Shown here: positions 1 through 64,000 of the stretch, in pieces
Layout: each line of letters opens with the position of its first letter
Position numbering within the stretch: the stretch's first letter is position 1
Source: a virus
Taxonomy: Duplodnaviria; Caudoviricetes
DNA length: 64,000 nucleotides
Direction: 5' to 3' (one strand)
Virus record (IMG/VR): IMGVR_UViG_3300037247_001786
Location: 396,979 to 460,978 of that record
The notes under the pieces: model-generated
Seen by the model: only the letters and a program-made list of their open reading frames with translations
Told to the model about the DNA's origin: nothing
The model's database searches: none
Translations under genes and position numbers: made by a program

Positions 1-24
1 GATAGAGTCCGCCCCGAAAAGACT

Positions 25-300
25 ATGACACGGGACGAACAACTTCAAGCTATTTTAGTTAATCATACTAAATTGGAATATACTACTTACCAGAATCTTC
101 CAAAAAACAAAGATGGTTGGGTAATCAACCCATTACCTCTTTTAACTGCTTGCGGTAACAATAGGGGCGGCGGAGATTATTACGATAGTCACCCCGATTT
201 TGATAAGGTCGGTATTTGGGCTAATGATCGACTGTCTGTCGAGACAGAGATACCTTATGGGTATTGGCACTTGAAGGTCAATTTTATAGAAATAAGATAA
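25..300 (+). CDS. hypothetical protein
   Basis: 91 aa ORF; stop is 1 nt before the element at 302. Confidence 0.75.
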   Translation: MTRDEQLQAILVNHTKLEYTTYQNLPKNKDGWVINPLPLLTACGNNRGGGDYYDSHPDFDKVGIWANDRLSVETEIPYGYWHLKVNFIEIR

Positions 301-380
301 ATTGCCAGAGTGGTAAAAAATAGAATTTATGTAGTTGTAAGTAATAACTAAAACATTTTTTATTAAACAGGAGAAAGACA

Positions 381-1037
381 ATGGATTCTAACAATCCAAA
401 TAGTGTAGCCATCGTTGGTACACCGGACATGGGGGTAGCCGTTAAAGTCACGGATACTCTGAAAGATAAGACTATCGACCTTATCATAATTATGACAGGA
501 AAAGAGTCTCTTTTCACTGCTTATGACCTAACGCAGCGATTGAGAGTGGAAAATGTCGGTATGAATGTTCCCCATGTAGAGATAAGGGATATGGTTCATC
601 AAGAGTTTAACGATACTTTCTGCGATGAGTACGAAAGAACTTTGACAGAGTTGCTTACTGGCGATAATTCTTTTGTCTATCACCCCGAGAATATCGCTGC
701 AACCGATTATCATTTGGCAGTAAAGCCAGCAGTTGACGATACGGTTGACGACGGAGTCGGTTTTGGTCTGACAGACAGTAATAGGCTCAATATCCCACTG
801 TCCATGTTGAACGATATGGAACTAAAGAAAAGCGATAAGGTTCATATTGAAACAGAGAATGGGGTAATGTCCCTCACAACCGTCCCAGCGACGCCAGATA
901 ATGAGTTACAGGTCAATGCCGATGGTCGGCTACGTCTTAACTCTACCACGCTTACAAGGGCATTTGGTAGCCTTAGTAAGAAGTACAACATTGAGGTATC
1001 TTCGGATAAAACAGCTATCACTGTTCGTCCGATATAA
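381..1037 (+). CDS. protein with C-terminal tandem AbrB/MraZ-like DNA-binding motifs
   Basis: GGAG SD; NRLNIPLSMLNDMELKKSDKVHIETENGVMSLT and NADGRLRL resemble swapped-hairpin repeats. Confidence 0.5.
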   Translation: MDSNNPNSVAIVGTPDMGVAVKVTDTLKDKTIDLIIIMTGKESLFTAYDLTQRLRVENVGMNVPHVEIRDMVHQEFNDTFCDEYERTLTELLTGDNSFVYHPENIAATDYHLAVKPAVDDTVDDGVGFGLTDSNRLNIPLSMLNDMELKKSDKVHIETENGVMSLTTVPATPDNELQVNADGRLRLNSTTLTRAFGSLSKKYNIEVSSDKTAITVRPI

Positions 1038-1063
1038 AGAACTATCAGCACTTCCTCACAATT

Positions 1064-1100
1064 AGAGAGGGGTAACTACGGTTACTCTTCTCTTTTTTTT
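1064..1100 (+). terminator. intrinsic terminator
   Basis: AGAGAGGGGTAAC-TACG-GTTACTCTTCTCT followed by a T run. Confidence 0.9.
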
Positions 1101-1150
1101 GCCAGAGTGTATAAAAATCACTTTTATAGTAGTATGAAAGGAATACTATT

Positions 1151-1750
1151 ATGCGAAAAAAAATAACAATAAATGATTATGAGTTTGAGTTAGTCTATTC
1201 AGTAGACGAACCTAACAAAATCGTTTCCTCTACCTTTAAACTCCGAAATGCTGGACCTCCTACCCAAGAGTTTAGTATGTCTAAAGAAGAATATAGAATA
1301 GGGCAAAAAATTCAAGCAGATATTTTCGATGGAGATTGGGATTGGCTTATCGCAAAAACGACAAAGACTATATCTTTAGATATATGTGGTATAACTATTG
1401 AGTTAGTTGATGTAGAATGGATAGGAGATACTCGTCTCCGCTATACCGATGGTAGTATCAGATATGGTGGAGGTTCTATAACTGATAATCTCAAAGACGT
1501 ATGCGAGGCTTGCGGTGACGTTCGTTGCGACTTGCTTTGTCCTGACGCTTTGGAGAAAGCAAGCGATAGGGATATAGATATTCAATGTAGTAATAATGAA
1601 GAATTAGAGAGTAGTAGAAACCACAACTATGCTTGCGATGGGGTACTATCTATGGTTTTGGGTCATGCTGTCGCTGGACTGGATATCGAATCAGCTGCTT
1701 ATAGAGAGGGGCTTGACGCTGCAATAGAGGGAATTGCCAATAATATCTAA
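1151..1750 (+). CDS. hypothetical protein
   Basis: 199 aa ORF; stop abuts the element at 1752. Confidence 0.8.
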   Translation: MRKKITINDYEFELVYSVDEPNKIVSSTFKLRNAGPPTQEFSMSKEEYRIGQKIQADIFDGDWDWLIAKTTKTISLDICGITIELVDVEWIGDTRLRYTDGSIRYGGGSITDNLKDVCEACGDVRCDLLCPDALEKASDRDIDIQCSNNEELESSRNHNYACDGVLSMVLGHAVAGLDIESAAYREGLDAAIEGIANNI

Positions 1751-1816
1751 TTTGCCAGAGTGATTATTTTTAAAGGTTATACAAGTGTTAATGTTAATTT
1801 TTGCGGAGTAAATACT

Positions 1817-2215
1817 ATGGGTTATTGTATTGAGTTAAGAGAAGAAAACTTTAAAGTCACCGTTGCTAAAAGTTTAGAGGCTTTTCCTATAGTCATGAAA
1901 TCTATTATTAACGAGAGAAACACAAGTACAATGAGTTTCTCTTGGGTAGATGATGAAGATATTGAAAAAGCTAAATCCTTAACTGACCTTATGACCTCTT
2001 TCCGTTGGGAACCTGATATTGACTCGGAAGGAAATATTATTAGTATTGATTTTTGTGGGGAGAAATTAGGGGATGATAAGATATTATTCGATATAATTGC
2101 TCCTTTTGTAGAAGATGACAGTTATATAGAAATGAGTGGGGAAGATGGTTCGATATGGAGATGGATTTTTAAAGATGGAGAATGTACTGAAAAAGATGCA
2201 ACTATTGTCTTTTAA
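1817..2215 (+). CDS. hypothetical phage protein
   Basis: start moved to MGYC.. after GCGGAG SD. Confidence 0.8.
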   Translation: MGYCIELREENFKVTVAKSLEAFPIVMKSIINERNTSTMSFSWVDDEDIEKAKSLTDLMTSFRWEPDIDSEGNIISIDFCGEKLGDDKILFDIIAPFVEDDSYIEMSGEDGSIWRWIFKDGECTEKDATIVF

Positions 2216-2254
2216 TAATTTGCCAGAGTGATTATTTTTAAAGGTTATATGATT

Positions 2255-2569
2255 ATGGAATTAAAAGAATTAAAAAATGAAACTATATGTTCTGATTGTG
2301 GGGCTGTAATAACCTCTGAATCAAGGAGCAATTTTCACACTAATGGTCACTGGAACGAATATCGAGAGTTTAAGTGCGGTAGAAAAATCCATTTTAGTCC
2401 TAACTTTATGAAGATTATCGTTGAGGTAGAATGTCCTAAAAACCCAACACAGAAACGTAAAATCGCGAAACAAAAAAGACTTGTAAAAGCTATCACTGAA
2501 ATGGTAAACAAGTCAAGAGTTACTAAAGAGTATAAAGAAAGACTCTTACGAGATATAAAATGGTGGTAA
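2255..2569 (+). CDS. hypothetical Cys-rich protein, ATG at element+35
   Basis: CSDC..C motifs; ATG is 35 nt after hexamer 2220. Confidence 0.75.
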   Translation: MELKELKNETICSDCGAVITSESRSNFHTNGHWNEYREFKCGRKIHFSPNFMKIIVEVECPKNPTQKRKIAKQKRLVKAITEMVNKSRVTKEYKERLLRDIKWW

Positions 2570-2838
2570 AATTTTTAATAAAATCAAATGTTTTTTATCA
2601 AGGACACGGTTCTAGTTCTTGTGGAACTTGCGAAGTAGAGTCAGAGCATAATAAAGAGTTATTAACTCTTTTTTTTCAGGCTCTTAAATCTGCTAAAATG
2701 ATAGAAGACTGGGTGACTATTTCTCAGATATGGTTATCGCAGGGTAAAGTTAATTTTGTATCTAAAACGAGTTTACAAGAAAATGGAGTTATCGCTTACT
2801 ATCATATTTGCCAGAGTGATAAAAATATAAACTTATAG
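2560..2838 (+). CDS. hypothetical protein
   Basis: reads through element 2808 (..HICQSDKNINL). Confidence 0.6.
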   Translation: MVVKFLIKSNVFYQGHGSSSCGTCEVESEHNKELLTLFFQALKSAKMIEDWVTISQIWLSQGKVNFVSKTSLQENGVIAYYHICQSDKNINL

Positions 2839-2872
2839 AATTGTTAATTGAAACTTATTGGAGTTTAAGACG

Positions 2873-3217
2873 ATGGGAACAAGAAAAAAAAGAAATAAGG
2901 ATATTTGGGATACCTCTAATTCGGATTGTCATGTTCCCTATACTGACGAAGACATAGAATTAATTCTTCATCAATTACCTATTCCTAGTAATTGTGAATT
3001 ACTGGGAAAAGCTTTAAAAAGGTCATCAGGAGCCATCCGACAAGTTTTTGAAAAAGCTTATATGCCTCATTCGGAAGCAAAAAATCTTACTGTTGGTAAA
3101 AATAGAGTTGAGAGTTCATATAATATACAGATACAAAAAATATCTAAAAAGCTGAGGCTTATTAGAGGGTATAACGTTTTTAAATACCAGGGCAAGAAAG
3201 ACTCTTACGAGATATAA
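2873..3217 (+). CDS. hypothetical protein, possible helix-turn-helix
   Basis: YTDEDIELIL..LGKALKRSSGAI pattern; GGAG SD. Confidence 0.65.
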   Translation: MGTRKKRNKDIWDTSNSDCHVPYTDEDIELILHQLPIPSNCELLGKALKRSSGAIRQVFEKAYMPHSEAKNLTVGKNRVESSYNIQIQKISKKLRLIRGYNVFKYQGKKDSYEI

Positions 3218-3272
3218 AATGGTGGTAATGAATTAGGTAATATCAATTTTAATTAGGTAAAGGAATTAGGTA

Positions 3273-3947
3273 ATGTCCAATTCAGCTTATATAGAAACAT
3301 TCAAAAAGACCAGTTTATGCTCTGGAGAAACTCATTTCATAATTGACGTACAAGACAATCATGGTTCGGTTTCTCTCGTCACTCCAGAAAAAGACATATC
3401 AGAAGAAGATATGGAACTTCTTCAATATGTCAGAAAACAAGTTGAGAATAGAGACGAACACGGTTCAGATTGTGATATTATATTTGATATATTTGAATAT
3501 ATTGATAGCGGCGAAATAGGGATTAACATAAACAATACCTATTATGACTGGGACGATATAAAAGAGTTTATGACTGGGGAAGAAGTAGAAATTTCTGAAA
3601 TAGATAGAATCAATCCTTTCTCGTTATTTTTTATTGGTGATACCATTTATACCAACGAGAATTATGACCTTAAAAAGGTGGAAAAAGCCGTAGGTATATC
3701 TAATGATATAATGCAAATCCTCAATAAATTGGCAAAAGATATTCTCGAAGTCGCCACATCGGTTCAACACCTATTAGTGTACGCTGCTAAAAAGATAGAA
3801 GCATTTGGCAACGAGGGGGTAGGAGTTGGAGACACCGCCACAGATGAATTGATAGCCGAATACTTGGAGAACAAGTTAAAAGGAAAATTCTCTAAGAAAG
3901 ATAGGTCGGAGATAGGGCAAGACTTCTATTATATGTATCATAGGTAA
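3273..3947 (+). CDS. hypothetical acidic protein
   Basis: 224 aa ORF; stop abuts element 3949. Confidence 0.8.
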   Translation: MSNSAYIETFKKTSLCSGETHFIIDVQDNHGSVSLVTPEKDISEEDMELLQYVRKQVENRDEHGSDCDIIFDIFEYIDSGEIGININNTYYDWDDIKEFMTGEEVEISEIDRINPFSLFFIGDTIYTNENYDLKKVEKAVGISNDIMQILNKLAKDILEVATSVQHLLVYAAKKIEAFGNEGVGVGDTATDELIAEYLENKLKGKFSKKDRSEIGQDFYYMYHR

Positions 3948-3983
3948 TTTGCCAGAGTGAAGAAAAATAAGGTTTATAGTATT

Positions 3984-4214
3984 ATGAACGCACAATTAGC
4001 GAATTTGTTTAGTTATATTAAGAACCTGACTGTTGTTGTTTTTTGGATAGATTCAACAGTTAAAGGAGATATATATCATCGTTTATCCGAAGTTAGAGGA
4101 GAAGATGATGAACTGAAAGCATTTTTTGACGATAATACAGATAGGTATGTTGACTTGTATAGTGTTGATTTTAATGATATAAGAGTTTATCAGAAAGTAG
4201 ATTGGTTAATATGA
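3984..4214 (+). CDS. hypothetical protein, ATG at element+35
   Basis: ATG is 35 nt after hexamer 3949. Confidence 0.7.
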   Translation: MNAQLANLFSYIKNLTVVVFWIDSTVKGDIYHRLSEVRGEDDELKAFFDDNTDRYVDLYSVDFNDIRVYQKVDWLI

Positions 4215-4702
4215 AAAAAGGTACACTAACAACAGTATTTGGCAATGTAACTAAACCTCAATTTAGCAATATGAGCGAAGTCGCTATTATCCCTCATTGT
4301 TGCAACACTCTCGGAGTTATGGGGGCTGGCGTTGCACTCGCACTCAAAAACAAATGGCCCGAAGTATATGAAACATATAAAAGACATCTTATGGGTCTCG
4401 GAAATGCTTCTTTTGTCGTTACAGAAGAACTTGACGAAAATGTAAGAGTTATGGTTGCCAATATGATAGGTCAAGATGGCACCGTCTCTGCTGACAATCC
4501 TAAACCTGTCAAGTATTGGGCTTTAGCCTCTGCAATGAAAATAGTCTTGGCAGAGTGTCAAGCATTCCCTAATTCGGTTATACATACTCCTAAATTCGGT
4601 TCGGATTTGGCTGGAGGGGACTGGAATTTCATCTTGGAATTGATAAGAGAAATCTGGCTCGAAAATGGTATTGATGTTATTGTCTATGAATTTAGAGGGT
4701 AA
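4211..4702 (+). CDS. Macro domain protein (Poa1p/DarG-like ADP-ribose hydrolase)
   Basis: IIPHCCNTLGVMGAGVALAL..WP and IHTPKFGSDLAGGDW motifs. Confidence 0.9.
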   Translation: MKKGTLTTVFGNVTKPQFSNMSEVAIIPHCCNTLGVMGAGVALALKNKWPEVYETYKRHLMGLGNASFVVTEELDENVRVMVANMIGQDGTVSADNPKPVKYWALASAMKIVLAECQAFPNSVIHTPKFGSDLAGGDWNFILELIREIWLENGIDVIVYEFRG

Positions 4703-4704
4703 TT

Positions 4705-5001
4705 ATGGTACCGTTAATCGAATTATGTACATGGCAAGGTTGTCAAGGCTGGCAAGGCGTTACTTGTTCTTGCGGAGCTACTCATAATATTATGGTTAAT
4801 AACCCCTGTTTTCATTGCGAAAGATGTGGGGGGTTTAATACTCTTTCTTGGTCTCATCACCAATTCTGTCACCGCAAACCAGATTATGGATGGAACAGGT
4901 CTGTTATAGGTTGGGCTATGAGAAATTACTCTTGGTATAGAGACTCTTTTAAAGAGACATCTATAATGTTAGAGAAGCTGAATAAGAGACTTGCATCATA
5001 A
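4705..5001 (+). CDS. hypothetical Zn-ribbon protein
   Basis: CSCG and CERCG motifs; stop abuts element 5003. Confidence 0.7.
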   Translation: MVPLIELCTWQGCQGWQGVTCSCGATHNIMVNNPCFHCERCGGFNTLSWSHHQFCHRKPDYGWNRSVIGWAMRNYSWYRDSFKETSIMLEKLNKRLAS

Positions 5002-5066
5002 TTTGCCAGAGTGACAAAAATTTAATCTTATGTGAGTGTTGATAATACTTATATTGAGGAACAAAA

Positions 5067-5420
5067 ATGAAAGAATTTCATAAAATTACAATAGGTTTTG
5101 TAGTACAAAAGTATACAACACTTGATAATGATACAATGATATGCACCGAACAAACTTTTGTAGCTGGCGATCAAGTTACCTATGAGGATTTAGAGGGTAA
5201 AGTTATTGAAGTTGACCCCAATAAAGAGGTTTGTTGTCCTTTCGGAATGCGAACACCGAGACCTATACCTAACACCGAGTTTGAACGATGGTATGCCTCT
5301 ATGAAAAGAGATAGTGGACTTCATCTACATTTTAGGGATGTTCTTGATATGAATCCCGACTATGAACTGACTTTCAGAGAATGGGCTAAAAAGTATTATA
5401 AAGAGGCAGTTGATATTTAA
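5067..5420 (+). CDS. hypothetical protein
   Basis: GAGG SD after element leader. Confidence 0.8.
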   Translation: MKEFHKITIGFVVQKYTTLDNDTMICTEQTFVAGDQVTYEDLEGKVIEVDPNKEVCCPFGMRTPRPIPNTEFERWYASMKRDSGLHLHFRDVLDMNPDYELTFREWAKKYYKEAVDI

Positions 5421-5438
5421 TTATCGCGGAAAAATATA

Positions 5439-5597
5439 ATGGCTAAAAAGAAGATAAATAAATGTAGACACTTTAATGATGATGGTAAAGAGATTACTAC
5501 TCCCTGCGAACATAAAGACGATGATGGTTGCTGCGGCTTGCCTAGTTCAGAGGGATGGATGGTTAAATGTCCTGGCAATGAAAATTATACGAGATAA
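5439..5597 (+). CDS. small Cys-rich protein (52 aa, not in ORF track)
   Basis: MAKKKINKCRHF..; GCGGA SD. Confidence 0.55.
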   Translation: MAKKKINKCRHFNDDGKEITTPCEHKDDDGCCGLPSSEGWMVKCPGNENYTR

Positions 5598-5599
5598 CT

Positions 5600-5884
5600 A
5601 TGAAAGTAGATATAGAAATTACAAAAGATTGCTATCTCATTCTCTGTTTAGGTATGGGTAATGTAGATATACTTCCTGATTTAAATAAAAAGGGTAAAAT
5701 CTATAAAGATGTTGAGTATGATGAGAGTATTAAAAAAATAACATCTTTAGACCTTAAAAAAGAATTAGAGAAACATGGAGTAGGAATAGCTTTTATGGCT
5801 GATACCAATTATGAATATGAGAGTATAATTTTACAATGCCCTCAAAGTGCATTAGTTCCTGTTGGATGTTTCAAGATAATATAA
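5600..5884 (+). CDS. hypothetical protein
   Basis: stop abuts element 5886. Confidence 0.7.
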   Translation: MKVDIEITKDCYLILCLGMGNVDILPDLNKKGKIYKDVEYDESIKKITSLDLKKELEKHGVGIAFMADTNYEYESIILQCPQSALVPVGCFKII

Positions 5885-5955
5885 TTTGCCAGAGTGTTAA
5901 AAAATAACTCTTATATAGGTAGTTAGTTAATAATTACTTATATAGGAGTTTTCTT

Positions 5956-6720
5956 ATGGGCTGGATGTTCACATTTGATCATACAAGTCGATCACGTTGT
6001 ATCGACGATAGGATTAAGGATTGGGATACAAGACCTTTTCTAAAAGAAGAAGATAAGGTATATCATCTATCTACCTGTTTAAAGCAATGTTATAGGGGCA
6101 ATGCCTATTCTGGTGTACTTTGGAGTGTTCGAGAGACAAAGGAATATGACAGGTATACCGACCAGTTGGTACGTTCTGAATTGTGGATAGCTTGTGACCT
6201 GTTAAGATATGATAATAAGGACAAATGTTGGGGATATAAGGATATGTCGGAGAGTGTTGGTCCGAATAGTTATTCTTGTCCTCTTTCTTATCTTGACATG
6301 GTACCTATCCCCAAAAGCGAATATGCCGCTGGATGGAGAGAAGAAGTAAAAAAGTACCACGCAAGTAGAATACCCTCTTTTAAGGTTAAAAAAGATAGTT
6401 TTGTACTTTTAAAAGAAAACTATGGGATTAGAATTTTTAAAATAACCTCATTAAGACCTTTAAAGGGGATAGTTGGTAGTAAAAGAGAATATAGTATCCC
6501 TAGAAAGTCTCTTCTTCGCGAAATAACAAAAGAGGAAATAGATCAAGCGAAGAAAGAATATCAAGAACACCAAGACGGTGGAGAGTGGGGCGAGTGTGCG
6601 GAACAAGGAAGTAGAAGTAAGAATAAAGAGGATGCAATTCTTTATTATAATGATTTCTTATTTGCCAGAGTGAAGAAAAATATAACTTATACGAGTGTTG
6701 ATAATACTGATAATTCATAA
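5956..6720 (+). CDS. DUF6927-like phage/plasmid protein
   Basis: MGW.F start and WGYKDMSESVGPNSYSCPLSYLD motif; C-terminus reads through element 6662. Confidence 0.6.
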   Translation: MGWMFTFDHTSRSRCIDDRIKDWDTRPFLKEEDKVYHLSTCLKQCYRGNAYSGVLWSVRETKEYDRYTDQLVRSELWIACDLLRYDNKDKCWGYKDMSESVGPNSYSCPLSYLDMVPIPKSEYAAGWREEVKKYHASRIPSFKVKKDSFVLLKENYGIRIFKITSLRPLKGIVGSKREYSIPRKSLLREITKEEIDQAKKEYQEHQDGGEWGECAEQGSRSKNKEDAILYYNDFLFARVKKNITYTSVDNTDNS

Positions 6721-6731
6721 AGGATAAAATT

Positions 6732-7040
6732 ATGGGTGCAAATTTTGATTATCAAGTACTAAAAGACCAGAAACTCGAATTGACAGATGAAGAAATCGAG
6801 AAACATGCAGAAGAACTGTTTGAGCATTCTGCTTATCTTTATGGGCACGCTGGATATTCTGGTACGTTAGCTGAAAAGACTGGTGAAGGGGTTACTATCC
6901 ATAGAGATAAGACTTTTGAAACGGATGAGGAAGCGAGTAAATATGTTCTTGATACTCTTGATAACGACAAATGGGGTCCAGCGGATGTAGTCCCTATTGA
7001 GGGTAGAGGTTGGTTTATTGGTGGATGGTGTTCATCTTAA
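6732..7040 (+). CDS. hypothetical phage protein
   Basis: YGHAGYSGT..KWGP..GWFIGGWCSS. Confidence 0.8.
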   Translation: MGANFDYQVLKDQKLELTDEEIEKHAEELFEHSAYLYGHAGYSGTLAEKTGEGVTIHRDKTFETDEEASKYVLDTLDNDKWGPADVVPIEGRGWFIGGWCSS

Positions 7041-7059
7041 TTCTTATTGGAGATATATT

Positions 7060-7248
7060 ATGATGGCTATGGCTTTTATAAAATTTATGTTTGTAGTATT
7101 CTTGTTAGTAGGTTTCCTATCACTGATACTCTCTATATTGGAGTATTTTGGAGAACATATTACTCCTTTCCATAAGAAATATACTTTTGGAGCATGTGCG
7201 GTATCATGGCTTATGGTTATTTCTCTTGCATTGGCATCAGGGGCATAA
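7060..7248 (+). CDS. small membrane protein (2 TM)
   Basis: two hydrophobic stretches; stop abuts element 7250. Confidence 0.7.
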   Translation: MMAMAFIKFMFVVFLLVGFLSLILSILEYFGEHITPFHKKYTFGACAVSWLMVISLALASGA

Positions 7249-7314
7249 CTTGCCAGAGTGGTAAAAAAACAGTCTTATAGAAGTGTTAATAATAACACTG
7301 AATAGGAGTATAAA

Positions 7315-7959
7315 ATGGGAAAAGTAAAACCTACAAAAGAAGTAAAATGTCGTTGCGGTAAAAACTCTATTGTCGAGTTAATTCCAGCAGAAGGATATGT
7401 AAGGGTCACTCCTTTCATGTGCGATTGCGGTAGAACATTCCTTATCAGCGATTACGTTAATGCCATGACTACATATGGAGAGGTAGAACATAAACAATAT
7501 GATGAATTTCTTGAAATGCAAAAAAAAGATGCGACAAGGAAAAAAGTAAGAGATACATCGGATGAAGGACGTAGAAAATATCAATTAGTAGACAAGTGGT
7601 TAAATAGCCTATCAATAGATGCTATAAGTAGAATTGAGGCTCAAAGAGTCTTTACCCAAACTATTGATAAAGAGTTTGTTATCGAAACTATTCTTGAACA
7701 TTGTCGATATGAAGATGATTTATTGGAGAGATTATATGGACAATATCTGGCATGTAATGCTATCTCTATGATGACTACGGATAAAAGAGAGTGGTTTATA
7801 CTAAAAATGGTAGGTTGCGTAGAACCAGTATTAGTAGGTCCAATTTCTACAGAAATAGAAATGAAAGAGCGTTTGGAGAAGTATGCAGATGACCCTAAAG
7901 AGAGTCAGAACTCTCATACTTATTTTTCCGCAAAAAAAGATGCAGATATAAGATTTTAG
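7315..7959 (+). CDS. hypothetical protein with N-terminal Zn ribbon
   Basis: CRCG..CDCG; AGGAG SD. Confidence 0.8.
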   Translation: MGKVKPTKEVKCRCGKNSIVELIPAEGYVRVTPFMCDCGRTFLISDYVNAMTTYGEVEHKQYDEFLEMQKKDATRKKVRDTSDEGRRKYQLVDKWLNSLSIDAISRIEAQRVFTQTIDKEFVIETILEHCRYEDDLLERLYGQYLACNAISMMTTDKREWFILKMVGCVEPVLVGPISTEIEMKERLEKYADDPKESQNSHTYFSAKKDADIRF

Positions 7960-8033
7960 TATTTGCCAGAGTGGTAAAAAAATAGTCTTATAGAGTTGTA
8001 AAGTTAATGTTATAAATTCGATTGGAGAAACAA

Positions 8034-8834
8034 ATGGACGGTTTAATGATTGACACAAAAGACAGCGGTATCGTAACAATAGAAAGAGCATTTTCTATTC
8101 CTGTTCCCGAAGAAACAAAGACGTACAAGCCTGTCGGTAATGAGGCTCTTTGGAAAATGCTCCAGAGAACTGCCAATGTAAGAGGGCTGGAGTTAGGTAC
8201 TCCTGAAATGGGACTCGCTCAAAAGGGACAGCGACTTTTTGGTCAAGTCGAGATTGTCAATCAAGACCATCTTGATAACGAAGTTCGTTTGATGCTTGGT
8301 TTCCGTAACAGCTATAACCGATCGATGTCAGTCGGAATCTGTTTCGGAAGTAAAGTTTTTGTATGTTCTAATATGTGTTTTACGGGATATACTTCTGAAG
8401 ATGAGGATGCGGTAGGTCAAGTTCATCATCGTCATCAAGCAAATGTATGGGAAGGGCTGCAAGAACGACTTAATGAGGCTTTGGATAAGTTCGAGGTATT
8501 CAAGAGCTATCAGAACGACTTTTACAGTAAGCTGAAAGAAAACGAGTTAACGGATGCGGAAGCCCATGATTTGATTATCAATTCAGTTCGGCATGAAGCA
8601 ATTACGGCTAAAGATTGTTTCACAGTTGCCGAAGAATGGGCGTTCCAGAATAGAGGCCCGCAAGATGATAGCGAAGAAGATAGATGGCATAAAGAATTCC
8701 TGCCCAGAAACGCTTGGAGCCTCTTCAATGCTTATACCGAGATACATAAGGGATTTCAGATAAAGAACCCCCTTGAAGCGAATTTGAGGTCTATCAAGAT
8801 GAATAAGTTCTTTCATAACCAGTTTATGAGTTAA
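8034..8834 (+). CDS. DUF932 family phage/plasmid protein
   Basis: FRNSYNRSMSVGICFGSKVFVCSNMCF and NAWSLFNAYTE motifs. Confidence 0.85.
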   Translation: MDGLMIDTKDSGIVTIERAFSIPVPEETKTYKPVGNEALWKMLQRTANVRGLELGTPEMGLAQKGQRLFGQVEIVNQDHLDNEVRLMLGFRNSYNRSMSVGICFGSKVFVCSNMCFTGYTSEDEDAVGQVHHRHQANVWEGLQERLNEALDKFEVFKSYQNDFYSKLKENELTDAEAHDLIINSVRHEAITAKDCFTVAEEWAFQNRGPQDDSEEDRWHKEFLPRNAWSLFNAYTEIHKGFQIKNPLEANLRSIKMNKFFHNQFMS

Positions 8835-8840
8835 GACAAA

Positions 8841-8875
8841 GAAGGGGAAGGACATCGAAAGTTCTTCCCCTTTTT
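8841..8875 (+). terminator. intrinsic terminator
   Basis: GAAGGGGAAGGAC/GTTCTTCCCCTTTTT hairpin after 8834. Confidence 0.85.
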
Positions 8876-8908
8876 GCCAGAGTGGTAAAAATTTAATCTT
8901 ATAGTAGT

Positions 8909-9029
8909 ATGATGAGGCAGTCGGCGGAAAGAGAGTTGCCGTCAGAGCAAAGTTGCGGTCGAACCTACTCAAATATCGTAAAGTGCCTTGCAAGGAAACA
9001 TGATATTCTTTGCCTGCCTCGTTTTTTTT
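8909..9029 (+). ncRNA. candidate small RNA, copy A of a 3-member family
   Basis: sole content between elements 8874 and 9041; closing stem GAGGCAG/CTGCCTC then T8. Confidence 0.6.
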
Positions 9030-9075
9030 GTAATAGTATTTTGCCAGAGTGGTAAAAATTTAATCTTATAGTATT

Positions 9076-9138
9076 GTAGGATGTTCGAGAATTAACGCAT
9101 TCGTGGTGAAAGCCCATTTGAATATCCTGCATATTTTT
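9076..9138 (+). ncRNA. candidate stem-closed small RNA
   Basis: GTAGGATGTT at element+35 pairs with AATATCCTGC (9121-9130), then a T run. Confidence 0.45.
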
Positions 9139-9303
9139 GAAGTAATGAGGTAGTGGCGGTAAATGGTCAAGCTAGCCAATGTCCGATTGCATACGATTTA
9201 CGCATTATGCCTCCTCATTTTTTTTGAAGTAATGAAGTAGTGGCGGTAAGCGACGAACTGCTATCCGATTGCATACGACTCTATGCCTACTTCATTATTT
9301 TTT
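9139..9303 (+). ncRNA. two tandem candidate small RNAs, copies B and C
   Basis: shared GTAATGARGTAGTGGCGGTAA..TCCGATTGCATACGA..TATGCCT..TCATT, each followed by a T run. Confidence 0.65.
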
Positions 9304-9403
9304 ACACTGAAAAAAGATATTGTATAACCAGTATGTAATTTATTATCGGACGTTAAAATAGCATAAGCTGTTTTCGTATATATTGTTAAGTTGGAGTAGT
9401 ATT

Positions 9404-9703
9404 ATGTGTAAGTTAGAATTTTTGGACAAGCATTTAGTATCACTGATAACGATTGTTATCTTGGCAGCAGTACTATTTGCGACAAGTGGTTGTGGGGTAG
9501 TCGATGGGGCTTTGCAAGATATAGCTGGGACAGCTACTGCTTTAAGAGAAATCTCTAAGCCATTAGAAGAGAGAGCAAGAGCTAAAGATGCAGAAAGAAA
9601 TGCAAAGTGGCTTACTATCTGGACTATGCAACAGGAAGATTATAAAGAGATAGGGCATGAACCTAAAAAATTGCCTAAATTTCTTAAATTTGGTAAGAAA
9701 TAG
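9404..9703 (+). CDS. putative lipoprotein
   Basis: hydrophobic N-region with lipobox-like TSG-C; GGAG SD. Confidence 0.7.
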   Translation: MCKLEFLDKHLVSLITIVILAAVLFATSGCGVVDGALQDIAGTATALREISKPLEERARAKDAERNAKWLTIWTMQQEDYKEIGHEPKKLPKFLKFGKK

Positions 9704-9789
9704 ACATTAACAAAAGAGGGTAGTCATATTCTTTTGAGTATTACTATCCTCTTTGTTTTTAATATTAAATTAATTTTAGGAGATTTATA

Positions 9790-9936
9790 ATGTTTAGTTC
9801 CATAGATGGTGGTTTTCAAATAGTTTTAGAAGGTTTATTTACAATGGATTTCTCTTGGTTTTTTATGTTCTGCTTAATAGCGGTACTTAATGTAATTAAA
9901 GTCCCAATAATGATAATAAAGAAGTTGAAAAAATAA
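9790..9936 (+). CDS. small membrane protein (48 aa, not in track)
   Basis: AGGAG SD, hydrophobic core. Confidence 0.6.
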   Translation: MFSSIDGGFQIVLEGLFTMDFSWFFMFCLIAVLNVIKVPIMIIKKLKK

Positions 9937-10050
9937 GGGGTATACGATGGAGATTTACTTTTATTTTCCCTTAACAGTTTTATTTTTTATGAATGTCGTG
10001 AAGAAAATTTTCTAATTGCCAGAGTGGTAAAAAAATAGGTTTATAGTAAT

Positions 10051-10179
10051 ATGAAAATGATTAAAAAATGGCTTATACCTATTATTATAACATTGTTAAT
10101 CGCTCTGTTTGCAGTTTGTTGTGCAAAAAAACAAGTGGAAAAAACAGTGCAACAAGATAGAATCTTAATGGAGAAATAA
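10051..10179 (+). CDS. small secreted/lipoprotein-like peptide (42 aa), ATG at element+35
   Basis: MKMIKKWLIPIIITLLIALFAVCC.. Confidence 0.6.
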   Translation: MKMIKKWLIPIIITLLIALFAVCCAKKQVEKTVQQDRILMEK

Positions 10180-10180
10180 A

Positions 10181-10351
10181 ATGATTTGCCCATATTGTAT
10201 AAAAGAAATTAGTATGTTCGCGACAAAATGTCCTTATTGTCACAGTGCAGTTCAGTATGATGCTGGCTCCGAGCTTAAAGATTGTTTTAAGGCACTTGTT
10301 ATTATGGTAATAGTAGGTATAATTTTATGGGCGATATTGTCGGCGGTATAA
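10181..10351 (+). CDS. double Zn-ribbon membrane peptide (56 aa)
   Basis: CPYC..CPYC then TM helix; stop abuts element 10353. Confidence 0.7.
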   Translation: MICPYCIKEISMFATKCPYCHSAVQYDAGSELKDCFKALVIMVIVGIILWAILSAV

Positions 10352-10427
10352 GTTGCCAGAGTGGTAAAAAAATAGTCTTATAGTATTATAAAGTTAATAT
10401 CTTGAATTTTGATTAGGAGCTGAAAAA

Positions 10428-11162
10428 ATGAGAAAAATAATGAGCGATGATAACACTGTTTGGGATGAACGGAAAACAGATTTTACTGAACCATTGAGGA
10501 AAAAATCGGATGGTAAGCGATCAGCAGTTGCGGGGATTATTGTCCTATTAGGGATTATCTTGATATTTGGTATATGCTTTGTAGTGTCACGGATTACGAC
10601 GGTTCAAGATGATCAATGGGCTGTTCGGCAACATATGAATGGGGATATAGAGGTTATAGAAGGTCCAGGAGTTTATCTTCCCTTGTTTAGCAAAATATGG
10701 ATATATCCTCTTAAAATAACAGTTGAATATAAAACAACCGCTTATTTTAACGATACTGAGGCAAGAGAGGTGAAAACGCTCTGCCGAGTAGAATTACCCG
10801 AAGATAATACTGATAGAGTATCTCTTCATAAAGGACTTTCAGGAGACATATTTAATGTATATCCAATAGTTAGGGCTGCTGTTGGCAATTCGATTAAATC
10901 AATTGCCCCTATTATGAGTACAAATGAGATTGTCTATCACCGCAGAGCGGAATTTTGCGAATTAGTATATCGTCAATTAAAAGAAGGTCTTTTTCTCCAA
11001 CATAGTTCTAGTAAAATCATTGACGGTAAAAACGTCCTTATGTCTACAATCCAAAAGGATGAAAACGGAGACTATATCCCTATGAGCGACGCTATATTAG
11101 AGAGAATGGGATTGAATGTATCGCTTTTTAGCATCACCTCAATAGGCGATTTGCCAGAGTGA
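10428..11162 (+). CDS. SPFH/band 7-like membrane protein, apparently C-terminally truncated
   Basis: single TM then beta/alpha SPFH-like pattern (AVRQH.NG.IEVIEGPGVY..RRAEF..LKEG); ends GD-LPE* inside element 11151. Confidence 0.65.
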   Translation: MRKIMSDDNTVWDERKTDFTEPLRKKSDGKRSAVAGIIVLLGIILIFGICFVVSRITTVQDDQWAVRQHMNGDIEVIEGPGVYLPLFSKIWIYPLKITVEYKTTAYFNDTEAREVKTLCRVELPEDNTDRVSLHKGLSGDIFNVYPIVRAAVGNSIKSIAPIMSTNEIVYHRRAEFCELVYRQLKEGLFLQHSSSKIIDGKNVLMSTIQKDENGDYIPMSDAILERMGLNVSLFSITSIGDLPE

Positions 11163-11185
11163 CAAAAAAATAGTCTTATAGTATT

Positions 11186-11335
11186 ATGAAGCCGAAAAAA
11201 GAAAAACATATTACTTCGAGAGTTAGGAAAGAGAACAAGACAGATAGAGGCGATCTACATACAAAGGTCATACCTGATAAAAAGAAAAAAGTGAATAAAG
11301 AAAAATGTCGAGGAAAGATAGAAGAAAATGAATGA
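11186..11335 (+). CDS. small basic protein (49 aa), ATG at element+35
   Basis: MKPKKEKHITSRVRK..; overlaps next start. Confidence 0.6.
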   Translation: MKPKKEKHITSRVRKENKTDRGDLHTKVIPDKKKKVNKEKCRGKIEENE

Positions 11336-11615
11336 AAAACTTTTCCCATTCCAGGTGAGCGAACCCCGCAAAATGACTATATTAGAACAAGTTTTTTGTA
11401 TGGTTTATCTTGCGACCAGTAAAACTCTAAAAGAATTGAGACGATACCAGTCTTTAGTTGAAAAACAATTTATTTTAGCTACTCAAAATAATTGTGGGGA
11501 AAAATCATTCAAAAATTTAGAGGCGATGCAACACTGTTATGATGCTGCCGTAGCTTATCAACAATTCGATGATGATTTCTGGTTAGCTTTTATAGATACA
11601 TCTGATAGAACCTAA
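11328..11615 (+). CDS. hypothetical protein
   Basis: 95 aa ORF. Confidence 0.7.
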   Translation: MNEKLFPFQVSEPRKMTILEQVFCMVYLATSKTLKELRRYQSLVEKQFILATQNNCGEKSFKNLEAMQHCYDAAVAYQQFDDDFWLAFIDTSDRT

Positions 11616-11692
11616 AATGGTTTGGATTATTTGCCAGAGTAGTAAAAATTTAATTTTATAGAAGTGTTAATAATACTTTTAAGGAAAAGAAA

Positions 11693-12040
11693 ATGATTGA
11701 AGTTACTACTAATGAACCGATGGTTATAGAAGTAAGACATATAATGCACAAACATTTCGAGATTGAAGTTAAAATTGACAATCAGCCTCATGATCTCAGC
11801 ATTTCGATTATATCGGAAGAAGATGAAGAAGGGGAAGATACGGAGTTGGTTCGTATCAGAGTTGACGATAGGACTTTCACCGTTGGAGAAAAAGAAGATG
11901 TTGCAGAGAAACTTAACGGACATCTTGGAGTCTGGTTCGATAGTAAATATCCTTTGTATCAGGTAGAAAAAACTAAAGAAACTCTTGACGATGTTTTTGA
12001 TACTATTTGGGAATATCTCGAAGAAAAAGACCTATGCTAA
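11693..12040 (+). CDS. hypothetical acidic protein
   Basis: AAGGA SD; stop abuts element 12042. Confidence 0.8.
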   Translation: MIEVTTNEPMVIEVRHIMHKHFEIEVKIDNQPHDLSISIISEEDEEGEDTELVRIRVDDRTFTVGEKEDVAEKLNGHLGVWFDSKYPLYQVEKTKETLDDVFDTIWEYLEEKDLC

Positions 12041-12076
12041 TTTGCCAGAGTGAAGAAAAACTAAGGTTATATCATT

Positions 12077-12763
12077 ATGAAACATGCAAACATAGACAAT
12101 AGACTAATGAGTAATGGGGCGGTAGCGTTCAAAGAGGGATTAGGTTGGTTCGGACTGCACCACATAGGAGACCCTACTCCGTCAATATTGGGGGCACAGG
12201 TATGGAGACATCTACAAGAAGATATACATTATCTGAAAAGTATCAGAAAGAGGTTACTCGCTTATAAATCTTGGGATGAATATATTAACGATGGACTTTG
12301 TCCCTATTGCGGTAAATATGATAAGGGGATGCCGGTCGCAATTCATCCCGAATTATATAGCAAGACAAACCAGATAGGGCTATATCTACCTGACCCAGAA
12401 GCAACAGACTCAAAGACAACGCTCGCTACTGACCCAGAAGCGAAACAGCATAAACATATTAAACACAGGAATCTTATATCTGCTGATAATGCTAAAGAAG
12501 ATGGAGTTTTCATAGAATGGGTATATGTTATAGACCCTTTAAGTTATGAATTAAATATACTGAAATCTGTTAGAGGAGAAGGCACCCACGTTCAATCTGT
12601 ATTCGGAGGAATGAAACTATATAACTATCAATATATTTCAGTAAGAAAATGTGAACTTCTTCGGAAAGAACAATCTTGGGAGCCTGATTGGGAAGAAATA
12701 GAAGAAAAAGGTAAAAAATTGGCGACAGGATTTTACCATAAATATACGAGGCAGGCAAAATGA
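12077..12763 (+). CDS. hypothetical protein, ATG at element+35
   Basis: 228 aa ORF. Confidence 0.8.
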   Translation: MKHANIDNRLMSNGAVAFKEGLGWFGLHHIGDPTPSILGAQVWRHLQEDIHYLKSIRKRLLAYKSWDEYINDGLCPYCGKYDKGMPVAIHPELYSKTNQIGLYLPDPEATDSKTTLATDPEAKQHKHIKHRNLISADNAKEDGVFIEWVYVIDPLSYELNILKSVRGEGTHVQSVFGGMKLYNYQYISVRKCELLRKEQSWEPDWEEIEEKGKKLATGFYHKYTRQAK

Positions 12764-12936
12764 AAGGCAAAACATATAATAGTATAATATTGGGTATTGG
12801 AATAACAACTGTGATTTTCGCTCTTCTAACTATCCTTAATCATTTTTTTCTTATACCTGCTGTTGTAGGACTATTATGTATGTTGGGTTTCGGTTTTACG
12901 TTTCAATATGATATAGATGATGAAGACTATCTTTAA
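12760..12936 (+). CDS. small membrane protein (58 aa, not in track)
   Basis: two hydrophobic stretches; ATGA overlap with upstream stop. Confidence 0.6.
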   Translation: MKGKTYNSIILGIGITTVIFALLTILNHFFLIPAVVGLLCMLGFGFTFQYDIDDEDYL

Positions 12937-12950
12937 GGAGAATTAAAATA

Positions 12951-13238
12951 ATGTTTATTGAGATAATAAGAGAAGCAAAAGATAGGCTATATAGTAATTA
13001 TTGGAGATTTATGATATCCACAGATACTCCAAAAATAAAAGTAACTTTATGGGAATTTCGTAAAAGAAGTAGAAGAACTACTAGATGCCAGTGGGTATCA
13101 GAACATACTTACACTTCGTTAGATAGGAGACATAATAACCTCAAAAAGGGAGATTTTATAATTCCAGAAGATGTGGATAAAGAATTGAAAGAGAAGTTAA
13201 ATAAGATGGTATCAGAGATTGAAGTAGAAATAAGATAA
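12951..13238 (+). CDS. hypothetical protein
   Basis: AAGGAG SD; stop abuts element 13240. Confidence 0.8.
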   Translation: MFIEIIREAKDRLYSNYWRFMISTDTPKIKVTLWEFRKRSRRTTRCQWVSEHTYTSLDRRHNNLKKGDFIIPEDVDKELKEKLNKMVSEIEVEIR

Positions 13239-13306
13239 TTTGCCAGAGTGGGTAAAAATCTAATTTATAGTATTGTAAAGAATAATATAATACTGGAGTT
13301 AAAACG

Positions 13307-14002
13307 ATGTATAGAGAAGGCCAGAAAATAATTACTAAAAGTAACGAACACGATGAAAACTATCGAGTTGGTATTTTCGTTGCATATAATGACGCACTGA
13401 AAAGTCCTGATAATATTCCTATGATAGAAATAGAGGGTATCACTTATACTTGTTTCGGTATAACTATGCCTTTCACAACCAGTCTTACTGCAAGACTCGA
13501 TAAACTTACTCCAAAACATCAATGGGAATTTCTTTGTGCTATTAAGAGTTGGGATAGCGGCAATCAGTTTATCATTATGAGAGGGTTGCCGGGAAGTGGA
13601 AAATCCACTCTTGCCAGAAAGTTAGCTGGTCTAACTGGTCAAGTTTTTAGTACAGATGATTTCTTTTCTATGACGGGAGAGTATATCTTTAATCCTACAC
13701 GACTTGGCAAGGCTCATAAATGGAATCAGAATAGGTCAAAGGCTGCTTTCTCTGCTAATATACCTATTATTGTAATTGATAACACTAACACTACGATTAG
13801 CGAAATGAGAAATTATCTGCCTCATATCGAATTGGCTCGACTTTATGGTTATCAAGTTTTTATTGCAGAACCAGATACAGATTGGCGTTTTAACGTCGAT
13901 GAATTGGTACTTAAAAATTCTCATGGCGTACCTAAAGAAGCAATACAAAGGATGGCTGATAGGTATGCTCACGATGTTAGGTTGGAAGATATTTTGTTTT
14001 AA
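13307..14002 (+). CDS. N4BP2-like/AAA_33 P-loop polynucleotide kinase with unknown N-terminal domain
   Basis: IMRGLPGSGKSTLA Walker A, STDDFF, HKWNQ, VIDNTN. Confidence 0.85.
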   Translation: MYREGQKIITKSNEHDENYRVGIFVAYNDALKSPDNIPMIEIEGITYTCFGITMPFTTSLTARLDKLTPKHQWEFLCAIKSWDSGNQFIIMRGLPGSGKSTLARKLAGLTGQVFSTDDFFSMTGEYIFNPTRLGKAHKWNQNRSKAAFSANIPIIVIDNTNTTISEMRNYLPHIELARLYGYQVFIAEPDTDWRFNVDELVLKNSHGVPKEAIQRMADRYAHDVRLEDILF

Positions 14003-14027
14003 GGTTTTCATTTTTAACTCCTCTAGG

Positions 14028-14060
14028 AAAGCTCTTGCGGACTCAACGCAAGGGCTTTTT
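14028..14060 (+). terminator. intrinsic terminator
   Basis: AAAGCTCTTGCG/CGCAAGGGCTTT hairpin plus Ts. Confidence 0.85.
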
Positions 14061-14127
14061 ATTTGCCAGAGTAGTAAAAAATTAGTATTATAGAAGTGTT
14101 AATACTAACACTGAATAGGAGTATATA

Positions 14128-14433
14128 ATGCCAGAAAGAGCCGAAAACGAAAGATGTAAAGAGTGTATCTGGTGGGAAAGAGATCATAAAAACAAAACAG
14201 TGAGAGTTGCTCGCGAGGTTTGCAATTCAGGATATCAAACTAGCCTTGTCCCACAGAAGACGGGAGAATGTCGTCATGATTTGCCACAATTAGCAATCGA
14301 ATCTAAAGATGTATCAGCAGATTTTGAAAGATTCTCTACGGTTGTAAAGACCACTAAAACGGTATGGCCTGCCACAAGAGAAAATGAATGGTGCGGACAG
14401 TTTTGCCAGAGTGAAGAAAAAACTACTTTATAG
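14128..14433 (+). CDS. hypothetical Cys-rich protein
   Basis: CKECIWW..GECR..WPAT..WCG; reads through element 14403. Confidence 0.75.
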   Translation: MPERAENERCKECIWWERDHKNKTVRVAREVCNSGYQTSLVPQKTGECRHDLPQLAIESKDVSADFERFSTVVKTTKTVWPATRENEWCGQFCQSEEKTTL

Positions 14434-14467
14434 AAGTGTTAATAATAACACCGAGTTGGAGTTTATA

Positions 14468-14821
14468 ATGCTTTATTTTGAACAGTGGAGACAATCTCGA
14501 AGGCTACCCGAAAAAGGGGATGTTATATATGTTATCCCTATTCGATATTGGGAACCAGATGAATATACTCCTGAAAAGTTCACGGTAGAAAAAGCGTATA
14601 TACAAGAAACAGGTGGTAGATTAACCCTTTATGGACAATATGAGAAAGAAAAGCCCGATACTCCTATGTATGCGGCTAAAGATTGTGATGCTCAATGGTA
14701 TTGGGATTATGAGAGTGCCAGAAAAGTACAGCTTTTATTACATCAAATATATGAGGTAGTTTCACATGACGACGCTGCCCATATAGTAGAAAAGATATTG
14801 AGAGAAGAATTGCCAGAGTGA
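14468..14821 (+). CDS. hypothetical protein
   Basis: GGAG SD; ends LPE* in element 14810. Confidence 0.8.
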   Translation: MLYFEQWRQSRRLPEKGDVIYVIPIRYWEPDEYTPEKFTVEKAYIQETGGRLTLYGQYEKEKPDTPMYAAKDCDAQWYWDYESARKVQLLLHQIYEVVSHDDAAHIVEKILREELPE

Positions 14822-14874
14822 AGAAAAAACTAATTTACAGAAGTGTTAATAATAATTTAATTGGAGATAGTAAA

Positions 14875-15165
14875 ATGAGTGTAACAAAGATAATTACAGT
14901 AATGTTTTGTATTCTATCGTTGATCGTAGGATTCGTACTCGGCGGACTTGTTGATAATTTCCGTTATGAAACAGTTGTTGCGGAAAAAGACGCACTAAGA
15001 AAAGACCTATTGTATAACATAGGATTGCTTACCGTAACACAAGATGCTCTTATAAGTAGGGGGCGTGCTTTAGAAGAGGTTATATATGATAATATGAAAT
15101 ATTTCACGATAATAGAGGCGTATAAAAAGCGAGATAATTTCGACCCTAACGATTTGCCAGAGTAG
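14875..15165 (+). CDS. N-terminally anchored membrane protein
   Basis: TM helix; ends LPE* in element 15154. Confidence 0.75.
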   Translation: MSVTKIITVMFCILSLIVGFVLGGLVDNFRYETVVAEKDALRKDLLYNIGLLTVTQDALISRGRALEEVIYDNMKYFTIIEAYKKRDNFDPNDLPE

Positions 15166-15217
15166 CGTTTTTTCTATCTTATAGAAGTGTTAATAATAAC
15201 ACTGAATAGGAGTAATA

Positions 15218-15664
15218 ATGAATTATAAATATGAATGTTCTTGGAGTCCTCACGACGGTTGGCATTTTTCTTTAGGGAAAAAAAGATTATGGGAAGCCAG
15301 TACAGGATATATAGTTGCGGAGATTCACACTTGGAGAGAATACTCGGAAGATAAACTTAAACCTGGACAAAAACATGAGGGGTATAGAAACCACGAACAT
15401 TTTACAGAGTTGGAAGATGCTCTTAACTTTATGAGAACAGGAGAAATCCCTACTTATTATATCGTAAATAGTCGTTTTCAGCCTTTAAGCTATTTTGCCT
15501 CTAATGATTTCGTTACGAAAAAACAGCTTAGATTTAGAAAAAGAGATTGTATCTCTTATAGAAACAAAAAAGAGGCACTAGAATATTTGGCTATCATTCA
15601 AAGTGAATGTAGACAAAAAGGACAAGCACAATCATTAAAAGTAAGTACTTTATGTAAATGGTAA
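15218..15664 (+). CDS. hypothetical protein
   Basis: AGGAG SD. Confidence 0.8.
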   Translation: MNYKYECSWSPHDGWHFSLGKKRLWEASTGYIVAEIHTWREYSEDKLKPGQKHEGYRNHEHFTELEDALNFMRTGEIPTYYIVNSRFQPLSYFASNDFVTKKQLRFRKRDCISYRNKKEALEYLAIIQSECRQKGQAQSLKVSTLCKW

Positions 15665-15703
15665 AAATTTGCCAGAGTAGTAATTTTTCTATCTTATGGT
15701 ATT

Positions 15704-15949
15704 ATGAAAAGAAAACAAGATAAACGAAGAAGAAAACAACGGGCAAAGATTGTCCTTAACTTAACCCAAAAGGTTTTGGATAGTCTTGCTCGGTTAGCAG
15801 TAGGAAAGACACCACCAGAGATCGTCAAGGCTCACGTCGCTTACTATGATACTTGCAACACCGCAGAGCAATTAACCCTTATGGGTATATTCAAAAAAGA
15901 AGAAGATAAAATAATGACAGATATAGCTGAATTTTTTGCGGAGAAATAA
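15704..15949 (+). CDS. hypothetical protein, ATG at element+35
   Basis: no SD; ATG is 35 nt after hexamer 15669. Confidence 0.7.
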   Translation: MKRKQDKRRRKQRAKIVLNLTQKVLDSLARLAVGKTPPEIVKAHVAYYDTCNTAEQLTLMGIFKKEEDKIMTDIAEFFAEK

Positions 15950-15950
15950 A

Positions 15951-16118
15951 ATGGGATTACCTATAAATGGTGTCGTAAATGCTGCTGGCGAAGTATGTAT
16001 CAATACAAAAGATTTGTTGCTATATCTAAATGAGCCTAAAAATAAAGACTTAACAAGAGAAAAAATATGCCTAGTGATAGAAGCGTTTACTAAGGGGATG
16101 CTAAAGAAAAAGTCATAA
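15951..16118 (+). CDS. small hypothetical protein
   Basis: GCGGAG SD; stop abuts element 16119. Confidence 0.7.
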   Translation: MGLPINGVVNAAGEVCINTKDLLLYLNEPKNKDLTREKICLVIEAFTKGMLKKKS

Positions 16119-16185
16119 TTGCCAGAGTGAAGAAAAAACTAATTTATAGAAGTGTTAATACTAACACCGAATAGGAGTATATAAA

Positions 16186-16524
16186 ATGAAGATAGATTAT
16201 TGGGGACTTATTAAGTTTCTTATCGTAGTAGCTATAATATCGTCGTTTATTTGGGCTGTATTTATCTGCGAAACAGGGTGGCATAAAACCACTATGAGAA
16301 CTGCCGACGCGAGAAATAAAGCGTATGCGATCAAGAATGACATCTACGAGGCGAGATTTCCCAAAACAGGAGATACGATAATTCTAAATGGGAAAAAGAT
16401 AGTTATATTGAAAAGTTATATCTGGAGTAGAGAAAGAAGATATGAAGTAAGACAAGAAGATGGAACCATAACCGATGTTATGGGTTCCGAAATCATAGAT
16501 ATAAAACCAATAAAACAGGAGTAA
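16186..16524 (+). CDS. membrane-anchored hypothetical protein
   Basis: N-terminal TM. Confidence 0.75.
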   Translation: MKIDYWGLIKFLIVVAIISSFIWAVFICETGWHKTTMRTADARNKAYAIKNDIYEARFPKTGDTIILNGKKIVILKSYIWSRERRYEVRQEDGTITDVMGSEIIDIKPIKQE

Positions 16525-16528
16525 TAAA

Positions 16529-16732
16529 ATGGAACATCATAAAATCGTAGCGGCAATGATACGAAAACAAGTAGAAGGCGAAGCCGTAAATAGTCACAAA
16601 TTTGGATATATGAGACAATTGGCTGTCGATTTTGCCGATTGGTATGACAAACAAAAGGAACTTTTTTGTCGAGAAGTATTCTTTAGTGGTTGCGGTATTA
16701 AAGAACACCCGTATGGAAAAACGCCAGAGTGA
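16529..16732 (+). CDS. small hypothetical protein
   Basis: AGGAG SD; ends TPE* in element 16721. Confidence 0.75.
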   Translation: MEHHKIVAAMIRKQVEGEAVNSHKFGYMRQLAVDFADWYDKQKELFCREVFFSGCGIKEHPYGKTPE

Positions 16733-16786
16733 TAAAATTTTAATATTATAGTAGTGTTAATAATAACACTAAATTGGAGTAATAAA

Positions 16787-17125
16787 ATGAAAAAAATAGT
16801 AAAAGTATCTTGTATGACAGTAGCGATAACCTTATTTGCGATGTCAATTATCTTCTTTATGGCTGGCAATCATAGATGTAACAGAGCCATGAAACTATAT
16901 GAACAAGTTACAGAAAGTAATCTAAAAACCGATAAGAGACTCGATGAAACTGCATCGGTAATAAAACAGATAGAAGATAGAGAAAAAATACGACCTCACA
17001 CCGTAGTCTTATTAAAACCTAATGAATTTGGGCTATGGGATGTAGAAGATATAAAACAATTTGAACAAGGGCAACAGAAAGAATTTATAGACTTTCTTAG
17101 AGGTAAACAAAATTTGCCAGAGTGA
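16787..17125 (+). CDS. membrane-anchored hypothetical protein
   Basis: N-terminal TM; ends LPE* in element 17114. Confidence 0.75.
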   Translation: MKKIVKVSCMTVAITLFAMSIIFFMAGNHRCNRAMKLYEQVTESNLKTDKRLDETASVIKQIEDREKIRPHTVVLLKPNEFGLWDVEDIKQFEQGQQKEFIDFLRGKQNLPE

Positions 17126-17148
17126 CAAAAAATATATCTTAACACTGT

Positions 17149-17377
17149 ATAACGAATAGTAATTTATGCCGGGAGTCGTAGAAGTAGAAACAGAGTAGCG
17201 GAATGCCGAACCCCCTTAAGCAAGGGCTTGACCGCGGGCGAAAGGTTTTTACCGAAGCTATTAGGGTAGATAGACGTACCCCTAATAGAAGCATAGAGAA
17301 AACTAACTAATAGTTGAGCTTGAACTGGGTTGACTTTCTCTTAAACTCTTAACGGGGTTCTCCTGGCACCATTTTTT
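17149..17377 (+). ncRNA. candidate ~210-nt structured RNA
   Basis: closing stem TGCCGGGAG/CTCCTGGCA, perfect 11-bp hairpin 17258-17287, 3' T run; follows element 17114. Confidence 0.6.
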
Positions 17378-17390
17378 GAGAAAGAAAGTA

Positions 17391-17768
17391 ATGAGAAACA
17401 GAAAAACACATGTAGATTTGCCCATAAAGATACCCCAAAATATACTTGATATATTGATAGAGTATCAAAACTGGAGAAAAGACCAGAGTAAATACCCTAA
17501 AGGGTATAAACTTGGAATGCTTAAAAAGCTAGATAAAGCATGTCTTAAATGGCATTTATACGCTGGTTGGGAAAGTATGGGTGGTTCTTTCTTTTTCCAT
17601 ACTAAAGTGGGTATTATGATTTATACTCATGTCAGTGGAAGTAAGCCTTTGAAAATTCAGCAATGTACTGATAAAGATAGTAATCCTTGGAATGGGGAAT
17701 ATCCTCGAACAGAAGAAATAGATAACTTTGTTTATCATTGGGATAAATACGAGCCTTTAATACTGTAA
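17391..17768 (+). CDS. hypothetical protein
   Basis: 125 aa ORF. Confidence 0.65.
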   Translation: MRNRKTHVDLPIKIPQNILDILIEYQNWRKDQSKYPKGYKLGMLKKLDKACLKWHLYAGWESMGGSFFFHTKVGIMIYTHVSGSKPLKIQQCTDKDSNPWNGEYPRTEEIDNFVYHWDKYEPLIL

Positions 17769-17902
17769 TTCTTCGATTTCTTTATTCTAGGGGAAGTGTA
17801 ACAACTTCCTCTTTTTTACGCGAAAATAAATTGCCAGAGTGATAAAAAAACTCTCTTATAGTATTGTAAACAATAACAATATTATTTTTAGGGAGTAAAG
17901 AA

Positions 17903-18286
17903 ATGAAAACGAAACAAGAAATCGAAAATGGAATGGCTCAATGTATTGGTACCGAAGGGTATCACTTCAATGGAATGTTTGGTAAAAACTTTGTCTACAC
18001 CGATGGTATCAAGTTTTTACTCGAATCGGCTAATGCCTATTGGCTATTGACTGCTATTTTCTCTTATAAGAGAACAGAAGATTTTCAAGTATGGACTTTG
18101 AAGGTCTCGAATGGCAAGGCAGTATTAACAATGAAAGAGGATACAAATACTCCCGTTATCGTCAAACAAGAAATACCTTATACAGATTTCCCACTTGACG
18201 AAATCGAAGTTTGGGCTATTAACGACCACAATTGTAACGGAGAGTATGGCGATCACGTCGTACTAATCTTGAAATCTGAATACTAA
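17903..18286 (+). CDS. DUF6876-like phage protein
   Basis: YTDGIKFL..ANAYWLL..FQVWTL..QEIPYTDFPL. Confidence 0.7.
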   Translation: MKTKQEIENGMAQCIGTEGYHFNGMFGKNFVYTDGIKFLLESANAYWLLTAIFSYKRTEDFQVWTLKVSNGKAVLTMKEDTNTPVIVKQEIPYTDFPLDEIEVWAINDHNCNGEYGDHVVLILKSEY

Positions 18287-18412
18287 AACTCCTTAAATGA
18301 GCGATAGGGTGGCTTGCCAGCGTAGGTAAGCCGCCTTATTCGTTATTGCCAGAGTGGTGTTTTTTCTATCTTATAATGATATAAAGAACAATAATTTTTG
18401 CGGAGAAATAAA

Positions 18413-18706
18413 ATGATAGATAAAACTGATGTCAAAAAGATAGTAACGACCAAACAAGATAACAAAAGGCTATTTATTCTTACAAGCGGATATTATAGTA
18501 AAACTTTGGACTATTTTCTTTTTTTAATAGATATAGCAAAAGAAAGTTTTCCTGAATTAGAACCAAAAGATATAAAAATAAACCATTATACAGGTAGATT
18601 CCATAAGGGGCAATGTGGAATAGAATTTAGTGTAGTATGTAAAAATGTACCTGATGGTTATGAAGAGTATGGCGATAGAATGGTTTGTACACATTATCCT
18701 ACATAA
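18413..18706 (+). CDS. hypothetical protein
   Basis: GCGGAG SD. Confidence 0.75.
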   Translation: MIDKTDVKKIVTTKQDNKRLFILTSGYYSKTLDYFLFLIDIAKESFPELEPKDIKINHYTGRFHKGQCGIEFSVVCKNVPDGYEEYGDRMVCTHYPT

Positions 18707-18727
18707 TAACCTTTATGGAGTAAGAAA

Positions 18728-19018
18728 ATGAGTAAAGAATACTGGATAGAAAGTCTCGGACGTATCGAGCTGCAAATGACAATGGAACAAGCCGAAATGG
18801 TGCCACTGTCTGGAGATGTGGAACACGGAGTTTGTCTCTTATCAAAAGAAAAAGAGATAATTGATCAATTGGATAAATATACTCCGAAACTGATAGCAGA
18901 ATGTTTATCAGAATATGGATGTTGGAATGAGGAGCAATTAAAAGACCATAAAGAGAATATATTACGTCTTTTATGGATGGCTGCATCTGATATTCAAGAA
19001 AAAGAATTGCCAGAGTGA
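18728..19018 (+). CDS. hypothetical phage protein
   Basis: GGAG SD; ends LPE* in element 19007. Confidence 0.8.
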   Translation: MSKEYWIESLGRIELQMTMEQAEMVPLSGDVEHGVCLLSKEKEIIDQLDKYTPKLIAECLSEYGCWNEEQLKDHKENILRLLWMAASDIQEKELPE

Positions 19019-19082
19019 CAAAAAATAGGTCTTATAGTATTGTAAAGAAAACAATAATAATAACTTTCTTGGAGTAAAGAAA

Positions 19083-19301
19083 ATGAAAACCGCAACACCG
19101 ACAAAAGAAAAAGCACAAGTATCAGCCAGAGAAATGAATGAAGCCGCTGCACTGATAAAAGAATATGGTCTCAATGAATTGGCTAAAGATTGTCGAAAAA
19201 AGTCAGTCGAAGCCGCTATGAAAACTAAAGGGATACTTTTTGTCGAAAAAGATGGTCCCGTTATGAGAGTTATTCAAGATATAAGAGATGCCCGTAGTTA
19301 A
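19083..19301 (+). CDS. small hypothetical protein
   Basis: GGAG SD after element leader. Confidence 0.8.
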   Translation: MKTATPTKEKAQVSAREMNEAAALIKEYGLNELAKDCRKKSVEAAMKTKGILFVEKDGPVMRVIQDIRDARS

Positions 19302-19302
19302 T

Positions 19303-19522
19303 ACGGGACTTACGAGAGGGACGATCCGCGACCGGGTGGTTATCGTCCCCACTACCGGAAGGGCAAACCCGCAGTCATTTAAGCTGCGGAAAGCCCAAAT
19401 GTGGGAGTTATTGACAGATAGAGTATATCGCGATGGCGATAATGCTCACGGATAACTCCAAATACCTTGAGGAAACCGCGAGTCGGCAACAAGACGGCAA
19501 TGATGCGGTTTCCTCTTTTTTT
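19303..19522 (+). ncRNA. candidate multi-hairpin RNA / long structured 3' region
   Basis: GC-rich stems GGGACGAT/ATCGTCCC, GGAGTTAT/ATAACTCC, GAGGAAACCGC/GCGGTTTCCTC plus T run. Confidence 0.5.
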
Positions 19523-19584
19523 GCCAGAGTAGTAATTTTTCTATCTTATGATATTGTAAAGAACAATATTTTAAGGAAAATATA

Positions 19585-19842
19585 ATGCCAGAAACAATTG
19601 ACATATCAAAAGAATATCCCACTGCACTAAAAGCAGAAAAAAGACGCATAAATATCTTAATATTAAGAAATATTAACCCTATAAAACGTCTTGATGGGAA
19701 AATGGCCTGTTACTCATTAGAGTATTGTTGGCTTAGGGATTCCGAGGATATTACTTCAGTACAAGGTAGCGATTTCTCCTATTGGACTAAAGCAGAGCTT
19801 AAATGGGATGAATGTTTATTCGATCAAGTTAATCTATTTTAA
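19585..19842 (+). CDS. hypothetical protein
   Basis: AAGGA SD. Confidence 0.75.
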   Translation: MPETIDISKEYPTALKAEKRRINILILRNINPIKRLDGKMACYSLEYCWLRDSEDITSVQGSDFSYWTKAELKWDECLFDQVNLF

Positions 19843-19881
19843 TAATTTGCCAGAGTAGGAAAAAATAAGGTTTATAATATT

Positions 19882-20076
19882 ATGAGACGATTAAACAAAA
19901 AACAAAAGAGACGAATTGATAGCTGGTTCAATAAAAACTGGAAAGGTGCTGGTAGCATCGGGGGAATAGATGATCTTCCCTATGATGTATATCAAGAATT
20001 AGAAGATATGAATGACTTTGAAACAATATGGCAACATACAAACAATTATATCATGGAAAAGGCTCTAAATGCTTAA
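19882..20076 (+). CDS. small hypothetical protein, ATG at element+35
   Basis: ATG is 35 nt after hexamer 19847. Confidence 0.75.
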   Translation: MRRLNKKQKRRIDSWFNKNWKGAGSIGGIDDLPYDVYQELEDMNDFETIWQHTNNYIMEKALNA

Positions 20077-20365
20077 AATCAAAATAACTTGGAACGGCGT
20101 TATATATGACGCTAAAGTCATTAGTGATTATAAGGTCGAGATATTAGATACAGATATAAACCAAACTATTGAACTCGATCAATGCAAACATTGTGGAGTC
20201 TGGTTATCCGAAGAAGAGGGCTGTTATGGAGACGGTTATTGCGATGGATGTGCTGCAATGTGTATTCACTGCGAACTCTATCATAACGCTGCTGATATGA
20301 TACCTCCAGAAAAAGATGGAGAAGAGTATGTATGTAAAGAATGTGATAGTAAATTGCCAGAGTGA
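20069..20365 (+). CDS. Cys-rich Zn-finger protein
   Basis: four CxxC pairs; ends LPE* in element 20354. Confidence 0.75.
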   Translation: MLKIKITWNGVIYDAKVISDYKVEILDTDINQTIELDQCKHCGVWLSEEEGCYGDGYCDGCAAMCIHCELYHNAADMIPPEKDGEEYVCKECDSKLPE

Positions 20366-20650
20366 TCATTTTCTGGTCTTATAGTATTATAAAGACGACG
20401 CATTTGGTACTGCGGTTTTTTTGCTCATTGAATAGATGATACCTAATAGTCTTACTGTAACAAAGTAAAATCGAGCTTAGGAAATCGAGCTTTTAGGAGA
20501 CAATGTCGCTATTCATACATTTTTGAATCCTTCTTAAGATTAGGCGGTAGTTAATTCTACCGTCTTTTTTTCGCGAAAATAAATTGCCAGAGTAGTAAAT
20601 TTTCTATCTTATTAAGGTATAAACAACGATAACCTTTTGGAGATAGAACA

Positions 20651-21127
20651 ATGAAAACAGAATGTTTAGTAATCGTCGATATGCAGCCAGATTTTAAGTC
20701 TGCCAATGATAGAAAAACAATAGATAATGTTCTCATACAAATCGAAAAAGCAAGGGAACAAGATATTCCTATCTTTATTTTAGAATTTATAAATCATGGA
20801 CAAACATCAGAAGAGATACAAGAGGCATTGGAGGGATATTATCAAGTATGGTTTATCGCGAAAGGCGATGACGATGGGTCAAGGGAGTTAATAACTTGTA
20901 TTCAAGATAATGCGTATATTGTTAACGATTTTATCGTTTGCGGAGTTAATATATGTGCCTGTGTTTATTGGACTATTAAAGGGTTATTAAAAGATTATAA
21001 AACCAGAATAACCGTTATTAAAGATGCTTGTAATGGTAAGTGGTCACACCATATCGACAATGACCAAACTTATAATGATTATGACTTACAAGATGTTTAT
21101 ACAAGCGATAGAGTATCTCTTGTATAA
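20651..21127 (+). CDS. isochorismatase/nicotinamidase-like cysteine hydrolase
   Basis: LVIVDMQPDF, CGVNICACV..T, VIKDAC motifs. Confidence 0.85.
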   Translation: MKTECLVIVDMQPDFKSANDRKTIDNVLIQIEKAREQDIPIFILEFINHGQTSEEIQEALEGYYQVWFIAKGDDDGSRELITCIQDNAYIVNDFIVCGVNICACVYWTIKGLLKDYKTRITVIKDACNGKWSHHIDNDQTYNDYDLQDVYTSDRVSLV

Positions 21128-21191
21128 ATTGCCAGAGTAGTAAAAAATTGCTCTTATAGTATTGTAAAACAATAATATTTGGAGTAGAAAA

Positions 21192-21998
21192 ATGAGCCTA
21201 ACAATAGAAGACCTAACAATAGAAGTAACTCGTAAATGTAATATGCAATGCGAACACTGTCTAAGAGGGCCAGCACAAAGAAAAACAATATCAGACCAGC
21301 ATATCTATAAGATACTTCAATTGATAGACGACGTAGGGACACTAACTATCACTGGAGGAGAGCCGACACTTGCAATGGATTCCTTAACCCAAATACAACA
21401 CTGTGTTCAGTATAATCGAGCCGACGTTGGCAGTTTCTATATGGTCACAAATGGCAAGTCGATCAATGTTGATGCACTGGCAGAGTGGGCAAATTATATG
21501 AGATTTGCCTGCCATGATAACGAACTTTCTGGAGTGGCTTTCTCGTTTGACCAATTTCATCTAAACACTTTTAATAACCCACAACTGGACAAACAAAAAC
21601 GTAATTATTATAGATTAAAAGATATAATAGAGAATGAATATGGGATTCTCGATGAACAAGGCTTTGCGGGGTTTATACGCAAACATTCCGATGATTCTTG
21701 GGGTTACGATTCATTACTGGCGGAGGGTAGAGCCGAAGATTTTGGAGTAAGAACTAACGACCCTAAAATATTCATAGAGGACATTTGGAAAGACAATATC
21801 AACTTTTCAGATAATATACTATATCTATCTGCTAATGGTTATATTGTTTCTGACTGCAACTGGAGTTACAAGAGTATAGATAGCGATAAACAGATAAGGA
21901 TTGCTCATATTGATGACATACAAAGTCAAGATGATTTGATTGAAGCTATAAGGACATATAATAAGAGAATGACACCACTAGTCGAAGCATTAGTATAA
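21192..21998 (+). CDS. radical SAM protein
   Basis: CNMQCEHC (CxxxCxxC), TGGEP, MVTNG. Confidence 0.9.
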   Translation: MSLTIEDLTIEVTRKCNMQCEHCLRGPAQRKTISDQHIYKILQLIDDVGTLTITGGEPTLAMDSLTQIQHCVQYNRADVGSFYMVTNGKSINVDALAEWANYMRFACHDNELSGVAFSFDQFHLNTFNNPQLDKQKRNYYRLKDIIENEYGILDEQGFAGFIRKHSDDSWGYDSLLAEGRAEDFGVRTNDPKIFIEDIWKDNINFSDNILYLSANGYIVSDCNWSYKSIDSDKQIRIAHIDDIQSQDDLIEAIRTYNKRMTPLVEALV

Positions 21999-22034
21999 TT
22001 TGCCAGAGTAGTAAAAAATAGGATTTATAGTATT

Positions 22035-22193
22035 ATGAAAGAACAACAAAAACAAAAAGTATTGAGACTTCTAAATGAAGCAAATGATATTCTCACTGAC
22101 GAAATCGCTGACGACGAAGAAATCGAAACACAAGACATATTTTGTCCTCTTGGAGAGGTTATAAGTAATGTCTATGATATTGATACAGAATAA
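22035..22193 (+). CDS. small acidic protein (52 aa), ATG at element+35
   Basis: MKEQQKQK..DEIADDEEIE.. Confidence 0.65.
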   Translation: MKEQQKQKVLRLLNEANDILTDEIADDEEIETQDIFCPLGEVISNVYDIDTE

Positions 22194-22211
22194 CTTTTTG
22201 GAGATAATAAA

Positions 22212-22442
22212 ATGGCATGTATATATAAAAGTGAAACAGGCACTTGTTACCGTAGTACAAGTAAACATCATTGTAAATTAGTCAATAACACAGATTGCGA
22301 AAATTGCGATTTATGTCAAACAACAAAAATAGTTAGCGATAAAACGAGAATCCAAAGAATCATAAAAGAAAGTATAGCCTTATTGAAAGAAAAGGATATA
22401 GAAGAGGCAATGCGTATTCTGAATAAGGCTATGGAAATATAA
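22212..22442 (+). CDS. small Cys-rich protein
   Basis: GGAG SD. Confidence 0.7.
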   Translation: MACIYKSETGTCYRSTSKHHCKLVNNTDCENCDLCQTTKIVSDKTRIQRIIKESIALLKEKDIEEAMRILNKAMEI

Positions 22443-22463
22443 ACTTTAATTGGAGATAATAAA

Positions 22464-22676
22464 ATGGCTATGGTTTTTACAGATAGGCAAACAGCGTTTA
22501 TAGAACAAGGAATGTCTACAATAGAAGCATCTCTTGAAAAAGATTGCGATAAAATAGATATAGTGATGCAAGAAGGTACTGAACAAAAAAGTACTATATC
22601 TCTTGATTGGGAACATGCCGACCAACTCGGAAATTGGCTTATCGCCAGAGCAAAAGAAATGAGACTAGCCCAATAA
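22464..22676 (+). CDS. small hypothetical protein
   Basis: stop abuts element 22677. Confidence 0.75.
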   Translation: MAMVFTDRQTAFIEQGMSTIEASLEKDCDKIDIVMQEGTEQKSTISLDWEHADQLGNWLIARAKEMRLAQ

Positions 22677-22747
22677 TTGCCAGAGTGACAATTTTTCTAT
22701 CTTATAGTATTGTAAACAATAACAATAACTTTTTTGGAGAAAAGAAA

Positions 22748-22990
22748 ATGAGTGAAAAAACAGATGAACAAATAGTCGAAGCATTGAAATCTTTGGGTTA
22801 TATACCCGTTAAAGATAAGGGATATTTTACCGAAGGGGTTGACGCCCAACAAGTATTGTTTTATAATCCAAAGACTAAATTGGGGTTACAGGTATGGATT
22901 GCCTCACCCGGTGATCAAGATGTTTTTGATGAATATTATATGCAAGAGGTTGACGGTCAATTTGGTACGAATGTCATAGAATCCCAATAA
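22748..22990 (+). CDS. small hypothetical protein
   Basis: GGAG SD; stop abuts element 22991. Confidence 0.75.
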   Translation: MSEKTDEQIVEALKSLGYIPVKDKGYFTEGVDAQQVLFYNPKTKLGLQVWIASPGDQDVFDEYYMQEVDGQFGTNVIESQ

Positions 22991-23061
22991 TTGCCAGAGT
23001 AGTAATTTTTCTATCTTATAGTATTGTAAACAATAACAATAACTTTTTTGGAGACTGAAAA

Positions 23062-23280
23062 ATGACAACGAAAACAAATGTAGAAGTTTCAAGCGATGCT
23101 CTTCACAGAGCCACAAAAATGGCACAACAAATGAAGCAAAATGTAGTCGTCTTTAAGTCAAAACTCGGTAAAAAAGATACTGAATTTTGTACTGCACAAA
23201 AAGTATGGGACGATTCAGAAGAGAAACAAGATGTAGAATTCCTCGCAATTATCGACGCAAATGGCAATTACGTCGATTAA
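23062..23280 (+). CDS. small hypothetical protein
   Basis: GGAG SD. Confidence 0.75.
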   Translation: MTTKTNVEVSSDALHRATKMAQQMKQNVVVFKSKLGKKDTEFCTAQKVWDDSEEKQDVEFLAIIDANGNYVD

Positions 23281-23635
23281 CGATATAGATTCGTCCCAAT
23301 AGGCCAATGCAGGTATCAAATGTCTGGAAGCCTGGCGGGGCGTCTTATTTTTTGCCAGAGTAGTAAAAAACAACTCTTATAGTATTAACAAGGGTAAAAC
23401 CCATTATATAAAATAATTTTAACTGTTAGCCCGAAAGGATGGTGTACTCTGTTTTAATGTAAAAAAATAGATTCTTAATTAAATTGATTGTTTGTCGGTA
23501 TTGCATAACCGTCATATAGGGCAAATCTGGCGGGGTTCAGGTTTGCTCTTTTTTCGCGAAAATAAATTGCCAGAGTGACAAAAAAACTGTCTTATAAAGG
23601 TATAAACAACAATAATACTTTTTGGAGATAAGAAA

Positions 23636-24007
23636 ATGACTGAACGACATAAACTATCAGCGTATATGCAAGACAGAGGTTTTGAACTCGATACAATGAC
23701 ATCAATGACAGCAGGCACAACCTCTATGATAGGACACCACCGAGTAACAGAGTATGGTGAACATAACATCATAAGTGGTATCCGTTTTGTCAACTTCTCT
23801 GGCGTCGATACAAAAGAAGGCGATCTGGGGTGCGTTACTCTGTATTATACAGGGACAACAAGAAAAAAATACCACAGGCAATCCCATGACTCCGAAATAC
23901 TAAAGAAAGCGTTTTGTCCTAAAGACGCAGAAGAGGCAATAAAGATATATGATATATGGAAAGTCGAAACATATAATACAATACAATCATGGAAAGTTAT
24001 TATATAA
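23636..24007 (+). CDS. hypothetical protein
   Basis: GGAG SD; stop abuts element 24008. Confidence 0.8.
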   Translation: MTERHKLSAYMQDRGFELDTMTSMTAGTTSMIGHHRVTEYGEHNIISGIRFVNFSGVDTKEGDLGCVTLYYTGTTRKKYHRQSHDSEILKKAFCPKDAEEAIKIYDIWKVETYNTIQSWKVII

Positions 24008-24076
24008 TTGCCAGAGTAGTAAAAAATGGCTCTTATAGTATTGTAAAGGAAACGATAACTTTTTGGAGTAAAGAAA

Positions 24077-24556
24077 ATGACATACGGACAAATAAAACAA
24101 GATTTATCTTCTATCAATCTTGAGGGTAAAACCAAACATCAAAAAGGCAATCACGAGATTTTAGTTAATTGGACTAAACCGTTCGCAGATGAAGCAGTTG
24201 TAGATCCACAAAATCTCAGAGAAATCCGTAAGCGGATAAAAAACATCAAGAAAAACATCGTAAAAATGAGCGAAATCACAAAGAGCAAAATCAACGCTCT
24301 CAATGACGGTATTTGCGATACTCTTTGTAGCCTTTACTCTCGTTGGCAAGAAGAAAAAGAATATGAGGATTGGGATGATTATATATCGGTAATGAAGAAA
24401 AAGTTCGAGACATTGATTGTCGATAATAACATGACAAACGCTGTCTATTATTCTTGCGGTAAAAGACCTTTTGGCTTGACTTTCGACTTTGAGGGTCATA
24501 GAGTAACTGTATATGCTAACTCCAGTAGTTACGGTTGGAAATCGAAACCTTTATAA
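24077..24556 (+). CDS. hypothetical protein
   Basis: GGAG SD; stop abuts element 24557. Confidence 0.8.
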   Translation: MTYGQIKQDLSSINLEGKTKHQKGNHEILVNWTKPFADEAVVDPQNLREIRKRIKNIKKNIVKMSEITKSKINALNDGICDTLCSLYSRWQEEKEYEDWDDYISVMKKKFETLIVDNNMTNAVYYSCGKRPFGLTFDFEGHRVTVYANSSSYGWKSKPL

Positions 24557-24627
24557 TTGCCAGAGTAGTAAAAAAACAACCTTATAGGGTTGTAAAGAAC
24601 AATAACAACCTTTTTGGAGATAACGAA

Positions 24628-24987
24628 ATGGTAAGACAATTAACTAAAAATCTATACGACGCTTTAATGTTTGATACTGGCCCCGGAGCGGCTGCGATAA
24701 CTGACTTCGGATTAGGACATTCAGGCAGCGAACAACATACAGTACTTCAAAGAGCTGTAAGAGCAGGAGCGACAGCAGAGGAACTCGACAAAGCCCTCGG
24801 AAATGGCGAGAGAATAGCTAAACTCGTCAAAGATTATACAGAAATCGAAACTGAATTTCATACTGCTTGGGATGACATAAGAGAGGAAACTCTAAAACAA
24901 ATCAAAGAACTTGAAATAAAAAGAGTAATAACAGATGACGAAAGACTACAATTAGATGAACTATATGAAGCTATTAAAACTCTCTAA
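24628..24987 (+). CDS. hypothetical protein
   Basis: GGAG SD. Confidence 0.8.
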   Translation: MVRQLTKNLYDALMFDTGPGAAAITDFGLGHSGSEQHTVLQRAVRAGATAEELDKALGNGERIAKLVKDYTEIETEFHTAWDDIREETLKQIKELEIKRVITDDERLQLDELYEAIKTL

Positions 24988-25102
24988 CTCCAAATGAGAG
25001 GTTATTGTTGGAACTACATTCTGGTATTGCGTAAATGCCAGAGTGTAGTTTTTTATATCTTATTAAGGTATAATCAACAATAACTTTAATCGGAGATAAA
25101 AT

Positions 25103-25306
25103 ATGTTTTGCATGTTTATCAAAGTAAATACAAAATGGTACACCAGAAATATCACAAACGTCCCAACTGCCGCCGTACACGCACACGTCGCTAACGGCGA
25201 AATGGTTATTTTTATGGATGATATAGTGGACTTCTGCTATACCATGAAAGTAAAAATGGAAGATATTACACTGATAACAAAAATGGAAGATATTCCAAGG
25301 GAATAA
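25103..25306 (+). CDS. small hypothetical protein
   Basis: CGGAG SD; stop abuts element 25307. Confidence 0.7.
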   Translation: MFCMFIKVNTKWYTRNITNVPTAAVHAHVANGEMVIFMDDIVDFCYTMKVKMEDITLITKMEDIPRE

Positions 25307-25370
25307 TTGCCAGAGTAGTAAAAAAGTGAGTTTATAGTAATGTAAACAATAACTTTTGCGGAGTAAAAAT

Positions 25371-25778
25371 ATGCGAATTATAATCGAAAATGTAAATCTA
25401 TTAAAGAAGAGAATCAAAACCTTTATTAGAGCGTCCGAATACCTGTTGAAAAACAGAAAAGAGATGTATTGGTCAAGATGGGAAATGAAGAGAGGAAAAA
25501 TCCAAAATGTCTCTTTAACCAAATCAAAAAGACGGTATAAAGAACTATGGATAAATAGATATAATGAAGTATTTTATTGTCTCGAATCCAATGACTTTAG
25601 CAAAATAGATTGGATAGAGGTCAGAGATGTCCTGTATTGGTGCGGTTTCCAAATCGAAATGAAAAACGAAAAAAGCTATAAAGCATTAAGAGAGTCCAGA
25701 AAAGATATAGTAATTGCCGTCGCTAAAAGTCCAGAACAATTTGAAGAGAATGTGAGAATACATAGCCAGTTTATCTAA
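25371..25778 (+). CDS. hypothetical basic protein
   Basis: GCGGAG SD. Confidence 0.75.
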   Translation: MRIIIENVNLLKKRIKTFIRASEYLLKNRKEMYWSRWEMKRGKIQNVSLTKSKRRYKELWINRYNEVFYCLESNDFSKIDWIEVRDVLYWCGFQIEMKNEKSYKALRESRKDIVIAVAKSPEQFEENVRIHSQFI

Positions 25779-25941
25779 AGGTTCATGGTTATCCTTAAAA
25801 CCATCGGCATCTGTTAGGGGTAAGTAGGGAGTTTATTCGACCCGAAAACCCCTCTTTTTTCGCGAAAATAATCTGCCAGAGTAGTAATTTTTCTATCTTA
25901 TTAAGGTATAATCAACAATAACTTTTTTTGGAGATAAGAAA

Positions 25942-26160
25942 ATGATAGGCGACGGAATATTTGACAATGATGCGGATATAGAACAACATCAATTAGAACA
26001 AGCTGGAAACCGCATAGCAAGCCTAAAAAGAAAAGGAATTTGCCTTCATGGACATATAAATACTACAACTCATGAATGTTATGAATGTAAAAAGACATGG
26101 ACAAGCGAAAAAGAAATGTTCGAAGAAATAGACGAGTTAGCTCTTGAATATGGGATATAG
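25942..26160 (+). CDS. small hypothetical protein
   Basis: GGAG SD; CLHG..CYEC. Confidence 0.75.
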   Translation: MIGDGIFDNDADIEQHQLEQAGNRIASLKRKGICLHGHINTTTHECYECKKTWTSEKEMFEEIDELALEYGI

Positions 26161-26234
26161 TAATCTGCCAGAGTGACAATTTTTCTATCTTATAGTATTG
26201 TAAAGAAAACAATAACTTTTTTGGAGATAAGATA

Positions 26235-26555
26235 ATGGAATTTACAGTAACCGACAAAGGGCTTAAAATCGTAATCGTTAGCGACGGAGCCAAAGCTGTA
26301 TTGCAAGAGTACCACGACGATGAAACCATAGATACAGACTCTTCAATGTACGAAATGTTCGATGATATTCTGGGAAATACAGAATTCGAGTGGATAAGTC
26401 CAGAAGAAATTGGAGCTTTAACATCGGCACCTATTATCGGTATTAAAGATGAAAATGATGTTGTTATCGAAGCGTATGGTTTTATGGATTACGCTATTGA
26501 ATCCCTGTTAGGTCAACTATTCAAATATGGCGAAGCCTTACTGATAAAAGGATAA
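26235..26555 (+). CDS. hypothetical acidic protein
   Basis: stop abuts element 26556. Confidence 0.8.
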   Translation: MEFTVTDKGLKIVIVSDGAKAVLQEYHDDETIDTDSSMYEMFDDILGNTEFEWISPEEIGALTSAPIIGIKDENDVVIEAYGFMDYAIESLLGQLFKYGEALLIKG

Positions 26556-26625
26556 TCGCCAGAGTGACAATTTTTCTATCTTATAGTATTGTAAAGAAAA
26601 CAATAACTTTTTTGGAGACTGAAAA

Positions 26626-27036
26626 ATGGCAACTTACAAAATACCAACAACCGTAAAAATAACTACACAACGCATTAAAGATATGCTCATAACTGCTCTT
26701 GAGGGAGGGAGTGACTACTGGTTGAGGGTTAGAGTAAAAGACCTTAACAGATTATCTGAACAATTCAATAACGATCGCAATATGGAAAATCTTATATTGG
26801 CTGGGGCCAGCGTACCTATTTACGATGCTGAAGGTCAAGATGGTCTTCTTGGACACTTGAGTATGTTAAATATCATAATGGCATTGTCGGCAATGGCTCA
26901 AGGCGAGAATATCAAAGAAGAGAAAAACGATAGGCTTAAAGAACATTTCGATAACTTCATCAATGAAAATGACGACGCGGAAACCGCCGATGTTATAGTA
27001 CAGATTGCAGTTATGGAAAGTGTAGTATATGGATAA
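26626..27036 (+). CDS. hypothetical phage protein
   Basis: DMLITALEGGSDYW..DDAETADVIVQ..V.YG. Confidence 0.8.
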   Translation: MATYKIPTTVKITTQRIKDMLITALEGGSDYWLRVRVKDLNRLSEQFNNDRNMENLILAGASVPIYDAEGQDGLLGHLSMLNIIMALSAMAQGENIKEEKNDRLKEHFDNFINENDDAETADVIVQIAVMESVVYG

Positions 27037-27106
27037 TCTGCCAGAGTAGTAATTTTTCTATCTTATTAAGGTATAAACAACAATAATACTTTTCGGAGAT
27101 AAGAAA

Positions 27107-27478
27107 ATGAATACTGAAAAAGTGCATATAAGCCTGATAACGTCAGGAGATACAATCTTCCACAACAACAAAGAAATGACAGTTTGCAACAAAGATATAA
27201 AACGAGGGTTTAACGGAATAACAATTTTTGGAGATAGTTACAGATTGGGAAAAGTCCCCGTTTTACGGGTTATAATGGCAAAGATAAAAAAATGTTGTTG
27301 TGGCGAAGAAGAGTTTTTACAAGTCTTGCCAGTATTCAACAAGTATAAAGTGCATTGTGTAAACTGCGGCAATAGAAGTCAAGCCATGTCAACACCTGAA
27401 AAAACAATTGAATCATGGAATACCTCAAACAGATTTAATAAGGATAACTGCCAGAGTGACAAAAAATCTATCTTATAG
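27107..27478 (+). CDS. fusion protein with C-terminal Lar-like (restriction alleviation) Zn ribbon
   Basis: KKCCCG..YKVHCVNCG....TPEKTIESWN; reads through element 27448. Confidence 0.55.
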   Translation: MNTEKVHISLITSGDTIFHNNKEMTVCNKDIKRGFNGITIFGDSYRLGKVPVLRVIMAKIKKCCCGEEEFLQVLPVFNKYKVHCVNCGNRSQAMSTPEKTIESWNTSNRFNKDNCQSDKKSIL

Positions 27479-27517
27479 TATTGTAAAGAAAACAATAACT
27501 TTTTTGGAGATAAGAAA

Positions 27518-27679
27518 ATGAATAGGATTAAAATATATTTATCAAATGGAGATTCTATTGATTTGGTGTTAATAGATGATAATAATATTGATTTTACTGA
27601 CCTTGATTCAATAGCCGAATATTTTGAATATGATGGCGATAGTAGTGAAATAATAAAAGTCGAAATGTATCTTGATTAG
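27518..27679 (+). CDS. small acidic protein (53 aa, not in track)
   Basis: GGAG SD after element leader. Confidence 0.7.
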   Translation: MNRIKIYLSNGDSIDLVLIDDNNIDFTDLDSIAEYFEYDGDSSEIIKVEMYLD

Positions 27680-27703
27680 ACTAAATTTCGCGGAGATAAT
27701 AAA

Positions 27704-27976
27704 ATGCCACAAAAAACAATAAAACTAAAAGAAGCTCTTGATTTCGCTAAAAATAATAGTTATCTCTTTGCAGTATATGAGAAACAAGATGATAATTATG
27801 TACTATTCAATGAAGCGTATATGTCAGATATTGCAGAAGATACTGATATAATAGTAAAGACAATTGGGGCAGCAACAGATTTTAACGAGTTTATAACAGC
27901 AGATAAACAATACTGTTTCAGACTCCACAATAACTTTAATGTACCAAAAATCATACCAATAATTTCGCGAGGATAA
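27704..27976 (+). CDS. hypothetical protein
   Basis: GCGGAG SD. Confidence 0.7.
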   Translation: MPQKTIKLKEALDFAKNNSYLFAVYEKQDDNYVLFNEAYMSDIAEDTDIIVKTIGAATDFNEFITADKQYCFRLHNNFNVPKIIPIISRG

Positions 27977-28112
27977 AAATGAATGAAAAAATACGAAAAA
28001 GAGTTATTATAGTTCTAATAGGTCTTATTATCTTTATATCCGGTATGAAGACCGGCATCAGTTGGAGAGATAAAGGATGGGAAAGAGCTATAAATAGTAT
28101 AAAGGTAGAGAA

Positions 28113-28361
28113 ATGATACTTTGTACCTATAAAAGATTCTATTCAAGAGACGGAAACTCTTTTCAAGAATGCGGAACAGATAAGTTCAAAACAGATAATA
28201 AAGGGGAAGCAGACCTTGTTATAAGTAATTGGAATAGAGTGGGAGGAAGAAAAAACCAATTAAATACATTTTATAGATATGAAATAGAGACAACTGAAGA
28301 TATAGATTGGAATGTATGGGACAATGAAGATATACCATATCGAAATGGGGGTATTTGGTAA
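28113..28361 (+). CDS. hypothetical protein
   Basis: stop abuts element 28363. Confidence 0.7.
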   Translation: MILCTYKRFYSRDGNSFQECGTDKFKTDNKGEADLVISNWNRVGGRKNQLNTFYRYEIETTEDIDWNVWDNEDIPYRNGGIW

Positions 28362-28439
28362 ACTGCCAGAGTGACAAAAAATTGCTCTTATAGTATTGTA
28401 AAGAACAATAATAAAAACAATATTTTAAGGAGCAGTAAA

Positions 28440-29525
28440 ATGGACAAGGCAGCCAACTATCACAGCAAAGCAAAAGATTTCGTAAGGACCATCGCAACCG
28501 AAAAAATAGGGAATCCAGCCAAATTTTCTATCGTTTTCGCATCCGTCGATGCCCTATCCACAAAACAGAACTTCAAAACGGGAAACTTCATAAACAAGAG
28601 CAAGTTAATCCCGGTTGAGCAAGAACCGTTAATTCGCCCATTAGTAGATAAAGTAATGGGACAATTAACAAAGAATACTGTACCTGCTTTAGCTTGTTCA
28701 GCCCATTCAATTCCTTTGGAAAAACATCTTGATATTAAAAAGGGCGAAAAACTCGACTATACCTTTTATGATATTTGCGGTAACGAAACTGTTAGAATCG
28801 CAAGATGGTTCTATCTCTATCAAGAATATCTTGAAAATGGGATGCGTCTGCCGATGACAATTCAGGTCGGAAGTAAAAGAGGTTTTGGATATAGTTATGA
28901 TGCTGTCAATAATGCGACAAATGGTAACTTTAACTCTTTTGTCCACAATCTTTTAAGAAAACAAGGTACCGAAATAACTCTTTTGAGTAGCTCAATTTCA
29001 CCTGCAGCTTGGGAAAGCCTATATGCTCAAATCTATCTGATTTATTGCTCAATGCCAAGCAAGGAAATCGAGTTTAAGAGTATCCATATCTATAACAACG
29101 CCGATATTGTAGATAGGGAAGAGGGGCAAATTGGGAAACTTGCTGAGGATATGGCTATGATAGATATGGTTATTCACGACAGAGAAGAGCTTGATACCGT
29201 TATCTTGAGCAAGTTAAAAAAGATAGTCAACTGCTACAATGAACTAATCAGCGATAATACTGAGATAATAGAGCTGAAACATCGGGTTCGTAAAAGCAAG
29301 GCTAAAAAAATGAGGGAAAAGAAGCCAATGAAAATCTACAATCCACCTCGCTTTGTAAATGCCCACGAAATCGCCCGACATTTGGGGATATATGGCAACT
29401 ATAAATCAATGGATGACGTTCCACAAGGAAAGCAGTCATGGATTAAGATTCACGCAAAACAAAACAGTCTCGACCCGATCGTTTGCTTCAATAAGATAAA
29501 ACAAAGATTGTCGAGACGGAAATAA
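28440..29525 (+). CDS. hypothetical protein (361 aa)
   Basis: AAGGAG SD; longest ORF of the array. Confidence 0.85.
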   Translation: MDKAANYHSKAKDFVRTIATEKIGNPAKFSIVFASVDALSTKQNFKTGNFINKSKLIPVEQEPLIRPLVDKVMGQLTKNTVPALACSAHSIPLEKHLDIKKGEKLDYTFYDICGNETVRIARWFYLYQEYLENGMRLPMTIQVGSKRGFGYSYDAVNNATNGNFNSFVHNLLRKQGTEITLLSSSISPAAWESLYAQIYLIYCSMPSKEIEFKSIHIYNNADIVDREEGQIGKLAEDMAMIDMVIHDREELDTVILSKLKKIVNCYNELISDNTEIIELKHRVRKSKAKKMREKKPMKIYNPPRFVNAHEIARHLGIYGNYKSMDDVPQGKQSWIKIHAKQNSLDPIVCFNKIKQRLSRRK

Positions 29526-29650
29526 CACAATAAAAAAGAGAGAGAGCCTCCAGAAATGGGGGCTTTTTTTTCGCGAAAAATTGAGTGCCAGAGTGCCAAT
29601 TTTTCTATCTTATTAAGGTATAAACAACAATAACTTTTGGAGATAAAAAA

Positions 29651-29989
29651 ATGAAAATCAAAACAAAAGAAGTCGGCAAAATAATGGCAATTGAAGACAG
29701 AGATTGTACTATTATTAAATGGACAAAAGATGTCGTCTTGGACGTTATAAAATTCGATAAAACAGGAGAAGACCACGACCCCGCCGATGATAAAGTATTC
29801 AAACAAGGGGAACACACTCTTGTTAAAAACCTTGAGGAATTTGATAAGGAATCAGTCGAACTAGACTTTATGGATGGGACAAGTTGCCTTTATATATCTA
29901 AAGATTCTTTCAGCGTCCCGCTAATGATTCGATTAAATCAAGAGGAAACCGATATTACCCTCAATAATGTACCTGAATGGGTATCGTAA
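29651..29989 (+). CDS. hypothetical protein
   Basis: stop abuts element 29991. Confidence 0.8.
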   Translation: MKIKTKEVGKIMAIEDRDCTIIKWTKDVVLDVIKFDKTGEDHDPADDKVFKQGEHTLVKNLEEFDKESVELDFMDGTSCLYISKDSFSVPLMIRLNQEETDITLNNVPEWVS

Positions 29990-30053
29990 TCCGCCAGAGT
30001 GCCCTTTTTTCTATCTTATAGTATTATAAAGAATAACTTTTGGAGATAAAAAA

Positions 30054-30518
30054 ATGAGTTACGACCAAATAAAAGAAATCAATTATAATACGTCAAACAA
30101 TATCCTACAAATCCCGAATCTAAAGTTCAGTCAAGAAACAAAGAAACTCTACCATAAATATAGAGAACTAAAAACTATAACAGAAAAACATCTCCAGAAT
30201 CTCGCCAATAGCATCTTCAAGGATTTAGGACTTAAAACAGTACCAATAACTTTTAATGGAGTACGTCCACATCAGAGTAACGGAAAACGAATTGTTAAGG
30301 AAACCCACGGAGTACATCAAAGAGGACTCGATGGATCCAAAATAACTGTTTATCAATTTACTGCCGCAAGAAAAAAACATATAGCGGCTAAAACAGCTAT
30401 ATCAACTCTTCTTCATGAGATAAACCATAATATAGATTATAATATCTTGAATCTGAAGTCAATACATACAAGAGGCTTCTACTCCAGATTGAAACATCTA
30501 ACTGCACAAATGGGATAA
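30054..30518 (+). CDS. SprT/zincin-like metalloprotease
   Basis: TLLHEINH (HExxH) and HTRGFY. Confidence 0.75.
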   Translation: MSYDQIKEINYNTSNNILQIPNLKFSQETKKLYHKYRELKTITEKHLQNLANSIFKDLGLKTVPITFNGVRPHQSNGKRIVKETHGVHQRGLDGSKITVYQFTAARKKHIAAKTAISTLLHEINHNIDYNILNLKSIHTRGFYSRLKHLTAQMG

Positions 30519-30598
30519 AGTATGTCTTTTGCCAGAGTGTCAGTTTTTCTACTTTATAGTATTGTAAAGAAAACAATAACTTATTTTTGGAGAAAAAA

Positions 30599-31357
30599 AT
30601 GGAAACGAAAACAAAAACAAACGTCATAGCGATAACAAAAATCACGACCGACAATATCGCTGAAATGCTCTTGAACCGTCACGGAGCCACTTTCGTAAGG
30701 CTTGACAGCAGAACCGAACCGAATCTGAAAAAGACCAACAACCCCTTTTATGACAAGGCAACCAAGACCATGAATGTCGTAAAAGACTCGTCAACCAATG
30801 CGATGATTGGGGTAAACTATACCAACTTGGTCAACAATGCTCGAAACCGAGAAGCCATTAACGAAGTAAAAGAAGCTTTAATGTCGGCTTTGGGAATGAC
30901 CGAAGAAGATGCAAAAGCATACCTCGAAAGTCTTTTAACTTCTGCCTCGGATATGGTAAATATCAATGCCGAAGCTTTCGAGCCAAAACCTCGTAAATGG
31001 GGAACGCATATGATAGACAAAAAAGGTCTTGTTTCAAAGACTATGGTAGAACATACCAAAGCCGATGGAGAATATAACCAATACATGCAAATCATGGTTA
31101 TCTCCTCTACAACTCCAGTTTATCGCTATGCCGATACGCTCGAAGAAGTATCAAAAGCAGACCTCGAAACTATTAAATCTCTTATCCCCCCGAAATACAG
31201 CAATGCGGCACATCAAGGTCTTAAAAGGGAAGTAATAATAAGGGACTACAAAGTCCAGAATATCAAACAGCTACGGCTAAACAAGACAGAGTATGTCGTC
31301 GAAGCCGAAACCGTAGTTGTCGATGCCCAAAGTCATGTATCTTCCCCTGCTGTATAG
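30599..31357 (+). CDS. hypothetical phage protein
   Basis: GGAG SD; last module of the array. Confidence 0.85.
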   Translation: METKTKTNVIAITKITTDNIAEMLLNRHGATFVRLDSRTEPNLKKTNNPFYDKATKTMNVVKDSSTNAMIGVNYTNLVNNARNREAINEVKEALMSALGMTEEDAKAYLESLLTSASDMVNINAEAFEPKPRKWGTHMIDKKGLVSKTMVEHTKADGEYNQYMQIMVISSTTPVYRYADTLEEVSKADLETIKSLIPPKYSNAAHQGLKREVIIRDYKVQNIKQLRLNKTEYVVEAETVVVDAQSHVSSPAV

Positions 31358-31418
31358 GAGATAGAAGGTATATCACCCCCTGTATACGCTGTAACCATAT
31401 AAGGTTAAGCAATACAAT

Positions 31419-31450
31419 GAGAACCCTACCCACGAAGTAGGGTTTCTCTT
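31419..31450 (+). terminator. intrinsic terminator closing the array
   Basis: GAGAACCCTAC/GTAGGGTTTCTC hairpin. Confidence 0.8.
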
Positions 31451-31722
31451 TGCCCCTATTCAGTACATATCATATCCTATATATAGAAGACCCATAACCT
31501 ATTTTTATATCGTCGCTATTATAACAAGAGATACCCTATCCATAAGTAATGTAGATATATGGGGTAGAGAAAATCGTATGGCGTAAGGCCGCCCCCTACT
31601 CTTTTACTTTTGAAGTAAGGTATCCCAGTACCATAGATTCAATTTCGACTTTTTTCACACATAAAATTTTCAGTTCAAAATTAATAAACTTTATTTTTAT
31701 TCTTGAAAGCTCAACTTTGTTG

Positions 31723-31751
31723 TTGAAAGTGATTTCAAGTTATGATAAGAT
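31723..31751 (+). promoter_or_regulatory. sigma70-type promoter (class 2)
   Basis: TTGAAA-17-TAAGAT with TG extension; related TTGAAAGTG-type sites at 33157 and 44246 (16-nt spacers) and an extended -10 TGGTATAAT at 39454-39462. Confidence 0.7.
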
Positions 31752-31795
31752 GCCTCAAGTTAATAACTACATTCAAATTAAAAGGAAGAGATAAT

Positions 31796-32200
31796 ATGTG
31801 TTTAGAGTCCAACTTCGGAACAAAAAATGTAAAAAGTATTATTCGCAAACTTGAGACGAGAGTAGACGGATATGTCTGGTTATGGAAAGTTTTTGATGTA
31901 GACGAATTCGGCAACCTTATAGCTCAATTTCAAGATTATAGTTTTTATGAAGGCAAGAATACGGCTGAAGGCAACAGGATCAATGACTATTATGGGTTGA
32001 GAGCCTATTGTCAATATGAACCTGGTTTCCATTGCTTTGCTAAAGAGTATGAAGCAGAGGATTGGGCTCTCGAATCTAGAAATAACTATCACAGAGACCG
32101 AATTGTAGTACCTGTTAAAGTGAAGAAAACATGGATAACTACAGTTGGCTGGCAAGAAGTCGCTGGTGACGTAATCGTTTGTAAGCATATTATTATATAA
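31796..32200 (+). CDS. hypothetical phage protein
   Basis: YEPGFHCF motif; start moved to MCLES. Confidence 0.75.
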   Translation: MCLESNFGTKNVKSIIRKLETRVDGYVWLWKVFDVDEFGNLIAQFQDYSFYEGKNTAEGNRINDYYGLRAYCQYEPGFHCFAKEYEAEDWALESRNNYHRDRIVVPVKVKKTWITTVGWQEVAGDVIVCKHIII

Positions 32201-32212
32201 AGGAACAGATTT

Positions 32213-32410
32213 ATGGATGGTACAGTAACTCCAAAAGGTGAAGTGGGTAGTTGGGAATGGGCAGAGAAGGCTTCTGAGGAAGATTTGATGTCATGGTTGA
32301 AGAATGGTTGTGACCCTGACCGTAGTCAGCACATAGCCGTACTGGTGAAGGTTGGGGAACGTCTGAAGATGGAAACGATGGATATGGTTGACATAATTTT
32401 ACCTGGATAA
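32213..32410 (+). CDS. small hypothetical protein
   Basis: AAGGA SD. Confidence 0.65.
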   Translation: MDGTVTPKGEVGSWEWAEKASEEDLMSWLKNGCDPDRSQHIAVLVKVGERLKMETMDMVDIILPG

Positions 32411-32457
32411 TGGATTTATGGAAGATTGGATAACTTTTTTAAGAATTATATTGTTTT

Positions 32458-32898
32458 GTGGCGTATGCTGTTTTATTTCTTGGAATGCTTTTAGGTTTAA
32501 AGATGATGGATAAAAGAATGAAAGATTTAAAGAAAGTTTCAACCGAAGAAGATATGCAGGAATGGATCGAAAAGCTTGGAAATGCTGATATTGTCCTTCC
32601 TGATGGTGATTTTCGTTGGTGGAGATGTGGTCAATGTTACGATCTAGGTTCTCATAATGGTCCTCATTATAGAAATATGTTAAGAACTCCTATAGAAATC
32701 GATGGAACTTTAGTATTCGCTTTACGAGATTTAGTTGTCGAAAAAGGTATCGACGATATGAACGCTTTCACTCATAATTTACATGATATATGGGTAATAG
32801 TTGATGATGGAAAATCTGATTTTGAAACATGGGTAGAATTCTATGTTAAACCTTGGGAGATGGTAAAAGCTGCTTGCCTAATTTTAAATGAGAAATGA
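32458..32898 (+). CDS. hypothetical protein, paralog of 33191-33562
   Basis: shared LKxV....M.xW and FExW....KAAC. Confidence 0.75.
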   Translation: MAYAVLFLGMLLGLKMMDKRMKDLKKVSTEEDMQEWIEKLGNADIVLPDGDFRWWRCGQCYDLGSHNGPHYRNMLRTPIEIDGTLVFALRDLVVEKGIDDMNAFTHNLHDIWVIVDDGKSDFETWVEFYVKPWEMVKAACLILNEK

Positions 32899-33160
32899 TC
32901 TTGAACAATTTAGAACTCGATGGTATAGATGGTTAGGTCAAAAGTGTCGAACAGATAAACCATATTGGCTTACTCTTATTGATACCAATTGGTTTGGTTG
33001 GGCTTCTAATATACTCGAAAGAGAATATCTATTTTGTCCTTATGCCTCTCAGACTAGAGAAGAAGTTAAGAAATATTTTCATAAAGCTATTGAGTGTGCA
33101 GATATGAGAGACCTTCGTCAATTAGATAACTTATATTGTGAAGATAAAATAAGTTCTTGA
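32888..33160 (+). CDS. hypothetical protein
   Basis: 90 aa ORF in operon. Confidence 0.65.
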   Translation: MRNDLEQFRTRWYRWLGQKCRTDKPYWLTLIDTNWFGWASNILEREYLFCPYASQTREEVKKYFHKAIECADMRDLRQLDNLYCEDKISS

Positions 33161-33190
33161 AAGTGCTTTTAAATATGATAAGATGGTGAT

Positions 33191-33562
33191 ATGGAAGTTG
33201 ACAAACTAAAATCTGTTCAGAATTCAACAGAGATGCATGACTGGCTCACTGAAAACTCATGGATATTAGATGTAGATGAGTCTCCAAATTATCTATATGG
33301 TCAATATCAAAATATCGGCAAGAGAATGGGATGTTTTGATAGTAATAGATTTAAGTCAATTGTTATAGATGGCAACTTAGCTATTATCCTTACTAATAAG
33401 GCTGCTGATATAAGTAAAACTGATTTTTTGCAAGCCTTAACGGATATTTGGGAAGAAGATAAAAATCAGCAAGAAGATTTTGAGATGTGGATAAGCTGTA
33501 TTATTGAGTCTTATCAAATAATAAAAGCGGCATGTATAGTAATAGATAAGAATAAGGAATAG
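33191..33562 (+). CDS. hypothetical protein, paralog of 32458-32898
   Basis: see paralog; ATG is 6 nt after TAAGAT. Confidence 0.75.
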   Translation: MEVDKLKSVQNSTEMHDWLTENSWILDVDESPNYLYGQYQNIGKRMGCFDSNRFKSIVIDGNLAIILTNKAADISKTDFLQALTDIWEEDKNQQEDFEMWISCIIESYQIIKAACIVIDKNKE

Positions 33563-33565
33563 ATT

Positions 33566-33811
33566 ATGAGTATGAATATTTTTAGTACTAATCCGGGTGA
33601 TTTTGTAGAATTCGATACTATTGAAGCAGGGCTTATACGCCAACAAAAAGACGTACAAAAAAGACTTGCGATGAATTGTCGTTATGAAGTTAAAGAGATT
33701 AAACGTTATAGATATTGTGCAGAAGTGCATCTGGTAGGTTTTGATGAACCTTTTAACACTGTCTTCTTTAATAATGTAAGTGATTTTACTGGTTTTAAAC
33801 TTAAGAGATAA
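33566..33811 (+). CDS. hypothetical phage protein
   Basis: operon spacing. Confidence 0.7.
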   Translation: MSMNIFSTNPGDFVEFDTIEAGLIRQQKDVQKRLAMNCRYEVKEIKRYRYCAEVHLVGFDEPFNTVFFNNVSDFTGFKLKR

Positions 33812-33813
33812 AA

Positions 33814-34122
33814 ATGATTACAATTGAATATAGTCCAGATGGTATTGCAGTTGCCGACCATAAAGCAGAAGAATTTGTAAGAGACTTGATAGCTAAAGAC
33901 AAAGCTTTGATTTCTGCTGGTTCTTTTCGAAACGATATTGAGACATCTGTAAGTACTGAAAACGTAATAACGATTGCTAGAGTATTGAAGAAGCAAGATG
34001 GCATAGAAGTTCAGTTCAAATATAAAGATGAGATTTTAGTTCCGGATAAAGATGGTCGTCTTGAGCATTGGCCAGACGGTTTTTCTGATTTTTGGGATAA
34101 ATGTTTAAGGGATCTTTTGTAA
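33814..34122 (+). CDS. hypothetical phage protein
   Basis: DGRLEHWPDGFSD motif. Confidence 0.75.
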   Translation: MITIEYSPDGIAVADHKAEEFVRDLIAKDKALISAGSFRNDIETSVSTENVITIARVLKKQDGIEVQFKYKDEILVPDKDGRLEHWPDGFSDFWDKCLRDLL

Positions 34123-34133
34123 AGAGAAAGAAT

Positions 34134-34502
34134 ATGACAGAATTATCAGATATTCCGAAACCTTATAAAAGGGTCTATGACGACAAGCGAAGAAAGCGAC
34201 AATTGTTTGTAAAGATTCACACTTGGTACGGACTTAGTTTAGGAGCAAAGCATTTTTACGCTGATGTATATGAAGACAGTAATCCTATAATACATAACGA
34301 TATGCTATGCTATTTTAATGAAGATGAAGAAAAGAATGGAAAACAATTTGAAAGATTAATGGATGGGTTCAATACTTACGATATGGCATTCGATTGGACA
34401 ATAGAGATAATAAAAGAACATTTTTCAAATCATAAGTTATGGGAAGTAACTGGATTAGTTACTAAAAAAGAAATTGTTAAAGCTTTAAAGGCAAAGGAAT
34501 AA
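34134..34502 (+). CDS. hypothetical protein
   Basis: operon spacing. Confidence 0.7.
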   Translation: MTELSDIPKPYKRVYDDKRRKRQLFVKIHTWYGLSLGAKHFYADVYEDSNPIIHNDMLCYFNEDEEKNGKQFERLMDGFNTYDMAFDWTIEIIKEHFSNHKLWEVTGLVTKKEIVKALKAKE

Positions 34503-34969
34503 TGAAAGAACAAGTTTATGCTTTAATAGGTCTTCCTATAGATCCTCATGATTTATGGTTAGAGGGAACAAGAAAGTGTGAATGCGAGGTCGATTATGAC
34601 CCCAAAAGACCACCTAACTTTTGCTCCAAATGTGGTCAAAAATTTATAGACCCATATAAAAAAAAGATTGATGGTTTTGATTTTAAATTCTCTACTTTGC
34701 ATGGGTATCAGATACTTTATGAAACCACTTGTATTGATCCTGACCATTCTACATGTAGGGCTTTCTTATGCTTATTTTGGGTATCTGTTAGAGGATGTCC
34801 TATTGTTCCATTTGTTCAATTAACAACTGATAATATCGATGTGTTAAAAGTAGAAATGGCTACTAAAGTAGGACCTAAATTCTGGGACGAAAAGAAATTT
34901 GGGCTATATGTAGTTCCAAAAGTGAACCCATCAGAAGAAGAAATTGTTAAAGCTTTAAAGAAGAAATAA
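34502..34969 (+). CDS. Zn-ribbon protein, paralog of 45240-45686
   Basis: YA.IG..C.C.V..D...PPNFCS.CG in both. Confidence 0.75.
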   Translation: MKEQVYALIGLPIDPHDLWLEGTRKCECEVDYDPKRPPNFCSKCGQKFIDPYKKKIDGFDFKFSTLHGYQILYETTCIDPDHSTCRAFLCLFWVSVRGCPIVPFVQLTTDNIDVLKVEMATKVGPKFWDEKKFGLYVVPKVNPSEEEIVKALKKK

Positions 34970-35320
34970 TGAAAAATTTACCACCAGGAGCTTTTATAGT
35001 AGGGAATAAGATTTATTGTAAGTGCGACGATTGCGGCTCTCTCGTACAATTAAACAAACTCATCTTTGGAGATTTACACCTTTGTCTAACAGAAGAAGAA
35101 CTTGAAAAAAAGGAAAGATATGATATTTGGAAAAAAAAGTCCGAGTCTCAATGAGATAGAAGCAAAACAAGCTAAAAGAAAATACAATTGGTTTGCTTGG
35201 AGACCTATGCATTTAGAAGATGGCAGATGGATTTGGATGCAGCTATTTTGGAGAGAATGGTGGTCTTGCCATGGACAATGTGGATTTTCTCATTATATAA
35301 ATCAAAAGGATGAAGAGTAA
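34969..35320 (+). CDS. two small hypothetical ORFs (34969-35154, 35120-35320)
   Basis: overlapping operon ORFs; CKCDDC and WFAWRP motifs. Confidence 0.6.
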
Positions 35321-35829
35321 TGACTTATACATTTATAATACGTTTAGGGTATATAGAATATAGTTCCAATTCCGTACTTATAGTTAATATGGAATCCAAC
35401 AATAGATCTTCTGGCTATGCGACTCAGGAATTTGTTCAGAAGTTAATGAAGATGAATAATAATGATTTAGACAAAACTAGATCATTCTTGCATCAAATGA
35501 ATAGAGGAACTGCTGACAATTCTCCATCTGATCCTGCTACTTTTGATAAGTCAGGACTTGATTTCTGGGGATTACTTGAAAGTGGTACAATTATACTATT
35601 AGATGCTCTTGATGAGTTATTCTCTGATGACAAAAATGAAAGAAAGAAATTTGGTTTTGCGGTAATAAAAAATGCAGATATCCCTAATATCTCACTTGAA
35701 CGCAGCTATAATGCTATTGAAGAATTAAATTTAGACGAGATAATTGAGGGTAGAGAAATAAAAGTACCTGAAGTTATAACTTGTCCTCATTGTAAGGGTA
35801 CGGGTCAAACTGAAAAGGGGTCATCATAA
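35320..35829 (+). CDS. hypothetical protein with C-terminal CxxCxGxG motif
   Basis: TCPHCKGTG. Confidence 0.7.
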   Translation: MTYTFIIRLGYIEYSSNSVLIVNMESNNRSSGYATQEFVQKLMKMNNNDLDKTRSFLHQMNRGTADNSPSDPATFDKSGLDFWGLLESGTIILLDALDELFSDDKNERKKFGFAVIKNADIPNISLERSYNAIEELNLDEIIEGREIKVPEVITCPHCKGTGQTEKGSS

Positions 35830-36433
35830 TGGAATGGATATTATTTTGGATAATAGGATGGTTTGCTGCTTACGCTCTCATAATGAAAGTGGCTGCTATT
35901 ATGGATAAAGATGCCGGAGGCGAACCTGAAGTGATAGATAGAGAATATCGTTGGTTTGCTCTAAGATGTTCCATTATTCTCTCATGGGCGGGTGTTATCG
36001 TATGCTTAATAGTATTGTTGATATATAAGATAAAAGAAATATTTGAGGAAATAGATCTCAAAAAGAAAATAAAAAGTTTCTTTATATCTATTTTTGATAA
36101 AAAGATAGTTCCTTTTTTAAAGAAATTAGAACCAAAGGAGTAAATATGTGGTTTTTCATAATATGGTTAATAGGTTGGTTTGTAGCTTACTTTTTGATGT
36201 CGAGAGTTATAGGTCACGGGTTTTCAACATGGACTGGTCAAGATAGACTTATATGTTCAGCACTTTCATTAGTTTCATGGATTGCGGTGATAGCAAGTGG
36301 AGCAGTTTTAATAGGAATAGCAATATCCAACATAAAATACGATAGATTTATAAAAAACAATAAATTTATAAAGATAATAGTTTCTTTTCTTAAAAAACTA
36401 GAACCTAAAAACGATAAATTTCAAAAGGAATAA
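35829..36433 (+). CDS. tandem paralogous membrane proteins (35829-36143, 36146-36433)
   Basis: both start W.IGWF.AY.LM and end FLKKLEPK. Confidence 0.75.
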
Positions 36434-36434
36434 G

Positions 36435-36671
36435 ATGCATTGTATTAAAAAATGGGTTATAGATTTTTTAAAGCGGAGAGAAGAAGAAAAAGTTGTCTGC
36501 TCTGAATGTATCTTTCACAAGAAAAGATGTTCGACGAATGAGTGTACTCATCCGAAACGTACAACTAAAGAAAAAGATTACATTACTGGAAGAACTACAT
36601 TAACATACGATTGGTGTGGAAATCATAACTTAGATGGTAATTGTTTTAGATTTAAATCAAAAGAGGGATAG
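36435..36671 (+). CDS. Cys-rich protein, probable paralog of 38058-38300
   Basis: C.EC.....C..HP...C....C..FK. Confidence 0.7.
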   Translation: MHCIKKWVIDFLKRREEEKVVCSECIFHKKRCSTNECTHPKRTTKEKDYITGRTTLTYDWCGNHNLDGNCFRFKSKEG

Positions 36672-36673
36672 AT

Positions 36674-36907
36674 ATGCAATATATTAAAGAGTCATTAAAG
36701 TCGTATATAGAGAATAGAATACCTACCGGAGGATTCTTACATGCTGTACTGTCGAATGACCTCATGAAGGCGTTCCAGAAGGCTGATATGCGTAACAGAT
36801 ATCAACTGTTTGAGATAGTAGAGTACATTTACAATAACCTTCCTATAAACTCCTATGGCTCACCAGAGCAAGTAGATAAATGGTTAAAAGGAGAAGAAAA
36901 TGAATAA
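36674..36907 (+). CDS. hypothetical phage protein
   Basis: IPTGGFLHAVLSNDL..YGSPEQVDKW. Confidence 0.8.
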   Translation: MQYIKESLKSYIENRIPTGGFLHAVLSNDLMKAFQKADMRNRYQLFEIVEYIYNNLPINSYGSPEQVDKWLKGEENE

Positions 36908-37442
36908 AGAAAAACCTTTCAGTGATAAGATATTAAAAGAGGCAGAAACTCAAGTAGATAACTATTATATGGTTATTAAAAAAGAAAGAAGTTTGGGTTT
37001 CGTCGGCTATTTTTCAGAGATGCCGATGGTTTTTGGTGACGGGCAAACTTATGTTAGTTGTTTTGAATCGACATATCAATCGGGTATTGTATCCGTTGCA
37101 ACGCTGTTAGAATTGGGAAGAAAGCTTCCAGAACCGCTAATTGAACTGCCAGATATCGAAATTATAGATATTCAACAAATAATAGATAAAATAATACTTG
37201 ATGGAGATCTACGGAAAGACGATATCGAAGCTCAAGGAGTATGTGGTCAAGGTGATGATGTAGGTTTTTATCAACAAGGTTGTGCTTTCTTAATAGAGAG
37301 ACTAACAAAACTTGAAGCATCTATTCAGACTTGCGATAAGAATCATACATTCTGTTCTAATTCTCATGAGCATCCTTGTCCATGGTGTCAAGTCATAAAG
37401 AATTTAGAAGTTATGAAAAAGATTGCTCATAAAAAAGATTAA
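36900..37442 (+). CDS. protein with N-terminal HicB-like domain
   Basis: YYMVI....GFVGYFSEMP..GDGQT..(helix)..G..LPEP. Confidence 0.6.
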   Translation: MNKEKPFSDKILKEAETQVDNYYMVIKKERSLGFVGYFSEMPMVFGDGQTYVSCFESTYQSGIVSVATLLELGRKLPEPLIELPDIEIIDIQQIIDKIILDGDLRKDDIEAQGVCGQGDDVGFYQQGCAFLIERLTKLEASIQTCDKNHTFCSNSHEHPCPWCQVIKNLEVMKKIAHKKD

Positions 37443-37598
37443 AAGATAATGGCAAAAGATAAAAAACTATTTTGTAATAGATGCATGGCGTATCAGATAT
37501 TTAAATGGATTAAGATAAAGACATTTAGAGGTGGAGAGTATCGATGTAATATATGTAAGAGAACATATATACAAAGATGAGATCATTTTTAAATTGGA

Positions 37599-39426
37599 AT
37601 GGAGAACAAGATGAAATACTCGAAATACGTTATAGTAGAAGAAGAAGTCGAAGGCAAAGATAATGTTGAAACGGCAATACTTTTTGAAAAGTTTTTAGAA
37701 CATAAAAAAATAGCAAAAGGATTTGACAAAATACTATCAGCAGGTTTTTTTGCAGAAGTTGTTGAGAATCAAGATGTTGACGTAGTCGTATGGGGAGCGA
37801 GTACCTCCTTAAACATAGGGATTAGAGATATAGATCCAATTATAATCAAAAGAATATTAATAGGAGCAAATTAAGATGAGTCTAGAGACAAGAGCGGGAT
37901 TATTGATGTACAAAGGAACTCTTTCAGAATTATCTGATGAGGAACAAGCAAAGATTAAAAAGTGTGCCGATCAACTCAGAGAAGTAACTGACGCAGCTGG
38001 CGAATGCGGTGAAGCGGCTCTTATATTGGTAGGATTAGAACTTTCTGATGAACTCTCATGATAAAGTGGTTAAAAGAAAAATTCAAGATTGTTTACTGTA
38101 ATGAATGTAGCCATTATGGTAAAAAGGGTCTATGGTCTGGAGATCATTACTGTAACGCTCATCCTCACACGTATACAGTTAAGATGAACTCGGGATCATT
38201 CATTAAACGCCCAAAAAAGGAAGAAGTAAAAAGTCATCTTTTTTGTAAAAATATAAAGAAATTCCCTTGGTGTTTTAAATTCAAGAAAAAGGAGAAATAA
38301 ATGGAACATATATTATTTAGTAAAGGTATAGCAAGCATCGCGGTCTGTGCAGCTGGTGCATATTGTATGAGGATTACAGGTGGAGATACAGGCATTGGTT
38401 GGGCTATTATCGGTTTATGCATTATCTGGGGATAAGATATGAATGAAAAAAGTAAAAAAGAAAGTATAGATAATTGGGAAAAGATGATGGGTCAGGTTCA
38501 TTCATCTAACATAGACGCATTTATGACAGATGAACAAACGACTGATATTAAATTAGCCAAATCTATAATAATACAACACCAACGTTACATTAAATCTCTG
38601 GAAGAAAGACTTGTTACCCGAGCAGAAGTAGAAAAACAATATGCTAAACGATTAGCAGAAAATAATATTTGTTTTGATTGTGGAACAGTTGATGGACCTT
38701 GTGACTGTCCATTCGGATAAAGGAAAAGAAATATGAGTGACGAAAAAATAGAAAAAACAGATGTAGAAAAACTCAGAGAAAAGATAGCTTATGCTCTAAA
38801 AAAATTAGAGGACAGTCGGATTTCATCAGAAAAGGAAGCAACAAGACATGCCGTTAATTTGGCTAAATACTTCGCAGATAAAGACGATAGAGGTAAACAA
38901 TTACAAAAAGAATACCATTTAAAATATCTTATTGCCACAGCAGAGGCAGGAGCTTTTCAGTCCGCTATCTATCAAGTTGAAATGGGATTACAATACGGGT
39001 AAGGGATAATGACATGTTTGAATTTATTAAAAAACTTAAAAATGAATTTCATGAATATTGTTGTTCTGGAATTGCCAAAAAAGAAACTGAGCCTATCGAT
39101 GAAGAGCAATTCACTATTGGTAGTATTTGGATATTTGAAGAAGCGAACCCATTCCAAAGATTTAAAACAGAGATAAAAGATGTTCGAGAAGGACATGTTT
39201 TGTATCGTCATTGTATAAGTACCTCGATTTTTCAAAATGAGAGTTGCTCAATGGAACGATTTCTTTATATGTATAAAAAGGAAAAGAAATGAATAACAGT
39301 AAAAAGCAAAAAAAGAGTATATATATCATCAAAGATGGTAAAAAAATAATAGAACCAGAACTTGCTAAATATATAACAAAAGTTGTCAGTGCACACAATA
39401 AAGCAAGAATGAAGCCTATAAAATAA
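37599..39426 (+). CDS. run of small hypothetical ORFs (37599-37874, 37876-38061, 38058-38300, 38301-38435, 38439-38720, 38733-39002, 39014-39292)
   Basis: tightly packed with SD sites; no recognisable domains. Confidence 0.65.
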
Positions 39427-39468
39427 TTTTTTAGAGGAAAGTGATTTATTTTATGGTATAATAAAGTT

Positions 39469-39540
39469 ACCTCGCAAGGGACAAACATCTTCGGATGCCC
39501 CCTTGTCGCCGGGATTCTTCGGATACCCCGGTTTTTTTTT
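39469..39540 (+). ncRNA. candidate small RNA with two cUUCGg hairpins
   Basis: CATC-TTCG-GATG and CCGGGATTC-TTCG-GATACCCCGG plus T9, just downstream of TGGTATAAT. Confidence 0.5.
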
Positions 39541-39549
39541 GGAAAACAT

Positions 39550-39798
39550 ATGAAGAATTGGCAACTATTAAAATGTTTATATACTTACACGGGCTTGACT
39601 TATATCGAGATAGAAGATCCCGATAGATGGAATAAGCATCTTGAAAAGTATCCAGAGGACACAGACGGCATTGGTTGGATATTAGGTACGGTTATTGATG
39701 TTGACCATATGCCTAATAAGGTAGCAGTCAAGGTAGAACTGGAAGGGCGAAAAGAAAATCTTGAAGCAGTATTAAAATTGATTAATGAAGCAAATTAA
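39550..39798 (+). CDS. hypothetical protein
   Basis: 82 aa ORF. Confidence 0.7.
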   Translation: MKNWQLLKCLYTYTGLTYIEIEDPDRWNKHLEKYPEDTDGIGWILGTVIDVDHMPNKVAVKVELEGRKENLEAVLKLINEAN

Positions 39799-39810
39799 AT
39801 GAAAGATTAA

Positions 39811-40554
39811 TTGATGAAGAAATTTCTAACAAACTTACTCTGCAAAACCGTTCTCTCTGTATTTATTGGCATTATCCTGCTTTGGTCATTCTCTCCTGAA
39901 TCTACTCAAACAGAACAACCGATAGTTGGACCTATTCAAAAAACTTATTGTCTTACATTCAGTAATGGTTATAAAACATCTTCCGATTACTACATGACAG
40001 AGGAAAGAGCATCCCTTTATGTTAAGCTTCTCAACGAGTGTCCTATTACTTTAAAGATCCGTACTTATAAAGAATATCAGAAACAATACGTTTCCAAAGT
40101 TGCTAAAAAGTATAAAAAAAATGCAGAAAAATTTGCGGGGAAAAATACAACTGGTCATCATGTCATGGGTTTGCCAGTCGAAGGTTGGCCTAATCATTTT
40201 ATTTGGGTCAGAACCCGTCCCAATCCCCATGAATTAATGGGAACATATTTTCATGAATTAGGTCATAATAAATGCCACACAAAGAGATGTAATCATAACA
40301 AAGATAATCTTTCTGAATATCATGCGATTATTAATGAAATGAAGTTAAGTATGAAATATGATCTTCCAGAAGTTATAACAAGTTCTTTTGAGAAATATGA
40401 AGGATGGTTAGATCGCTTAGACTGCTACCATACTTATCAAGAATATGCTGATGCTGTTCTTAAAATGCAGGATTCTAAGTTATGGGATAAGGTAAAAGAC
40501 TTTTCTAATAAACATCATCTTAAAGTACCGACATTTAAAATGCCAACTGAATAA
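39811..40554 (+). CDS. secreted/membrane-anchored zinc metalloprotease-like protein
   Basis: N-terminal hydrophobic signal; FHELGH (HExxH). Confidence 0.7.
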   Translation: MMKKFLTNLLCKTVLSVFIGIILLWSFSPESTQTEQPIVGPIQKTYCLTFSNGYKTSSDYYMTEERASLYVKLLNECPITLKIRTYKEYQKQYVSKVAKKYKKNAEKFAGKNTTGHHVMGLPVEGWPNHFIWVRTRPNPHELMGTYFHELGHNKCHTKRCNHNKDNLSEYHAIINEMKLSMKYDLPEVITSSFEKYEGWLDRLDCYHTYQEYADAVLKMQDSKLWDKVKDFSNKHHLKVPTFKMPTE

Positions 40555-40560
40555 AAAATG

Positions 40561-40598
40561 CGGCACAAGAAAAAAGGATTTATGAGTTTTTCATCGAA
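40561..40598 (+). promoter_or_regulatory. class 3 promoter-like motif CGGCA-N9-AGGATTT-N12-TCGAA
   Basis: same spacing repeated at 41646-41683. Confidence 0.5.
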
Positions 40599-40634
40599 TG
40601 TTTAACTATCTTAATTTTAATATAGGAAACATAT

Positions 40635-41057
40635 ATGAGTTGGTATAAGCAATCACAAGAGCAACCAGTAGACTTTAATCCCAATGTGGAGGTTCCAGCC
40701 CTAGTATCTCCTCCTAATCCTTTAGATGGCAAGACTCCTGCTCAGGCTCGAAGTTTCGCTAATAAAGCGATTCCTCATGACTTAATAAAAGGTTTTTTCT
40801 CTGATGATAGTTGGCAAGGAGTTCAGCAAATATGGACTGCTCTGAACCAATCGGGTTTAAACTGGAATATAAGTGAGAGCAACTATTATCCAACTAGCGA
40901 TGGTCATCCTATGGGTGGGAAAAATTGGGGAATAGAAGTCCACTATACAGACAAGAAGGGCAAACCAGCCAAAATCTATGGCAATGTAACAGCTGCAGGA
41001 GCTGGTAGTGTCGAGAACCCATTAGAAAGATATGACGTTGTAGCATACTTCTTATAG
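40635..41057 (+). CDS. hypothetical protein starting MSWYKQSQ
   Basis: N-terminal tag shared with the next gene. Confidence 0.85.
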   Translation: MSWYKQSQEQPVDFNPNVEVPALVSPPNPLDGKTPAQARSFANKAIPHDLIKGFFSDDSWQGVQQIWTALNQSGLNWNISESNYYPTSDGHPMGGKNWGIEVHYTDKKGKPAKIYGNVTAAGAGSVENPLERYDVVAYFL

Positions 41058-41066
41058 GAGATAGAT

Positions 41067-41465
41067 ATGAATTGGTACAAACAATCACAATTTGACGTTA
41101 ATTCTAAGAAAGAGTTAGCTTATGAACTATTGGAATGGCATGGAGGTCAAGGTAGTCCTTTATATAGTGTTGGTTCATCTTGGACAACTGATCAAGAAGT
41201 TTCCTCTGAAACTATTGAGTGGGCAGTTCAGGAATTAGAGAGTAATATTCATGGTCAAGATGCTTATCCTGTTAGTGAACGTCAGAAAAACATCTTTACA
41301 TTAAGAAGTTTAATTGGTAGATTAGAGGATGAATTGGGTCAGCAGAAAGCCCATGAACAATCAGATATGGAAGGTGAGCAAGCATCCTATGAAGCTGAAA
41401 TGGGTAGAGATACTCATAAAAATTATGGCGATGGATATAGTGTAGAAGATACAAGTATAGGATAG
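41067..41465 (+). CDS. hypothetical protein starting MNWYKQSQ
   Basis: AGGAG SD; shared N-terminal tag. Confidence 0.85.
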   Translation: MNWYKQSQFDVNSKKELAYELLEWHGGQGSPLYSVGSSWTTDQEVSSETIEWAVQELESNIHGQDAYPVSERQKNIFTLRSLIGRLEDELGQQKAHEQSDMEGEQASYEAEMGRDTHKNYGDGYSVEDTSIG

Positions 41466-41510
41466 ATATAAATACCCCCTCACTTCTGTTCCTTTTTTGG
41501 AATAGAGATT

Positions 41511-41543
41511 AGACCGGAACCCGAAAGGAACTGGTCTTTTTTT
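41511..41543 (+). terminator. intrinsic terminator
   Basis: AGACCGG..CGAA..CTGGTCT plus Ts. Confidence 0.75.
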
Positions 41544-41714
41544 ATTGCCGCAAAAAAGTGATTTATTTGATTTTTTATTATATCCAAAAAAATTTTCCGT
41601 GACTAGTGGAGGATATTAGGGCAAGATGGTTTATCTTTTCCTTTTCGGCAAAAAAAAGTAGGATTTGGCAATTTATTGTCGAAGTATATTTATTGAATTA
41701 TATAAGGACATATT

Positions 41715-43769
41715 ATGAATATAAAAAAGTTTTTGCATAAGATAGCTCAAATGGCAGATTTTCAAACTCCTGTGGAGCCAGTAGTAGAGCAACCTCAACC
41801 AATTCCTCAAGAAGAACCTGTACTTCAAGGTGTTCCTCAACTTGGACCTCAAGCCCCCGAGATGGCTCCAGTAATGATCCAGACAGATGTTGCGGAATGG
41901 AAACCTAGTAGAGGTCGTAACAAAGGCACTGCCTACTATTATCTCCAGTTAATGAATGTTCCTTCAGGTCCTATAAGTGAACATTTTAAAGTTTTAGGGT
42001 ATAAATTCAACAACAAATTTAATGTATGGTCGAAACAGGTTAAACATGATAATGTTTTAGGCGTTGAAGCCGAACTGAATGAAGTATCACAACAATTTAA
42101 TACTCCTATTTCTATGGATGCTATCGCAAAATTACAAGATATATTTGGTTTTTCTGGTGACACTTCTACAGAGATAGGTGGCGATGACGCTGCATCTGAT
42201 ATTCAAAAAATTAAATTCATGGACGTTGAAGATAAAGAGAAATTTGCCATAGCTAAAGATGTAGTTAGGCAGAAATTAGTGGAGATAGTAGATAATATAG
42301 CTACTCCTGAGACTCAAGCTTTTTTAGATCAACTTACAAGTCTTAATAATAAATTTTATAAATATAGCCGTTTAAATAGCATGTTAATTGCTTGGCAAAA
42401 TGCTGGCATTGATCCTACTTCTGGAAAAGCTGTTCCTCGTTCAGGAACTGTTTCTTCTCTTGGGGCTTGGGATAAAAAATTTGGTAGAAAGATTAAAGAT
42501 GAAGAAGTAGGTAAAGGAATGGATATCTTTGTTCCAACAGGTGGAGGTACTAAACCAGTACAGCCAGCTACTATGGCTACTCTTTTAAATGGGATTAGTA
42601 GATTTATGGGAATGAATGGTGGAGATGCTCCATTAGAGGGTGAAAACATTGCTAAGTTTTTAGGTTTTATGAAGAGCCTTATTGCAAACAGTAAAAAAGA
42701 TTTTGGTAAGGGTAAGATATGGAAAACTAATTACGATTATATGCTATCTGTTATAAATAAGAATAGGGACAGTATTAAAACTGTTAATCAATTAGCTGGT
42801 TATTTAAAAGGTAAGTTAGATAGTGGTGAAAAGGATGAATATTCTGCTCCTTTACGATTTAAAATAGGTCCAGTATATGATATGGAACAAACGGAAGTTA
42901 TTCCTGGTCAAGAAGATAAAGATCCTAAAGCAGAGATGGATAGAGTTGAGGGGATGTGGTTAGGTCAGAATAATAGTCCTGACGAGAGAACTATCTCTAT
43001 TAGGGATTTAGCTATGAAAGCAGCAGGAAATGGTAAAATATGGAAAGGAAAAAATATCACAGTTGGTCTTGATGAAAATACAGGTAGAGCTGGAGGCCGG
43101 TCAACAGGAGAAGAAATTCAAATTAGCGACAAAAGTGTTGGAGAGAGAGAACTCTACACCCTTATGCACGAATTAGCTCATTCAGTTCTTCATTTTGGGG
43201 ACAAAAGGGCTATGAGTACTTCAGAAGAAAGAGAAACTGATGCGGAAGGGGCAGCTTATGTAGTAATGGGTCATTATGGATTTACTAACAGTAATGAAAG
43301 AACATATAACTATCTTGCGAATTGGACTCAAAAAAATAAAAATGCAAAAGATTTTATTATGACAAGATTTGAGCCTATTTTGGAAGCGGCGAATGCGATT
43401 ATTGCTGGTATAGAACAACAAAAAATGGAAGATTACGGTAGCAGAACTGCTTCTAATTGGTATAGTAGAATAGTCCTATCAAAGATATCAGATACAGGAG
43501 AAGGTATTTATATTAAATATGCTCATTATTCTGAGCCAGAACAAAAGGGCGAAGGCAGAGGTGGACCTGGTCAATTTGGAGAAAGACGTTTAGACGATTG
43601 GTCAAGTGATCATAGAGAAGAGATAGCTATAATGACAGCAATTGTAAAAAGACAAGACTGGACAGCTTTTGAACAATATAGACAAAAGCTGTTAAACCAC
43701 TATGAATCTCCTTATAACCAGCAAATAGTTAATAGCATTGTTTCTGCTGCCACGCAAGGAAAAATATAG
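41715..43769 (+). CDS. ArdC-N ssDNA-binding plus zincin-like metallopeptidase (polyvalent-type) protein
   Basis: FYKYSRLNSMLIAWQ..F..GPVYDMEQT; TLMHELAHSVLH..ETDAEGAAYVV. Confidence 0.8.
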   Translation: MNIKKFLHKIAQMADFQTPVEPVVEQPQPIPQEEPVLQGVPQLGPQAPEMAPVMIQTDVAEWKPSRGRNKGTAYYYLQLMNVPSGPISEHFKVLGYKFNNKFNVWSKQVKHDNVLGVEAELNEVSQQFNTPISMDAIAKLQDIFGFSGDTSTEIGGDDAASDIQKIKFMDVEDKEKFAIAKDVVRQKLVEIVDNIATPETQAFLDQLTSLNNKFYKYSRLNSMLIAWQNAGIDPTSGKAVPRSGTVSSLGAWDKKFGRKIKDEEVGKGMDIFVPTGGGTKPVQPATMATLLNGISRFMGMNGGDAPLEGENIAKFLGFMKSLIANSKKDFGKGKIWKTNYDYMLSVINKNRDSIKTVNQLAGYLKGKLDSGEKDEYSAPLRFKIGPVYDMEQTEVIPGQEDKDPKAEMDRVEGMWLGQNNSPDERTISIRDLAMKAAGNGKIWKGKNITVGLDENTGRAGGRSTGEEIQISDKSVGERELYTLMHELAHSVLHFGDKRAMSTSEERETDAEGAAYVVMGHYGFTNSNERTYNYLANWTQKNKNAKDFIMTRFEPILEAANAIIAGIEQQKMEDYGSRTASNWYSRIVLSKISDTGEGIYIKYAHYSEPEQKGEGRGGPGQFGERRLDDWSSDHREEIAIMTAIVKRQDWTAFEQYRQKLLNHYESPYNQQIVNSIVSAATQGKI

Positions 43770-43789
43770 AGGATTTTTAACCTCGATAT

Positions 43790-44146
43790 TTGAATATATT
43801 ATATATGAAGATTGAATATATTAAAACAATTTTTTATATAGTATTAGGAATTATAGCTCTTGGAACATCTGTTCTTACTATTGATAAATATTTTGCAAAA
43901 GATAGAGAAGTAAAATTAGTTGCGAAGAGATTAGAGATTTCCATACACGATAGTGAAGTCTTCCGACAAGAGCAGCACATACAACAACTGCACAATTTCC
44001 GAGTTTTTGAACAAAAGAAAAAAGGCACTGAACTTACGGATATAGAAAAAGACACTTTTGATAAAGCTGATAAAAGGTTAGAAAAATTAGAAAAAGAAAA
44101 AGATATAAAAGTTAAACAATATGAAGAGATAAAAAACTCCTTTTAA
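43790..44146 (+). CDS. membrane-anchored coiled-coil protein
   Basis: N-terminal TM; start could be 43805. Confidence 0.7.
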   Translation: MNILYMKIEYIKTIFYIVLGIIALGTSVLTIDKYFAKDREVKLVAKRLEISIHDSEVFRQEQHIQQLHNFRVFEQKKKGTELTDIEKDTFDKADKRLEKLEKEKDIKVKQYEEIKNSF

Positions 44147-44310
44147 TAGGTCGTTTTTATCTAATCTTTTATGTTCCCTAATGGGGTGAACACTCTGGTA
44201 ATTTAATTATCAGAGTGTTTTTTATGATCTAAATAAAAATAATCCTTGAAAGTGATTTTATATATAGTAGAATAAGGGAACAAAAGAAATACAAATTTTA
44301 AGGAAATAAA

Positions 44311-45240
44311 ATGAGTGGATATACAGCAGGAATTGATATAGGCGATACAGTCTTTTTTGATGGTGAAGAAAAAATAGTAAAAGCTTACTTTTTTACATCT
44401 AACGGAGGTTGTCATAATAGTGATATCATTTGTATAGAATTTGAAGATGGCACTGATAACGGAGATACTGGTTTATCAAAAATCAGTAAGTTTAAAATGA
44501 ACGATGATCCTAAATGGAAAGATCCTAAATGGATGGAAGAGCTTATGGACGCAGAAGATAAAGCATTCGCTGGTGGCGTACTGGATGACGGTACAGTTAT
44601 TCCTGCTGGCGTTGGAGCAATAAGCCCTAAACTACTCGAACTTATTAATAGAGGTCTGGATGTCGGAGTAAGCGACTTCGTAAAGAAGAGACATTTAGAA
44701 GAACTTCAATTCACTCATTTCGATGGTAGTTGGGACGACCTTGTTATAAGAACTAAAGAGCAAATGAAGTTGGGCAATTGGTCTGAAGGCTACAGGGATG
44801 GCGTTCGTCTTATCCATATGAGCAAAGAAAACAGTAAAGATTTCTACGGTTACGATGGTTTCAAAAAATTCGAAGGCATGAAGATGGAAGCTGTCGTTGA
44901 AAAAGTTCCTGGTCGAGAGCATGAACCGGCAAAACTTCAGATAAAGATACTTGAGAATAAGATTCGTATGCGTTATGTTGATATAATTCTTTACCGCAAG
45001 GACGTTCTCGAAGAAGATGGCGATCCAGTAACGGGTGCTGATTGGGAAGTCATATCTATTAATGGTAGACTTCGTAAAGACCCTAATCCGATGAATCCAC
45101 TAACAATGGTTCGTAACTATAGACATCTTCCAGGTGGTTCATCTATGCCTGATAAAGATCCTGTAGAATTTCTTGATGAACTTATGGATGCAGTATTGCA
45201 TGATAAAGGTATGAAACATTTAATTAAAAGGAAAAAATAA
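44311..45240 (+). CDS. hypothetical phage protein
   Basis: 309 aa; downstream of class 2 promoter 44246. Confidence 0.85.
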   Translation: MSGYTAGIDIGDTVFFDGEEKIVKAYFFTSNGGCHNSDIICIEFEDGTDNGDTGLSKISKFKMNDDPKWKDPKWMEELMDAEDKAFAGGVLDDGTVIPAGVGAISPKLLELINRGLDVGVSDFVKKRHLEELQFTHFDGSWDDLVIRTKEQMKLGNWSEGYRDGVRLIHMSKENSKDFYGYDGFKKFEGMKMEAVVEKVPGREHEPAKLQIKILENKIRMRYVDIILYRKDVLEEDGDPVTGADWEVISINGRLRKDPNPMNPLTMVRNYRHLPGGSSMPDKDPVEFLDELMDAVLHDKGMKHLIKRKK

Positions 45241-45686
45241 TGGGAACAGATTGGCACAGTTACGCAGTAATAGGATTTGAAATTAATGTTGAGAAACTTT
45301 ATACTGTGAGAGATATAAGAAGTTGTCGTTGTGTTGTTGAATTCGATGAGAATAAACCTCCTAATTTTTGCTCTCTTTGCGGCGAAGACTTTATGGAGGA
45401 AGAAAGATGTCCTATCGACGACTATGATGAATATGATAAGATAAAAGATTTGGCTATTGCTTTTGGTACAGACCAGAGTACAGCCTTTATCGGTACTATT
45501 TCGAGAACAACTTCTAATGCATGTTTCGATACAAGAAATAGAGACAAAAGAGCTTTTTTAAAAATAGATACTGATGTAGAAATAACGAAGCAAGCGATTA
45601 AGAACTCCCTTGGCGATGAACTATTTAATACTCTCGTAAAGCCAGATACATTCGGGCTTCATTCTGTTCTCTACTGTTCTTACTAG
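45240..45686 (+). CDS. Zn-ribbon protein, paralog of 34502-34969
   Basis: PPNFCSLCG. Confidence 0.75.
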   Translation: MGTDWHSYAVIGFEINVEKLYTVRDIRSCRCVVEFDENKPPNFCSLCGEDFMEEERCPIDDYDEYDKIKDLAIAFGTDQSTAFIGTISRTTSNACFDTRNRDKRAFLKIDTDVEITKQAIKNSLGDELFNTLVKPDTFGLHSVLYCSY

Positions 45687-45693
45687 GAAAATA

Positions 45694-45999
45694 ATGGAAC
45701 TTTATGCAACACATAATGGTATAGATGTTTATTTCTCTAAATTCGAAGATGATAAGGGAACTGAGTTCTGTAAAGCAAGAAAAAGGATAAGAGGCAAATA
45801 TGACATATGCCCGTTTTGTCAAAAAGATGTGAAAGAAGGAACGATTTATCTTCTATTTAATAATTGGAAATTATTTCCGAATATTATTATTCACTTTCCT
45901 TGTTGTAATGGATTTCCGTCAGGACAAGCTGCTGTGAAATATTTGCATGAAGATTATCAAAAAGCATTAAAACATAAACATTGGTTTAATAAAGAATAG
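45694..45999 (+). CDS. hypothetical protein
   Basis: CPFC motif. Confidence 0.7.
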   Translation: MELYATHNGIDVYFSKFEDDKGTEFCKARKRIRGKYDICPFCQKDVKEGTIYLLFNNWKLFPNIIIHFPCCNGFPSGQAAVKYLHEDYQKALKHKHWFNKE

Positions 46000-46027
46000 G
46001 TAATTTAATAAAGTAAAGGAAAAAGAC

Positions 46028-46693
46028 ATGAAGAAGATTTTAACATTAGTATTAGTAACAGCTTGTTTAGTGTTGGTCGGATGTGACGATTCTAAACCTA
46101 CGCAATGGGACGTTATTAAAGATGCCGACTGGGAAATTTGGGCAGAAGGGAAACTAACCGGCATTACTAAAGCTCCCGATCCTAGATGCGGAGATGACGA
46201 TAACGAGTGCAGTAACCATCCCTTTATAGATCATTATGTTTTTAATAATGAGAAAACTGTCTGTATTCGCTTGATGAGAAATCCTGGGTTAATGTCTATT
46301 GGTCAAACTGGAACTTTATATAAGTACACTTACTACAGCAACAGTAAGGATGTCCATGCATGGTTTCAGTGGATTCAAGATAGGAGTGTTCCTGTCTCAA
46401 AACCAGATAACAAAACTAATATTTCCGCGAAAAAAATATCTATTCCTACAAATAAAGATAATTATCTTCGAATTCAAATTGATAAAGAAGATAGCGAATG
46501 GAATCTTACTTCGAGCGGAAACCCAGAGAGATATACTCCCGTTTTGATTAAATTTAAGAATGATACTTTATCTCTTGGTTATATCAACAGTATTAATGAG
46601 TGGAAATTGAGTATTAATCAGCGAGAAGATGAAGGCGGAGAAACGATAACTAAGAGCCAAATTATTTTTTGGAAAAGTGTTGACATTCGTTAA
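46028..46693 (+). CDS. putative lipoprotein
   Basis: MKK, hydrophobic stretch, LVG-C lipobox. Confidence 0.8.
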   Translation: MKKILTLVLVTACLVLVGCDDSKPTQWDVIKDADWEIWAEGKLTGITKAPDPRCGDDDNECSNHPFIDHYVFNNEKTVCIRLMRNPGLMSIGQTGTLYKYTYYSNSKDVHAWFQWIQDRSVPVSKPDNKTNISAKKISIPTNKDNYLRIQIDKEDSEWNLTSSGNPERYTPVLIKFKNDTLSLGYINSINEWKLSINQREDEGGETITKSQIIFWKSVDIR

Positions 46694-46703
46694 GGATTGT
46701 GAT

Positions 46704-47333
46704 ATGATGACTATAGATGAATTAAACGACCAATTAGCTGATTGCAAAAAAGGGGATCATGACTTAAAGGTCATTGTTCAAGAATCTTGCCTCAATGCCG
46801 CTGGCTACGTTGTAAGATGGTGTAAGATATGCGGTTCTGTTGTTGTGGATGCAGAATGCGATAATAGAGTTTATCCTGGACGAGTTATGAAAATGATTGG
46901 ACCAGGACTTTATCAGGAATTTAGAAAAAAGACAAAAAAGTACAAAAAAGTTTTAGTTATCGACCATGACAAATTTAGTTCTGGAGATATGAAGTTCTTT
47001 ATAGAAGATGAGGGGCATTCTTGTACTGTTTGCTCTGATACTAATAACTTTATGGAATTATGGGATAGTATCGAAGAATTCGATTTAATATTTATTGAAC
47101 TTATGATGCTCAGAGGTAAGAACTTCTTTACTCTCAAAAATAATGAAAAAGATTTAGATACAGGCGAAATTATTTTCAAGAGAATTAGAAAAAAATATCG
47201 CAAAAAAGAAATCGTAATTGTTACGGCTAAAAATAAAGAAGATATTTCTATAAACACAAAAAAAGTATCGATAATACATAAACCATTAAATGATGAAAAA
47301 TGGGAAAAATTCATAGAATATTTAAAAGGATAG
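46704..47333 (+). CDS. protein with C-terminal atypical response-regulator receiver domain
   Basis: KVLVIDHD, DLIFIELMM, IVIVTA, IIHKP. Confidence 0.7.
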   Translation: MMTIDELNDQLADCKKGDHDLKVIVQESCLNAAGYVVRWCKICGSVVVDAECDNRVYPGRVMKMIGPGLYQEFRKKTKKYKKVLVIDHDKFSSGDMKFFIEDEGHSCTVCSDTNNFMELWDSIEEFDLIFIELMMLRGKNFFTLKNNEKDLDTGEIIFKRIRKKYRKKEIVIVTAKNKEDISINTKKVSIIHKPLNDEKWEKFIEYLKG

Positions 47334-47337
47334 AATT

Positions 47338-48015
47338 ATGGCACTTAGAAAACAAAAAGGTAATATGTACGAATTTATAACTCATGTTTGGAGTCCTCTC
47401 AGGGGTAAATGTAAGCATGACTGTTCATATTGCTATATGAAGAAATTCGAGTTGGATAATATGAAGTTAGACGAGAAAGACCTCATGACGAAACTTGGCG
47501 AAGATAAGATTATCTTTGTCGGACATACGGTTGACTTGTTTGCTGATGATGTCCCTACTGAATGGATTGAAAAGATTTTAACACAGTTAAGAGCTTATCC
47601 TAAAAATAGGTATCTTTTGCAGAGTAAAAATCCTGCAAGGATAATAGATTTCGCAGAACAGCTTCCTCCTGATGTTTTTCTTGGAACAACAATTGAAACG
47701 AATCGTACTGAGTACTACGAGTCTAAGGCTCCTTCATATATTGAAAGGGCAGAAGCTTTAGGCGAGTTAAGCAAGATGGGTTTCGAGACGATGGTAACTA
47801 TTGAGCCTATTTTTGATTTTGATTTAGATGAGTTAATAGATCTTGTAATTACTGCTAATCCAGCATGGATTAATGTTGGGGCAGACAGTAAAGGTCACGA
47901 TTTACCTGAACCCTCTAAAGAGAAAGTAACTGCTCTTATTGAGACATTACAGACAAAGACTGATGTTGAGTTAAAAAGAAATCTTAGTAGGATATTAGAG
48001 GATATGCCATCATGA
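47338..48015 (+). CDS. DUF5131 / Gp37-Gp68-like radical SAM-fold protein
   Basis: WSPLRGKCKHDCSYCYM, LQSKNP, GTTIET, VTIEPI. Confidence 0.85.
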   Translation: MALRKQKGNMYEFITHVWSPLRGKCKHDCSYCYMKKFELDNMKLDEKDLMTKLGEDKIIFVGHTVDLFADDVPTEWIEKILTQLRAYPKNRYLLQSKNPARIIDFAEQLPPDVFLGTTIETNRTEYYESKAPSYIERAEALGELSKMGFETMVTIEPIFDFDLDELIDLVITANPAWINVGADSKGHDLPEPSKEKVTALIETLQTKTDVELKRNLSRILEDMPS

Positions 48016-49287
48016 CGGAAGACCTTTTAGAGAGAATAGCTAGTTCTCTTTTAGGGACTTGTAATTCTATAGAAATGCTTTTAGAAAGTATGGATATAGA
48101 AGATTATGATGTCGAAGAAATTGAAGATGCTATTTTAGATTTTCAAGTAGAGCGATGTAGTGGTTGCGGATGGTGGTTTGAATGCCATGAATTAGAATCG
48201 GAAAAAGAAAACGGAAAATGTAAGGATTGCAGATGATTAATAGAGCGTCAATGATAAAAGATTTTTTAACATATGTGAAAGGGCGTAGTTTTTTATATCT
48301 TCGTTCAGTTTCTACTAATAAAAAGATTACTACTTGTGATGAAGAAAGAGAGAGGGAACTGATAGGAGATTTTGTATCAGATGTTTCTATAAATAATAGA
48401 GATAATTTTCCTAAATTATTTGAAGCTTTTTTAATGGATATAGAAGGAGATAAAGCTCATTATATGATCGTAGATGAGCTTGGTTTCGCTGGGTATCAAA
48501 CCTCTCCTGTCAATAACCTATTGAAAAGAAATATAAAATGTAAAGCTGGAACTATCTTTTTTGTTTCTATGTCGAATTATAAACAAGGAGCAAAAGCAGA
48601 ATTTATGCCTTGGGTATCACAAGCGGCAAGTAAGAATCTTGTAGATCTAATAACTCAACATAATGAAGAAGAGTTAGATAACATATACGGTTGGATGTCA
48701 GATAGACTTATAGAATATGGTAAATTTAAAGATGGAGATAAAATCATTGAACGTATCGGAGAAACTTTAAGCGATTACTATAAAAGAAAAGGAGATGTCT
48801 AATGACTAAAAAAAGCATGTTCAATAGTCCAGAATTTGGGAAAGTAGTTCTATCGGGATTAGACTGGATAGATGCTAATGCCGCTGAATGTAATCGTCTC
48901 AAAACGGAGACTATGGACGGGCATACGTTAGTTGAAGGATCAGAAGTCTTTTCTGCTCATGACCCTTTTTATCCAGTTGTAATTGAGAAACTTCTACCTG
49001 ACTCTAAAATGTGTCGTATTAAATGTCGTAATAGAGAAGATAGACGTAAAAAATATACTATAGAAGCTCATAATAAAGAACTCTTTCTTGACGCGAAAAG
49101 AGCGTTTGAGTTAGCTATTAAGAAACTTGATGAAAAAAAGAAAAAGCTTACTTGCAATATTAACGACGCTGAAAAAATAATTGAACAACTGGTAAAAGAG
49201 CGTAATGAGTTACTTAATGGCTGGGCTAGGGTACTTAATAAAGAGAACCCTCAAAATATTCCCTGGCCAATGGAATATGGAAAGTAA
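48012..49287 (+). CDS. three hypothetical ORFs (48012-48236, 48227-48802, 48802-49287)
   Basis: overlapping start/stop codons. Confidence 0.7.
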
Positions 49288-49295
49288 AAAATAAG

Positions 49296-49766
49296 ATGAA
49301 AAAAGTAACTTTATATTCTGATGGTGCTTGTTCTGTAAACCCTGGACCTGGTGGTTGGGGAACCATTCTAGAATATAATGGCACAAAAAAGGAATTTTCT
49401 AATGGTTATAGAAGAACAACAAATAACCGTATGGAACTTATGGGCATAATAGAACCTCTGCGTCTCCTTAAAGAACCATGTCAAGTTGAGATTTATACAG
49501 ATTCTCAATACATTGTTCATGCTGTAACGAAAGATTGGCTAAGTGGGTGGGTCAAAAGAGACTGGAAACGTAGTGATAGGATGCCAGTTGCGAATGTCGA
49601 TCTCTGGAAGTTGCTTTTAGAGCAGCTGGACGTTCACCAGTTGTCTTTTTATTGGATTAGGGGTCATAACGAGCATGCGGAGAACGAACGCTGTGACGAG
49701 ATAGCTGTGTTCACTAGACAACAGAGCAATTTAGGGATAGATACGGAGTATGAAAATAATAAATGA
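49296..49766 (+). CDS. rnhA: ribonuclease HI
   Basis: YSDGAC..NPGPGGWG, TTNNRMEL, TDSQY, NVDLW, WIRGH....ENERCD. Confidence 0.95.
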   Translation: MKKVTLYSDGACSVNPGPGGWGTILEYNGTKKEFSNGYRRTTNNRMELMGIIEPLRLLKEPCQVEIYTDSQYIVHAVTKDWLSGWVKRDWKRSDRMPVANVDLWKLLLEQLDVHQLSFYWIRGHNEHAENERCDEIAVFTRQQSNLGIDTEYENNK

Positions 49767-49984
49767 CAGCTTTAGATTTAGATAAAGATGATGAAGGTAT
49801 CATCATAAGAATAAGTGGGCGTGGTAAAATAAAACATAGACTTGTAACTTTAGGATTTTTTAAAGGCAACTCTATATGCATGTTACATAAATCTCTGGGG
49901 AATGCTTTATTGCAAGTAGGAACTTCAAGAATAGCCGTCTCGACGAAGTTATTAAATAGAATTGAATTGGAGAGAATAGGATGA
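49763..49984 (+). CDS. feoA: FeoA family SH3-like protein
   Basis: RL..LGF..G..I........V...RIA pattern, 73 aa. Confidence 0.75.
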   Translation: MTALDLDKDDEGIIIRISGRGKIKHRLVTLGFFKGNSICMLHKSLGNALLQVGTSRIAVSTKLLNRIELERIG

Positions 49985-50565
49985 CGAATAAATTACCTAT
50001 TATTTATATCTTTTTTGATAGAGCAAGAAGTACAGAAGATGGTGGATCTGGAGTTGCGATAACGGAAGATGGGAAAAAGATAGCTGGGCATCACTGCTCT
50101 TCTCCTTGTTTCGTTAAATGTGATTTAGGTCGTTCAGAACTTCATAAAGAGTGTTATTCTGTTCTCTATCCAGATGGATATGATTTAAAGCATATTTATA
50201 ACTCTGTATCATCTGGTGACCCTTCTTTTTTAAAGGCTTTAAAGATTTACAACTTACATATTACTTAATAATTGAGAGATCAAACTATGACTGAACAAAA
50301 CAACGATGAACAACAGGTGGATACTATATCCAGCCAAGATTCATGCCCTATATGTGGGGAACTAGCATTAGATTATAATGAGCATATCTGTTTAAAAAAG
50401 ATATTAGAAGAGATAGACGAAGAAAATGAAAATGAGATACTTGAGGACGAAGAGTCGGTCGAGTACGAAGACAAAACTTATGGCGAAAAGTTAGATGATG
50501 CCGAGTTTATAGATAATTACTATGAAGAATATGGGGTTGACGACGAAGACGATGATATTTTTTAA
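49981..50565 (+). CDS. two hypothetical ORFs (49981-50268; very acidic 50287-50565)
   Basis: second has CPICG and a D/E-rich tail. Confidence 0.65.
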
Positions 50566-50726
50566 AAGGAGTAATGTTCTATTACCAGAATATATAAGTT
50601 AGAATATTTAAACTCCGAATTAAAGTATTCTAGCAAAATATATACTATATAATATAAAGAGTAATTTCTTTTCCTTTATCGGAGTTTAGGACTAGATTTT
50701 ACTCTTTTTTTATGCGGAGGACGGGA

Positions 50727-51434
50727 ATGAGTAAAAAATATACAATAGAGTTTGTTAGAAACTATTTCAAGGAGCAAGGATGCAAGTTATTAGAAAAGGA
50801 GTATGTAAATAGTAAAGTCAAGATGAGATACAAATGTGTTTGTGGGAATATAAGTAAAATATGTTTTAATCATTTTAGTCGAGGACATAGATGCCGAAAA
50901 TGCGGAGGATGTCAAAAATATACTTTCGAAGATATTAAAAATTATTTTTTAGATAATAATTGCGAATTATTAGAAAATGAATACAAAAACAATAGATATC
51001 TTTTAAAATATAAATGTGAATGTGGGAACACCGGCACAATAACTTTGGATAATTTTAAGAAAGGAAAAAGATGTAAAAAATGTGGGATAGAAAAAAGAAG
51101 TGGTAAAAATTCTAACTTGTGGGATTCTAATTTGACTGATGAAGAAAGAATAAAGAATAAGACCAGGACATCTGATTTTCTTTATATTAAATGGAGAATT
51201 AATATATATCAAAGAGATAACTACACCTGTCAAAAATGCCATCAAAAAGGAACATTATTAAATGCTCATCATATAGAATCATGGTCTACTAATAAAAAAT
51301 TGAGATTGGTTAAATCTAATGGAATTACTTTTTGCGAAAAATGTCACAAGAAATTCCATAAAAAATATGGGAAAAAAGATAATAATCAACGGCAACTATG
51401 TGAGTATCTTAAAACTATGACCTCAGCAGCTTAA
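50727..51434 (+). CDS. HNH homing endonuclease
   Basis: two N-terminal YKCxCG repeats; RDNYTCQKC..LNAHHI..NGITFCEKCHKKFH. Confidence 0.9.
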   Translation: MSKKYTIEFVRNYFKEQGCKLLEKEYVNSKVKMRYKCVCGNISKICFNHFSRGHRCRKCGGCQKYTFEDIKNYFLDNNCELLENEYKNNRYLLKYKCECGNTGTITLDNFKKGKRCKKCGIEKRSGKNSNLWDSNLTDEERIKNKTRTSDFLYIKWRINIYQRDNYTCQKCHQKGTLLNAHHIESWSTNKKLRLVKSNGITFCEKCHKKFHKKYGKKDNNQRQLCEYLKTMTSAA

Positions 51435-51595
51435 GGCATACTATCTCCTTTTAATCCCAACTAACAAACATATGATCGTAGCATACGTCACAATATTGCC
51501 ATTGAGAAGCGAGTCCTTTTCCTTTTTTAAGTTCCGAGCTGTCAAATAATTCTTGACATCTGAAACATCTAGATTTTTTTTCTTCTTTTTCCATT

Positions 51596-52437
51596 TTATT
51601 TAGGCACAAATCCTGGTCTATCTTTTGGGAAATACATTTCTTCTGTATCTGGATCCATAGTAAGTATTTCTCCTCTGTGGGACTTTGCTACTAATTCGAC
51701 AGAATGCTCTATCATATTAATAGCACATAGATATTCTTCTTTTTCTGAGATAGGGCTAGAGCATGTCATATGTGTTCCTAATATGTTATGTTTTTTACAC
51801 ATCTTATAATATTCTTGTTTAAGACGCTTCACCTGTTTTTTCTGTAGTCTCTTTGTTTTGTAATTTTTTTCGGCATACTTTTTCACATTCATCGTCTTTT
51901 TCCTTTTTTTGTATTTTTTCTCTTTCTTCGGCTGTGGTGCCGGTTTCGAAATATGTTTCCAATAATGTTCTAAATCTTTTCTCATCTACATCTGTTATTT
52001 TATTAAAAAAAAGTGGTTTATATAGTACTGCCCATTCTTCATCCCATAGATGTATAGCACTACTCTGGTATTGTTCATTGCCTCGGTGTATGATAAAATT
52101 ATCTTTTTCTTCTTTAATTAGTTCTATAGGGTTATCGAGTTTAATTTCTACCATATAGGCGTTATCGTATCCTTCTATTTCTCCTTTGAATAAGAAGTAT
52201 ATCATTCCTACTACTTCGAGGGGCAGTTTATCTATATTGTAAGTTATATTATTCATTTTCCTCGTTAAGTAATTTCTTTAGGTATTCGTTTTCTCTTTTA
52301 TATGCTTCTGCATCGAATTTAGCATATATTAGTTCTAGATGTATATCTTGATTTTCTTCTTTAAGTTTCTCTTTTTCTTCTTCGATATATTCTATTTTTA
52401 ATTTAAGTTGTTCGACTTCAGCATGTGTTTTATCCAT
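51596..52437 (-). CDS. three hypothetical ORFs (51596-51985 start uncertain, 51819-52256, 52249-52437)
   Basis: minus-strand operon downstream of tsf. Confidence 0.55.
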
Positions 52438-52740
52438 CTTTATTCCCTTACATAAAATAAGATATATTTCATTATACTTATATTCTATTCACTTGCAAGT
52501 ACATTATATAAGTAATGCTGGCAATATCCATGCCTTCACTGCCCAAATACCTCCGCAAACTGCTACGAGAAAACATAGCCCCTGTGCTATTGCTTTGTTA
52601 TTTTCTTTTCTAATTGGGATCATTTCCAATTCGATTGCATCATCAATTAGAGTTTGTTTTTTTCTTTTGTTAATGCCTCGTTTTTATTAATTTTTTGTAT
52701 TTCAACGTCTGTTTGTTCTCTTGTCATCAGTATTCTCCTT

Positions 52741-53565
52741 TTAAATTCCTATTTCGATATGTCTGTATTTTTTTAGTGTTATCTCCATCATTTCGTCTCG
52801 TCTGACATTTTTAATTGCTTGGTCAACGGTTATCTTGTCATCTAAACAATATATTTGATTTATTAGAACTCTTTCTTTTTTGAATTTTTCTCTTTTTCCT
52901 CTTGAGATTTTAGCGAGAATTTCTTCTGGTTTATTTTTTAGATGTTCAGGTATCTCTAGATCTACTCTTGACCAATCTATTTCTTTGTCATCTAGGAATT
53001 GTGGTTTACAGGCTACAATATGCATTGCTATATTTTTCCCTAATTCTTGCAGCATAACTGGGTTTGAATTAGCTTCGAATTGCACTATAGCAGCTTTTTT
53101 ATTATCGAAATGGACATATGATCCTATAGAAGTGTTTTCTGTGACATGATGAATAAAAATCTGTCCAACTTCAACTTTTTCTCCAGTCTGTGTTTTTACC
53201 TCATCTACAATTTCTTCAATTTGTCGTCTATCTTCTTCTGTATATGATAAAGCTAGTTTTGCTATTTTATCAGTTCCGCTGCTAAACAGTTCGCTTTTCG
53301 CTGTAAAATCTGTTTCGCATAGAAGGCTGACCATAGCTATTTTTGAACCATAAACAGGAAATTCATGTGAACATTTTACAACGACTCTTCCTTCGCTTGT
53401 TATTCTATCTTTACGCCTTTCATCTATTTTTTCTTTGGCATTTTTTCTAATATACTCAAAAGCTTCATCGAATGAGTTGGTTTCTAGTAATGCTTTTTTA
53501 CAATCCATAATTGGTTGTCCACTTGTTTTTCTAAGTCTTATTATGTCTTCTTTATTTACTTTCAT
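52741..53565 (-). CDS. tsf: translation elongation factor Ts
   Basis: LRKTSGQPIMDCKKAL, SEGRV, CETDFTAK, IAMHIVA..P; GAGGAG SD before ATG 53565. Confidence 0.9.
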   Translation of the reverse strand: MKVNKEDIIRLRKTSGQPIMDCKKALLETNSFDEAFEYIRKNAKEKIDERRKDRITSEGRVVVKCSHEFPVYGSKIAMVSLLCETDFTAKSELFSSGTDKIAKLALSYTEEDRRQIEEIVDEVKTQTGEKVEVGQIFIHHVTENTSIGSYVHFDNKKAAIVQFEANSNPVMLQELGKNIAMHIVACKPQFLDDKEIDWSRVDLEIPEHLKNKPEEILAKISRGKREKFKKERVLINQIYCLDDKITVDQAIKNVRRDEMMEITLKKYRHIEIGI

Positions 53566-53696
53566 TTGTCTCCTCTTTGGAATTATTATTTTAATATCAC
53601 TCATAATTTGACAGTATACTTTATATTGAAACACTTTTCATTTATATTATCGTCTGTAACTTAATATTTTGTTATCTTTGTGCCGATAAAATAATT

Positions 53697-54701
53697 ATGG
53701 AAGATATAAAAAAAAGAAAAATATTGCTTAAGAATCACCAAAGTCCTGGTGATATTTTAATGCTCACGGCGGCGGTAAGGGATCTTAAATTGAGTTATCC
53801 AGATATTGAGATAGGAGTTAACACTTCTTGTGGGGAGATATGGGACAATAACCCCTATATAACAAATATAAATGAAGAGGATAAAGATGTTCAAGTTATT
53901 AGAGTTGATTATCCTTTAGTTCATCAAAGCAATGAAGGGCAATATCATTTTATTCATGGATTTAGAAAAGGTCTCGAAGATAAATTGAATTTGAAGATCA
54001 AAGCCACTAAATTCAAAGGTGATATTCATATAAGTGATTCCGAAAAGTCATGGATAAATCAAGTGGAAGAAATGGGAGTGAAGGATAACTTTTGGATTAT
54101 TATGGCAGGTGGCAAGTATGATTTTACCGCAAAGTGGTGGAGTTCTCCATATTATCAAAAAGTTATAGACCATTTTAACGGGAAGATAACTTTTGTTCAG
54201 TGTGGTCAAAAAGAACATTGGCATCCCCCCCTTAAGAATGTGATTAATTTGATTGGTAAAACAGATTTAAGACAATTTATTCGTTTGATTTATCATTCAG
54301 TTGGAGTTGTGTCTCCTGTTACATTTGCGATGCATGCTGCTGCGGCTGTAGAAAATAAACATGATTTAAAAAATCGTCCTTGCGTTGTTATCGCTGGTGG
54401 GAGAGAACCTTCTCAATGGGAGAAGTATCCTCATCATCGTTTTTTAGAAAATACCGGGGCATTACGATGTTGCGATAACGGAGGTTGCTGGAAAAGTAGG
54501 TGTCAAACAGTCGGAGATGGGGACAAGAAAGATACTGAAAAAGAACTATGTCTTTCTCCTATCAAGTTAAAAGATAAGACATCTATTCCTAAGTGTATGT
54601 ATATGATTAAGCCTGGTGACGTAATCAGGGCGATAGAAGGATACTATAAAGGTGGAGTTCTGGAATATAACAATTCAACAGATAAGGATAAAAAGAAATG
54701 A
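53697..54701 (+). CDS. GT9-like (heptosyltransferase-fold) glycosyltransferase
   Basis: PGDILMLTAAVRDLK, NLIGKTDLRQFIRLI, MHAAAA. Confidence 0.85.
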   Translation: MEDIKKRKILLKNHQSPGDILMLTAAVRDLKLSYPDIEIGVNTSCGEIWDNNPYITNINEEDKDVQVIRVDYPLVHQSNEGQYHFIHGFRKGLEDKLNLKIKATKFKGDIHISDSEKSWINQVEEMGVKDNFWIIMAGGKYDFTAKWWSSPYYQKVIDHFNGKITFVQCGQKEHWHPPLKNVINLIGKTDLRQFIRLIYHSVGVVSPVTFAMHAAAAVENKHDLKNRPCVVIAGGREPSQWEKYPHHRFLENTGALRCCDNGGCWKSRCQTVGDGDKKDTEKELCLSPIKLKDKTSIPKCMYMIKPGDVIRAIEGYYKGGVLEYNNSTDKDKKK

Positions 54702-55762
54702 AGATAGCAATTTTTTCAAAATTCAATATGGCTGGAGGTTCTGAATTTCGTTGTGTCGAGTTAGCTAATGGCATATCTAGATTTACTGATCATGAATCTT
54801 TTATTCTAGCTGAAAAAAGGATGCCCAATAATCTTTTAGAACATATTGATAAGAGAGTAAATGTCATAGAGAACTGTTTTTTAATGCCAGAATACTTTTA
54901 TAATGCAGATTGCGTTGTAACCATTAATACTGATTCTAGAAATTTTTCTACTTTAGATTATTGGGAAGGTAAATCTTCTGAACATAATCACAGTATTGAT
55001 TTAAAGAAAATGAAGAATAAGAAAATGTTCTTCCTCTATAACTTTATTGTAAGCCCCTCAAGACATTTATATCAATTAAAAGAAAAGGGAATAGATGTCG
55101 GAATATTAACTACTAATCGCAAATTTTTTGACGAAATAACTAAACAGGATAGATATGAATATGTCAAATGTTTGCCTCGTTATATTTTAACTAGCCCTAT
55201 TAATCCTGATAACGTAGAAATATTTGTCAGGAAACCGAAAGATAAAATATGTTTTGGCATGCATTCTAAAAGATTAGGCAATAAATGGAATGACGATATC
55301 GAAAAGCTTATTAAAGAGATAAATAAAAGATATTCTAAAGATCAAGTAGAATTTCGTTTTATGGGGATTAAAAATGACTTAAAAAAAAGAATAGAAAAAA
55401 TAGAAAATGTGACATGTCTAAAAGAGAATGAAGAAACTGTAAAAGACTTTTTATCAAAACTGGACGTTTTCTTATTCTTCCCAGATTGGAAAAGAGAAGA
55501 GCCTTGGGCTAGAGTTATTGCAGAGGCTATGGTTTCTGGTTGTCCGGTTATCGCTTTAGATAAGGGAGGGACTAAAGATCAAGTTTTAAAATGTAACAAT
55601 GGTTTTTTATGCAAAAGATATAATGATTATTTTAATAACGTCGTTTATTGCATCGAGCATAAAGAACAGATACCTATTATGAGTAAGAACTCTATAAGAA
55701 TATCAAAAGATTTTTATTCAGAGAAAGTTATTAGTAGATTAATGGAAATTATAGAAAATTAG
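54698..55762 (+). CDS. GT4 glycosyltransferase
   Basis: DVFLF..EEPWARVIAEAMVSGCPVIA...GG. Confidence 0.9.
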   Translation: MKIAIFSKFNMAGGSEFRCVELANGISRFTDHESFILAEKRMPNNLLEHIDKRVNVIENCFLMPEYFYNADCVVTINTDSRNFSTLDYWEGKSSEHNHSIDLKKMKNKKMFFLYNFIVSPSRHLYQLKEKGIDVGILTTNRKFFDEITKQDRYEYVKCLPRYILTSPINPDNVEIFVRKPKDKICFGMHSKRLGNKWNDDIEKLIKEINKRYSKDQVEFRFMGIKNDLKKRIEKIENVTCLKENEETVKDFLSKLDVFLFFPDWKREEPWARVIAEAMVSGCPVIALDKGGTKDQVLKCNNGFLCKRYNDYFNNVVYCIEHKEQIPIMSKNSIRISKDFYSEKVISRLMEIIEN

Positions 55763-55770
55763 GAGCATGT

Positions 55771-56592
55771 ATGGAAAATTACTATAATGGTTATGGTTTG
55801 ATTTGGGATGGCAAATTTACTGAGAATATAAAAAAAATATATAATATCTCATTTTGCACAACAGTTATGAATAGACTTCACAATCTTAAAGAAACTCTTC
55901 CTAAAAATATTGAAGACAATAAAGAATACCCTAACTTAGAGTTTGTTATTTTAGATTATAATTCTAAAGATGGACTAGAGGAGTGGATGAAAAAACACAT
56001 GATGAAACATATAGAATCTGGTAGAGTTTCTTATTACAGAACAGATAAACCTAAATATTTTAGTATGGCTCATTCTCGTAATATCGCATTTAAAGTTGCT
56101 AATGGGGAAATAGTAAATAATTTAGATGCTGATAACTATACAGTTAAATATCTTAATGAACCTCCTTTAAAAGAGCCCTGGTCATTTTATTTAAATAGGA
56201 TGGCTAACGATCGTACTAAAAAAACTATTTTTGCAAAAGGTAAAAGAGGTATGCATGGTCGCATAGGCTTTTTTAAAAACGAATTTATAGAAGAATTAGG
56301 TGGATATGACGAAGGGTTATTGGGGTATGGTCATGACGATCATGACTTAGTATATAGGGCGTGGGAGCTAGGTTATTCTATGTACTGGTGGGGAGGGCAA
56401 TATTATAGTAGAATAAGGACAGGAGGGAAGGAAAAAAATATAAATATGGAAAAACCTTGGAAAGAAACAGAAAATGAAAATAAAAAAAAATCAGATTTAA
56501 ATATTAAAAATAAGATATTCAAATCTAATCAAGGAAAACCATGGGGAAAGTCTAATTTGATTAAAAATTTTAAAGAGGAGGTATCCGTTTAA
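55771..56592 (+). CDS. GT2/GT7C-like glycosyltransferase
   Basis: ISFCTT, ILDYNSKD, HSRN, NLDAD, LGGYDE..GYGHDD. Confidence 0.85.
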   Translation: MENYYNGYGLIWDGKFTENIKKIYNISFCTTVMNRLHNLKETLPKNIEDNKEYPNLEFVILDYNSKDGLEEWMKKHMMKHIESGRVSYYRTDKPKYFSMAHSRNIAFKVANGEIVNNLDADNYTVKYLNEPPLKEPWSFYLNRMANDRTKKTIFAKGKRGMHGRIGFFKNEFIEELGGYDEGLLGYGHDDHDLVYRAWELGYSMYWWGGQYYSRIRTGGKEKNINMEKPWKETENENKKKSDLNIKNKIFKSNQGKPWGKSNLIKNFKEEVSV

Positions 56593-57279
56593 ATGAAAAA
56601 TATGATATGGGCTGCTTCTGGATTGGGGTTGGGAGATTGTTGGGCTAGTGTTAATTACATTCTGAGAAAAAGTATTGAAAATAATAAAATAGAGCAAGTC
56701 TCTCATTACTATAAAAAAGGAAATAAAAAAAGAAATTATTATAAAAAAGTTAATGAGATTATTAATTTAATTGAGTCGAGTGGGAGAATAAAGTTGGTTA
56801 ATGAAGATCCTACAGACAAACTAACATGGAAGGATGTTTACAAAATAGATTATTTTAACACAAAAGTTGTTTGGAAAAATAATAATTCTAATAATGTTTG
56901 TTATCAATTTGATGGAAAATCTCACAATTGTAAAAATATGAATAGCAAAGAAGAAGAAGACAAAATAATCGAAACATTAATTGATAGTGGGTTTAATCAC
57001 GTAAGATTGGGAGGTCATTTATCATTAGAGGAGAACATAGAGCTATTGTCAAAATGTGAGTTCTTCATAGGCGTAGAAAGCGGATTCGCCCATATAGCCT
57101 GTAGTGTTGGAACTCCTATTTTTATGGTTGTGAATGGTCGCACCTACCAAGGGGTAAAAGACTCCCACGAAAATAGAACTTTACTTTTATGTAAGGATTA
57201 TTTAGACGCTATTTCTTCGATACATAAATATCTTAAAGATAAAGAATATTATAATAAATATAAGGAGTTAATAATATGA
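56593..57279 (+). CDS. GT9-like glycosyltransferase
   Basis: GLGD..; LEENIELLSKCEFFIGVESGFAHIA..VGTP. Confidence 0.75.
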   Translation: MKNMIWAASGLGLGDCWASVNYILRKSIENNKIEQVSHYYKKGNKKRNYYKKVNEIINLIESSGRIKLVNEDPTDKLTWKDVYKIDYFNTKVVWKNNNSNNVCYQFDGKSHNCKNMNSKEEEDKIIETLIDSGFNHVRLGGHLSLEENIELLSKCEFFIGVESGFAHIACSVGTPIFMVVNGRTYQGVKDSHENRTLLLCKDYLDAISSIHKYLKDKEYYNKYKELII

Positions 57280-58085
57280 TAAAGATTAAAAATAAATACT
57301 TTAATACATGCCCCGTTGTTTTCCACCATAACGGAAGACCTTCAAGGTTTAATCACCCTTCAGGAGTTTCGTTGAAAAAAGAAGTATTCGATTATTTCTC
57401 GAATGGAAATAGAAAAACATTTAAAGGCAGAAAAGAAAGGGTTCGTTATCCTATACCTAAAAAATCAGATATATACAACGATTTGTCTAAAAAGTTAACT
57501 ATTTTTATGGTAACTAATTTAAAAGAAAAAGGGAGTGCTGCCAGAAGTTTAGATTATTACAATATGCCGTATACTATAGAAGGAAGAGATATCGTTAAGT
57601 ATGCAAATTTTGAAAAATTTAGAAAATTAGTAAATTTTATCCCCTCTGTAAAGACGGAGTATCTTATGTTGTTTGATTCAGATGACGTTTTTGTTATAGA
57701 TGGATTAGAGAAAGTTGTTGATACCTTCGAAGAAGAAATGGATTGCAAAATGCTTTTTAATGCAGAAGCTTGGAATTATCCAAAAGGAGATGCAGAGCAA
57801 AAAGAATTTGAACGTCTTTTAGCTCCAGAAGACAGTCCTTTCAAGTATTTAAATTCAGGAGTTTGGATCGCTAATACTGTTTTTTTGCAAAAGCATTTGG
57901 ACACATTGATAGATTTAGCACGCTCTGCTCCTGGAGATCAAATTGTTTTTAAGAAATTTTATAAAATATTGTATCCTGATATTAAGATTGATCATAGGTG
58001 CAAGTATTTTCAGTCTTTAACATGGAGCAATTGGCTAAAGGATCACTATCCATCGAGAATGGACCTAGAAATAGAGGTGGAGTAA
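57276..58085 (+). CDS. PLOD-type (procollagen lysine GT-like) glycosyltransferase
   Basis: MLFDSDDV, LFNAE..YP, KYLNSGVWI, DQ. Confidence 0.7.
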   Translation: MIKIKNKYFNTCPVVFHHNGRPSRFNHPSGVSLKKEVFDYFSNGNRKTFKGRKERVRYPIPKKSDIYNDLSKKLTIFMVTNLKEKGSAARSLDYYNMPYTIEGRDIVKYANFEKFRKLVNFIPSVKTEYLMLFDSDDVFVIDGLEKVVDTFEEEMDCKMLFNAEAWNYPKGDAEQKEFERLLAPEDSPFKYLNSGVWIANTVFLQKHLDTLIDLARSAPGDQIVFKKFYKILYPDIKIDHRCKYFQSLTWSNWLKDHYPSRMDLEIEVE

Positions 58086-58744
58086 TGGGAAGATTCCATG
58101 CAGTAAAAGATCTTTTTTATAAAGATGGATATAAGTTAAAACAATATCAAAAAGATGACTTTGATTATATTATAGATATAGGAGCTAACTCTGGGGCGTT
58201 TTCATTGCTGTCTCATATATATTTTCCTAATGCTAAAGTATATGCTTATGAACCATGCGAAGCTACTTATCAAAAGATGAAAGAAAATTTAATTGATTTT
58301 CATGGTATTAATCTTATTAACAAAGCGTTTGGGAGTGGTGAAGATTTGTTTCTAAAAGTTAATGGGAAGGCTGTGGCAGGAACTAATCAGTTCGTTAAAG
58401 AAGATACGGGGAATCAGAAACAGAAGAGCGTGACACTTGAAGAAATTATTATTAATAATGAGATAGATATGGATAAGAATGTTTTATTAAAAATAGATAT
58501 TGAGGGAGGAGAGGAATGCTTGTTGAATAATAGGTATAATGAAATATTAAAAAAATGTAAACATTTTACTTTTGAAGCTCATTTTAAATGTCGAAAAGTT
58601 AGAAATTTTGATAACCTTCCAGAATGGTCGGTATATAACGATTGGGTATATAGAGTTTTTGAAAAAACACATAATATATTATATCACATGTCCCGCAAAG
58701 CAGGTGGATACGGATTATATGTTTTAAATAGAAAGGAATTATAA
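58085..58744 (+). CDS. FkbM family methyltransferase
   Basis: IDIGANSG, VYAYEP, LKIDIEGGE. Confidence 0.9.
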   Translation: MGRFHAVKDLFYKDGYKLKQYQKDDFDYIIDIGANSGAFSLLSHIYFPNAKVYAYEPCEATYQKMKENLIDFHGINLINKAFGSGEDLFLKVNGKAVAGTNQFVKEDTGNQKQKSVTLEEIIINNEIDMDKNVLLKIDIEGGEECLLNNRYNEILKKCKHFTFEAHFKCRKVRNFDNLPEWSVYNDWVYRVFEKTHNILYHMSRKAGGYGLYVLNRKEL

Positions 58745-59706
58745 TGGGATATTATCAGTCAATTAATGATCGTAGAGGGGAGAGAAGCTGCGAAGAGAGA
58801 TGGGAACTAATTAAAAAAGAAATTTCTTCAGAAGATGGAGGGGTGGTTCTTGATATTGGTTGTGCAGAAGGGTATTTTTGTAAAAAGATAGCCGAAGAAA
58901 CTAATTATTTAGCAGTCGGGTTAGAACGTGATAAAAAAAGAATAGAACGTCAAAAAATATGGGCAAATGACGATTATATTGGTAGGGTGGTTTTGTGTAG
59001 AACAGATATAACTAGTGAAAATATAAATCTTATAGCAAAAGCATGTGACTGGGTCGAAGTTACACTTTTATTGAGTGTTTTGCATTGGATGAAAAACCCT
59101 GATTCTATTTTGAAAGATATTTCCTCTTTCTCTCAAAAAGTAATAATTGAGATACCTAATTTAGATGATAAAAAAGCGTGCGGTCAAGATTTTATAAAAG
59201 GTGTTGCTCATTATGGAGGGGTAGAAAGATATTTAAAAGAAGTGTCAGGAAGGGATGTTAGATTTTTAGCTAATGTTAAAGCCCATACAAGTAGCACTAG
59301 ATCTTTATGGATTATCGAAGGAGATGTTTCTAGATTCTCAAAAATACCTCATGTAAATATGAAACTACCAACAAATAAAAGACTTGAAAAATATAGGACA
59401 TATGAGCATCATCTTATTCAAGGTGAACATAATTTTATTGTTTGTAATAAAATGAGAAAATGGATTTGTGGAATTAATTTAGCGACTTTAGATCACTTGG
59501 GTATATTTTTCCCAGATAAAGAGTGGTTCATAAGGCAATCTACTTTAGAACTACAAAAAATAAAAAATGTTAAAGGAGATGCTAGATACCATAATATTAT
59601 TATAGTTAGGGATGGATTACAATGGATTGACTTATGGGAAAAAGGTGGTAAAAATAGATATGTGGAAGAAATCAAAAATATAAATAATGGTAAAAATAAA
59701 GAATAA
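58744..59706 (+). CDS. class I SAM-dependent methyltransferase
   Basis: VLDIGCAEGYF, LLLSVLHW, VIIE. Confidence 0.85.
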   Translation: MGYYQSINDRRGERSCEERWELIKKEISSEDGGVVLDIGCAEGYFCKKIAEETNYLAVGLERDKKRIERQKIWANDDYIGRVVLCRTDITSENINLIAKACDWVEVTLLLSVLHWMKNPDSILKDISSFSQKVIIEIPNLDDKKACGQDFIKGVAHYGGVERYLKEVSGRDVRFLANVKAHTSSTRSLWIIEGDVSRFSKIPHVNMKLPTNKRLEKYRTYEHHLIQGEHNFIVCNKMRKWICGINLATLDHLGIFFPDKEWFIRQSTLELQKIKNVKGDARYHNIIIVRDGLQWIDLWEKGGKNRYVEEIKNINNGKNKE

Positions 59707-59723
59707 TAGACAAGGAGATTATA

Positions 59724-60023
59724 ATGGCAGATACTATCGGAGATTTAATAGATAAACTATCTATAGCGAATATTAAGTTATGGCATATAGAAGATGAACG
59801 GAGAGAATATTGTGAAGATAAATCTGCAGATCCTGCTATCGGAAAAAAATACTTAAACAAGGTGTCTAATGTTAATAAGGAAAGAAATAGTTTAATAGAC
59901 CAGATTAACGCTTCTTTAAGAGTTCTGATAGATAAGGCGGCGAATAATGACAGTTCATTTAGATTAACAGCGGAAGAATTATTGGGAACTGGTAAAAATA
60001 AATTTTATAGTAAAGAGAAATAA
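59724..60023 (+). CDS. DUF4254-like protein
   Basis: IGDLIDKLSI.NIKLWH.ED.RR..N.ERN.LIDQIN. Confidence 0.7.
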   Translation: MADTIGDLIDKLSIANIKLWHIEDERREYCEDKSADPAIGKKYLNKVSNVNKERNSLIDQINASLRVLIDKAANNDSSFRLTAEELLGTGKNKFYSKEK

Positions 60024-60061
60024 AAAGTACGCTACAGATAAATATTATTGGAAGAAACAGA

Positions 60062-60832
60062 ATGAAAAATTTTATAATAGCAAACAAATCTAAAAGCAGT
60101 CGTTATAAATTTGAAAATATAGAAATATTAATAAAAGCTCAAATAGAAAATAGTCTAGAACTAGGCTGGAAAGAAAAAGATATTATCTTTATAGCTAATT
60201 TTGACTATGATTTTATGGGAGTTAAATCTATTAAAACAGATCTAAACAAAGAATGTTTAACAGGTAGCAAAATGTTCGGTATGAAATATTTGTTTGATAA
60301 TAACTTAGTGAATGATATTATATGGGCACATGATCTAGATGCTTGGCAAAATGTCCCCTTTTCCTGCCCAGAATTTAAAGATGTCGGGATAACATGTTAT
60401 AGCACCCCCAAATATAATGGAGGAAGCATCTTTTGGAAAAAATCATCTGAAGATATTGTTTATAGAATCATAGAAGAAATCAAAAAAAACAAAGAGAATA
60501 AAGAGGAGCCAACCCTAAATAAGGTTTTAAAGTCAAAAGAATACAAAAAAAGAGTTACAAATGTAAATAATACTTTTAATGTAGGGTGTTCAGGATATGT
60601 AAAGAGATGGGATAGGAGTATAAAACCAATAAGAGTTTGTCATTTTCATCCGTATAATAAGATAGCGTGGGAAACTCATTGTTTAGATCGTAATGGACTG
60701 GATATAAAAGGGGTATCAGACCGTTTGGAAAAACTTTTAAGAAAATATTATCCTGATTTAGCTCCTGAATTATCTAAAAACGGCAAGAAAGCCCAAAAAG
60801 AAAGAAAAGAAGCAAGAGCGTCCTTACTTTAA
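60062..60832 (+). CDS. putative nucleotide-sugar transferase (GT-A-like)
   Basis: HDLDAWQ (DxD), YNGGSIFW, HFHP. Confidence 0.55.
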   Translation: MKNFIIANKSKSSRYKFENIEILIKAQIENSLELGWKEKDIIFIANFDYDFMGVKSIKTDLNKECLTGSKMFGMKYLFDNNLVNDIIWAHDLDAWQNVPFSCPEFKDVGITCYSTPKYNGGSIFWKKSSEDIVYRIIEEIKKNKENKEEPTLNKVLKSKEYKKRVTNVNNTFNVGCSGYVKRWDRSIKPIRVCHFHPYNKIAWETHCLDRNGLDIKGVSDRLEKLLRKYYPDLAPELSKNGKKAQKERKEARASLL

Positions 60833-61087
60833 AACAAATCGTTAATATCTTTACCCATATTATAAACAAGGTAATTTCCCTAAAAAAATACAATATAAGA
60901 AGTATATATTTGTAGTTAGTTTTAAGAAATAAAATAAATATTTCAAAATTAATAAAGTAGATAGATTATTTTTTTATATAAAAAACAAGGATTAATAAAT
61001 GCCATTTATATTTGATAATTTTCAAATATTCGAGTACTCCTCCGCCGTCTCTGGAATTTCGAACTTTGCTCTAGTGGAGATAGTATA

Positions 61088-64000
61088 ATGCCAAGCACAG
61101 GTTTTAAACTTACACGAACTGGTGCTGATGGTAATATCTATTCTGGTACTTCATCTTGGACTAATAGTTTTTTCATTACATTTCCTGCTTTAAATACCAC
61201 AAGCTCTATGGGGTTTTTTGCCACTACAGATAGTTTAGAAGGGACTAATTTTGATTTTTCTAGTATTCCTAATGACGCAATTATTGACGGTATTGAAGTT
61301 AGAATTACAAGAAAGGCAAATATTTTAAATGAAGTCAGCGATAGCCAAATTAAGCTTATGCTTTCTGGATCTGCTATTTCCGGTTCAGATAACAAACTTG
61401 CAGGGGAAAATTGGCCTACAACCTTGCAATCAATAACTTATGGAGGTTCAACAGATGACTGGAACGCAAATTTAACTGTATCAGATGTTAAAGATAGTTC
61501 ATTTGGAGTGTATCTCACCGCAAGTAGTCTCCTCTCATCCCCAACTGCTGAAGTGGACACTTTCGAGATGAATGTCCATTATACTGAGACTTCAAGTAGC
61601 TCAAGTTCTGTAAGCAGTTCGAGTTCTGTAAGCAGTTCGAGTTCTGTAAGCAGTTCGAGTTCTTCAATAAGTTCGAGTTCAAGTTCAAGTTCAAGTTCAA
61701 GCTCTTCAATAAGTTCGAGTTCAAGTTCTAGCTCTGAAAGTTCCGCTACGCCAGATTCAATCACTATTTTAGAAATTCTTGAATTACAACTTCCTTTTAT
61801 AATGGAGAAAATAAGTAGTTCAAGTAGTTCAGTAAGTTCTGTCTCAAGCAGCTCTTCCAGTTCTGTAAGTTCTTCCAGTTCTTCAGTCTCAAGTTCTAGC
61901 AGTTCTGTCTCAAGCAGCTCAAATAGTTCTAGCAGTAGCTCTGTTAGCAGTTCATCCAGTTCTGTATCAAGCAGCTCAAATAGTTCTAGCAGTAGCTCGG
62001 TAAGCAGCTCATCTAGTTCTGTAAGTTCAAGTTCAAATAGTTCATCAAGTTCTTCTGTGAGCAGTTCAAGTAGTTCTAGCAGTTCGGTCTCAAGCAGCTC
62101 TGTAAGTTCTAGCAGTAGCTCGGTAAGCAGTTCGTCCAGCTCTGTAAGTAGCAGTAGTTCCAGTTCTATAAGTTCATCCAGTTCTTCAGTTTCGAGTTCA
62201 TCCAGTTCTGTAAGTTCTAGTAGTTCCAGTTCTGTAAGTAGTTCCAGTTCATCAGTAAGCAGTTCGTCCAGTTCTGTATCAAGCAGCTCAAATAGTTCTA
62301 GCAGTAGCTCTGTTAGCAGCTCTTCCAGTTCTGTATCAAGTAGTTCAACTAGCTCCTCTAGTTCTTCAGTAAGTAGTTCTTCCAGTTCTTCTAGTTCTGT
62401 ATCAAGTAGTTCAACTAGCTCCTCCAGTTCTTCAGTAAGTAGTTCTTCCAGTTCTGTAAGTTCAAGTTCTATTAGCTCTTCTAGTAGTTCTGTCTCAAGC
62501 AGTTCAGTTAGTTCCTCCAGTAGCTCTACAAGTTCAAGCTCTTCAGATAGCAGCAGTTCTAGTTCAGCACAGCCAGGATTTATTGATATTTCCTGTGCGG
62601 AAGTAGCTGTCGATACAACTGACTCGGCTGGACTTGAAGATATAGACGGTTTATCTACAACGATAACATTAAGTACGACTGCTCATATCGCTGCTTGGAT
62701 GAGTTTAAGTTCAAGCGTAGATTCAGGAGGGGCTATAGGTAGCTTTGTTATAGATATTAATGGTGCTAATTCACCAACAATCTTAAGGAAACACTCTACT
62801 TCAATAGATATTGGTTCAGTAGGTGTATGCTATCGAACAGTATCTCCTCTTTCGGCCGGAACCTATACGATTAAGGGTGAATGGTCAGTTGATTCCGGTG
62901 CAACATTAACAGGGTCCAGTATCACACTGGTTGCTATGGCACTCGATACTATTGATGGAGATACTATTCCTTCTATTTATGATACTGTAGCTAGTGACAC
63001 AACTGTATCAGCTACTCTCGAAGATATAGATGGATTGACACAAGATCTCACTCTTGCTGGTATCGAGCATCAAGTTGCTGCTTTTTTAGCGGCATCTGCT
63101 AGTAACTCTCTCTCTAATCGAGAGGCTGGAATAGCTCTTGATTTAGATGGTCAAGTAACAGAGATAACTAGAGATATCGGAGTAGGGGGAGATGTCGGGG
63201 CTGTCAATATCGTAGCTCGTACCATCGAGGGGTTAAGTGCTGGCACAGCGACGATAAAGGGACAACATAGTATTTCAGGAGGCACGTTAACAACGGCTCC
63301 TTCTATACTCGTAGGTATCGGTCTTGAGATAAATTCTTCTAATATTGTTACATCGGGAAGGTCATTCGTAGCCTCTGATGACACGGCAGCAAATGCACTT
63401 GAAGATATTGATGGATTAACATTTCCTTTAGTCTTAACTAAAACAACTACGATTATGGCAGCTATGTCGATGGAAACATCAGTTTCTAATGCTAATCGAG
63501 ATGGATTTTTTGCTATTAGTATTGATGGAGTCGATTCTCAGGTAATAACTAGAACTCATGCTACATCGGGAGATCAAGGTAGTATTGTCGCTTATGCATG
63601 CTCCTCGTTAGGTCCAGGGTCTTATACTATTAAAGGAAGATGGTATTCTGAAGGAACGACGACATTAACAGGAACGAATATGACTTTACTTGCTATCGCT
63701 GGACAAGCAGTCGAGGGCAGTTCAAGTAGCTCATCGAAAAGTAGCTCTAGCAGTTCTGTTAGTTCCTCTAGTTCTTCAGTTAGCAGCTCATCTAGTTCTA
63801 TCTCAAGTAGTTCAACTAGTTCTTCCAGTTCTTCAGTAAGCAGTTCTTCTAGTTCCGTATCAAGTAGTTCTGTAAGTTCAAGTAGTTCTTCAGTCAGCAG
63901 CTCATCCAGTTCTGTAAGTTCAAGTTCAATTAGTTCTTCCAGTTCTTCAGTCAGCAGCTCATCCAGTTCTGTAAGTTCAAGTTCAATTAGTTCTTCCAGT
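61088..64000 (+). CDS. poly-serine, multi beta-domain protein, probable virion fibre/surface protein (3'-partial; absent from ORF track)
   Basis: GGAG SD; one open frame from MPSTGFKL.. to the window end; Ser tracts ~61591-61740, ~61814-62565, ~63719-end; three LEDIDGL..G..TIKG repeats between them. Confidence 0.85.
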   Translation, partial: MPSTGFKLTRTGADGNIYSGTSSWTNSFFITFPALNTTSSMGFFATTDSLEGTNFDFSSIPNDAIIDGIEVRITRKANILNEVSDSQIKLMLSGSAISGSDNKLAGENWPTTLQSITYGGSTDDWNANLTVSDVKDSSFGVYLTASSLLSSPTAEVDTFEMNVHYTETSSSSSSVSSSSSVSSSSSVSSSSSSISSSSSSSSSSSSSISSSSSSSSESSATPDSITILEILELQLPFIMEKISSSSSSVSSVSSSSSSSVSSSSSSVSSSSSSVSSSSNSSSSSSVSSSSSSVSSSSNSSSSSSVSSSSSSVSSSSNSSSSSSVSSSSSSSSSVSSSSVSSSSSSVSSSSSSVSSSSSSSISSSSSSVSSSSSSVSSSSSSSVSSSSSSVSSSSSSVSSSSNSSSSSSVSSSSSSVSSSSTSSSSSSVSSSSSSSSSVSSSSTSSSSSSVSSSSSSVSSSSISSSSSSVSSSSVSSSSSSTSSSSSDSSSSSSAQPGFIDISCAEVAVDTTDSAGLEDIDGLSTTITLSTTAHIAAWMSLSSSVDSGGAIGSFVIDINGANSPTILRKHSTSIDIGSVGVCYRTVSPLSAGTYTIKGEWSVDSGATLTGSSITLVAMALDTIDGDTIPSIYDTVASDTTVSATLEDIDGLTQDLTLAGIEHQVAAFLAASASNSLSNREAGIALDLDGQVTEITRDIGVGGDVGAVNIVARTIEGLSAGTATIKGQHSISGGTLTTAPSILVGIGLEINSSNIVTSGRSFVASDDTAANALEDIDGLTFPLVLTKTTTIMAAMSMETSVSNANRDGFFAISIDGVDSQVITRTHATSGDQGSIVAYACSSLGPGSYTIKGRWYSEGTTTLTGTNMTLLAIAGQAVEGSSSSSSKSSSSSSVSSSSSSVSSSSSSISSSSTSSSSSSVSSSSSSVSSSSVSSSSSSVSSSSSSVSSSSISSSSSSVSSSSSSVSSSSISSSS

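What the first reader, a model, noticed from the sequence alone, without database searches (positions are those of the whole stretch)
302..31357. 31-kb array of 53 single-element gene modules, with genes cut flush at the element: candidate cassette-shuffling system
Seen: the same element recurs about every 570 bp, always on the + strand, and not after 30.6 kb. Of 53 copies, 27 have the upstream stop codon 0-4 nt before the hexamer, 7 supply the stop themselves (ORFs ending LPE*/TPE* at 11162, 14821, 15165, 16732, 17125, 19018, 20365), 4 are read through, 12 follow a terminator and 3 lie a little further from a stop. Each unit is [element + leader/SD + 1-4 small ORFs or an RNA]. Some copies share long identity (61 nt, 26167-26227 = 26558-26618). 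Established: repeated early promoters mediate module shuffling in T4-type phages (PeSL cassettes), and integron cassettes often put their stop codon in the recombination site. Inference: the element is both promoter and fixed crossover point, giving an integron-like but promoter-bearing library of host-takeover/anti-defence genes. No recombinase is visible in this window.
Basis: partly seen in the sequence, partly recalled or inferred. Interest (0 to 1): 0.88.

Follow-up and report, generated by a model that had tools for sequence, protein, structure and literature searches.

The report
Megaphage promoter array, not an integron
A 461-kb marine-sediment phage carries about 75 copies of one phage-specific promoter-plus-leader, each driving a few small unknown genes; this is a giant accessory-gene expression region like those of T4-type phages, and I found no evidence for a dedicated cassette-recombination machine.

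Summary
There are 53 copies in the window. There are 75 on the + strand over about 61 kb of a 460,978-bp phage genome, and none on the minus strand.

The element is a two-part promoter: TTGCCAGAGTG, an A-tract, yTTATAG, and a purine at position 36. A conserved roughly 30-nt leader with a short hairpin and a GGAG ribosome-binding site follows it.

Stop codons do abut it. The stop-to-element distance d is 0-4 nt in 24-27 copies, and 7 copies supply the stop themselves. Three things explain this:
- the genome is tightly compacted;
- the element's 5' edge (A/T then T) can be shared with TAA;
- most copies carry stops in all three frames.

The integron-like reading fails. The genome has no tyrosine or serine recombinase. 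Five related metagenomic lineages keep a collinear backbone. Gene order does not break more often at promoter-bearing junctions (adjacency kept in 30/133 with a promoter, 9/83 without).

The upstream box is lineage-specific and evolves in concert, while less constrained positions do not. This points to a phage-encoded specificity factor.

A passive, PeSL-like role in homologous exchange remains possible but untested, because only contigs were available, not raw reads. The same stretch was noted by this scan in two overlapping windows; no look-alike was found on other DNA.

The parts
302..30600 (+). Window part of the class-1 promoter array (53 of 75 copies). Element starts: 302, 1099, 1752, 2220, 2808, 3949, 5003, 5886, 6662, 7250, 7963, 8874, 9041, 10016, 10353, 11151, 11631, 12042, 13240, 14063, 14403, 14810, 15154, 15669, 16119, 16721, 17114, 17831, 18346, 19007, 19521, 19847, 20354, 20584, 21129, 22000, 22677, 22991, 23352, 23567, 24008, 24557, 25035, 25307, 25873, 26165, 26556, 27038, 27448, 28363, 29585, 29991, 30529
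   Evidence: Pattern search and position-weight scan. The array continues upstream of the window to genome 367 kb.
26165..26237 (+). Typical unit: box (1-11), T/A tract, cTTATAG (25-31), T35/R36, leader hairpin TATTGT..ACAATA, GGAG, ATG at 26235. It is 61 nt identical to the unit at 26556.
26556..26628 (+). Twin promoter-leader of 26165. Both flanking genes are unrelated to those of its twin.
1748..1762 (+). Example of the flush-stop class d=1 (TAA-T-TTGCCAGAGTG). The last A of TAA is the element's -2 position.
11151..11162 (+). Example of a stop supplied by the element (TTG CCA GAG TGA = LPE*). It ends the 244-aa ORF 10428-11162.
6662..6720 (+). Example of a promoter lying inside the 3' end of an ORF (5956-6720 reads through the element).
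17789..17841 (+). Composite terminator hairpin + T-tract + CGCGAAAATAAA + box, a PeSL-like terminator/promoter junction. Others are at 20569, 23552, 25858 and 29569.
22000..22040 (+). Example of a copy with ATG at element positions 36-38, a possible leaderless start. Others are at 3949, 10016, 11151, 12042 and 19847.
8874..9035 (+). Promoter driving a non-coding stretch of about 127 nt that ends in a terminator (candidate small RNA).
8034..8834 (+). DUF932 backbone gene, used as the anchor to find relatives. Its own class-1 promoter is at 7963.
13307..14002 (+). AAA_33 kinase-like backbone gene, conserved and collinear in L280, L282 and L283.
21192..21998 (+). Radical SAM gene inside the array.
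20651..21127 (+). Isochorismatase-family gene inside the array.
31723..31760 (+). First class-2 (sigma-70-consensus, TTGAAAGTGAT...TAAGAT) promoter after the array ends. Others are at 33157 and 44246.

Best explanation
The region is the window part of a roughly 61-kb one-directional transcription array in a 461-kb phage.

The element. About 75 copies of one phage-specific two-part promoter occur in the array. If position 36 is the transcription start, the box TTGCCAGAGTG lies at -35 to -25, an A-tract at about -22 to -17, and yTTATAG around -10. Each copy carries a conserved leader of about 30 nt with a short covarying hairpin and a GGAG ribosome-binding site.

What it drives. Each copy fires 1-4 small genes, about 90% of them without any known family. 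Upstream of the window the same element also drives tRNA genes, and a few copies drive small RNAs.

What reads it (inferred). The -10 part lacks the sigma-70 hallmark, and the box is private to each related lineage. The promoter is therefore most likely read by host core RNA polymerase carrying a phage-encoded specificity factor. The candidate is the phage's sigma with regions 2, 3 and 4 at genome 47.3 kb, which itself sits behind a sigma-70-type promoter. This step is an inference, not a demonstration.

Why stops abut it. Stop codons abut the element because of compaction. The element's own 5' edge (A/T at -2, T/A at -1) can be shared with a TAA. Most copies also carry stops in all three frames: TGA/TAG at 10-12, TGA at 12-14 or TAA at 13-15, and TAG at 29-31.

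Gene turnover. Turnover in the array is real, but it is not tied to the element in the data available.
For: Shown:
- 75 copies, + strand only. TTGCCAGAGTG is the commonest 11-mer in the genome.
- T35 and purine 36 are present in 72/73 copies. A tRNA-Phe starts 2 nt after position 36. Several start codons sit at 36-38. The next start codon lies at a fixed 62-72 nt.
- Leader hairpin stems covary: GTGTTA/TAACAC, TATTGT/ACAATA, GGTTGT/ACAACC.
- The sigma-70 consensus scan does not pick up the element (71 hits against 76 expected). A second, canonical class, TTGAAAGTGAT-N-TATAAT, lies elsewhere in the genome and upstream of the sigma gene.
- Five related lineages have the same dense + strand architecture with their own boxes: TTTCCAGAGGT, GCTCCAGAGGT, TAACCAGCATA, nTGCCAGAsTA.
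- Orthologous promoters carry their own genome's box.
- Box identity is 91% within a genome and 58% between orthologous promoters. Less constrained positions are 44% within a genome and 47% between orthologues.
- Positions -2 and -1 are A/T-only even in the 34 copies without a flush stop.
- 62 of 69 array ORFs have no Pfam match. Only 3 paralogue pairs exist among 132 array genes.
Against: - No RNA data exist, so the start site and promoter activity are inferred.
- Timing (early or middle) and the identity of the recognising factor are guesses.
- Flush stops show a reading-frame skew (29:19:9, p=0.005) that compaction alone does not fully explain.
- Seven near-identical promoter-leader pairs have unrelated flanks. 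Similarity decays with distance along the array (r=-0.29, permutation p<=0.0005). Box variants cluster spatially. These three results show that some copying or exchange between copies does occur.
Confidence: 0.8

Rival explanations
1. PeSL-like shuffling. The roughly 70-nt promoter-leader repeats are also substrates for ordinary homologous recombination (phage RecA-family protein). Exchange within the genome or between co-infecting relatives would delete, excise as circles, or swap the genes between two copies, as shown for T4-type phages.
For: - The layout matches PeSLs: upstream stop, promoter, stem-loop, SD, start; about 50 or more copies; upstream of orphan genes.
- Composite terminator-CGCGAAA-promoter junctions recur.
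- Seven pairs are at least 85% identical in variable positions while their flanks are unrelated, and similarity decays with distance.
- Box variants cluster spatially.
- A RecA-family gene lies at genome 206.8 kb.
- Variable genes sit between collinear backbone genes in relatives.
- Contigs from runs X2-X4 share G000's leaders but continue into different genes right at the start codon (table 7).
Against: - Synteny does not break more often at promoter-bearing junctions (30/133 adjacencies kept with a promoter, 9/83 without). The result is robust to ORF size cut-offs.
- The L254/L282 indel has both ends inside a module.
- Variable promoter positions are not homogenised within a genome.
- No circle or deletion junction with long flanks was seen, but only contigs could be examined.
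- The available relatives are distant (about 70% nucleotide identity), so fine breakpoints are blurred.
Confidence: 0.3
2. Integron-like site-specific cassette system. The element would be a recombination site cut at a fixed point by a dedicated recombinase, with the promoter as a passenger.
For: Only the flush stops and the stops supplied by the element, which recall integron cassettes.
Against: - No Phage_integrase or Resolvase domain in any frame of the 461-kb genome, while the controls were positive.
- Every module has its own promoter.
- The element has no attC-like long imperfect inverted repeat.
- Promoters are positionally orthologous across lineages.
- Backbone gene order is collinear.
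Confidence: 0.03
3. The repeat is not a promoter but another signal, such as an RNA processing site, an antitermination site or a replication/packaging repeat.
For: There is no direct transcription evidence, and the -10 part is non-canonical.
Against: - Strict orientation matching the genes.
- Fixed distance to the SD and start codon.
- 17-bp spacing between the two conserved blocks, with a purine at the expected start.
- A tRNA 5' end and start codons at that point.
- Placement directly after terminators.
Confidence: 0.05

Closest known systems
PeSL (promoter-early stem-loop) regulatory cassettes of T4-type phages (Arbiol et al. 2010, PMC2839356; Comeau et al. 2014, PMC4122927)
   Same: Dozens of copies of a strong promoter with an associated stem-loop or terminator. 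They begin at the upstream gene's stop codon and end at the SD/start of the next gene. They are concentrated in hyperplastic regions upstream of orphan genes.
   Different: - Here the -10 part is not sigma-70-like and the box is lineage-specific.
- The copies form one 61-kb one-directional block in a 461-kb phage.
- The stem-loop is a weak 5-8 bp leader hairpin in about half of the copies.
- Recombination at the element is not shown here. For PeSLs, breakpoints and mini-circles were demonstrated experimentally.
Phage-sigma-dependent promoter classes (general knowledge, from memory: SPO1 gp28 and gp33/34; phiEco32 gp36), and promoter/polymerase co-evolution in T7-like phages
   Same: A two-part promoter unlike the host consensus, private to the phage. 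The promoter sequence changes in concert between related phages.
   Different: The factor is not identified here. The copy number (75) and the density (one per about 0.6-0.8 kb) are unusually high.
Integron cassette arrays (IntI, attI, attC)
   Same: A one-directional array of small gene units. The stop codon often lies in or at the repeat.
   Different: No integrase, no attC-type structure, and a promoter on every unit. The units are positionally conserved between relatives.
Host-takeover or early regions of large lytic phages (general knowledge, from memory: the SPO1 host-takeover module and T4 early regions)
   Same: Many strong promoters with strong ribosome-binding sites driving small genes of unknown function. 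tRNA genes and ADP-ribosyltransferase-like, macro-domain and kinase-like genes are interspersed.
   Different: The temporal class is unknown here, and the scale is several-fold larger.

Membership tests
Integron | Adjacent tyrosine recombinase (IntI) | tested here: not met
   No PF00589 hit anywhere in the 461-kb genome, while the controls were positive. There is also no serine recombinase.
Integron | attC-type imperfect inverted repeat at each cassette end; cassettes mostly without promoters, read from one Pc | tested here: not met
   The element is an asymmetric two-part motif with only a short leader hairpin. Each unit carries its own promoter.
PeSL regulatory cassettes | Repeated strong promoter motif located between genes, from upstream stop to downstream SD/start | tested here: met
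   75 copies. The stop is flush in about half of them, and the start codon lies 62-72 nt downstream. Promoter activity itself is inferred.
PeSL regulatory cassettes | Promoter matches the host sigma-70 consensus (early class) | tested here: not met
   The hexamer at the -10 position is yCTTAT/TTATAG, without A at its second position. The sigma-70 scan does not recover the elements.
PeSL regulatory cassettes | Associated stem-loop or terminator | tested here: inconclusive
   Covarying 5-8 bp leader hairpins occur in roughly half of the copies, but the mean folding energy is only -2.1 against -1.4 kcal/mol for shuffles. About 9-12 copies directly follow an intrinsic terminator.
PeSL regulatory cassettes | Enrichment in hyperplastic regions upstream of orphan genes | tested here: met
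   62/69 ORFs have no Pfam family. Content varies between collinear backbone genes in relatives.
PeSL regulatory cassettes | Indel and replacement breakpoints between close relatives lie in the element | tested here: inconclusive
   At the divergence available (about 70% nucleotide identity), breaks are not enriched at promoters, and one indel lies inside a module. No relative at 95% identity or more with long contigs was available.
PeSL regulatory cassettes | Mini-circles from exchange between nearby copies | not testable with these tools
   Only Logan contigs were served for the runs holding this phage. The joints seen have 23-46 nt sides inside the repeat.
Sigma-70-family-dependent promoter | Two conserved blocks about 17 bp apart, with a purine start about 7 nt after the second block | tested here: met
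   TTGCCA lies at 1-6, the hexamer at 24-29, and T35/R36 occurs in 72/73 copies. This is the same geometry as the genome's canonical class-2 promoters.

The most novel reading that the evidence does not exclude
In a clade of uncultivated marine megaphages, a private sigma (or activator) and about 75 cognate promoter-leader units form a self-contained expression platform. The units would also serve as PeSL-like homologous crossover points. Co-infecting relatives could then swap orphan-gene cargo while keeping the regulatory frame, and the flush stops would be the footprint of such swaps. The lineage-specific box would at the same time act as a barrier that limits which incoming cassettes are expressed.
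Probability: 0.2. Interest if true: 0.6.

Novelty: new member of a known kind. Interest (0 to 1): 0.4.

Why it matters
Transcription control in phages above 400 kb is almost unstudied, because none of this clade is cultivated. This finding gives three usable things:
- a precise, testable promoter definition for about 75 transcription units;
- a second, host-like promoter class;
- a candidate sigma factor.

The lineage-specific boxes across five relatives offer a natural experiment in promoter/factor co-evolution.

For genome annotation, the element marks gene starts, tRNA units and small RNAs.

For the recombination idea, the value is a negative result. Flush stops at a repeated promoter do not by themselves indicate a cassette system.

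Tried and rejected
Searches for relatives that gave nothing useful:
- blastn of 8 kb of the window against 50,697 phage records: no match.
- Two pattern scans of IMG/VR: only single chance hits.
- Two array proteins against IMG/VR: no relatives.

Reads and expression:
- Logan contigs of the source run and three marine runs break at every promoter copy. Their 'joints' have 23-46 nt sides, which are repeat artefacts and not circles.
- The two joints with longer sides (33-87 nt), 24291>24414 and 29197>29318, are indels inside genes.
- A low-depth contig joining 27594 to 22743 remains unexplained.
- No RNA run was listed.

Other checks:
- No tRNA and no Rfam family in the window.
- L284 is identical to L283, and L281 to L280, so they give no structural variants.
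- Module duplication as the source of the array is rejected: only 3 paralogue pairs among 132 genes.
- Wholesale gene conversion of promoters is rejected: variable positions are no more alike within a genome than between genomes.
- Reading TTGCCA as a host -35 hexamer is rejected: TTG is not conserved in relatives, only CCAG is.
Full report
WHERE IT IS

The window is the last 64 kb (396,979-460,978) of a 460,978-bp IMG/VR virus record. The record has 34% G+C and a 110-bp end overlap, which indicates a circular or complete assembly.

The genome encodes the following:
- DNA polymerase III alpha, UvrD, topoisomerase, ribonucleotide reductase with inteins, a CCA-adding/poly(A)-polymerase-like enzyme, and a Mu-type portal;
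- EF-Ts;
- 36 tRNA genes;
- one sigma-70-family gene.

It is a 'megaphage' from a marine sediment metagenome.

THE OBSERVATION

TTGCCAGAGTG with up to 2 mismatches occurs 66 times in the window, against 9.3 expected. It is the commonest 11-mer in the genome.

A position-weight scan gives 53 full copies in the window (302-30529) and 75 between genome 367 kb and 427.5 kb. All are on the + strand, and the minus strand has none. So the array is about 61 kb and is cut by the window's left edge.

In the window, mean spacing is 581 bp. Modules hold 1 gene (35 modules), 2 (11), 3 (3), 4 (1) or none (3).

ANATOMY

From 73 aligned copies:
- positions -2 and -1 are A/T then T/A;
- positions 1-11 are TTGCCAGAGT(G/A), with positions 3-10 invariant;
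- positions 14-19 are an A-tract, or a T-tract in a subfamily;
- positions 25-31 are cTTATAG, with TTA invariant;
- A33, T35 (72/73), a purine at 36 (72/73), T37 and A39-A40 follow.

A leader comes next. It often starts with a short hairpin whose stems covary: GTGTTA..TAACAC, TATTGT..ACAATA, GGTTGT..ACAACC. GGAG follows, and the start codon lies 62-72 nt from position 1.

The hexamers at 1-6 and 24-29 are 17 bp apart, and the conserved purine lies 7 nt after the second. This is the geometry of a sigma-70-family promoter with its start at position 36. Two independent pointers support that start:
- tRNA-Phe begins 2 nt after position 36;
- six to nine copies have ATG at positions 36-38.

The second hexamer (t-c/t-T-T-A-T) lacks the A at its second position. 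The sigma-70 consensus scan does not recover the elements (71 hits against 76 in shuffles).

A SECOND PROMOTER CLASS

TTGAAAGTGAT-N11-12-TATAAT, often with a TGn extension, has canonical sigma-70 form. It occurs about 35-45 times on both strands outside the array. It flanks the array on both sides; in the window it is at 31723, 33157 and 44246. A variant precedes the phage sigma gene, which has regions 2, 3 and 4.

The simplest reading is a cascade: host sigma reads class 2, including the phage sigma gene, and the phage factor reads class 1. This is an inference. Neither the timing nor the factor is shown.

RELATIVES

IMG/VR gave none. A metagenome pattern scan gave fragments L181, L254, L240, L198, L238 and L194. 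The DUF932 gene in the array (window 8034-8834) has more than 70 homologues at 62-81% identity. Their contigs gave L280 (from a 254-kb scaffold), L282 and L283/L284.

All of them carry the same dense arrays, one promoter per 0.5-0.9 kb on the + strand only. Each has its own box:
- G000 (this phage's genome): TTGCCAGAGTG;
- L280: (T/G)TTCCAGAGGT;
- L283: GCTCCAGAGGT;
- L282: TAACCAGCATA;
- the L1xx/L2xx fragments (L181, L254, L240, L194, L198): nTGCCAGA(C/G)TA.

Only CCAG, the A-tract, yTTAT and T-R-T are common to all. The orthologous promoter in front of DUF932 carries each genome's own box.

Box identity is 91% within a genome and 58% between orthologous promoters. Less constrained spacer and leader positions are 44% within a genome and 47% between orthologues. 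So the box evolves in concert but the rest of each promoter does not. That is what selection to follow a changing trans-acting factor predicts. It is not what wholesale gene conversion predicts. Because the box is lineage-specific, the factor is probably phage-encoded.

THE FLUSH STOPS

The stop-to-element distance d is distributed as follows:
- d = 1 in 17 copies;
- d = 0 in 7 copies;
- d = 4 in 4 copies, usually with a second TAA at d = 1;
- d = -12 in 7 copies;
- d = -14 in 4 copies.

Against uniform placement, d in {0,1} has p about 5e-25.

In the 34 copies without a stop at d = 0 or 1, position -2 is still A (22) or T (12), and -1 is T (29) or A (5); neither is ever G or C. So the element's edge reaches -2, and a TAA can share it.

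The element also closes all three reading frames in most copies: GAG-TGA/TAG at 10-12, GTG-TGA at 12-14 or TGG-TAA at 13-15, and the TAG of TTATAG at 29-31.

The relatives show the same abutment even though their boxes differ. L282 uses TAA as box positions 1-3.

I read this as maximal compaction against a constrained element. A frame skew (29:19:9, p=0.005) is not fully explained by that. Homologous exchange at promoters would carry flush junctions along, but it would not create them.

TESTS OF THE SHUFFLING IDEA

1. Recombinases. The genome has no tyrosine or serine recombinase. It has one RecA-family gene.

2. Gene order. Backbone genes are collinear in L280, L282 and L283, with different genes in between. 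By genome start coordinate the backbone genes are 397359, 398129, 400251, 401180, 402045, 402934, 404293, 405000, 406361, 409055, 409929 and 410285. A few genes sit elsewhere: homologues of 343770, 356046, 436267 and 423213. L181 is partly reordered.

3. Breakpoints. If promoter-bounded modules were the unit of exchange, adjacency should survive better inside modules than across promoters. The opposite trend is seen. Adjacency is kept at 30/133 junctions with a promoter and at 9/83 without. The odds ratio is 2.4 with ORFs of at least 40 aa, and 1.5-1.6 (not significant) at 60 or 80 aa.

4. A specific indel. L254 has a 1.9-kb, five-gene insertion relative to L282, with both ends inside a module.

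5. Promoter turnover. Promoters are gained and lost independently of genes. One promoter lies between the 397359 and 398129 homologues in G000 and L240, and none in L282 and L283.

6. Reads. Only contigs were available. They break at each promoter copy, and their joints are repeat artefacts.

These tests are made at about 70% nucleotide identity. They cannot exclude PeSL-type exchange among close relatives.

EVIDENCE THAT SOME EXCHANGE BETWEEN COPIES OCCURS

- Seven pairs are at least 85% identical in variable positions, while their flanks are at background similarity of about 27%.
- Similarity decays with rank distance along the array (r=-0.29, permutation p<=0.0005).
- Box variants cluster spatially: non-T at position 1 at the distal end, p=0.0002; A at position 11, p=0.03.
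- A terminator-TTTCGCGAAA-ATAAA-box composite recurs five times and is also found in relatives.
- Contigs from other marine runs share G000's leaders but continue into different genes at the start codon (table 7).

CONTENT

Of 69 ORFs of at least 45 aa in the window's array, 62 have no Pfam family. The rest match DUF932, DUF6876, an AAA_33 kinase-like domain, isochorismatase, radical SAM and a macro domain. PHROG matches include phosphatase, polynucleotide kinase and RNA ligase families. A PARP-like gene lies just upstream of the window. A host-takeover or counter-defence role is plausible but not tested.

COMPARISON AND VERDICT

The closest known thing is the PeSL system of T4-type phages. 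It has the same stop-promoter-stem-loop-SD layout and about 50 copies upstream of orphan genes.

This array differs from PeSLs in these ways:
- it is not sigma-70-like;
- it has a lineage-specific box;
- it forms one huge block in a megaphage;
- it has no demonstrated recombination.

It is not an integron. I classify it as a new member of a known kind, namely phage promoter arrays in hyperplastic accessory regions. It has one interesting extra, the concerted re-specification of the box across a clade. Interest is moderate.

Noticed in passing
window 31723, 33157, 44246; genome 4-111 kb (minus strand up to 47 kb, plus strand beyond), 298-372 kb (+): A second promoter class, TTGAAAGTGAT-N11-12-TATAAT, with canonical sigma-70 geometry and often a TGn extended -10. 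It has about 35-45 copies, none overlapping the class-1 block except at genome 368483, 371895 and 388768. At genome 388768 its TATAAT abuts a class-1 box.
   Followed up: partly
window 20569, 23552, 25858, 29569; genome 385901, 104060; L283:10850, L282:13371, L240:1187: The palindrome TTTCGCGAAA occurs 10 times in the genome against 0.5 expected. In nearly all cases it sits directly after a terminator T-tract, and it lies 15-16 nt before a class-1 box (five times) or a class-2 box (once). It is conserved in relatives. It may be an UP-like or insulator element.
   Followed up: partly
window 3949, 10016, 11151, 12042, 19847, 22000: Class-1 copies whose ORF starts with ATG at element positions 36-38, with AAGG/AGGA in the promoter spacer. 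The gene may be leaderless from its own promoter but SD-led on read-through transcripts.
   Followed up: no
window 8909-9035, 17149-17390, 20389-20580, 23387-23566: Promoter-driven stretches without ORFs that end in intrinsic terminators. They fold modestly better than shuffles (z -1.6 to -2.1) and have no Rfam match. They are candidate small RNAs.
   Followed up: partly
genome 373482-385870 (upstream of the window): 33 of the phage's 36 tRNA genes lie inside the class-1 array. tRNA-Phe starts 37 nt after an element's first base, which leaves almost no 5' leader.
   Followed up: partly
L283:6249-6519 and 7321-7589: A 271-nt segment, 96% identical, is shared by parts of two different array genes about 1 kb apart in a relative. 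This is recent partial duplication or gene mosaicism away from promoters.
   Followed up: no
L280:14724-15869: An IS605-type TnpB (OrfB_IS605 / Cas12f-like) gene sits inside the relative's promoter array. L283 has a TnsA-like/NUMOD3 endonuclease gene at 14821-15702.
   Followed up: no
window 27594 and 22743 (run X1, depth 3.7): A low-depth contig in the source sample joins 27594 back to 22743 with 10 extra letters. It may be a co-occurring relative or a rearranged variant. This could not be resolved without reads.
   Followed up: no
window 52741-53634 (-), 53697-59706 (+): A phage-encoded EF-Ts on the minus strand lies next to a + strand block of glycosyltransferases and a methyltransferase. 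This block is outside the array.
   Followed up: no

Follow-up and report, generated by a model that had tools for sequence, protein, structure and literature searches.

A 40-bp promoter-like element repeated 78 times in an uncultured phage, and a phage-encoded sigma family as its candidate reader

What reads an element that has the geometry of a sigma-70 promoter but mostly lacks the adenine at -11, and where does the RNA behind it begin? The question is raised by a 64,000-nucleotide stretch (the window) of a 461-kb uncultured marine-sediment phage, in which a sequence-only reading had counted 53 copies of the element. A PWM scan reproduced this count and gave 78 copies genome-wide, 77 of them on the gene strand. 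The element, referred to here as class B, is about 40 bp long; idx 0 is the first T of TTGCCA, +35 is idx 35, and each copy ends at about idx 39. TTGCCA is enriched overall (87 matches observed against 25 expected), and in a block at 367-427 kb of the genome about 78 copies head cassettes of small genes, tRNAs and small RNAs, with few terminators between the cassettes. The array and its unusual members in the window are as follows.

302..30568, + strand: array of 53 co-oriented class B copies.
14063..14102, + strand: copy with A at -11, one of six with TATTAT or TATTAG at idx 23-28.
16721..16760, + strand: variant copy ACGCCAGAGTG, without the TT of TTGCCA and with a TATTAT hexamer.
25035..30030, + strand: nine variant copies with AT, CT, TC, GT or CC instead of TT (starts at 25035, 25873, 26165, 26556, 27038, 27448, 28363, 29585 and 29991), all before SD-led genes.

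The consensus is (TT)GCCAGAGTR, an A/T tract and yTTATAg.A.TR, the last two letters being idx 34 and 35. TTGCCA had been taken as the -35; the position stands, while TTG is not the conserved part, since the invariant core is GCCAGAGT and the TT is replaced by CT, TC, AT, AC, GT or CC in ten further copies. The near-invariance noted for GAGT[G/A] holds: among the 68 exact copies GAGT never varies, and G or A follows it in 67. The same is true of a purine after T (T at idx 34 in 65/68 exact copies, a purine at idx 35 in 77/78). At idx 13-18, A tracts and T tracts are interchangeable. The hexamer at idx 23-28, that is -12..-7, is most often TCTTAT (32 of the 78 copies), followed by ATTTAT (13), TTTTAT (5), TATTAT (5), GTTTAT (4) and GGTTAT (3). 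It had been described as lacking A(-11), and indeed only six of the 78 copies have A at the second position. Copy 14063..14102 has this A, and thus such copies are, by their sequence, compatible with sigma-A. In the TTAT core, idx 25-27 are conserved in 98-100% of copies and idx 28 in 90%; all 68 exact copies have A at idx 27.

Where does transcription begin? The most likely start is the purine at idx 35; if the RNA begins further upstream, it would be by no more than a few nucleotides. The start at hexamer+35, proposed earlier, is backed by a tRNA, SDs, the spacing of a second promoter class and related lineages. In a copy squeezed between two tRNAs, the 5′ end of tRNA-Phe lies at idx 37. The SD cores that come earliest are at idx 37-41; two copies (genome 339990 and 393804) have theirs at idx 37. 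In the related phage G001, the core is at idx 37 or 38 in five copies and at idx 37-39 in six. The phage also has 72 copies of a class A promoter, ttgaAAAGTGAtt-N10-(TGn)TAtAAT, and eight leaderless genes behind these TATAAT promoters have their ATG 7-9 nt past the hexamer end. By this spacing, the class B hexamer should therefore lie at about idx 23-28 and not at TATAGT. From these supports and the four related lineages described below, it follows that the sigma-70 geometry is real. Two paralogous sub-families have a palindrome starting at idx 31-32, a sign that the 5′ end may be a few nucleotides upstream of idx 35. The RNA stem reported at 9076 was recovered: in the fold of 9076-9142, a 13-bp closing stem starts exactly there (z=-3.4). 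Two copies in the window are followed by structured units.

8874..9028, + strand: copy whose idx 35 (8909) opens a structured unit of about 115 nt that ends in a terminator; a small RNA is the likelier reading of it, ahead of the nominal 48-aa ORF.
9041..9142, + strand: copy with a hairpin RNA, some 60 nt long, behind it from idx 35 (9076), and then a U-rich tail.

All eight ATGs cited in the sequence-only reading are at idx 35, and each is the first start of its ORF (42-228 aa).

2220..2259, + strand: copy with ATG 2255, a 104-aa ORF and AAGG at idx 20-23, occupying the entire 39-nt gap after the upstream stop codon.
3949..3988, + strand: copy with ATG 3984, a 76-aa ORF and an embedded AAGG.
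10016..10055, + strand: copy with ATG 10051, a 42-aa ORF and an embedded TAGG.
11151..11190, + strand: copy with ATG 11186 and a 49-aa ORF, without an SD-like sequence.
12042..12081, + strand: copy with ATG 12077, the first possible start of its frame, a 228-aa ORF and an embedded AAGG.
15669..15708, + strand: copy with ATG 15704 and an 81-aa ORF, without an SD; in lineage L162, the orthologue likewise begins at idx 35 of the copy before it.
19847..19886, + strand: copy with ATG 19882, a 64-aa ORF and an embedded AAGG.
22000..22039, + strand: copy with ATG 22035, a 52-aa ORF and an embedded AGGA.

Genome-wide, 15 of the 78 copies have ATG at idx 35, against 6.25 expected from three independent columns; 13 of these copies, about one in six of all, have it before an ORF of 42 codons or more. 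The proteins of these 13 ORFs share no mutual homology. G at idx 37 occurs only with A at idx 35 (16/36 against 0/42, p=4e-7). In the non-ATG copies, frames opened at idx 35 have a median of about 9 codons, and no independent ORF starts at idx 38-42 in class B copies genome-wide. Are these genes translated from leaderless mRNAs? That suggestion stands in so far as the ATG lies at the predicted RNA start, but the genes are probably not translated in leaderless form alone, since embedded SDs are significantly enriched. The caveat of an AGG/AAGG 10-11 nt before six of the eight ATGs was borne out, the SD-like sequences being AAGG, AGGA or TAGG. Seven of the 13 ATG-35 copies carry such a ribosome site at idx 18-24, against two of the 65 others (p=2e-5), and so read-through RNA would probably be translated for those genes as well. 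Because of this enrichment, SD placement alone could account for starts falling either at idx 35 or from idx 48 onwards. A second gene follows in 9/12 ATG-35 cassettes against 23/60 of the others (p=0.03); three ATG-35 cassettes are single-gene. Leaderless genes fused to promoters are known from Deinococcus-Thermus, Actinobacteria and Thermus phages. As there, the start codon is at a fixed distance from the -10 element, and the mRNA should therefore begin with AUG. Unlike there, the hexamer lacks A-11 and more than half of the fused genes have an SD within the promoter spacer, so that translation from read-through RNA is implied as a second mode.

Is the element conserved in other phages? The same layout is kept in four related lineages. 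T at idx 34 and a purine at idx 35 are found in all 20 copies of L162, L256 and L257, and L256 has TATTAT, TATTAG or TACTAT at idx 23-28 in five of six copies. In contrast to the class A sequence TTGnAAGTGR..TATAAT, which is common to these phages, the upstream core differs by lineage (TCCAGACAA, TCCAGAGGT, ACCAGCATC), and thus the box, as far as these alignments go, is phage-specific. In G001 the homologous box reads TTTCCAGACAA, with 38 exact copies and 43 under a looser pattern; in L257 it is TTTCCAGAGGT, and in L256 it is TAACCAGCATC.

Recognition by a dedicated phage factor had been proposed, and the genome agrees with it. A genome-wide search found three sigma genes, and no family or motif of a phage RNA polymerase was detected in the genome; the box varies between lineages, and a narrow family of small sigmas co-occurs with it. 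Two of the genes, sigma-1 (193 aa) and sigma-2 (187 aa), lie directly behind the class B copy at genome position 383997. In its structure model, sigma-1 has PDB matches to sigma factors only, and its family counts only 43 relatives among 1.84 billion representatives. All three contigs with a homologue and readable flanks (G001, L256, L257) carry the CCAG-box class, and the complete relatives G002 and G003 have neither, a co-occurrence that comes from few lineages and is confounded by relatedness. The copy before sigma-1 and sigma-2 is one of few that read TTGCCA-N17-TATTAT, and the sigma operon promoter has TATTAT in L257 as well, while the G001 orthologue lies behind a canonical sigma-A promoter (TTGCAA-N17-TGgTATAAT). 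That sigma-1 and sigma-2 are themselves preceded by a class B copy was counted against their being its readers.

Reading by host sigma-70 alone is unlikely. The element lacks the adenine needed by the host's main sigma, so a small phage-encoded sigma would be the most likely reader; the two-domain sigma-1/sigma-2 family is tentatively the best candidate. In the reading I favour, which stops somewhat short of being probable, class B would be the phage's own promoter, used from about idx 35 by host core RNA polymerase carrying a sigma of this family. Region 4 of the sigma would read the lineage-specific box (TT)GCCAGAGTR at -35..-25, upstream of an A or T tract at -22..-17. A divergent region 2 would read the hexamer t-y-T-T-A-T at -12..-7, in which T-12, A-8 and T-7 are kept and C or T stands where sigma-A needs A-11; the conserved AG.A.TR.T would run through the RNA start. 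Each copy would then give either a leaderless AUG (13 genes) or a 13-45-nt 5′ UTR with a GGAG-type SD. Host sigma-A could start the cascade via the TATTAT copy before sigma-1 and sigma-2.

Sigma cascades of this kind are known from SPO1, whose gp28 and gp33/34 act on host core RNA polymerase. Like SPO1-type phages, this is a large phage without a detectable polymerase of its own that encodes sigma-family proteins, and its promoter classes have private -35/-10 sequences at standard spacing beside a host sigma-A-type class. Unlike there, the sigma-1 family is a separate narrow group and its candidate box, at 11-15 bp, is longer and differs from one sister lineage to the next. A precedent is given by the group-5 sigmas of clostridia (TcdR, BotR, TetR, UviA), which use -35 TTTACA and -10 GTTATA (PMC4031146). 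Their nTTATA likewise lacks A at the second position, as does yTTATA at idx 24-29 here, and their readers are small two-domain sigmas, as the candidate readers sigma-1 and sigma-2 would be. In contrast, the -35 here is GCCAGAGTR, and the register is off by one base if the hexamer is idx 23-28. No specific match of sigma-1 or sigma-2 to this family was found, and the SRQ motif (PMC4031146) is not evident in sigma-1.

Could a separate phage DNA-binding protein read the box instead? Such an activator, MotA-like but unrelated, would recruit or remodel a holoenzyme with host sigma-A or a phage sigma, and RNA would likewise start near idx 35; I regard this as rather unlikely, though a serious alternative. 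The box (TAAT+TTGCCAGAGTG) spans 11-15 bp, exceeding the usual contact of sigma region 4. Before the first gene of the block, at genome 368258-368452, the box by itself recurs in both orientations with a period of 92 bp. G001 has a similar array, also ahead of its block's first gene; such arrays are more readily explained by a stand-alone DNA-binding protein than by a sigma. Class A promoters also have a fixed AGTGA at -29..-25. In T4 middle promoters, a MotA box at -30 is combined with a sigma-70 -10, with AsiA. The box at -35..-25 overlaps the MotA position, and in both phages a box of the phage's own takes the place of the -35 region or overlaps it, with many copies before pre-replicative genes and tRNAs. 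However, T4 keeps a TAnnnT -10 with A-11, no MotA or AsiA homologue was found in this phage, and a neighbouring 226-aa protein has no family match and an unusable structure model. An activator also leaves the melting of an A-11-less hexamer by sigma-A unexplained, and the near-invariance of the TTAT core points to a hexamer that is specifically read and not simply a weak -10.

An ordinary host sigma-A promoter is improbable. Its -10 would be TATAGT (idx 26-31) or TAGTAT (idx 28-33) and its RNA would start at idx 38-41, so that the ATG-35 genes would be SD-led and translated only from read-through RNA, their register forced by the fit of SD and ATG. TATAGT matches TATAAT at five of six positions, including the invariant A at idx 27. 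G001 reads CAGACA-N18-TAGAAT, and its conserved downstream block, ATAGAAT at idx 27-33, could also be read as part of a canonical promoter starting near idx 40. The embedded SDs, the frequent second gene and the scarcity of terminators, from which read-through is expected, also speak for it. However, TATAGT needs the 20-nt spacer pointed out earlier and its sixth base is T in less than half of the copies; the would-be T-7 is T in only 46-50%, whichever register is taken. The RNA would start inside tRNA-Phe. At no fewer than two genes here and six in G001, it would begin within the SD or past it, and the start codons of 13 genes here and 8/30 in G001 would be left out of it. Three ATG-35 cassettes have no second gene, and five or six ATG-35 genes have no SD. 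Leaderless ORFs, found at the canonical distance in 8/72 class A copies, are absent at idx 38-42; the near-invariant T34 and R35 are left unexplained, and a generic sigma-70 scan of the region gave 71 matches against 76 expected, with no enrichment.

It is very improbable that the element is an RNA processing signal cut between T34 and R35, or a recombination or shuffling boundary of gene cassettes: copies delimit the cassettes very regularly, terminators are few and some neighbouring copies have about 60 identical bases in common, but the element has no conserved internal pairing, its interchangeable A and T tracts are a DNA-shape property, its geometry is that of a promoter with TATTAT at -12..-7 in a sister lineage, reverse-oriented boxes lie in non-coding DNA, and the copy between two tRNAs lies where an extra RNA-processing signal is needless. 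The shared 60 bases, judged by sequence identity, indicate recent duplication of neighbouring copies.

The window contains 87 occurrences of TTGCCA, compared with an expectation of 25, and the extracted plus-strand copies revealed one long element rather than a hexamer, the 40-bp promoter element called class B here. Positions in it are counted from index 0, the first T of TTGCCA. The sequence TTGCCAGAGT is present 68 times genome-wide, and 67 of these copies are plus-strand, at 339,990-427,507. In the profile of these exact copies, index -2 is A, index -1 is T, index 0-9 is invariant, and index 10 is G or A in 67 of the 68. A tract of A or T occupies index 13-18, the -10 region reads y24, T25, T26, A27, T28, A29 and g30, and the 3′ part carries A32, T34 (65/68), R35 (67/68), T36, A38 and A39. 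A profile scan added ten copies in which CT, TC, AT, AC, GT or CC replaces the TT of TTGCCA, raising the genome-wide total to 78 and that of the window to 53, the latter being the number already counted in the sequence-only reading. The upstream element described in that reading is present, and TTGCCA, a five-of-six match to TTGACA, stands in 68 of the 78 copies, but the conserved core is GCCAGAGT and not the TTG, whose TT is replaced in the other ten. Directly 5′ of several copies lies TTTTTTCGCGAAAATAAA (window 17819-17830, 20572-20583 and 23555-23566; genome 385904-385915), in at least one case 3′ of a terminator-like hairpin (window 17789-17812). This sequence is present also in the related contigs L256 and L257, and could be either a terminator tail that these sites share or one more upstream element.

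With an RNA start at index 35, the hexamer at index 23-28 takes positions -12 to -7. It reads TCTTAT in 32 copies, ATTTAT in 13, TTTTAT and TATTAT in five each, and ACTTAT and GTTTAT in four each. The base at -11 (index 24) is C in 38 copies, T in 30 and A in just 6 of the 78, which bears out the claim of a -10 element without A-11, while T-7 is found in 90% of copies. Flipping of the -11 adenine is the central melting step for most studied sigma-70-family factors, and the combination of A-11 and T-7 expected for the housekeeping sigma-70/sigma-A is missing from class B as a class. The spacer between index 0-5 and index 23-28 is 17 bp, within the 17 ± 1 bp of sigma-70 promoters; taking TATAGT (index 26-31) as the -10 element does entail a 20-bp spacer, as had been noticed. 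A at the second and T at the sixth position occur together at index 26-31 in 36, at index 28-33 in 31 and at index 31-36 in 49 of the 78 copies. The last register was rejected, as it puts the RNA start near index 43, past the tRNA, Shine-Dalgarno (SD) sequences and ATGs. No register is better than index 23-28 as the -10 element. A generic sigma-70 scan of the region gave 71 matches where 76 were expected, that is, no enrichment.

Is this layout kept in other phages? The phage record, whose last 64 kb form the window, is 460,978 bp long with 34% G+C and direct terminal repeats, and was assembled from marine sediment. Its genes are minus-strand as far as about 47 kb and plus-strand past that point. 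No cultured close relative was found (TerL identity of 25% or less in the phage collection), nor any near-identical DNA in that collection. Searches with the box pattern gave single chance hits only among viral contigs, and among the metagenome matches listed mostly chance singles plus one true relative, L162. Single-protein searches of viral contigs with TerL, a 592-aa early protein, a radical-SAM protein and the small sigma factor sigma-2 yielded no relatives, and a word-based search with sigma-2 matched sigma-2 itself alone. A TerL alignment was needed to reach relatives, and retrieved 70 viral loci. The clade consists of uncultured phages of 460-550 kb. The exact box of this phage is not enriched in five related records (G001-G005).

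L162 is a 7.1-kb metagenome contig with homologues of window genes and eight copies of the same box; ATG stands at index 35 in two of them, one heading an 88-codon ORF orthologous to the gene at window 15704 and the other followed by 16 open codons only. G001, a 548-kb record whose TerL is 62% identical, has the homologous box TTTCCAGACAA in 38 exact copies (43 when the pattern is relaxed), crowded on one strand at 157-188 kb, with the same A/T tract, T33/A34, and ATG at index 34 in 8 of 30 copies. L257 and L256, which both carry a small-sigma homologue, have six copies each of TTTCCAGAGGT and TAACCAGCAT(C/A), respectively, each with one ATG at index 35. In L256, index 23-28 reads TATTAT, TATTAG or TACTAT in five of the six copies, i.e., a normal -10 element with A-11. 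Since the relatives keep the layout, with the L256 -10 element in the predicted register, the sigma-70 geometry proposed from the sequence alone seems to be ancestral and real. A-11 would then have been lost secondarily in this lineage and, in part, in L257 and L162. The box itself is lineage-specific: the counterparts of TTGCCA are TTTCCA, TAACCA and TCTCCA, and only CCAG is common to all, with flanks differing in each, so the likeness of TTGCCA to a -35 hexamer is probably in part coincidental. The metagenome contig L221 (2054-2240) has five tandem 37-38-bp units, each opening with TTGCCAGAGTAAAAATAAAG; its G+C content is 40%, it shows no similarity to this phage at the protein level, and it is possibly unrelated.

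A second promoter class, class A, served as a yardstick for the RNA start. It has the canonical form ttgaAAAGTGAtt-N10-(TGn)TAtAAT, with about 72 copies on both strands of the whole genome, and AGTGA is fixed at -29 to -25 even in copies without TTG. Examples are as follows.

Window 33779, 39440 and 44251 (+), class A promoters
Window 52493 (-), class A promoter
Genome 47199 and 358440, class A promoters
Genome 27704 (-), class A promoter

When the regions 5′ of the remaining genes were searched by k-mers for yet another promoter class, nothing emerged but SD motifs, variants of class A and a few GTCGATA.

The RNA start of class B is likely to lie within index 32-35, and index 35 appears to be the single best position. 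Six agreeing lines of evidence place the 5′ end at or just 5′ of index 35, in support of the start deduced in the sequence-only reading. First, one copy is wedged between tRNAs, with tRNA-Glu ending 2 nt before it and tRNA-Phe beginning at index 37. Second, the earliest SD cores lie at index 37 in two copies (genome 339990 and 393804) and at index 37-39 in six copies of G001; a start at index 38-41 is disfavoured because these cores would be cut off, and it would miss the adjacent SD or start codon in about one fifth of copies here and about half in G001. Third, eight leaderless class A genes start 7-9 nt past the hexamer end, from which the class B hexamer should end at index 26-28. The start suggested by gene layout, index 35 or slightly 5′, is 7 nt past index 28, while TATAGT as the -10 element would leave the ATG just 4 nt downstream, a distance never seen in class A. 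Fourth, T34/R35 is nearly invariant, a pyrimidine-purine step being the classical signature of a transcription start. Fifth, T at index 34 and a purine at index 35 are found in all 20 copies of L162, L256 and L257. Sixth, the unit behind the copy at window 9041 folds as a hairpin closed by a 13-bp stem, the first base of which is index 35 exactly (z=-3.4). A caveat is that in two paralogous sub-families a palindrome opens at index 31-32, and a stricter hairpin scan peaked there and not at index 35, mostly in paralogous copies; folding from index 24 for 5′-terminal hairpins was uninformative. Five alternative readings, namely, a Bacteroidota-type TAnnTTTG, an archaeal TATA/BRE, the T4 late TATAAATA, a T7-like promoter starting at G30, and GTGACA-N17-TATTGT starting near index 43, were rejected because they clash with SD use, spacing, or the tRNA, SD and ATG positions.

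All eight ATGs cited in the sequence-only reading lie at index 35. Genome-wide, 15 copies have this trait, against 6.25 expected under independence of the three columns, and 13 of them head open ORFs of 42-228 codons with mutually unrelated products. G37 is found only together with A35 (p=4e-7). Frames from index 35 in the other copies have a median of about nine codons; the other class B genes start at index 48-79 behind a GGAG-type SD, and no independent ORF starts at index 36-47 among class B copies. The caveat that an SD is embedded in the ATG-35 copies proved to be real: AAGG, AGGA or TAGG occurs at index 18-24 in 7 of the 13, versus 2 of the 65 others (p=2e-5). Since this 5′-partial SD lies at a workable distance, the ATG-35 genes also seem to be built for translation from read-through transcripts. 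Terminators between class B cassettes are few, and a second gene in the cassette is found in 9 of 12 ATG-35 cassettes versus 23 of 60 others (p=0.03). SD placement alone could suffice to explain starts at index 35 or at index 48 and beyond. Set against this, no SD is seen in five or six of the ATG-35 genes, and three ATG-35 cassettes contain one gene only. The fixed ATG position expected of leaderless genes is index 35 for 13 genes of this phage and for a single gene in each of L162, L256 and L257, and index 34 for eight genes of G001. Judging from this layout, the ATG-35 mRNAs are predicted to be leaderless, the primary transcript having a 5′-terminal AUG. About 17% of class B cassettes open with an ATG fused to the promoter. 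Phage-specific promoter classes, phage sigma factors and leaderless phage genes are all known already.

Which factor reads class B? The genome encodes three proteins of the sigma-70 family.

Behind the class A copy at genome 47199, FliA/WhiG-like sigma factor, 281 aa
Genome 384057-384638, directly behind the class B copy at 383997, sigma-1, 193 aa
Genome 384641-385204, in tandem with sigma-1, sigma-2, 187 aa

Sigma-1 and sigma-2 have region 2 and region 4 domains (Sigma70_r4, E=4e-6 and 5e-12; TIGR02937 over the full length, E=4e-13 and 2e-13), and among family models only the general TIGR02937 and the region 4 models match them. In the AF2 model of sigma-1, a disordered linker connects two helical domains modelled with confidence, and sigma factors account for all of the model's top PDB matches; region 2 is taken to be divergent, since region 4 alone is recognizable against solved structures. 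The sigma-1 family is narrow: a search of 1.84 billion representatives found 43 relatives at E<=1e-3. A CCAG-box class is found in all three family-bearing contigs with readable flanks (G001, L256 and L257), and the complete relatives G002 and G003 have neither a family member nor a CCAG-box class. Like the boxes, the recognition-helix region varies among the lineages, of which there are four, too few for statistics. TTGnAAGTGR..TATAAT, i.e., class A, exists also in L256 and L257. That class A is common to the phages and the class B box variable is expected if class A is tied to the host polymerase and class B to a phage factor that evolves fast. The dedicated phage factor invoked in the sequence-only reading is thus supported by the sigma genes, the lineage-specific box and the narrow, co-occurring sigma family.

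How would such a sigma factor be made before it is present? The copy before sigma-1 and sigma-2 is TTGCCA-N17-TATTAT, one of the six with A at index 24; the promoter of the L257 homologue likewise has A at index 24, and the G001 orthologue has a canonical TTGCAA-N17-TGgTATAAT promoter. A-11-bearing promoters of the small-sigma genes may plausibly answer this bootstrap problem. In L256 (2666-6809), three or four small sigma-like genes are intermingled with tRNA genes; of these sigma-like genes, one follows an ATG-35 class B cassette and two follow class A promoters, an arrangement suggesting that sigma genes have often multiplied in this clade.

The searches revealed no phage RNA polymerase: there was no match to RNA_pol_Rpb1_2 and Rpb2_6 (PF00623 and PF00562), whose controls were detected, nor to the T7-type PF00940, whose control was uninformative, no T7 motif B/C pair was found, and the DFDGD motif led to no plausible RNA polymerase, its single match in a 1761-aa protein looking like chance. 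Very divergent enzymes could escape these searches.

The reading preferred here, that host core polymerase with sigma-1 or sigma-2 reads class B, may be given nearly an even chance. It is unlikely that a separate activator protein, instead of a sigma factor, reads the box, although the box, together with the flanking TAAT, covers as much as 15 bp, and box-only copies in both orientations are arrayed at a 92-bp period in the non-coding DNA that precedes the first gene of the class B block.

Genome 368258-368452 (28.5 kb before the window), box-only array, forward and reverse boxes alternating
G001 187141-187272, box-only array, forward and reverse boxes alternating

The array lies 3′ of an 800-bp A/C-rich non-coding stretch, and the period and layout are the same in the 548-kb relative. 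A 226-aa protein encoded beside it, at genome 368552, has no Pfam family, and its single-sequence model was unusable (pLDDT 34). Homologues of MotA and AsiA were looked for with PF09158 and PF09010, which had no match at E<=1. A T4-type middle promoter has an activator box centred near -30 together with a TAnnnT -10 element; class B has a box at -35 to -25, and lacks TAnnnT at -12 to -7 in 72 of 78 copies. Among known sigma factors, those of the TcdR/BotR type use a -35 TTTACA and a -10 GTTATA without the canonical adenine (PMC4031146). The class B yTTATA is similar to the GTTATA of these group 5 promoters but the -35 element differs, so the likeness is a resemblance, not membership.

Returning to the small sigma factors, I tentatively propose, as a possibility that is rather doubtful, a private transcription system of this clade of huge phages, in which these factors would open promoters lacking the -11 adenine, nearly universal otherwise, and read an 11-15-bp "CCAG box", with box and sigma recognition helix changing together in each lineage. 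If true, the early regulon of each phage would be insulated from the host and from co-infecting relatives. Lineage-specific CCAG boxes and a tiny sigma family would then give orthogonal promoter/sigma pairs. Of particular interest is the large A-11-less set at canonical spacing, apparently paired with a narrow phage sigma family: 78 natural promoters have mostly C or T at -11 in otherwise canonical geometry while a sister lineage keeps A, a natural experiment on changing the melting specificity of a sigma factor. The anatomy of class B also offers practical guidance for locating gene starts, small RNAs and transcription units when these genomes are annotated.

Some class B units look like small RNAs. 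Those behind the copies at window 8874 and 9041 (8909-9028 and 9076-9300) comprise one structured RNA of about 115 nt with a terminator end and one hairpin RNA of about 60 nt; the same intervals hold two tandem repeats of about 85 nt (GAAGTAATGAGGTAGTGGCGGTAA...CCGATTGCATACGA...), each with a terminal terminator. Window 1-32000 has no Rfam match. Within the class B block, genome 373482-385870 contains about 33 tRNA genes; the class B copies at 373768, 379446, 382413 and 383667 begin 2-8 nt past a tRNA 3′ end, and ARAGORN reported two odd tRNA-like genes with 2-base anticodons (374206 and 382465). The window also encodes a DUF932 protein (8022-8834), a radical-SAM-like protein inside the class B block (21192-21998), and a run of glycosyltransferase (GT9 and GT1) and methyltransferase genes (53697-59706).

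Follow-up and report, generated by a model that had tools for sequence, protein, structure and literature searches.

Small RNAs of phages and comparable structured RNAs

Among the lytic phages, T4 produces small stable RNAs known as species 1 and 2, or band C/D RNAs. The put RNAs of HK022 are ~70-nt paralogues located just downstream of early promoters, and their folds are backed by compensatory differences between the copies; a put RNA, which consists of two stem-loops and has no closing stem, causes RNA polymerase to read through terminators. Phage RNA decoys (RNA anti-CRISPRs and pseudo-ToxI repeats) mimic a known host RNA, either a CRISPR repeat or a type III antitoxin. Although small RNAs of phages are an established phenomenon, descriptions from virulent phages are few, and huge metagenomic phages have contributed almost none. 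Even predictions of sRNAs are available for only a few virulent phages, with their function unclear (PMC8244752).

Here we describe what appears to be a real and previously undescribed family of small structured RNAs in a marine megaphage lineage. At the locus, two identical promoter-like boxes are followed by four hairpin-closed elements, A, D, B and C, each with a terminal T run (positions 8874–9303 of the window, by which we mean the whole stretch of 64,000 nt that was analysed). Like the small RNAs of T4 and those predicted for phiKZ and PA5oct, the products would be short non-coding transcripts encoded by a large virulent phage, in a part of the genome that is early or rich in tRNA genes. 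However, the T4-type RNAs have no sequence or structure similarity to A–D, and they are processed from tRNA precursors, whereas the RNAs described here are predicted primary transcripts with their own promoter and terminator. The likeness to the HK022 put RNAs lies in paralogy, size and position, but the copies here end in their own terminator. With the phage RNA decoys they share the nature of small structured phage RNAs, sometimes in tandem and with copy-number change between strains; in contrast to the decoys, no toxin gene follows the elements, and no known RNA was matched as a template for mimicry. A type III toxin-antitoxin system was considered and rejected, the downstream gene encoding a lipoprotein with a signal peptide and the repeats being 87-nt three-way junctions, not 34–45-nt units.

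The Y RNAs and YrlA resemble the elements in their paired 5′ and 3′ ends with a 3′ U run, in their length of 70–115 nt, and in having paralogues with a constant stem and a variable interior. Identity with them was also rejected, given the lack of an Rfam match, of an evident bulged Ro-binding helix and of a TROVE (Ro60) gene in the phage, from which both the Ro60/TROVE and the RtcB genes are absent. An 8-nt stretch, GGUAGUGG, is presumably common with human Y4 RNA, probably by chance. Purine-type riboswitch aptamers have the same P1-P2-P3 geometry, a length of ~70 nt, conserved junction strands and an occasional tandem arrangement; the element formed by B and C, which has no Rfam match, lacks both a J3/1 strand and a conserved loop-loop contact, and in the relatives it is not tied to the downstream gene. 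Finally, A, B, C and D all resemble intrinsic terminators in having a stem and then a U run at the 3′ end, with G.U pairs that confine the likeness to the + strand. They differ from such terminators in that the ‘loop’ is a 50–95-nt multi-helix interior with a conserved junction and covarying inner helices, in that dedicated promoters feed the elements, and in that B′, a homologue of B in a related phage, uses a separate terminator.

Genome context and organization of the locus

The window is the last 64 kb (396979–460978) of a 460,978-bp virus record with direct terminal repeats, and the nearest DNA carriers of the phage are marine-sediment and marine metagenomes. The phage can be described as a 461-kb marine-sediment megaphage. 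A promoter-like box of 35 nt, consisting of TTGCCAGAGTG, an A run and then TTATAG, is present in 25 copies in the window and in ~80 copies genome-wide, between 340 and 428 kb; all copies lie on the + strand, and none would be expected by chance. Two kinds of box cassette can be distinguished. Those of the first kind have an ATG at box position +36, as would be expected of leaderless genes; those of the second have a G at +36, followed by a leader of ~30 nt with a GGAG ribosome site. The 36 tRNA genes of the phage are situated in the same region as the boxes, away from 8861–9330. Box cassettes without an ORF are also found at 17114, 20354 and 23352. The features of the locus are as follows.

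8022–8834, + strand: DUF932 gene (Pfam).
8841–8875, + strand: terminator of the upstream DUF932 gene, a simple hairpin with T5 (from the sequence; an equivalent plain hairpin is present in relatives).
8872–9038, + strand: cassette of 167 bp (box 1 plus RNA A) between identical boxes, with presence or absence between strains.
8874–8908, + strand: promoter box 1, TTGCCAGAGTGG..A-run..TTATAGTA; predicted start 8909.
8909–9029, + strand: predicted RNA A, ~120 nt; stem 8911–8920/9014–9023; T8 at 9022–9029.
8909–9055, + strand: 48-codon ORF overlapping RNA A, in the leaderless register, ending in LPEW and a stop inside box 2.
9041–9075, + strand: promoter box 2, identical to box 1 over ~35 nt; predicted start G9076.
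9076–9138, + strand: predicted RNA D; 14-bp stem 9076–9089/9117–9130, 27-nt loop, then T5.
9143–9225, + strand: predicted RNA B, three-way junction; P1 9144–9153/9211–9219; T8 at 9218–9225.
9230–9303, + strand: predicted RNA C, paralogue of B; P1 9230–9240/9287–9297, perfect 11 bp; T6 at 9298–9303.
9304–9403, + strand: conserved leader without a box, adjoining the RNAs downstream and not part of them (conserved in the related loci L069, L070, L071 and L142).
9404–9703, + strand: lipoprotein gene, the fixed downstream neighbour of the RNAs (conserved in the same four loci).

The T run of the terminator at 8841–8875 overlaps the first bases of box 1. Each of the four elements is placed directly after a box or after another such element. 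From the leaderless ATGs and the starts of the stems, we infer that transcription would start at box position +36; the stem of D, which contains four G.U pairs, begins at this predicted +1, exactly where the leaderless genes have their ATG.

The preliminary description of this stretch had recognized three copies, A, B and C, each ending in a T run. Their coordinates were right, and the runs are present as T8, T8 and T6, respectively. As it had also reported, the closing stems of A (GAGGCAG/CTGCCTC) and C (GAAGTAG/CTACTTC) differ by two compensatory pairs, and B and C have the exact sequence TCCGATTGCATACGA in common; a second stretch, GTAGTGGCGGTAA, is exactly common to the two as well. The fourth element, hairpin D between box 2 and B, had been missed. 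The copies had been placed behind two array elements, and boxes are indeed found at 8874 and 9041, but neither belongs to B or C, which would be read-through products of the unit of D.

In all four elements a stable stem is directly followed by at least five U, as in intrinsic terminators (T8 in A, T5 in D, T8 in B and T6 in C), a feature that does not explain the conserved interior. By itself, a long-range stem with a T run is not discriminating, since a strict descriptor of this kind gives ~75 matches genome-wide, mostly AT-rich. The GC content of A, B and C is 44–49% (49% for A) against a background of 35%. Taken as single sequences, C and D fold significantly better than their shuffled versions (z −3.2 and −3.6, respectively), which is not the case for A and B (z −1.7 and −0.3, respectively). 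The structural support for B is therefore drawn from the comparison with its relatives and not from folding energy.

A three-way junction conserved in B, C and their orthologues

Compared with each other and with their counterparts in related phages, B and C are true homologues with a predicted three-way junction. In this fold, the closing stem P1 is followed by UGG, by P2 (CGG/CCG) with a UA/RU internal loop and a distal P2b, by AUU, and by P3 (GCAUA/UAUGC) stacked on P1. P1 of B has one bulged U (9151), and its inner parts are J1/2 (UGG), P2 (9157–9159/9183–9185), P2b (9164–9167/9175–9178), J2/3 (AUU) and P3 (9189–9193/9206–9210); those of C are P2 (9244–9246/9265–9267), P2b (9249–9252/9261–9264) and P3 (9271–9275/9282–9286). 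An element of the B/C type was defined by a P1 closing stem, UGG, CGG/CCG, AUU and a P3 of the form G(C/U)AUA/UAU(G/A)C on P1, and by detection with R1, a covariance model (Infernal) of B and C. The model gives 112 bits for B, 107 for B′, 67.6 for C and 64 for E, with no further match in the 461-kb genome or the related loci. The family has four members (B, C, B′ and E) from three phage lineages, two of the members being paralogues.

B′, the orthologue of B, is located in L069 (4750–4829), where B′ follows a box immediately and in the same register, the boxes of this phage having a different consensus (TTTCCAGGCGTT..TGGTA). E, the orthologue of C, is located in L142 (2007–2076; box CTCCAGAGGTG) as a single copy behind an orthologue of D (1940–2001), which has an identical loop and differs from D in one change of G.U to A-U and one of C-G to C.A. 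B and B′ differ by four substitutions: a compensatory change of G-C to A-U (9165/9177) and a change of U.G to C-G (9167), both in P2b, and a change of G-C to G.U in P1 (9216). Between C and E there are a compensatory change of A-U to G-C in P1, a compensatory change of C-G to U-A in P3 and a change of G-C to G.U in P2b, the remaining changes being confined to loop L3 and the tail. Across the two orthologue pairs, all nine stem substitutions keep pairing; six of them make up three compensatory pairs, three are wobble-compatible and none is disruptive. For C and E alone, five substitutions fall on 42 paired positions and include two complete pairs, for which a rough combinatorial estimate of chance is ~0.01.

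In a model-based alignment of the four sequences, 97.6% of the cells are paired, compared with 30–50% when the partners are slid, and three pairs are changed on both sides, compared with none or one in the slid controls. The observed covariation score was reached in 7 of 500 shuffles, and relatedness alone can do so with four sequences that include paralogues. The preliminary description had suggested aligning and folding the copies, and both the covariance model and RNAalifold, which independently predicts the same junction on the four sequences, give a common junction for B and C. Within the junction, B, C and B′ have a 15-nt segment of the same sequence; E departs from it at one position, where the change is compensated. 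Because of the G.U pairs, the fold is specific to the + strand. The 3′ arm of B′ contains an anti-Shine-Dalgarno-like CCUCCUUA, which was noticed by eye and is probably there by chance.

Among near-identical strains from other marine metagenomes, variation is mostly found in the loops (9179, 9279 and indels at 9170–9174). The exceptions keep pairing: a C to T change at 9176 gives a G.U pair in P2b, and a C to T change at 9177 is the 3′ half of the compensatory pair that separates B from B′. Overall, four sequences including paralogues give good but not overwhelming support to the predicted fold, and we consider it very probable that B and C are genuine structured non-coding RNAs.

Searches for known families and homologues

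With Rfam 15 at gathering thresholds, there were no matches in the whole window. At E≤10, the region 8700–9500 gave only four weak matches, all within 8730–8874 (the 3′ end and terminator of the DUF932 gene) and none on A, D, B or C, so the known terminator or riboswitch family that would have spoken against a new RNA family was not found on A, B or C. ARAGORN detected no tRNA or tmRNA in the window, and none in 8861–9330 at an 80% threshold in bacterial mode. In its very lax mitochondrial mode it made 10 overlapping junk calls in 470 nt.

Searches with blastn against 50,697 phage records gave no match, either in distant mode with 8800–9400 or by megablast with 1–20000. Pattern scans of IMG/VR with the B/C core, the 5′ scaffold, the box and the D loop returned only chance or coding matches, and only chance matches were obtained from JGI metagenome contigs and, after checking with R1, from GTDB genome contigs. 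A hairpin-like match to the 5′ scaffold in L058 and L060 was judged coincidental, as it falls inside an ORF of a T4-like phage. When A, B, C and D were compared by nhmmer with the genome and the related loci, only self-matches, B/C cross-matches and B′ were found. The homologues of B and C were reached through the relatives of the downstream lipoprotein gene, not through the upstream DUF932 gene; the latter has 73 homologues, and in the seven loci with DNA the gene is followed by nothing but a plain terminator, while no locus related by DUF932 was found in IMG/VR.

A variable slot upstream of a conserved lipoprotein gene

The slot upstream of the lipoprotein leader is occupied by A-D-B-C here, by D-E in L142, by B′ and a terminator in L069, by a short hairpin RNA in L070 and by a small ORF in L071. 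A further contig from another sample, L143, corresponds to window 6737–12203 with no substitutions, and exactly 8872–9038 is absent from it. Its identity with the window was described over 5.3 kb, as 100% apart from the 167 bp. Such a gap would be the expected product of recombination between the two identical boxes, the alternative being an assembly path through the repeat; contigs that contain A occur in other sequencing runs. That the elements are carried as modules, as had been proposed, is borne out both by the slot, whose copy number and content vary between relatives, and by the exact absence of box 1 and A from L143. Relatives often do without these RNAs, and one strain (L143) does without A; they are dispensable accessories. 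The repeated promoter boxes would act as recombination handles by which whole RNA cassettes are added to or removed from otherwise identical genomes.

This arrangement raises the question of whether the four elements could be only a cis-acting stack of terminators, insulating the box-less lipoprotein operon as a member of another temporal class, with the released RNAs having no function. All four elements of the window are a stem with a T run, and a T-run terminator precedes the conserved lipoprotein leader in every relative, whatever the content of the slot (C′ in L069, the short hairpin in L070 and the end of the small ORF in L071). Moreover, most other cassettes of the region have no terminators, which would make this a special boundary. 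Nevertheless, a plain hairpin suffices elsewhere, as at 8841–8875 and in L067/L068, and termination would need only P1, whereas conservation and covariation extend to P2, P3 and the junction strands. B′ in L069 is conserved without any U run, and its unit is ended by a separate, near-perfect 18-bp hairpin (z −6.6) with T5; conservation of the junction domain therefore does not depend on termination. In addition, two dedicated promoters firing into terminators would be senseless for insulation alone. We regard this explanation as unlikely, though it deserves some weight.

The same position upstream of a gene could suggest that B and C are cis-regulatory aptamers, in which a ligand or protein stabilizes the P1 terminator and thereby controls whether transcription from box 2 reads through into the lipoprotein gene; having two copies in tandem would sharpen the response. 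Such a device might well look like a tandem of ~70-nt three-way junctions ahead of a gene, in which the junction strands are conserved, the distal loops vary and P1 abuts the U run. The terminator hairpin after B′ in L069 also has a 3′ arm with UCGUAUUGC, which, as read by eye, could pair, with one bulge, with the 5′ strand of P3 of B′. In contrast, no recognizable alternative antiterminator pairing is present in the copies of the window, and no riboswitch family of Rfam matched even at E≤10. The lipoprotein gene retains a conserved leader of its own, which has no box, and in L070 and L071 it is found with neither B nor C. A small phage lipoprotein offers no obvious ligand logic; the gene product, with a signal peptide, had no Pfam or PHROG match. 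Taken together, a cis-regulatory role is improbable.

Element A and its overlapping reading frame

The closing stem of A encloses a four-way junction, and its interior differs from those of B and C. What A has in common with B and C is ~19 nt at the 5′ end (with one indel and two mismatches) and the 3′ arm, that is, a scaffold of the stem end, U(C)GG, a possible P2 (CGG/CCG) and GCA/UGC at the base of the last helix. A loose scaffold descriptor, partly derived from A, was run on both strands of the 461-kb genome and on 13 related loci (~1 Mb), where it matches only A and C, besides a combination of the 5′ arm of B with the 3′ arm of C, which is likewise given in the identical contig L143. A was not detected by R1 even at E≤10, nor matched to B or C by nhmmer; A is only a scaffold-level relative and not a detectable member of the B/C family. 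The idea of an sRNA family with a constant scaffold and variable loops, put forward in the preliminary description, accordingly holds for B and C, whose orthologues keep the junction while L2 and L3 vary, but not for A.

For A there is another candidate product, since 8909–9055 could be a leaderless gene for a 48-residue Cys-rich peptide, with the RNA fold being incidental. Its ATG is located exactly at box +36, as in at least eight real leaderless genes, its neighbours have 42–64 codons, and its stop lies inside the next box, as in other genes of the region. The frame is open for 48 codons, with a chance of ~0.02–0.09 by our own estimate, and the fold of A is not significant, as given above. 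On the other hand, the codon score of the ORF is −0.12, whereas all eight real genes tested, four of them small and leaderless, are positive (+0.11 to +0.38), and its GC content of 49% also speaks against coding. A 10-bp stem with T8 inside the ORF would end the mRNA before the stop codon. The homologous ATG in B, C, B′ and E is read as ATG-ARG-TAG, with a stop after two codons, and the open frame of A arises from a U to C change that is compensated in the 3′ arm. A strain variant with a T run shorter by 2 nt shifts the frame. The ORF is absent from the protein collection, in which neighbouring genes of the same record are present; it was not called on the relatives of L143 in this region, where neighbours of 42–56 aa were called; and a search among 1.84 billion representatives returned only spurious repeat-protein matches, with no true homologue.

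By these measures, the ORF is probably not a gene, and a peptide-coding A is unlikely, though it deserves some weight. The earlier statement that the stretch has no convincing protein gene is favoured by codon usage and by the homologue search, although it had not taken into account the leaderless register of this ORF. It had also been proposed that homologues conserving the 48-codon ORF, rather than the pairing, would argue against a structured RNA; no homologue of the ORF was found, and the orthologues of B and C keep the pairing.

Predicted mode of action

Two features of the predicted RNAs bear on what they might do, namely the constant junction and the variable loops. Many bacterial sRNAs likewise end in a terminator, and the combination of such a 3′ end with an invariant scaffold and variable loops would suit base-pairing or guide RNAs. 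L2 and L3 would then recognize transcripts of the host or the phage or, on behalf of a guided effector, nucleic acid, with the scaffold serving as a handle. The antisense role that had been suggested is not borne out in the phage genome, since in the rest of the 461-kb sequence no complementary or identical match to A, B, C or D exceeds 12–13 nt, which is no better than for shuffled queries. The loops are short (5–12 nt) and follow no clear targeting pattern, L2 and L3 being almost the same in B and B′ and L3 being changed between C and E. Among the neighbouring proteins searched, there is no guided nuclease gene near the RNA stretch, nor any RNA-related Pfam or PHROG family. We give a base-pairing function only a small chance. 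It is the constant junction with drifting loops that would argue for recognition by a protein rather than base-pairing.

The reading that we tentatively prefer, at somewhat short of an even chance as a whole, is that the stretch encodes early, promoter-driven, self-terminating non-coding RNAs, not proteins, that act in trans by binding a protein. Two phage boxes would fire into RNA genes, box 1 into RNA A and box 2 into the hairpin RNA D, with the tandem paralogues B and C being made by read-through of the weak T5 of D. Each RNA would begin at, or 2–3 nt from, the first base of its closing stem and end at the U run, so that the stem doubles as an intrinsic terminator and would yield a compact, nuclease-resistant molecule of ~60–120 nt. 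The constant junction of B and C would be the putative binding site for a host or phage protein, while the distal loops drift, and the RNAs may act early in infection as a sponge, decoy or cofactor. Recombination between the repeated boxes would account for the differences in copy number (one or two copies) and for the presence or absence of A. The part of this proposal that concerns function, a protein-binding role in trans, is by itself a plausible guess and rather more doubtful than the whole suggests.

A more specific version can be imagined, in which the three-way junction mimics an RNA and titrates a host RNA-binding defence or processing protein in the first minutes of infection. We think this rather improbable. 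If true, the duplication that gave B and C, the single hybrid E, and the gain or loss of A would be the traces of an arms race fought through decoy dosage and variants, and the RNAs would represent a new class of RNA-based counter-defence in megaphages.

Should the junction bind a host protein, it would add an RNA-based tool of takeover or counter-defence to the biology of megaphages; if not, it would still be a new structured-RNA motif worth adding to family databases. The locus offers a self-contained case, in which a phage-specific promoter, a predicted transcript that is little more than a folded domain and a built-in terminator are found together, and in which an RNA without an Rfam relative has undergone structure-preserving evolution across three phage lineages. 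As a minor observation, the motif ACGCAUU is common to the loop of D and to L3 of B and E; it was noticed by eye and probably recurs by chance.

Lineage-specific promoter boxes ahead of RNA and protein genes

The box, a 35-nt promoter-like repeat with an inferred transcription start at about position +36, was considered across window 1-30600 and genome 340-428 kb. Among the related phage loci compared, its variants are specific to lineage:

L069/L070, TTTCCAGGCGTT..TGGTA
L142, CTCCAGAGGTG
L061, TTTCCAGAGGTA
L062, TTACCAGCATAG

The downstream part is constant in these relatives, with TTATAG/GGTA followed by GTTAAT, or by ATG at about +35/36. This pattern resembles a phage-specific promoter co-evolving with its recognition factor. 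Most of the phage tRNA genes (33 of 36, ARAGORN) are clustered at genome 373482-385870, within the box-driven region, and some start directly after a box, which suggests that the box drives stable RNA genes and small protein genes alike.

Several other box-headed cassettes end in a T run, which in the first three, all without a credible ORF, follows a hairpin:

window 17114-17400, best ORF 35 codons
window 20354-20590, best ORF 11 codons
window 23352-23570, best ORF 7 codons
genome 380930-381130 (window -16048), starting ATGGAAGTTGATTGTCAGTTT, inside the tRNA region
L142:1555-1690, its counterpart, starting ATGGAAGTTGATTGTCAGTTT

The cassette conserved between this phage and L142 could be a 36-codon leaderless gene or a further RNA.

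Start-stop unit and neighbouring regions of the RNAs

The 5′ arm of the closing stem P1, AUG-AGG-UAG (AUG-AAG-UAG in C), is a two-codon start-stop unit close to the inferred 5′ end of the small RNAs B and C and their respective orthologues, B′ and E:

B, window 9143-9153
C, window 9230-9240
B′, L069:4750-4760
E, L142:2007-2017

In the small RNA A, the stop is replaced by CAG and a 48-codon frame is opened.

The ~100 nt upstream of the lipoprotein gene, the fixed downstream neighbour of the RNAs, contain no box and are strongly conserved:

window 9304-9403
L069:4900-5000
L070:3250-3348
L071:590-684
L142:2080-2179

This region, which includes GATATTGTATAACCAG and a hairpin (AAAACAAC/GTTGTTTT) immediately 5′ of the ribosome site, is a possible promoter or leader belonging to a different temporal class.

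On the upstream side, the slot after the DUF932 gene is filled in L061, a 254-kb relative, by a gene in the opposite orientation, with a transposon gene 3 kb beyond it:

L061:4839-5762, minus strand, 307-residue gene
L061:8724-8801, TnpB/IS605 OrfB gene

Mobile elements are therefore present in the same variable region as this slot.
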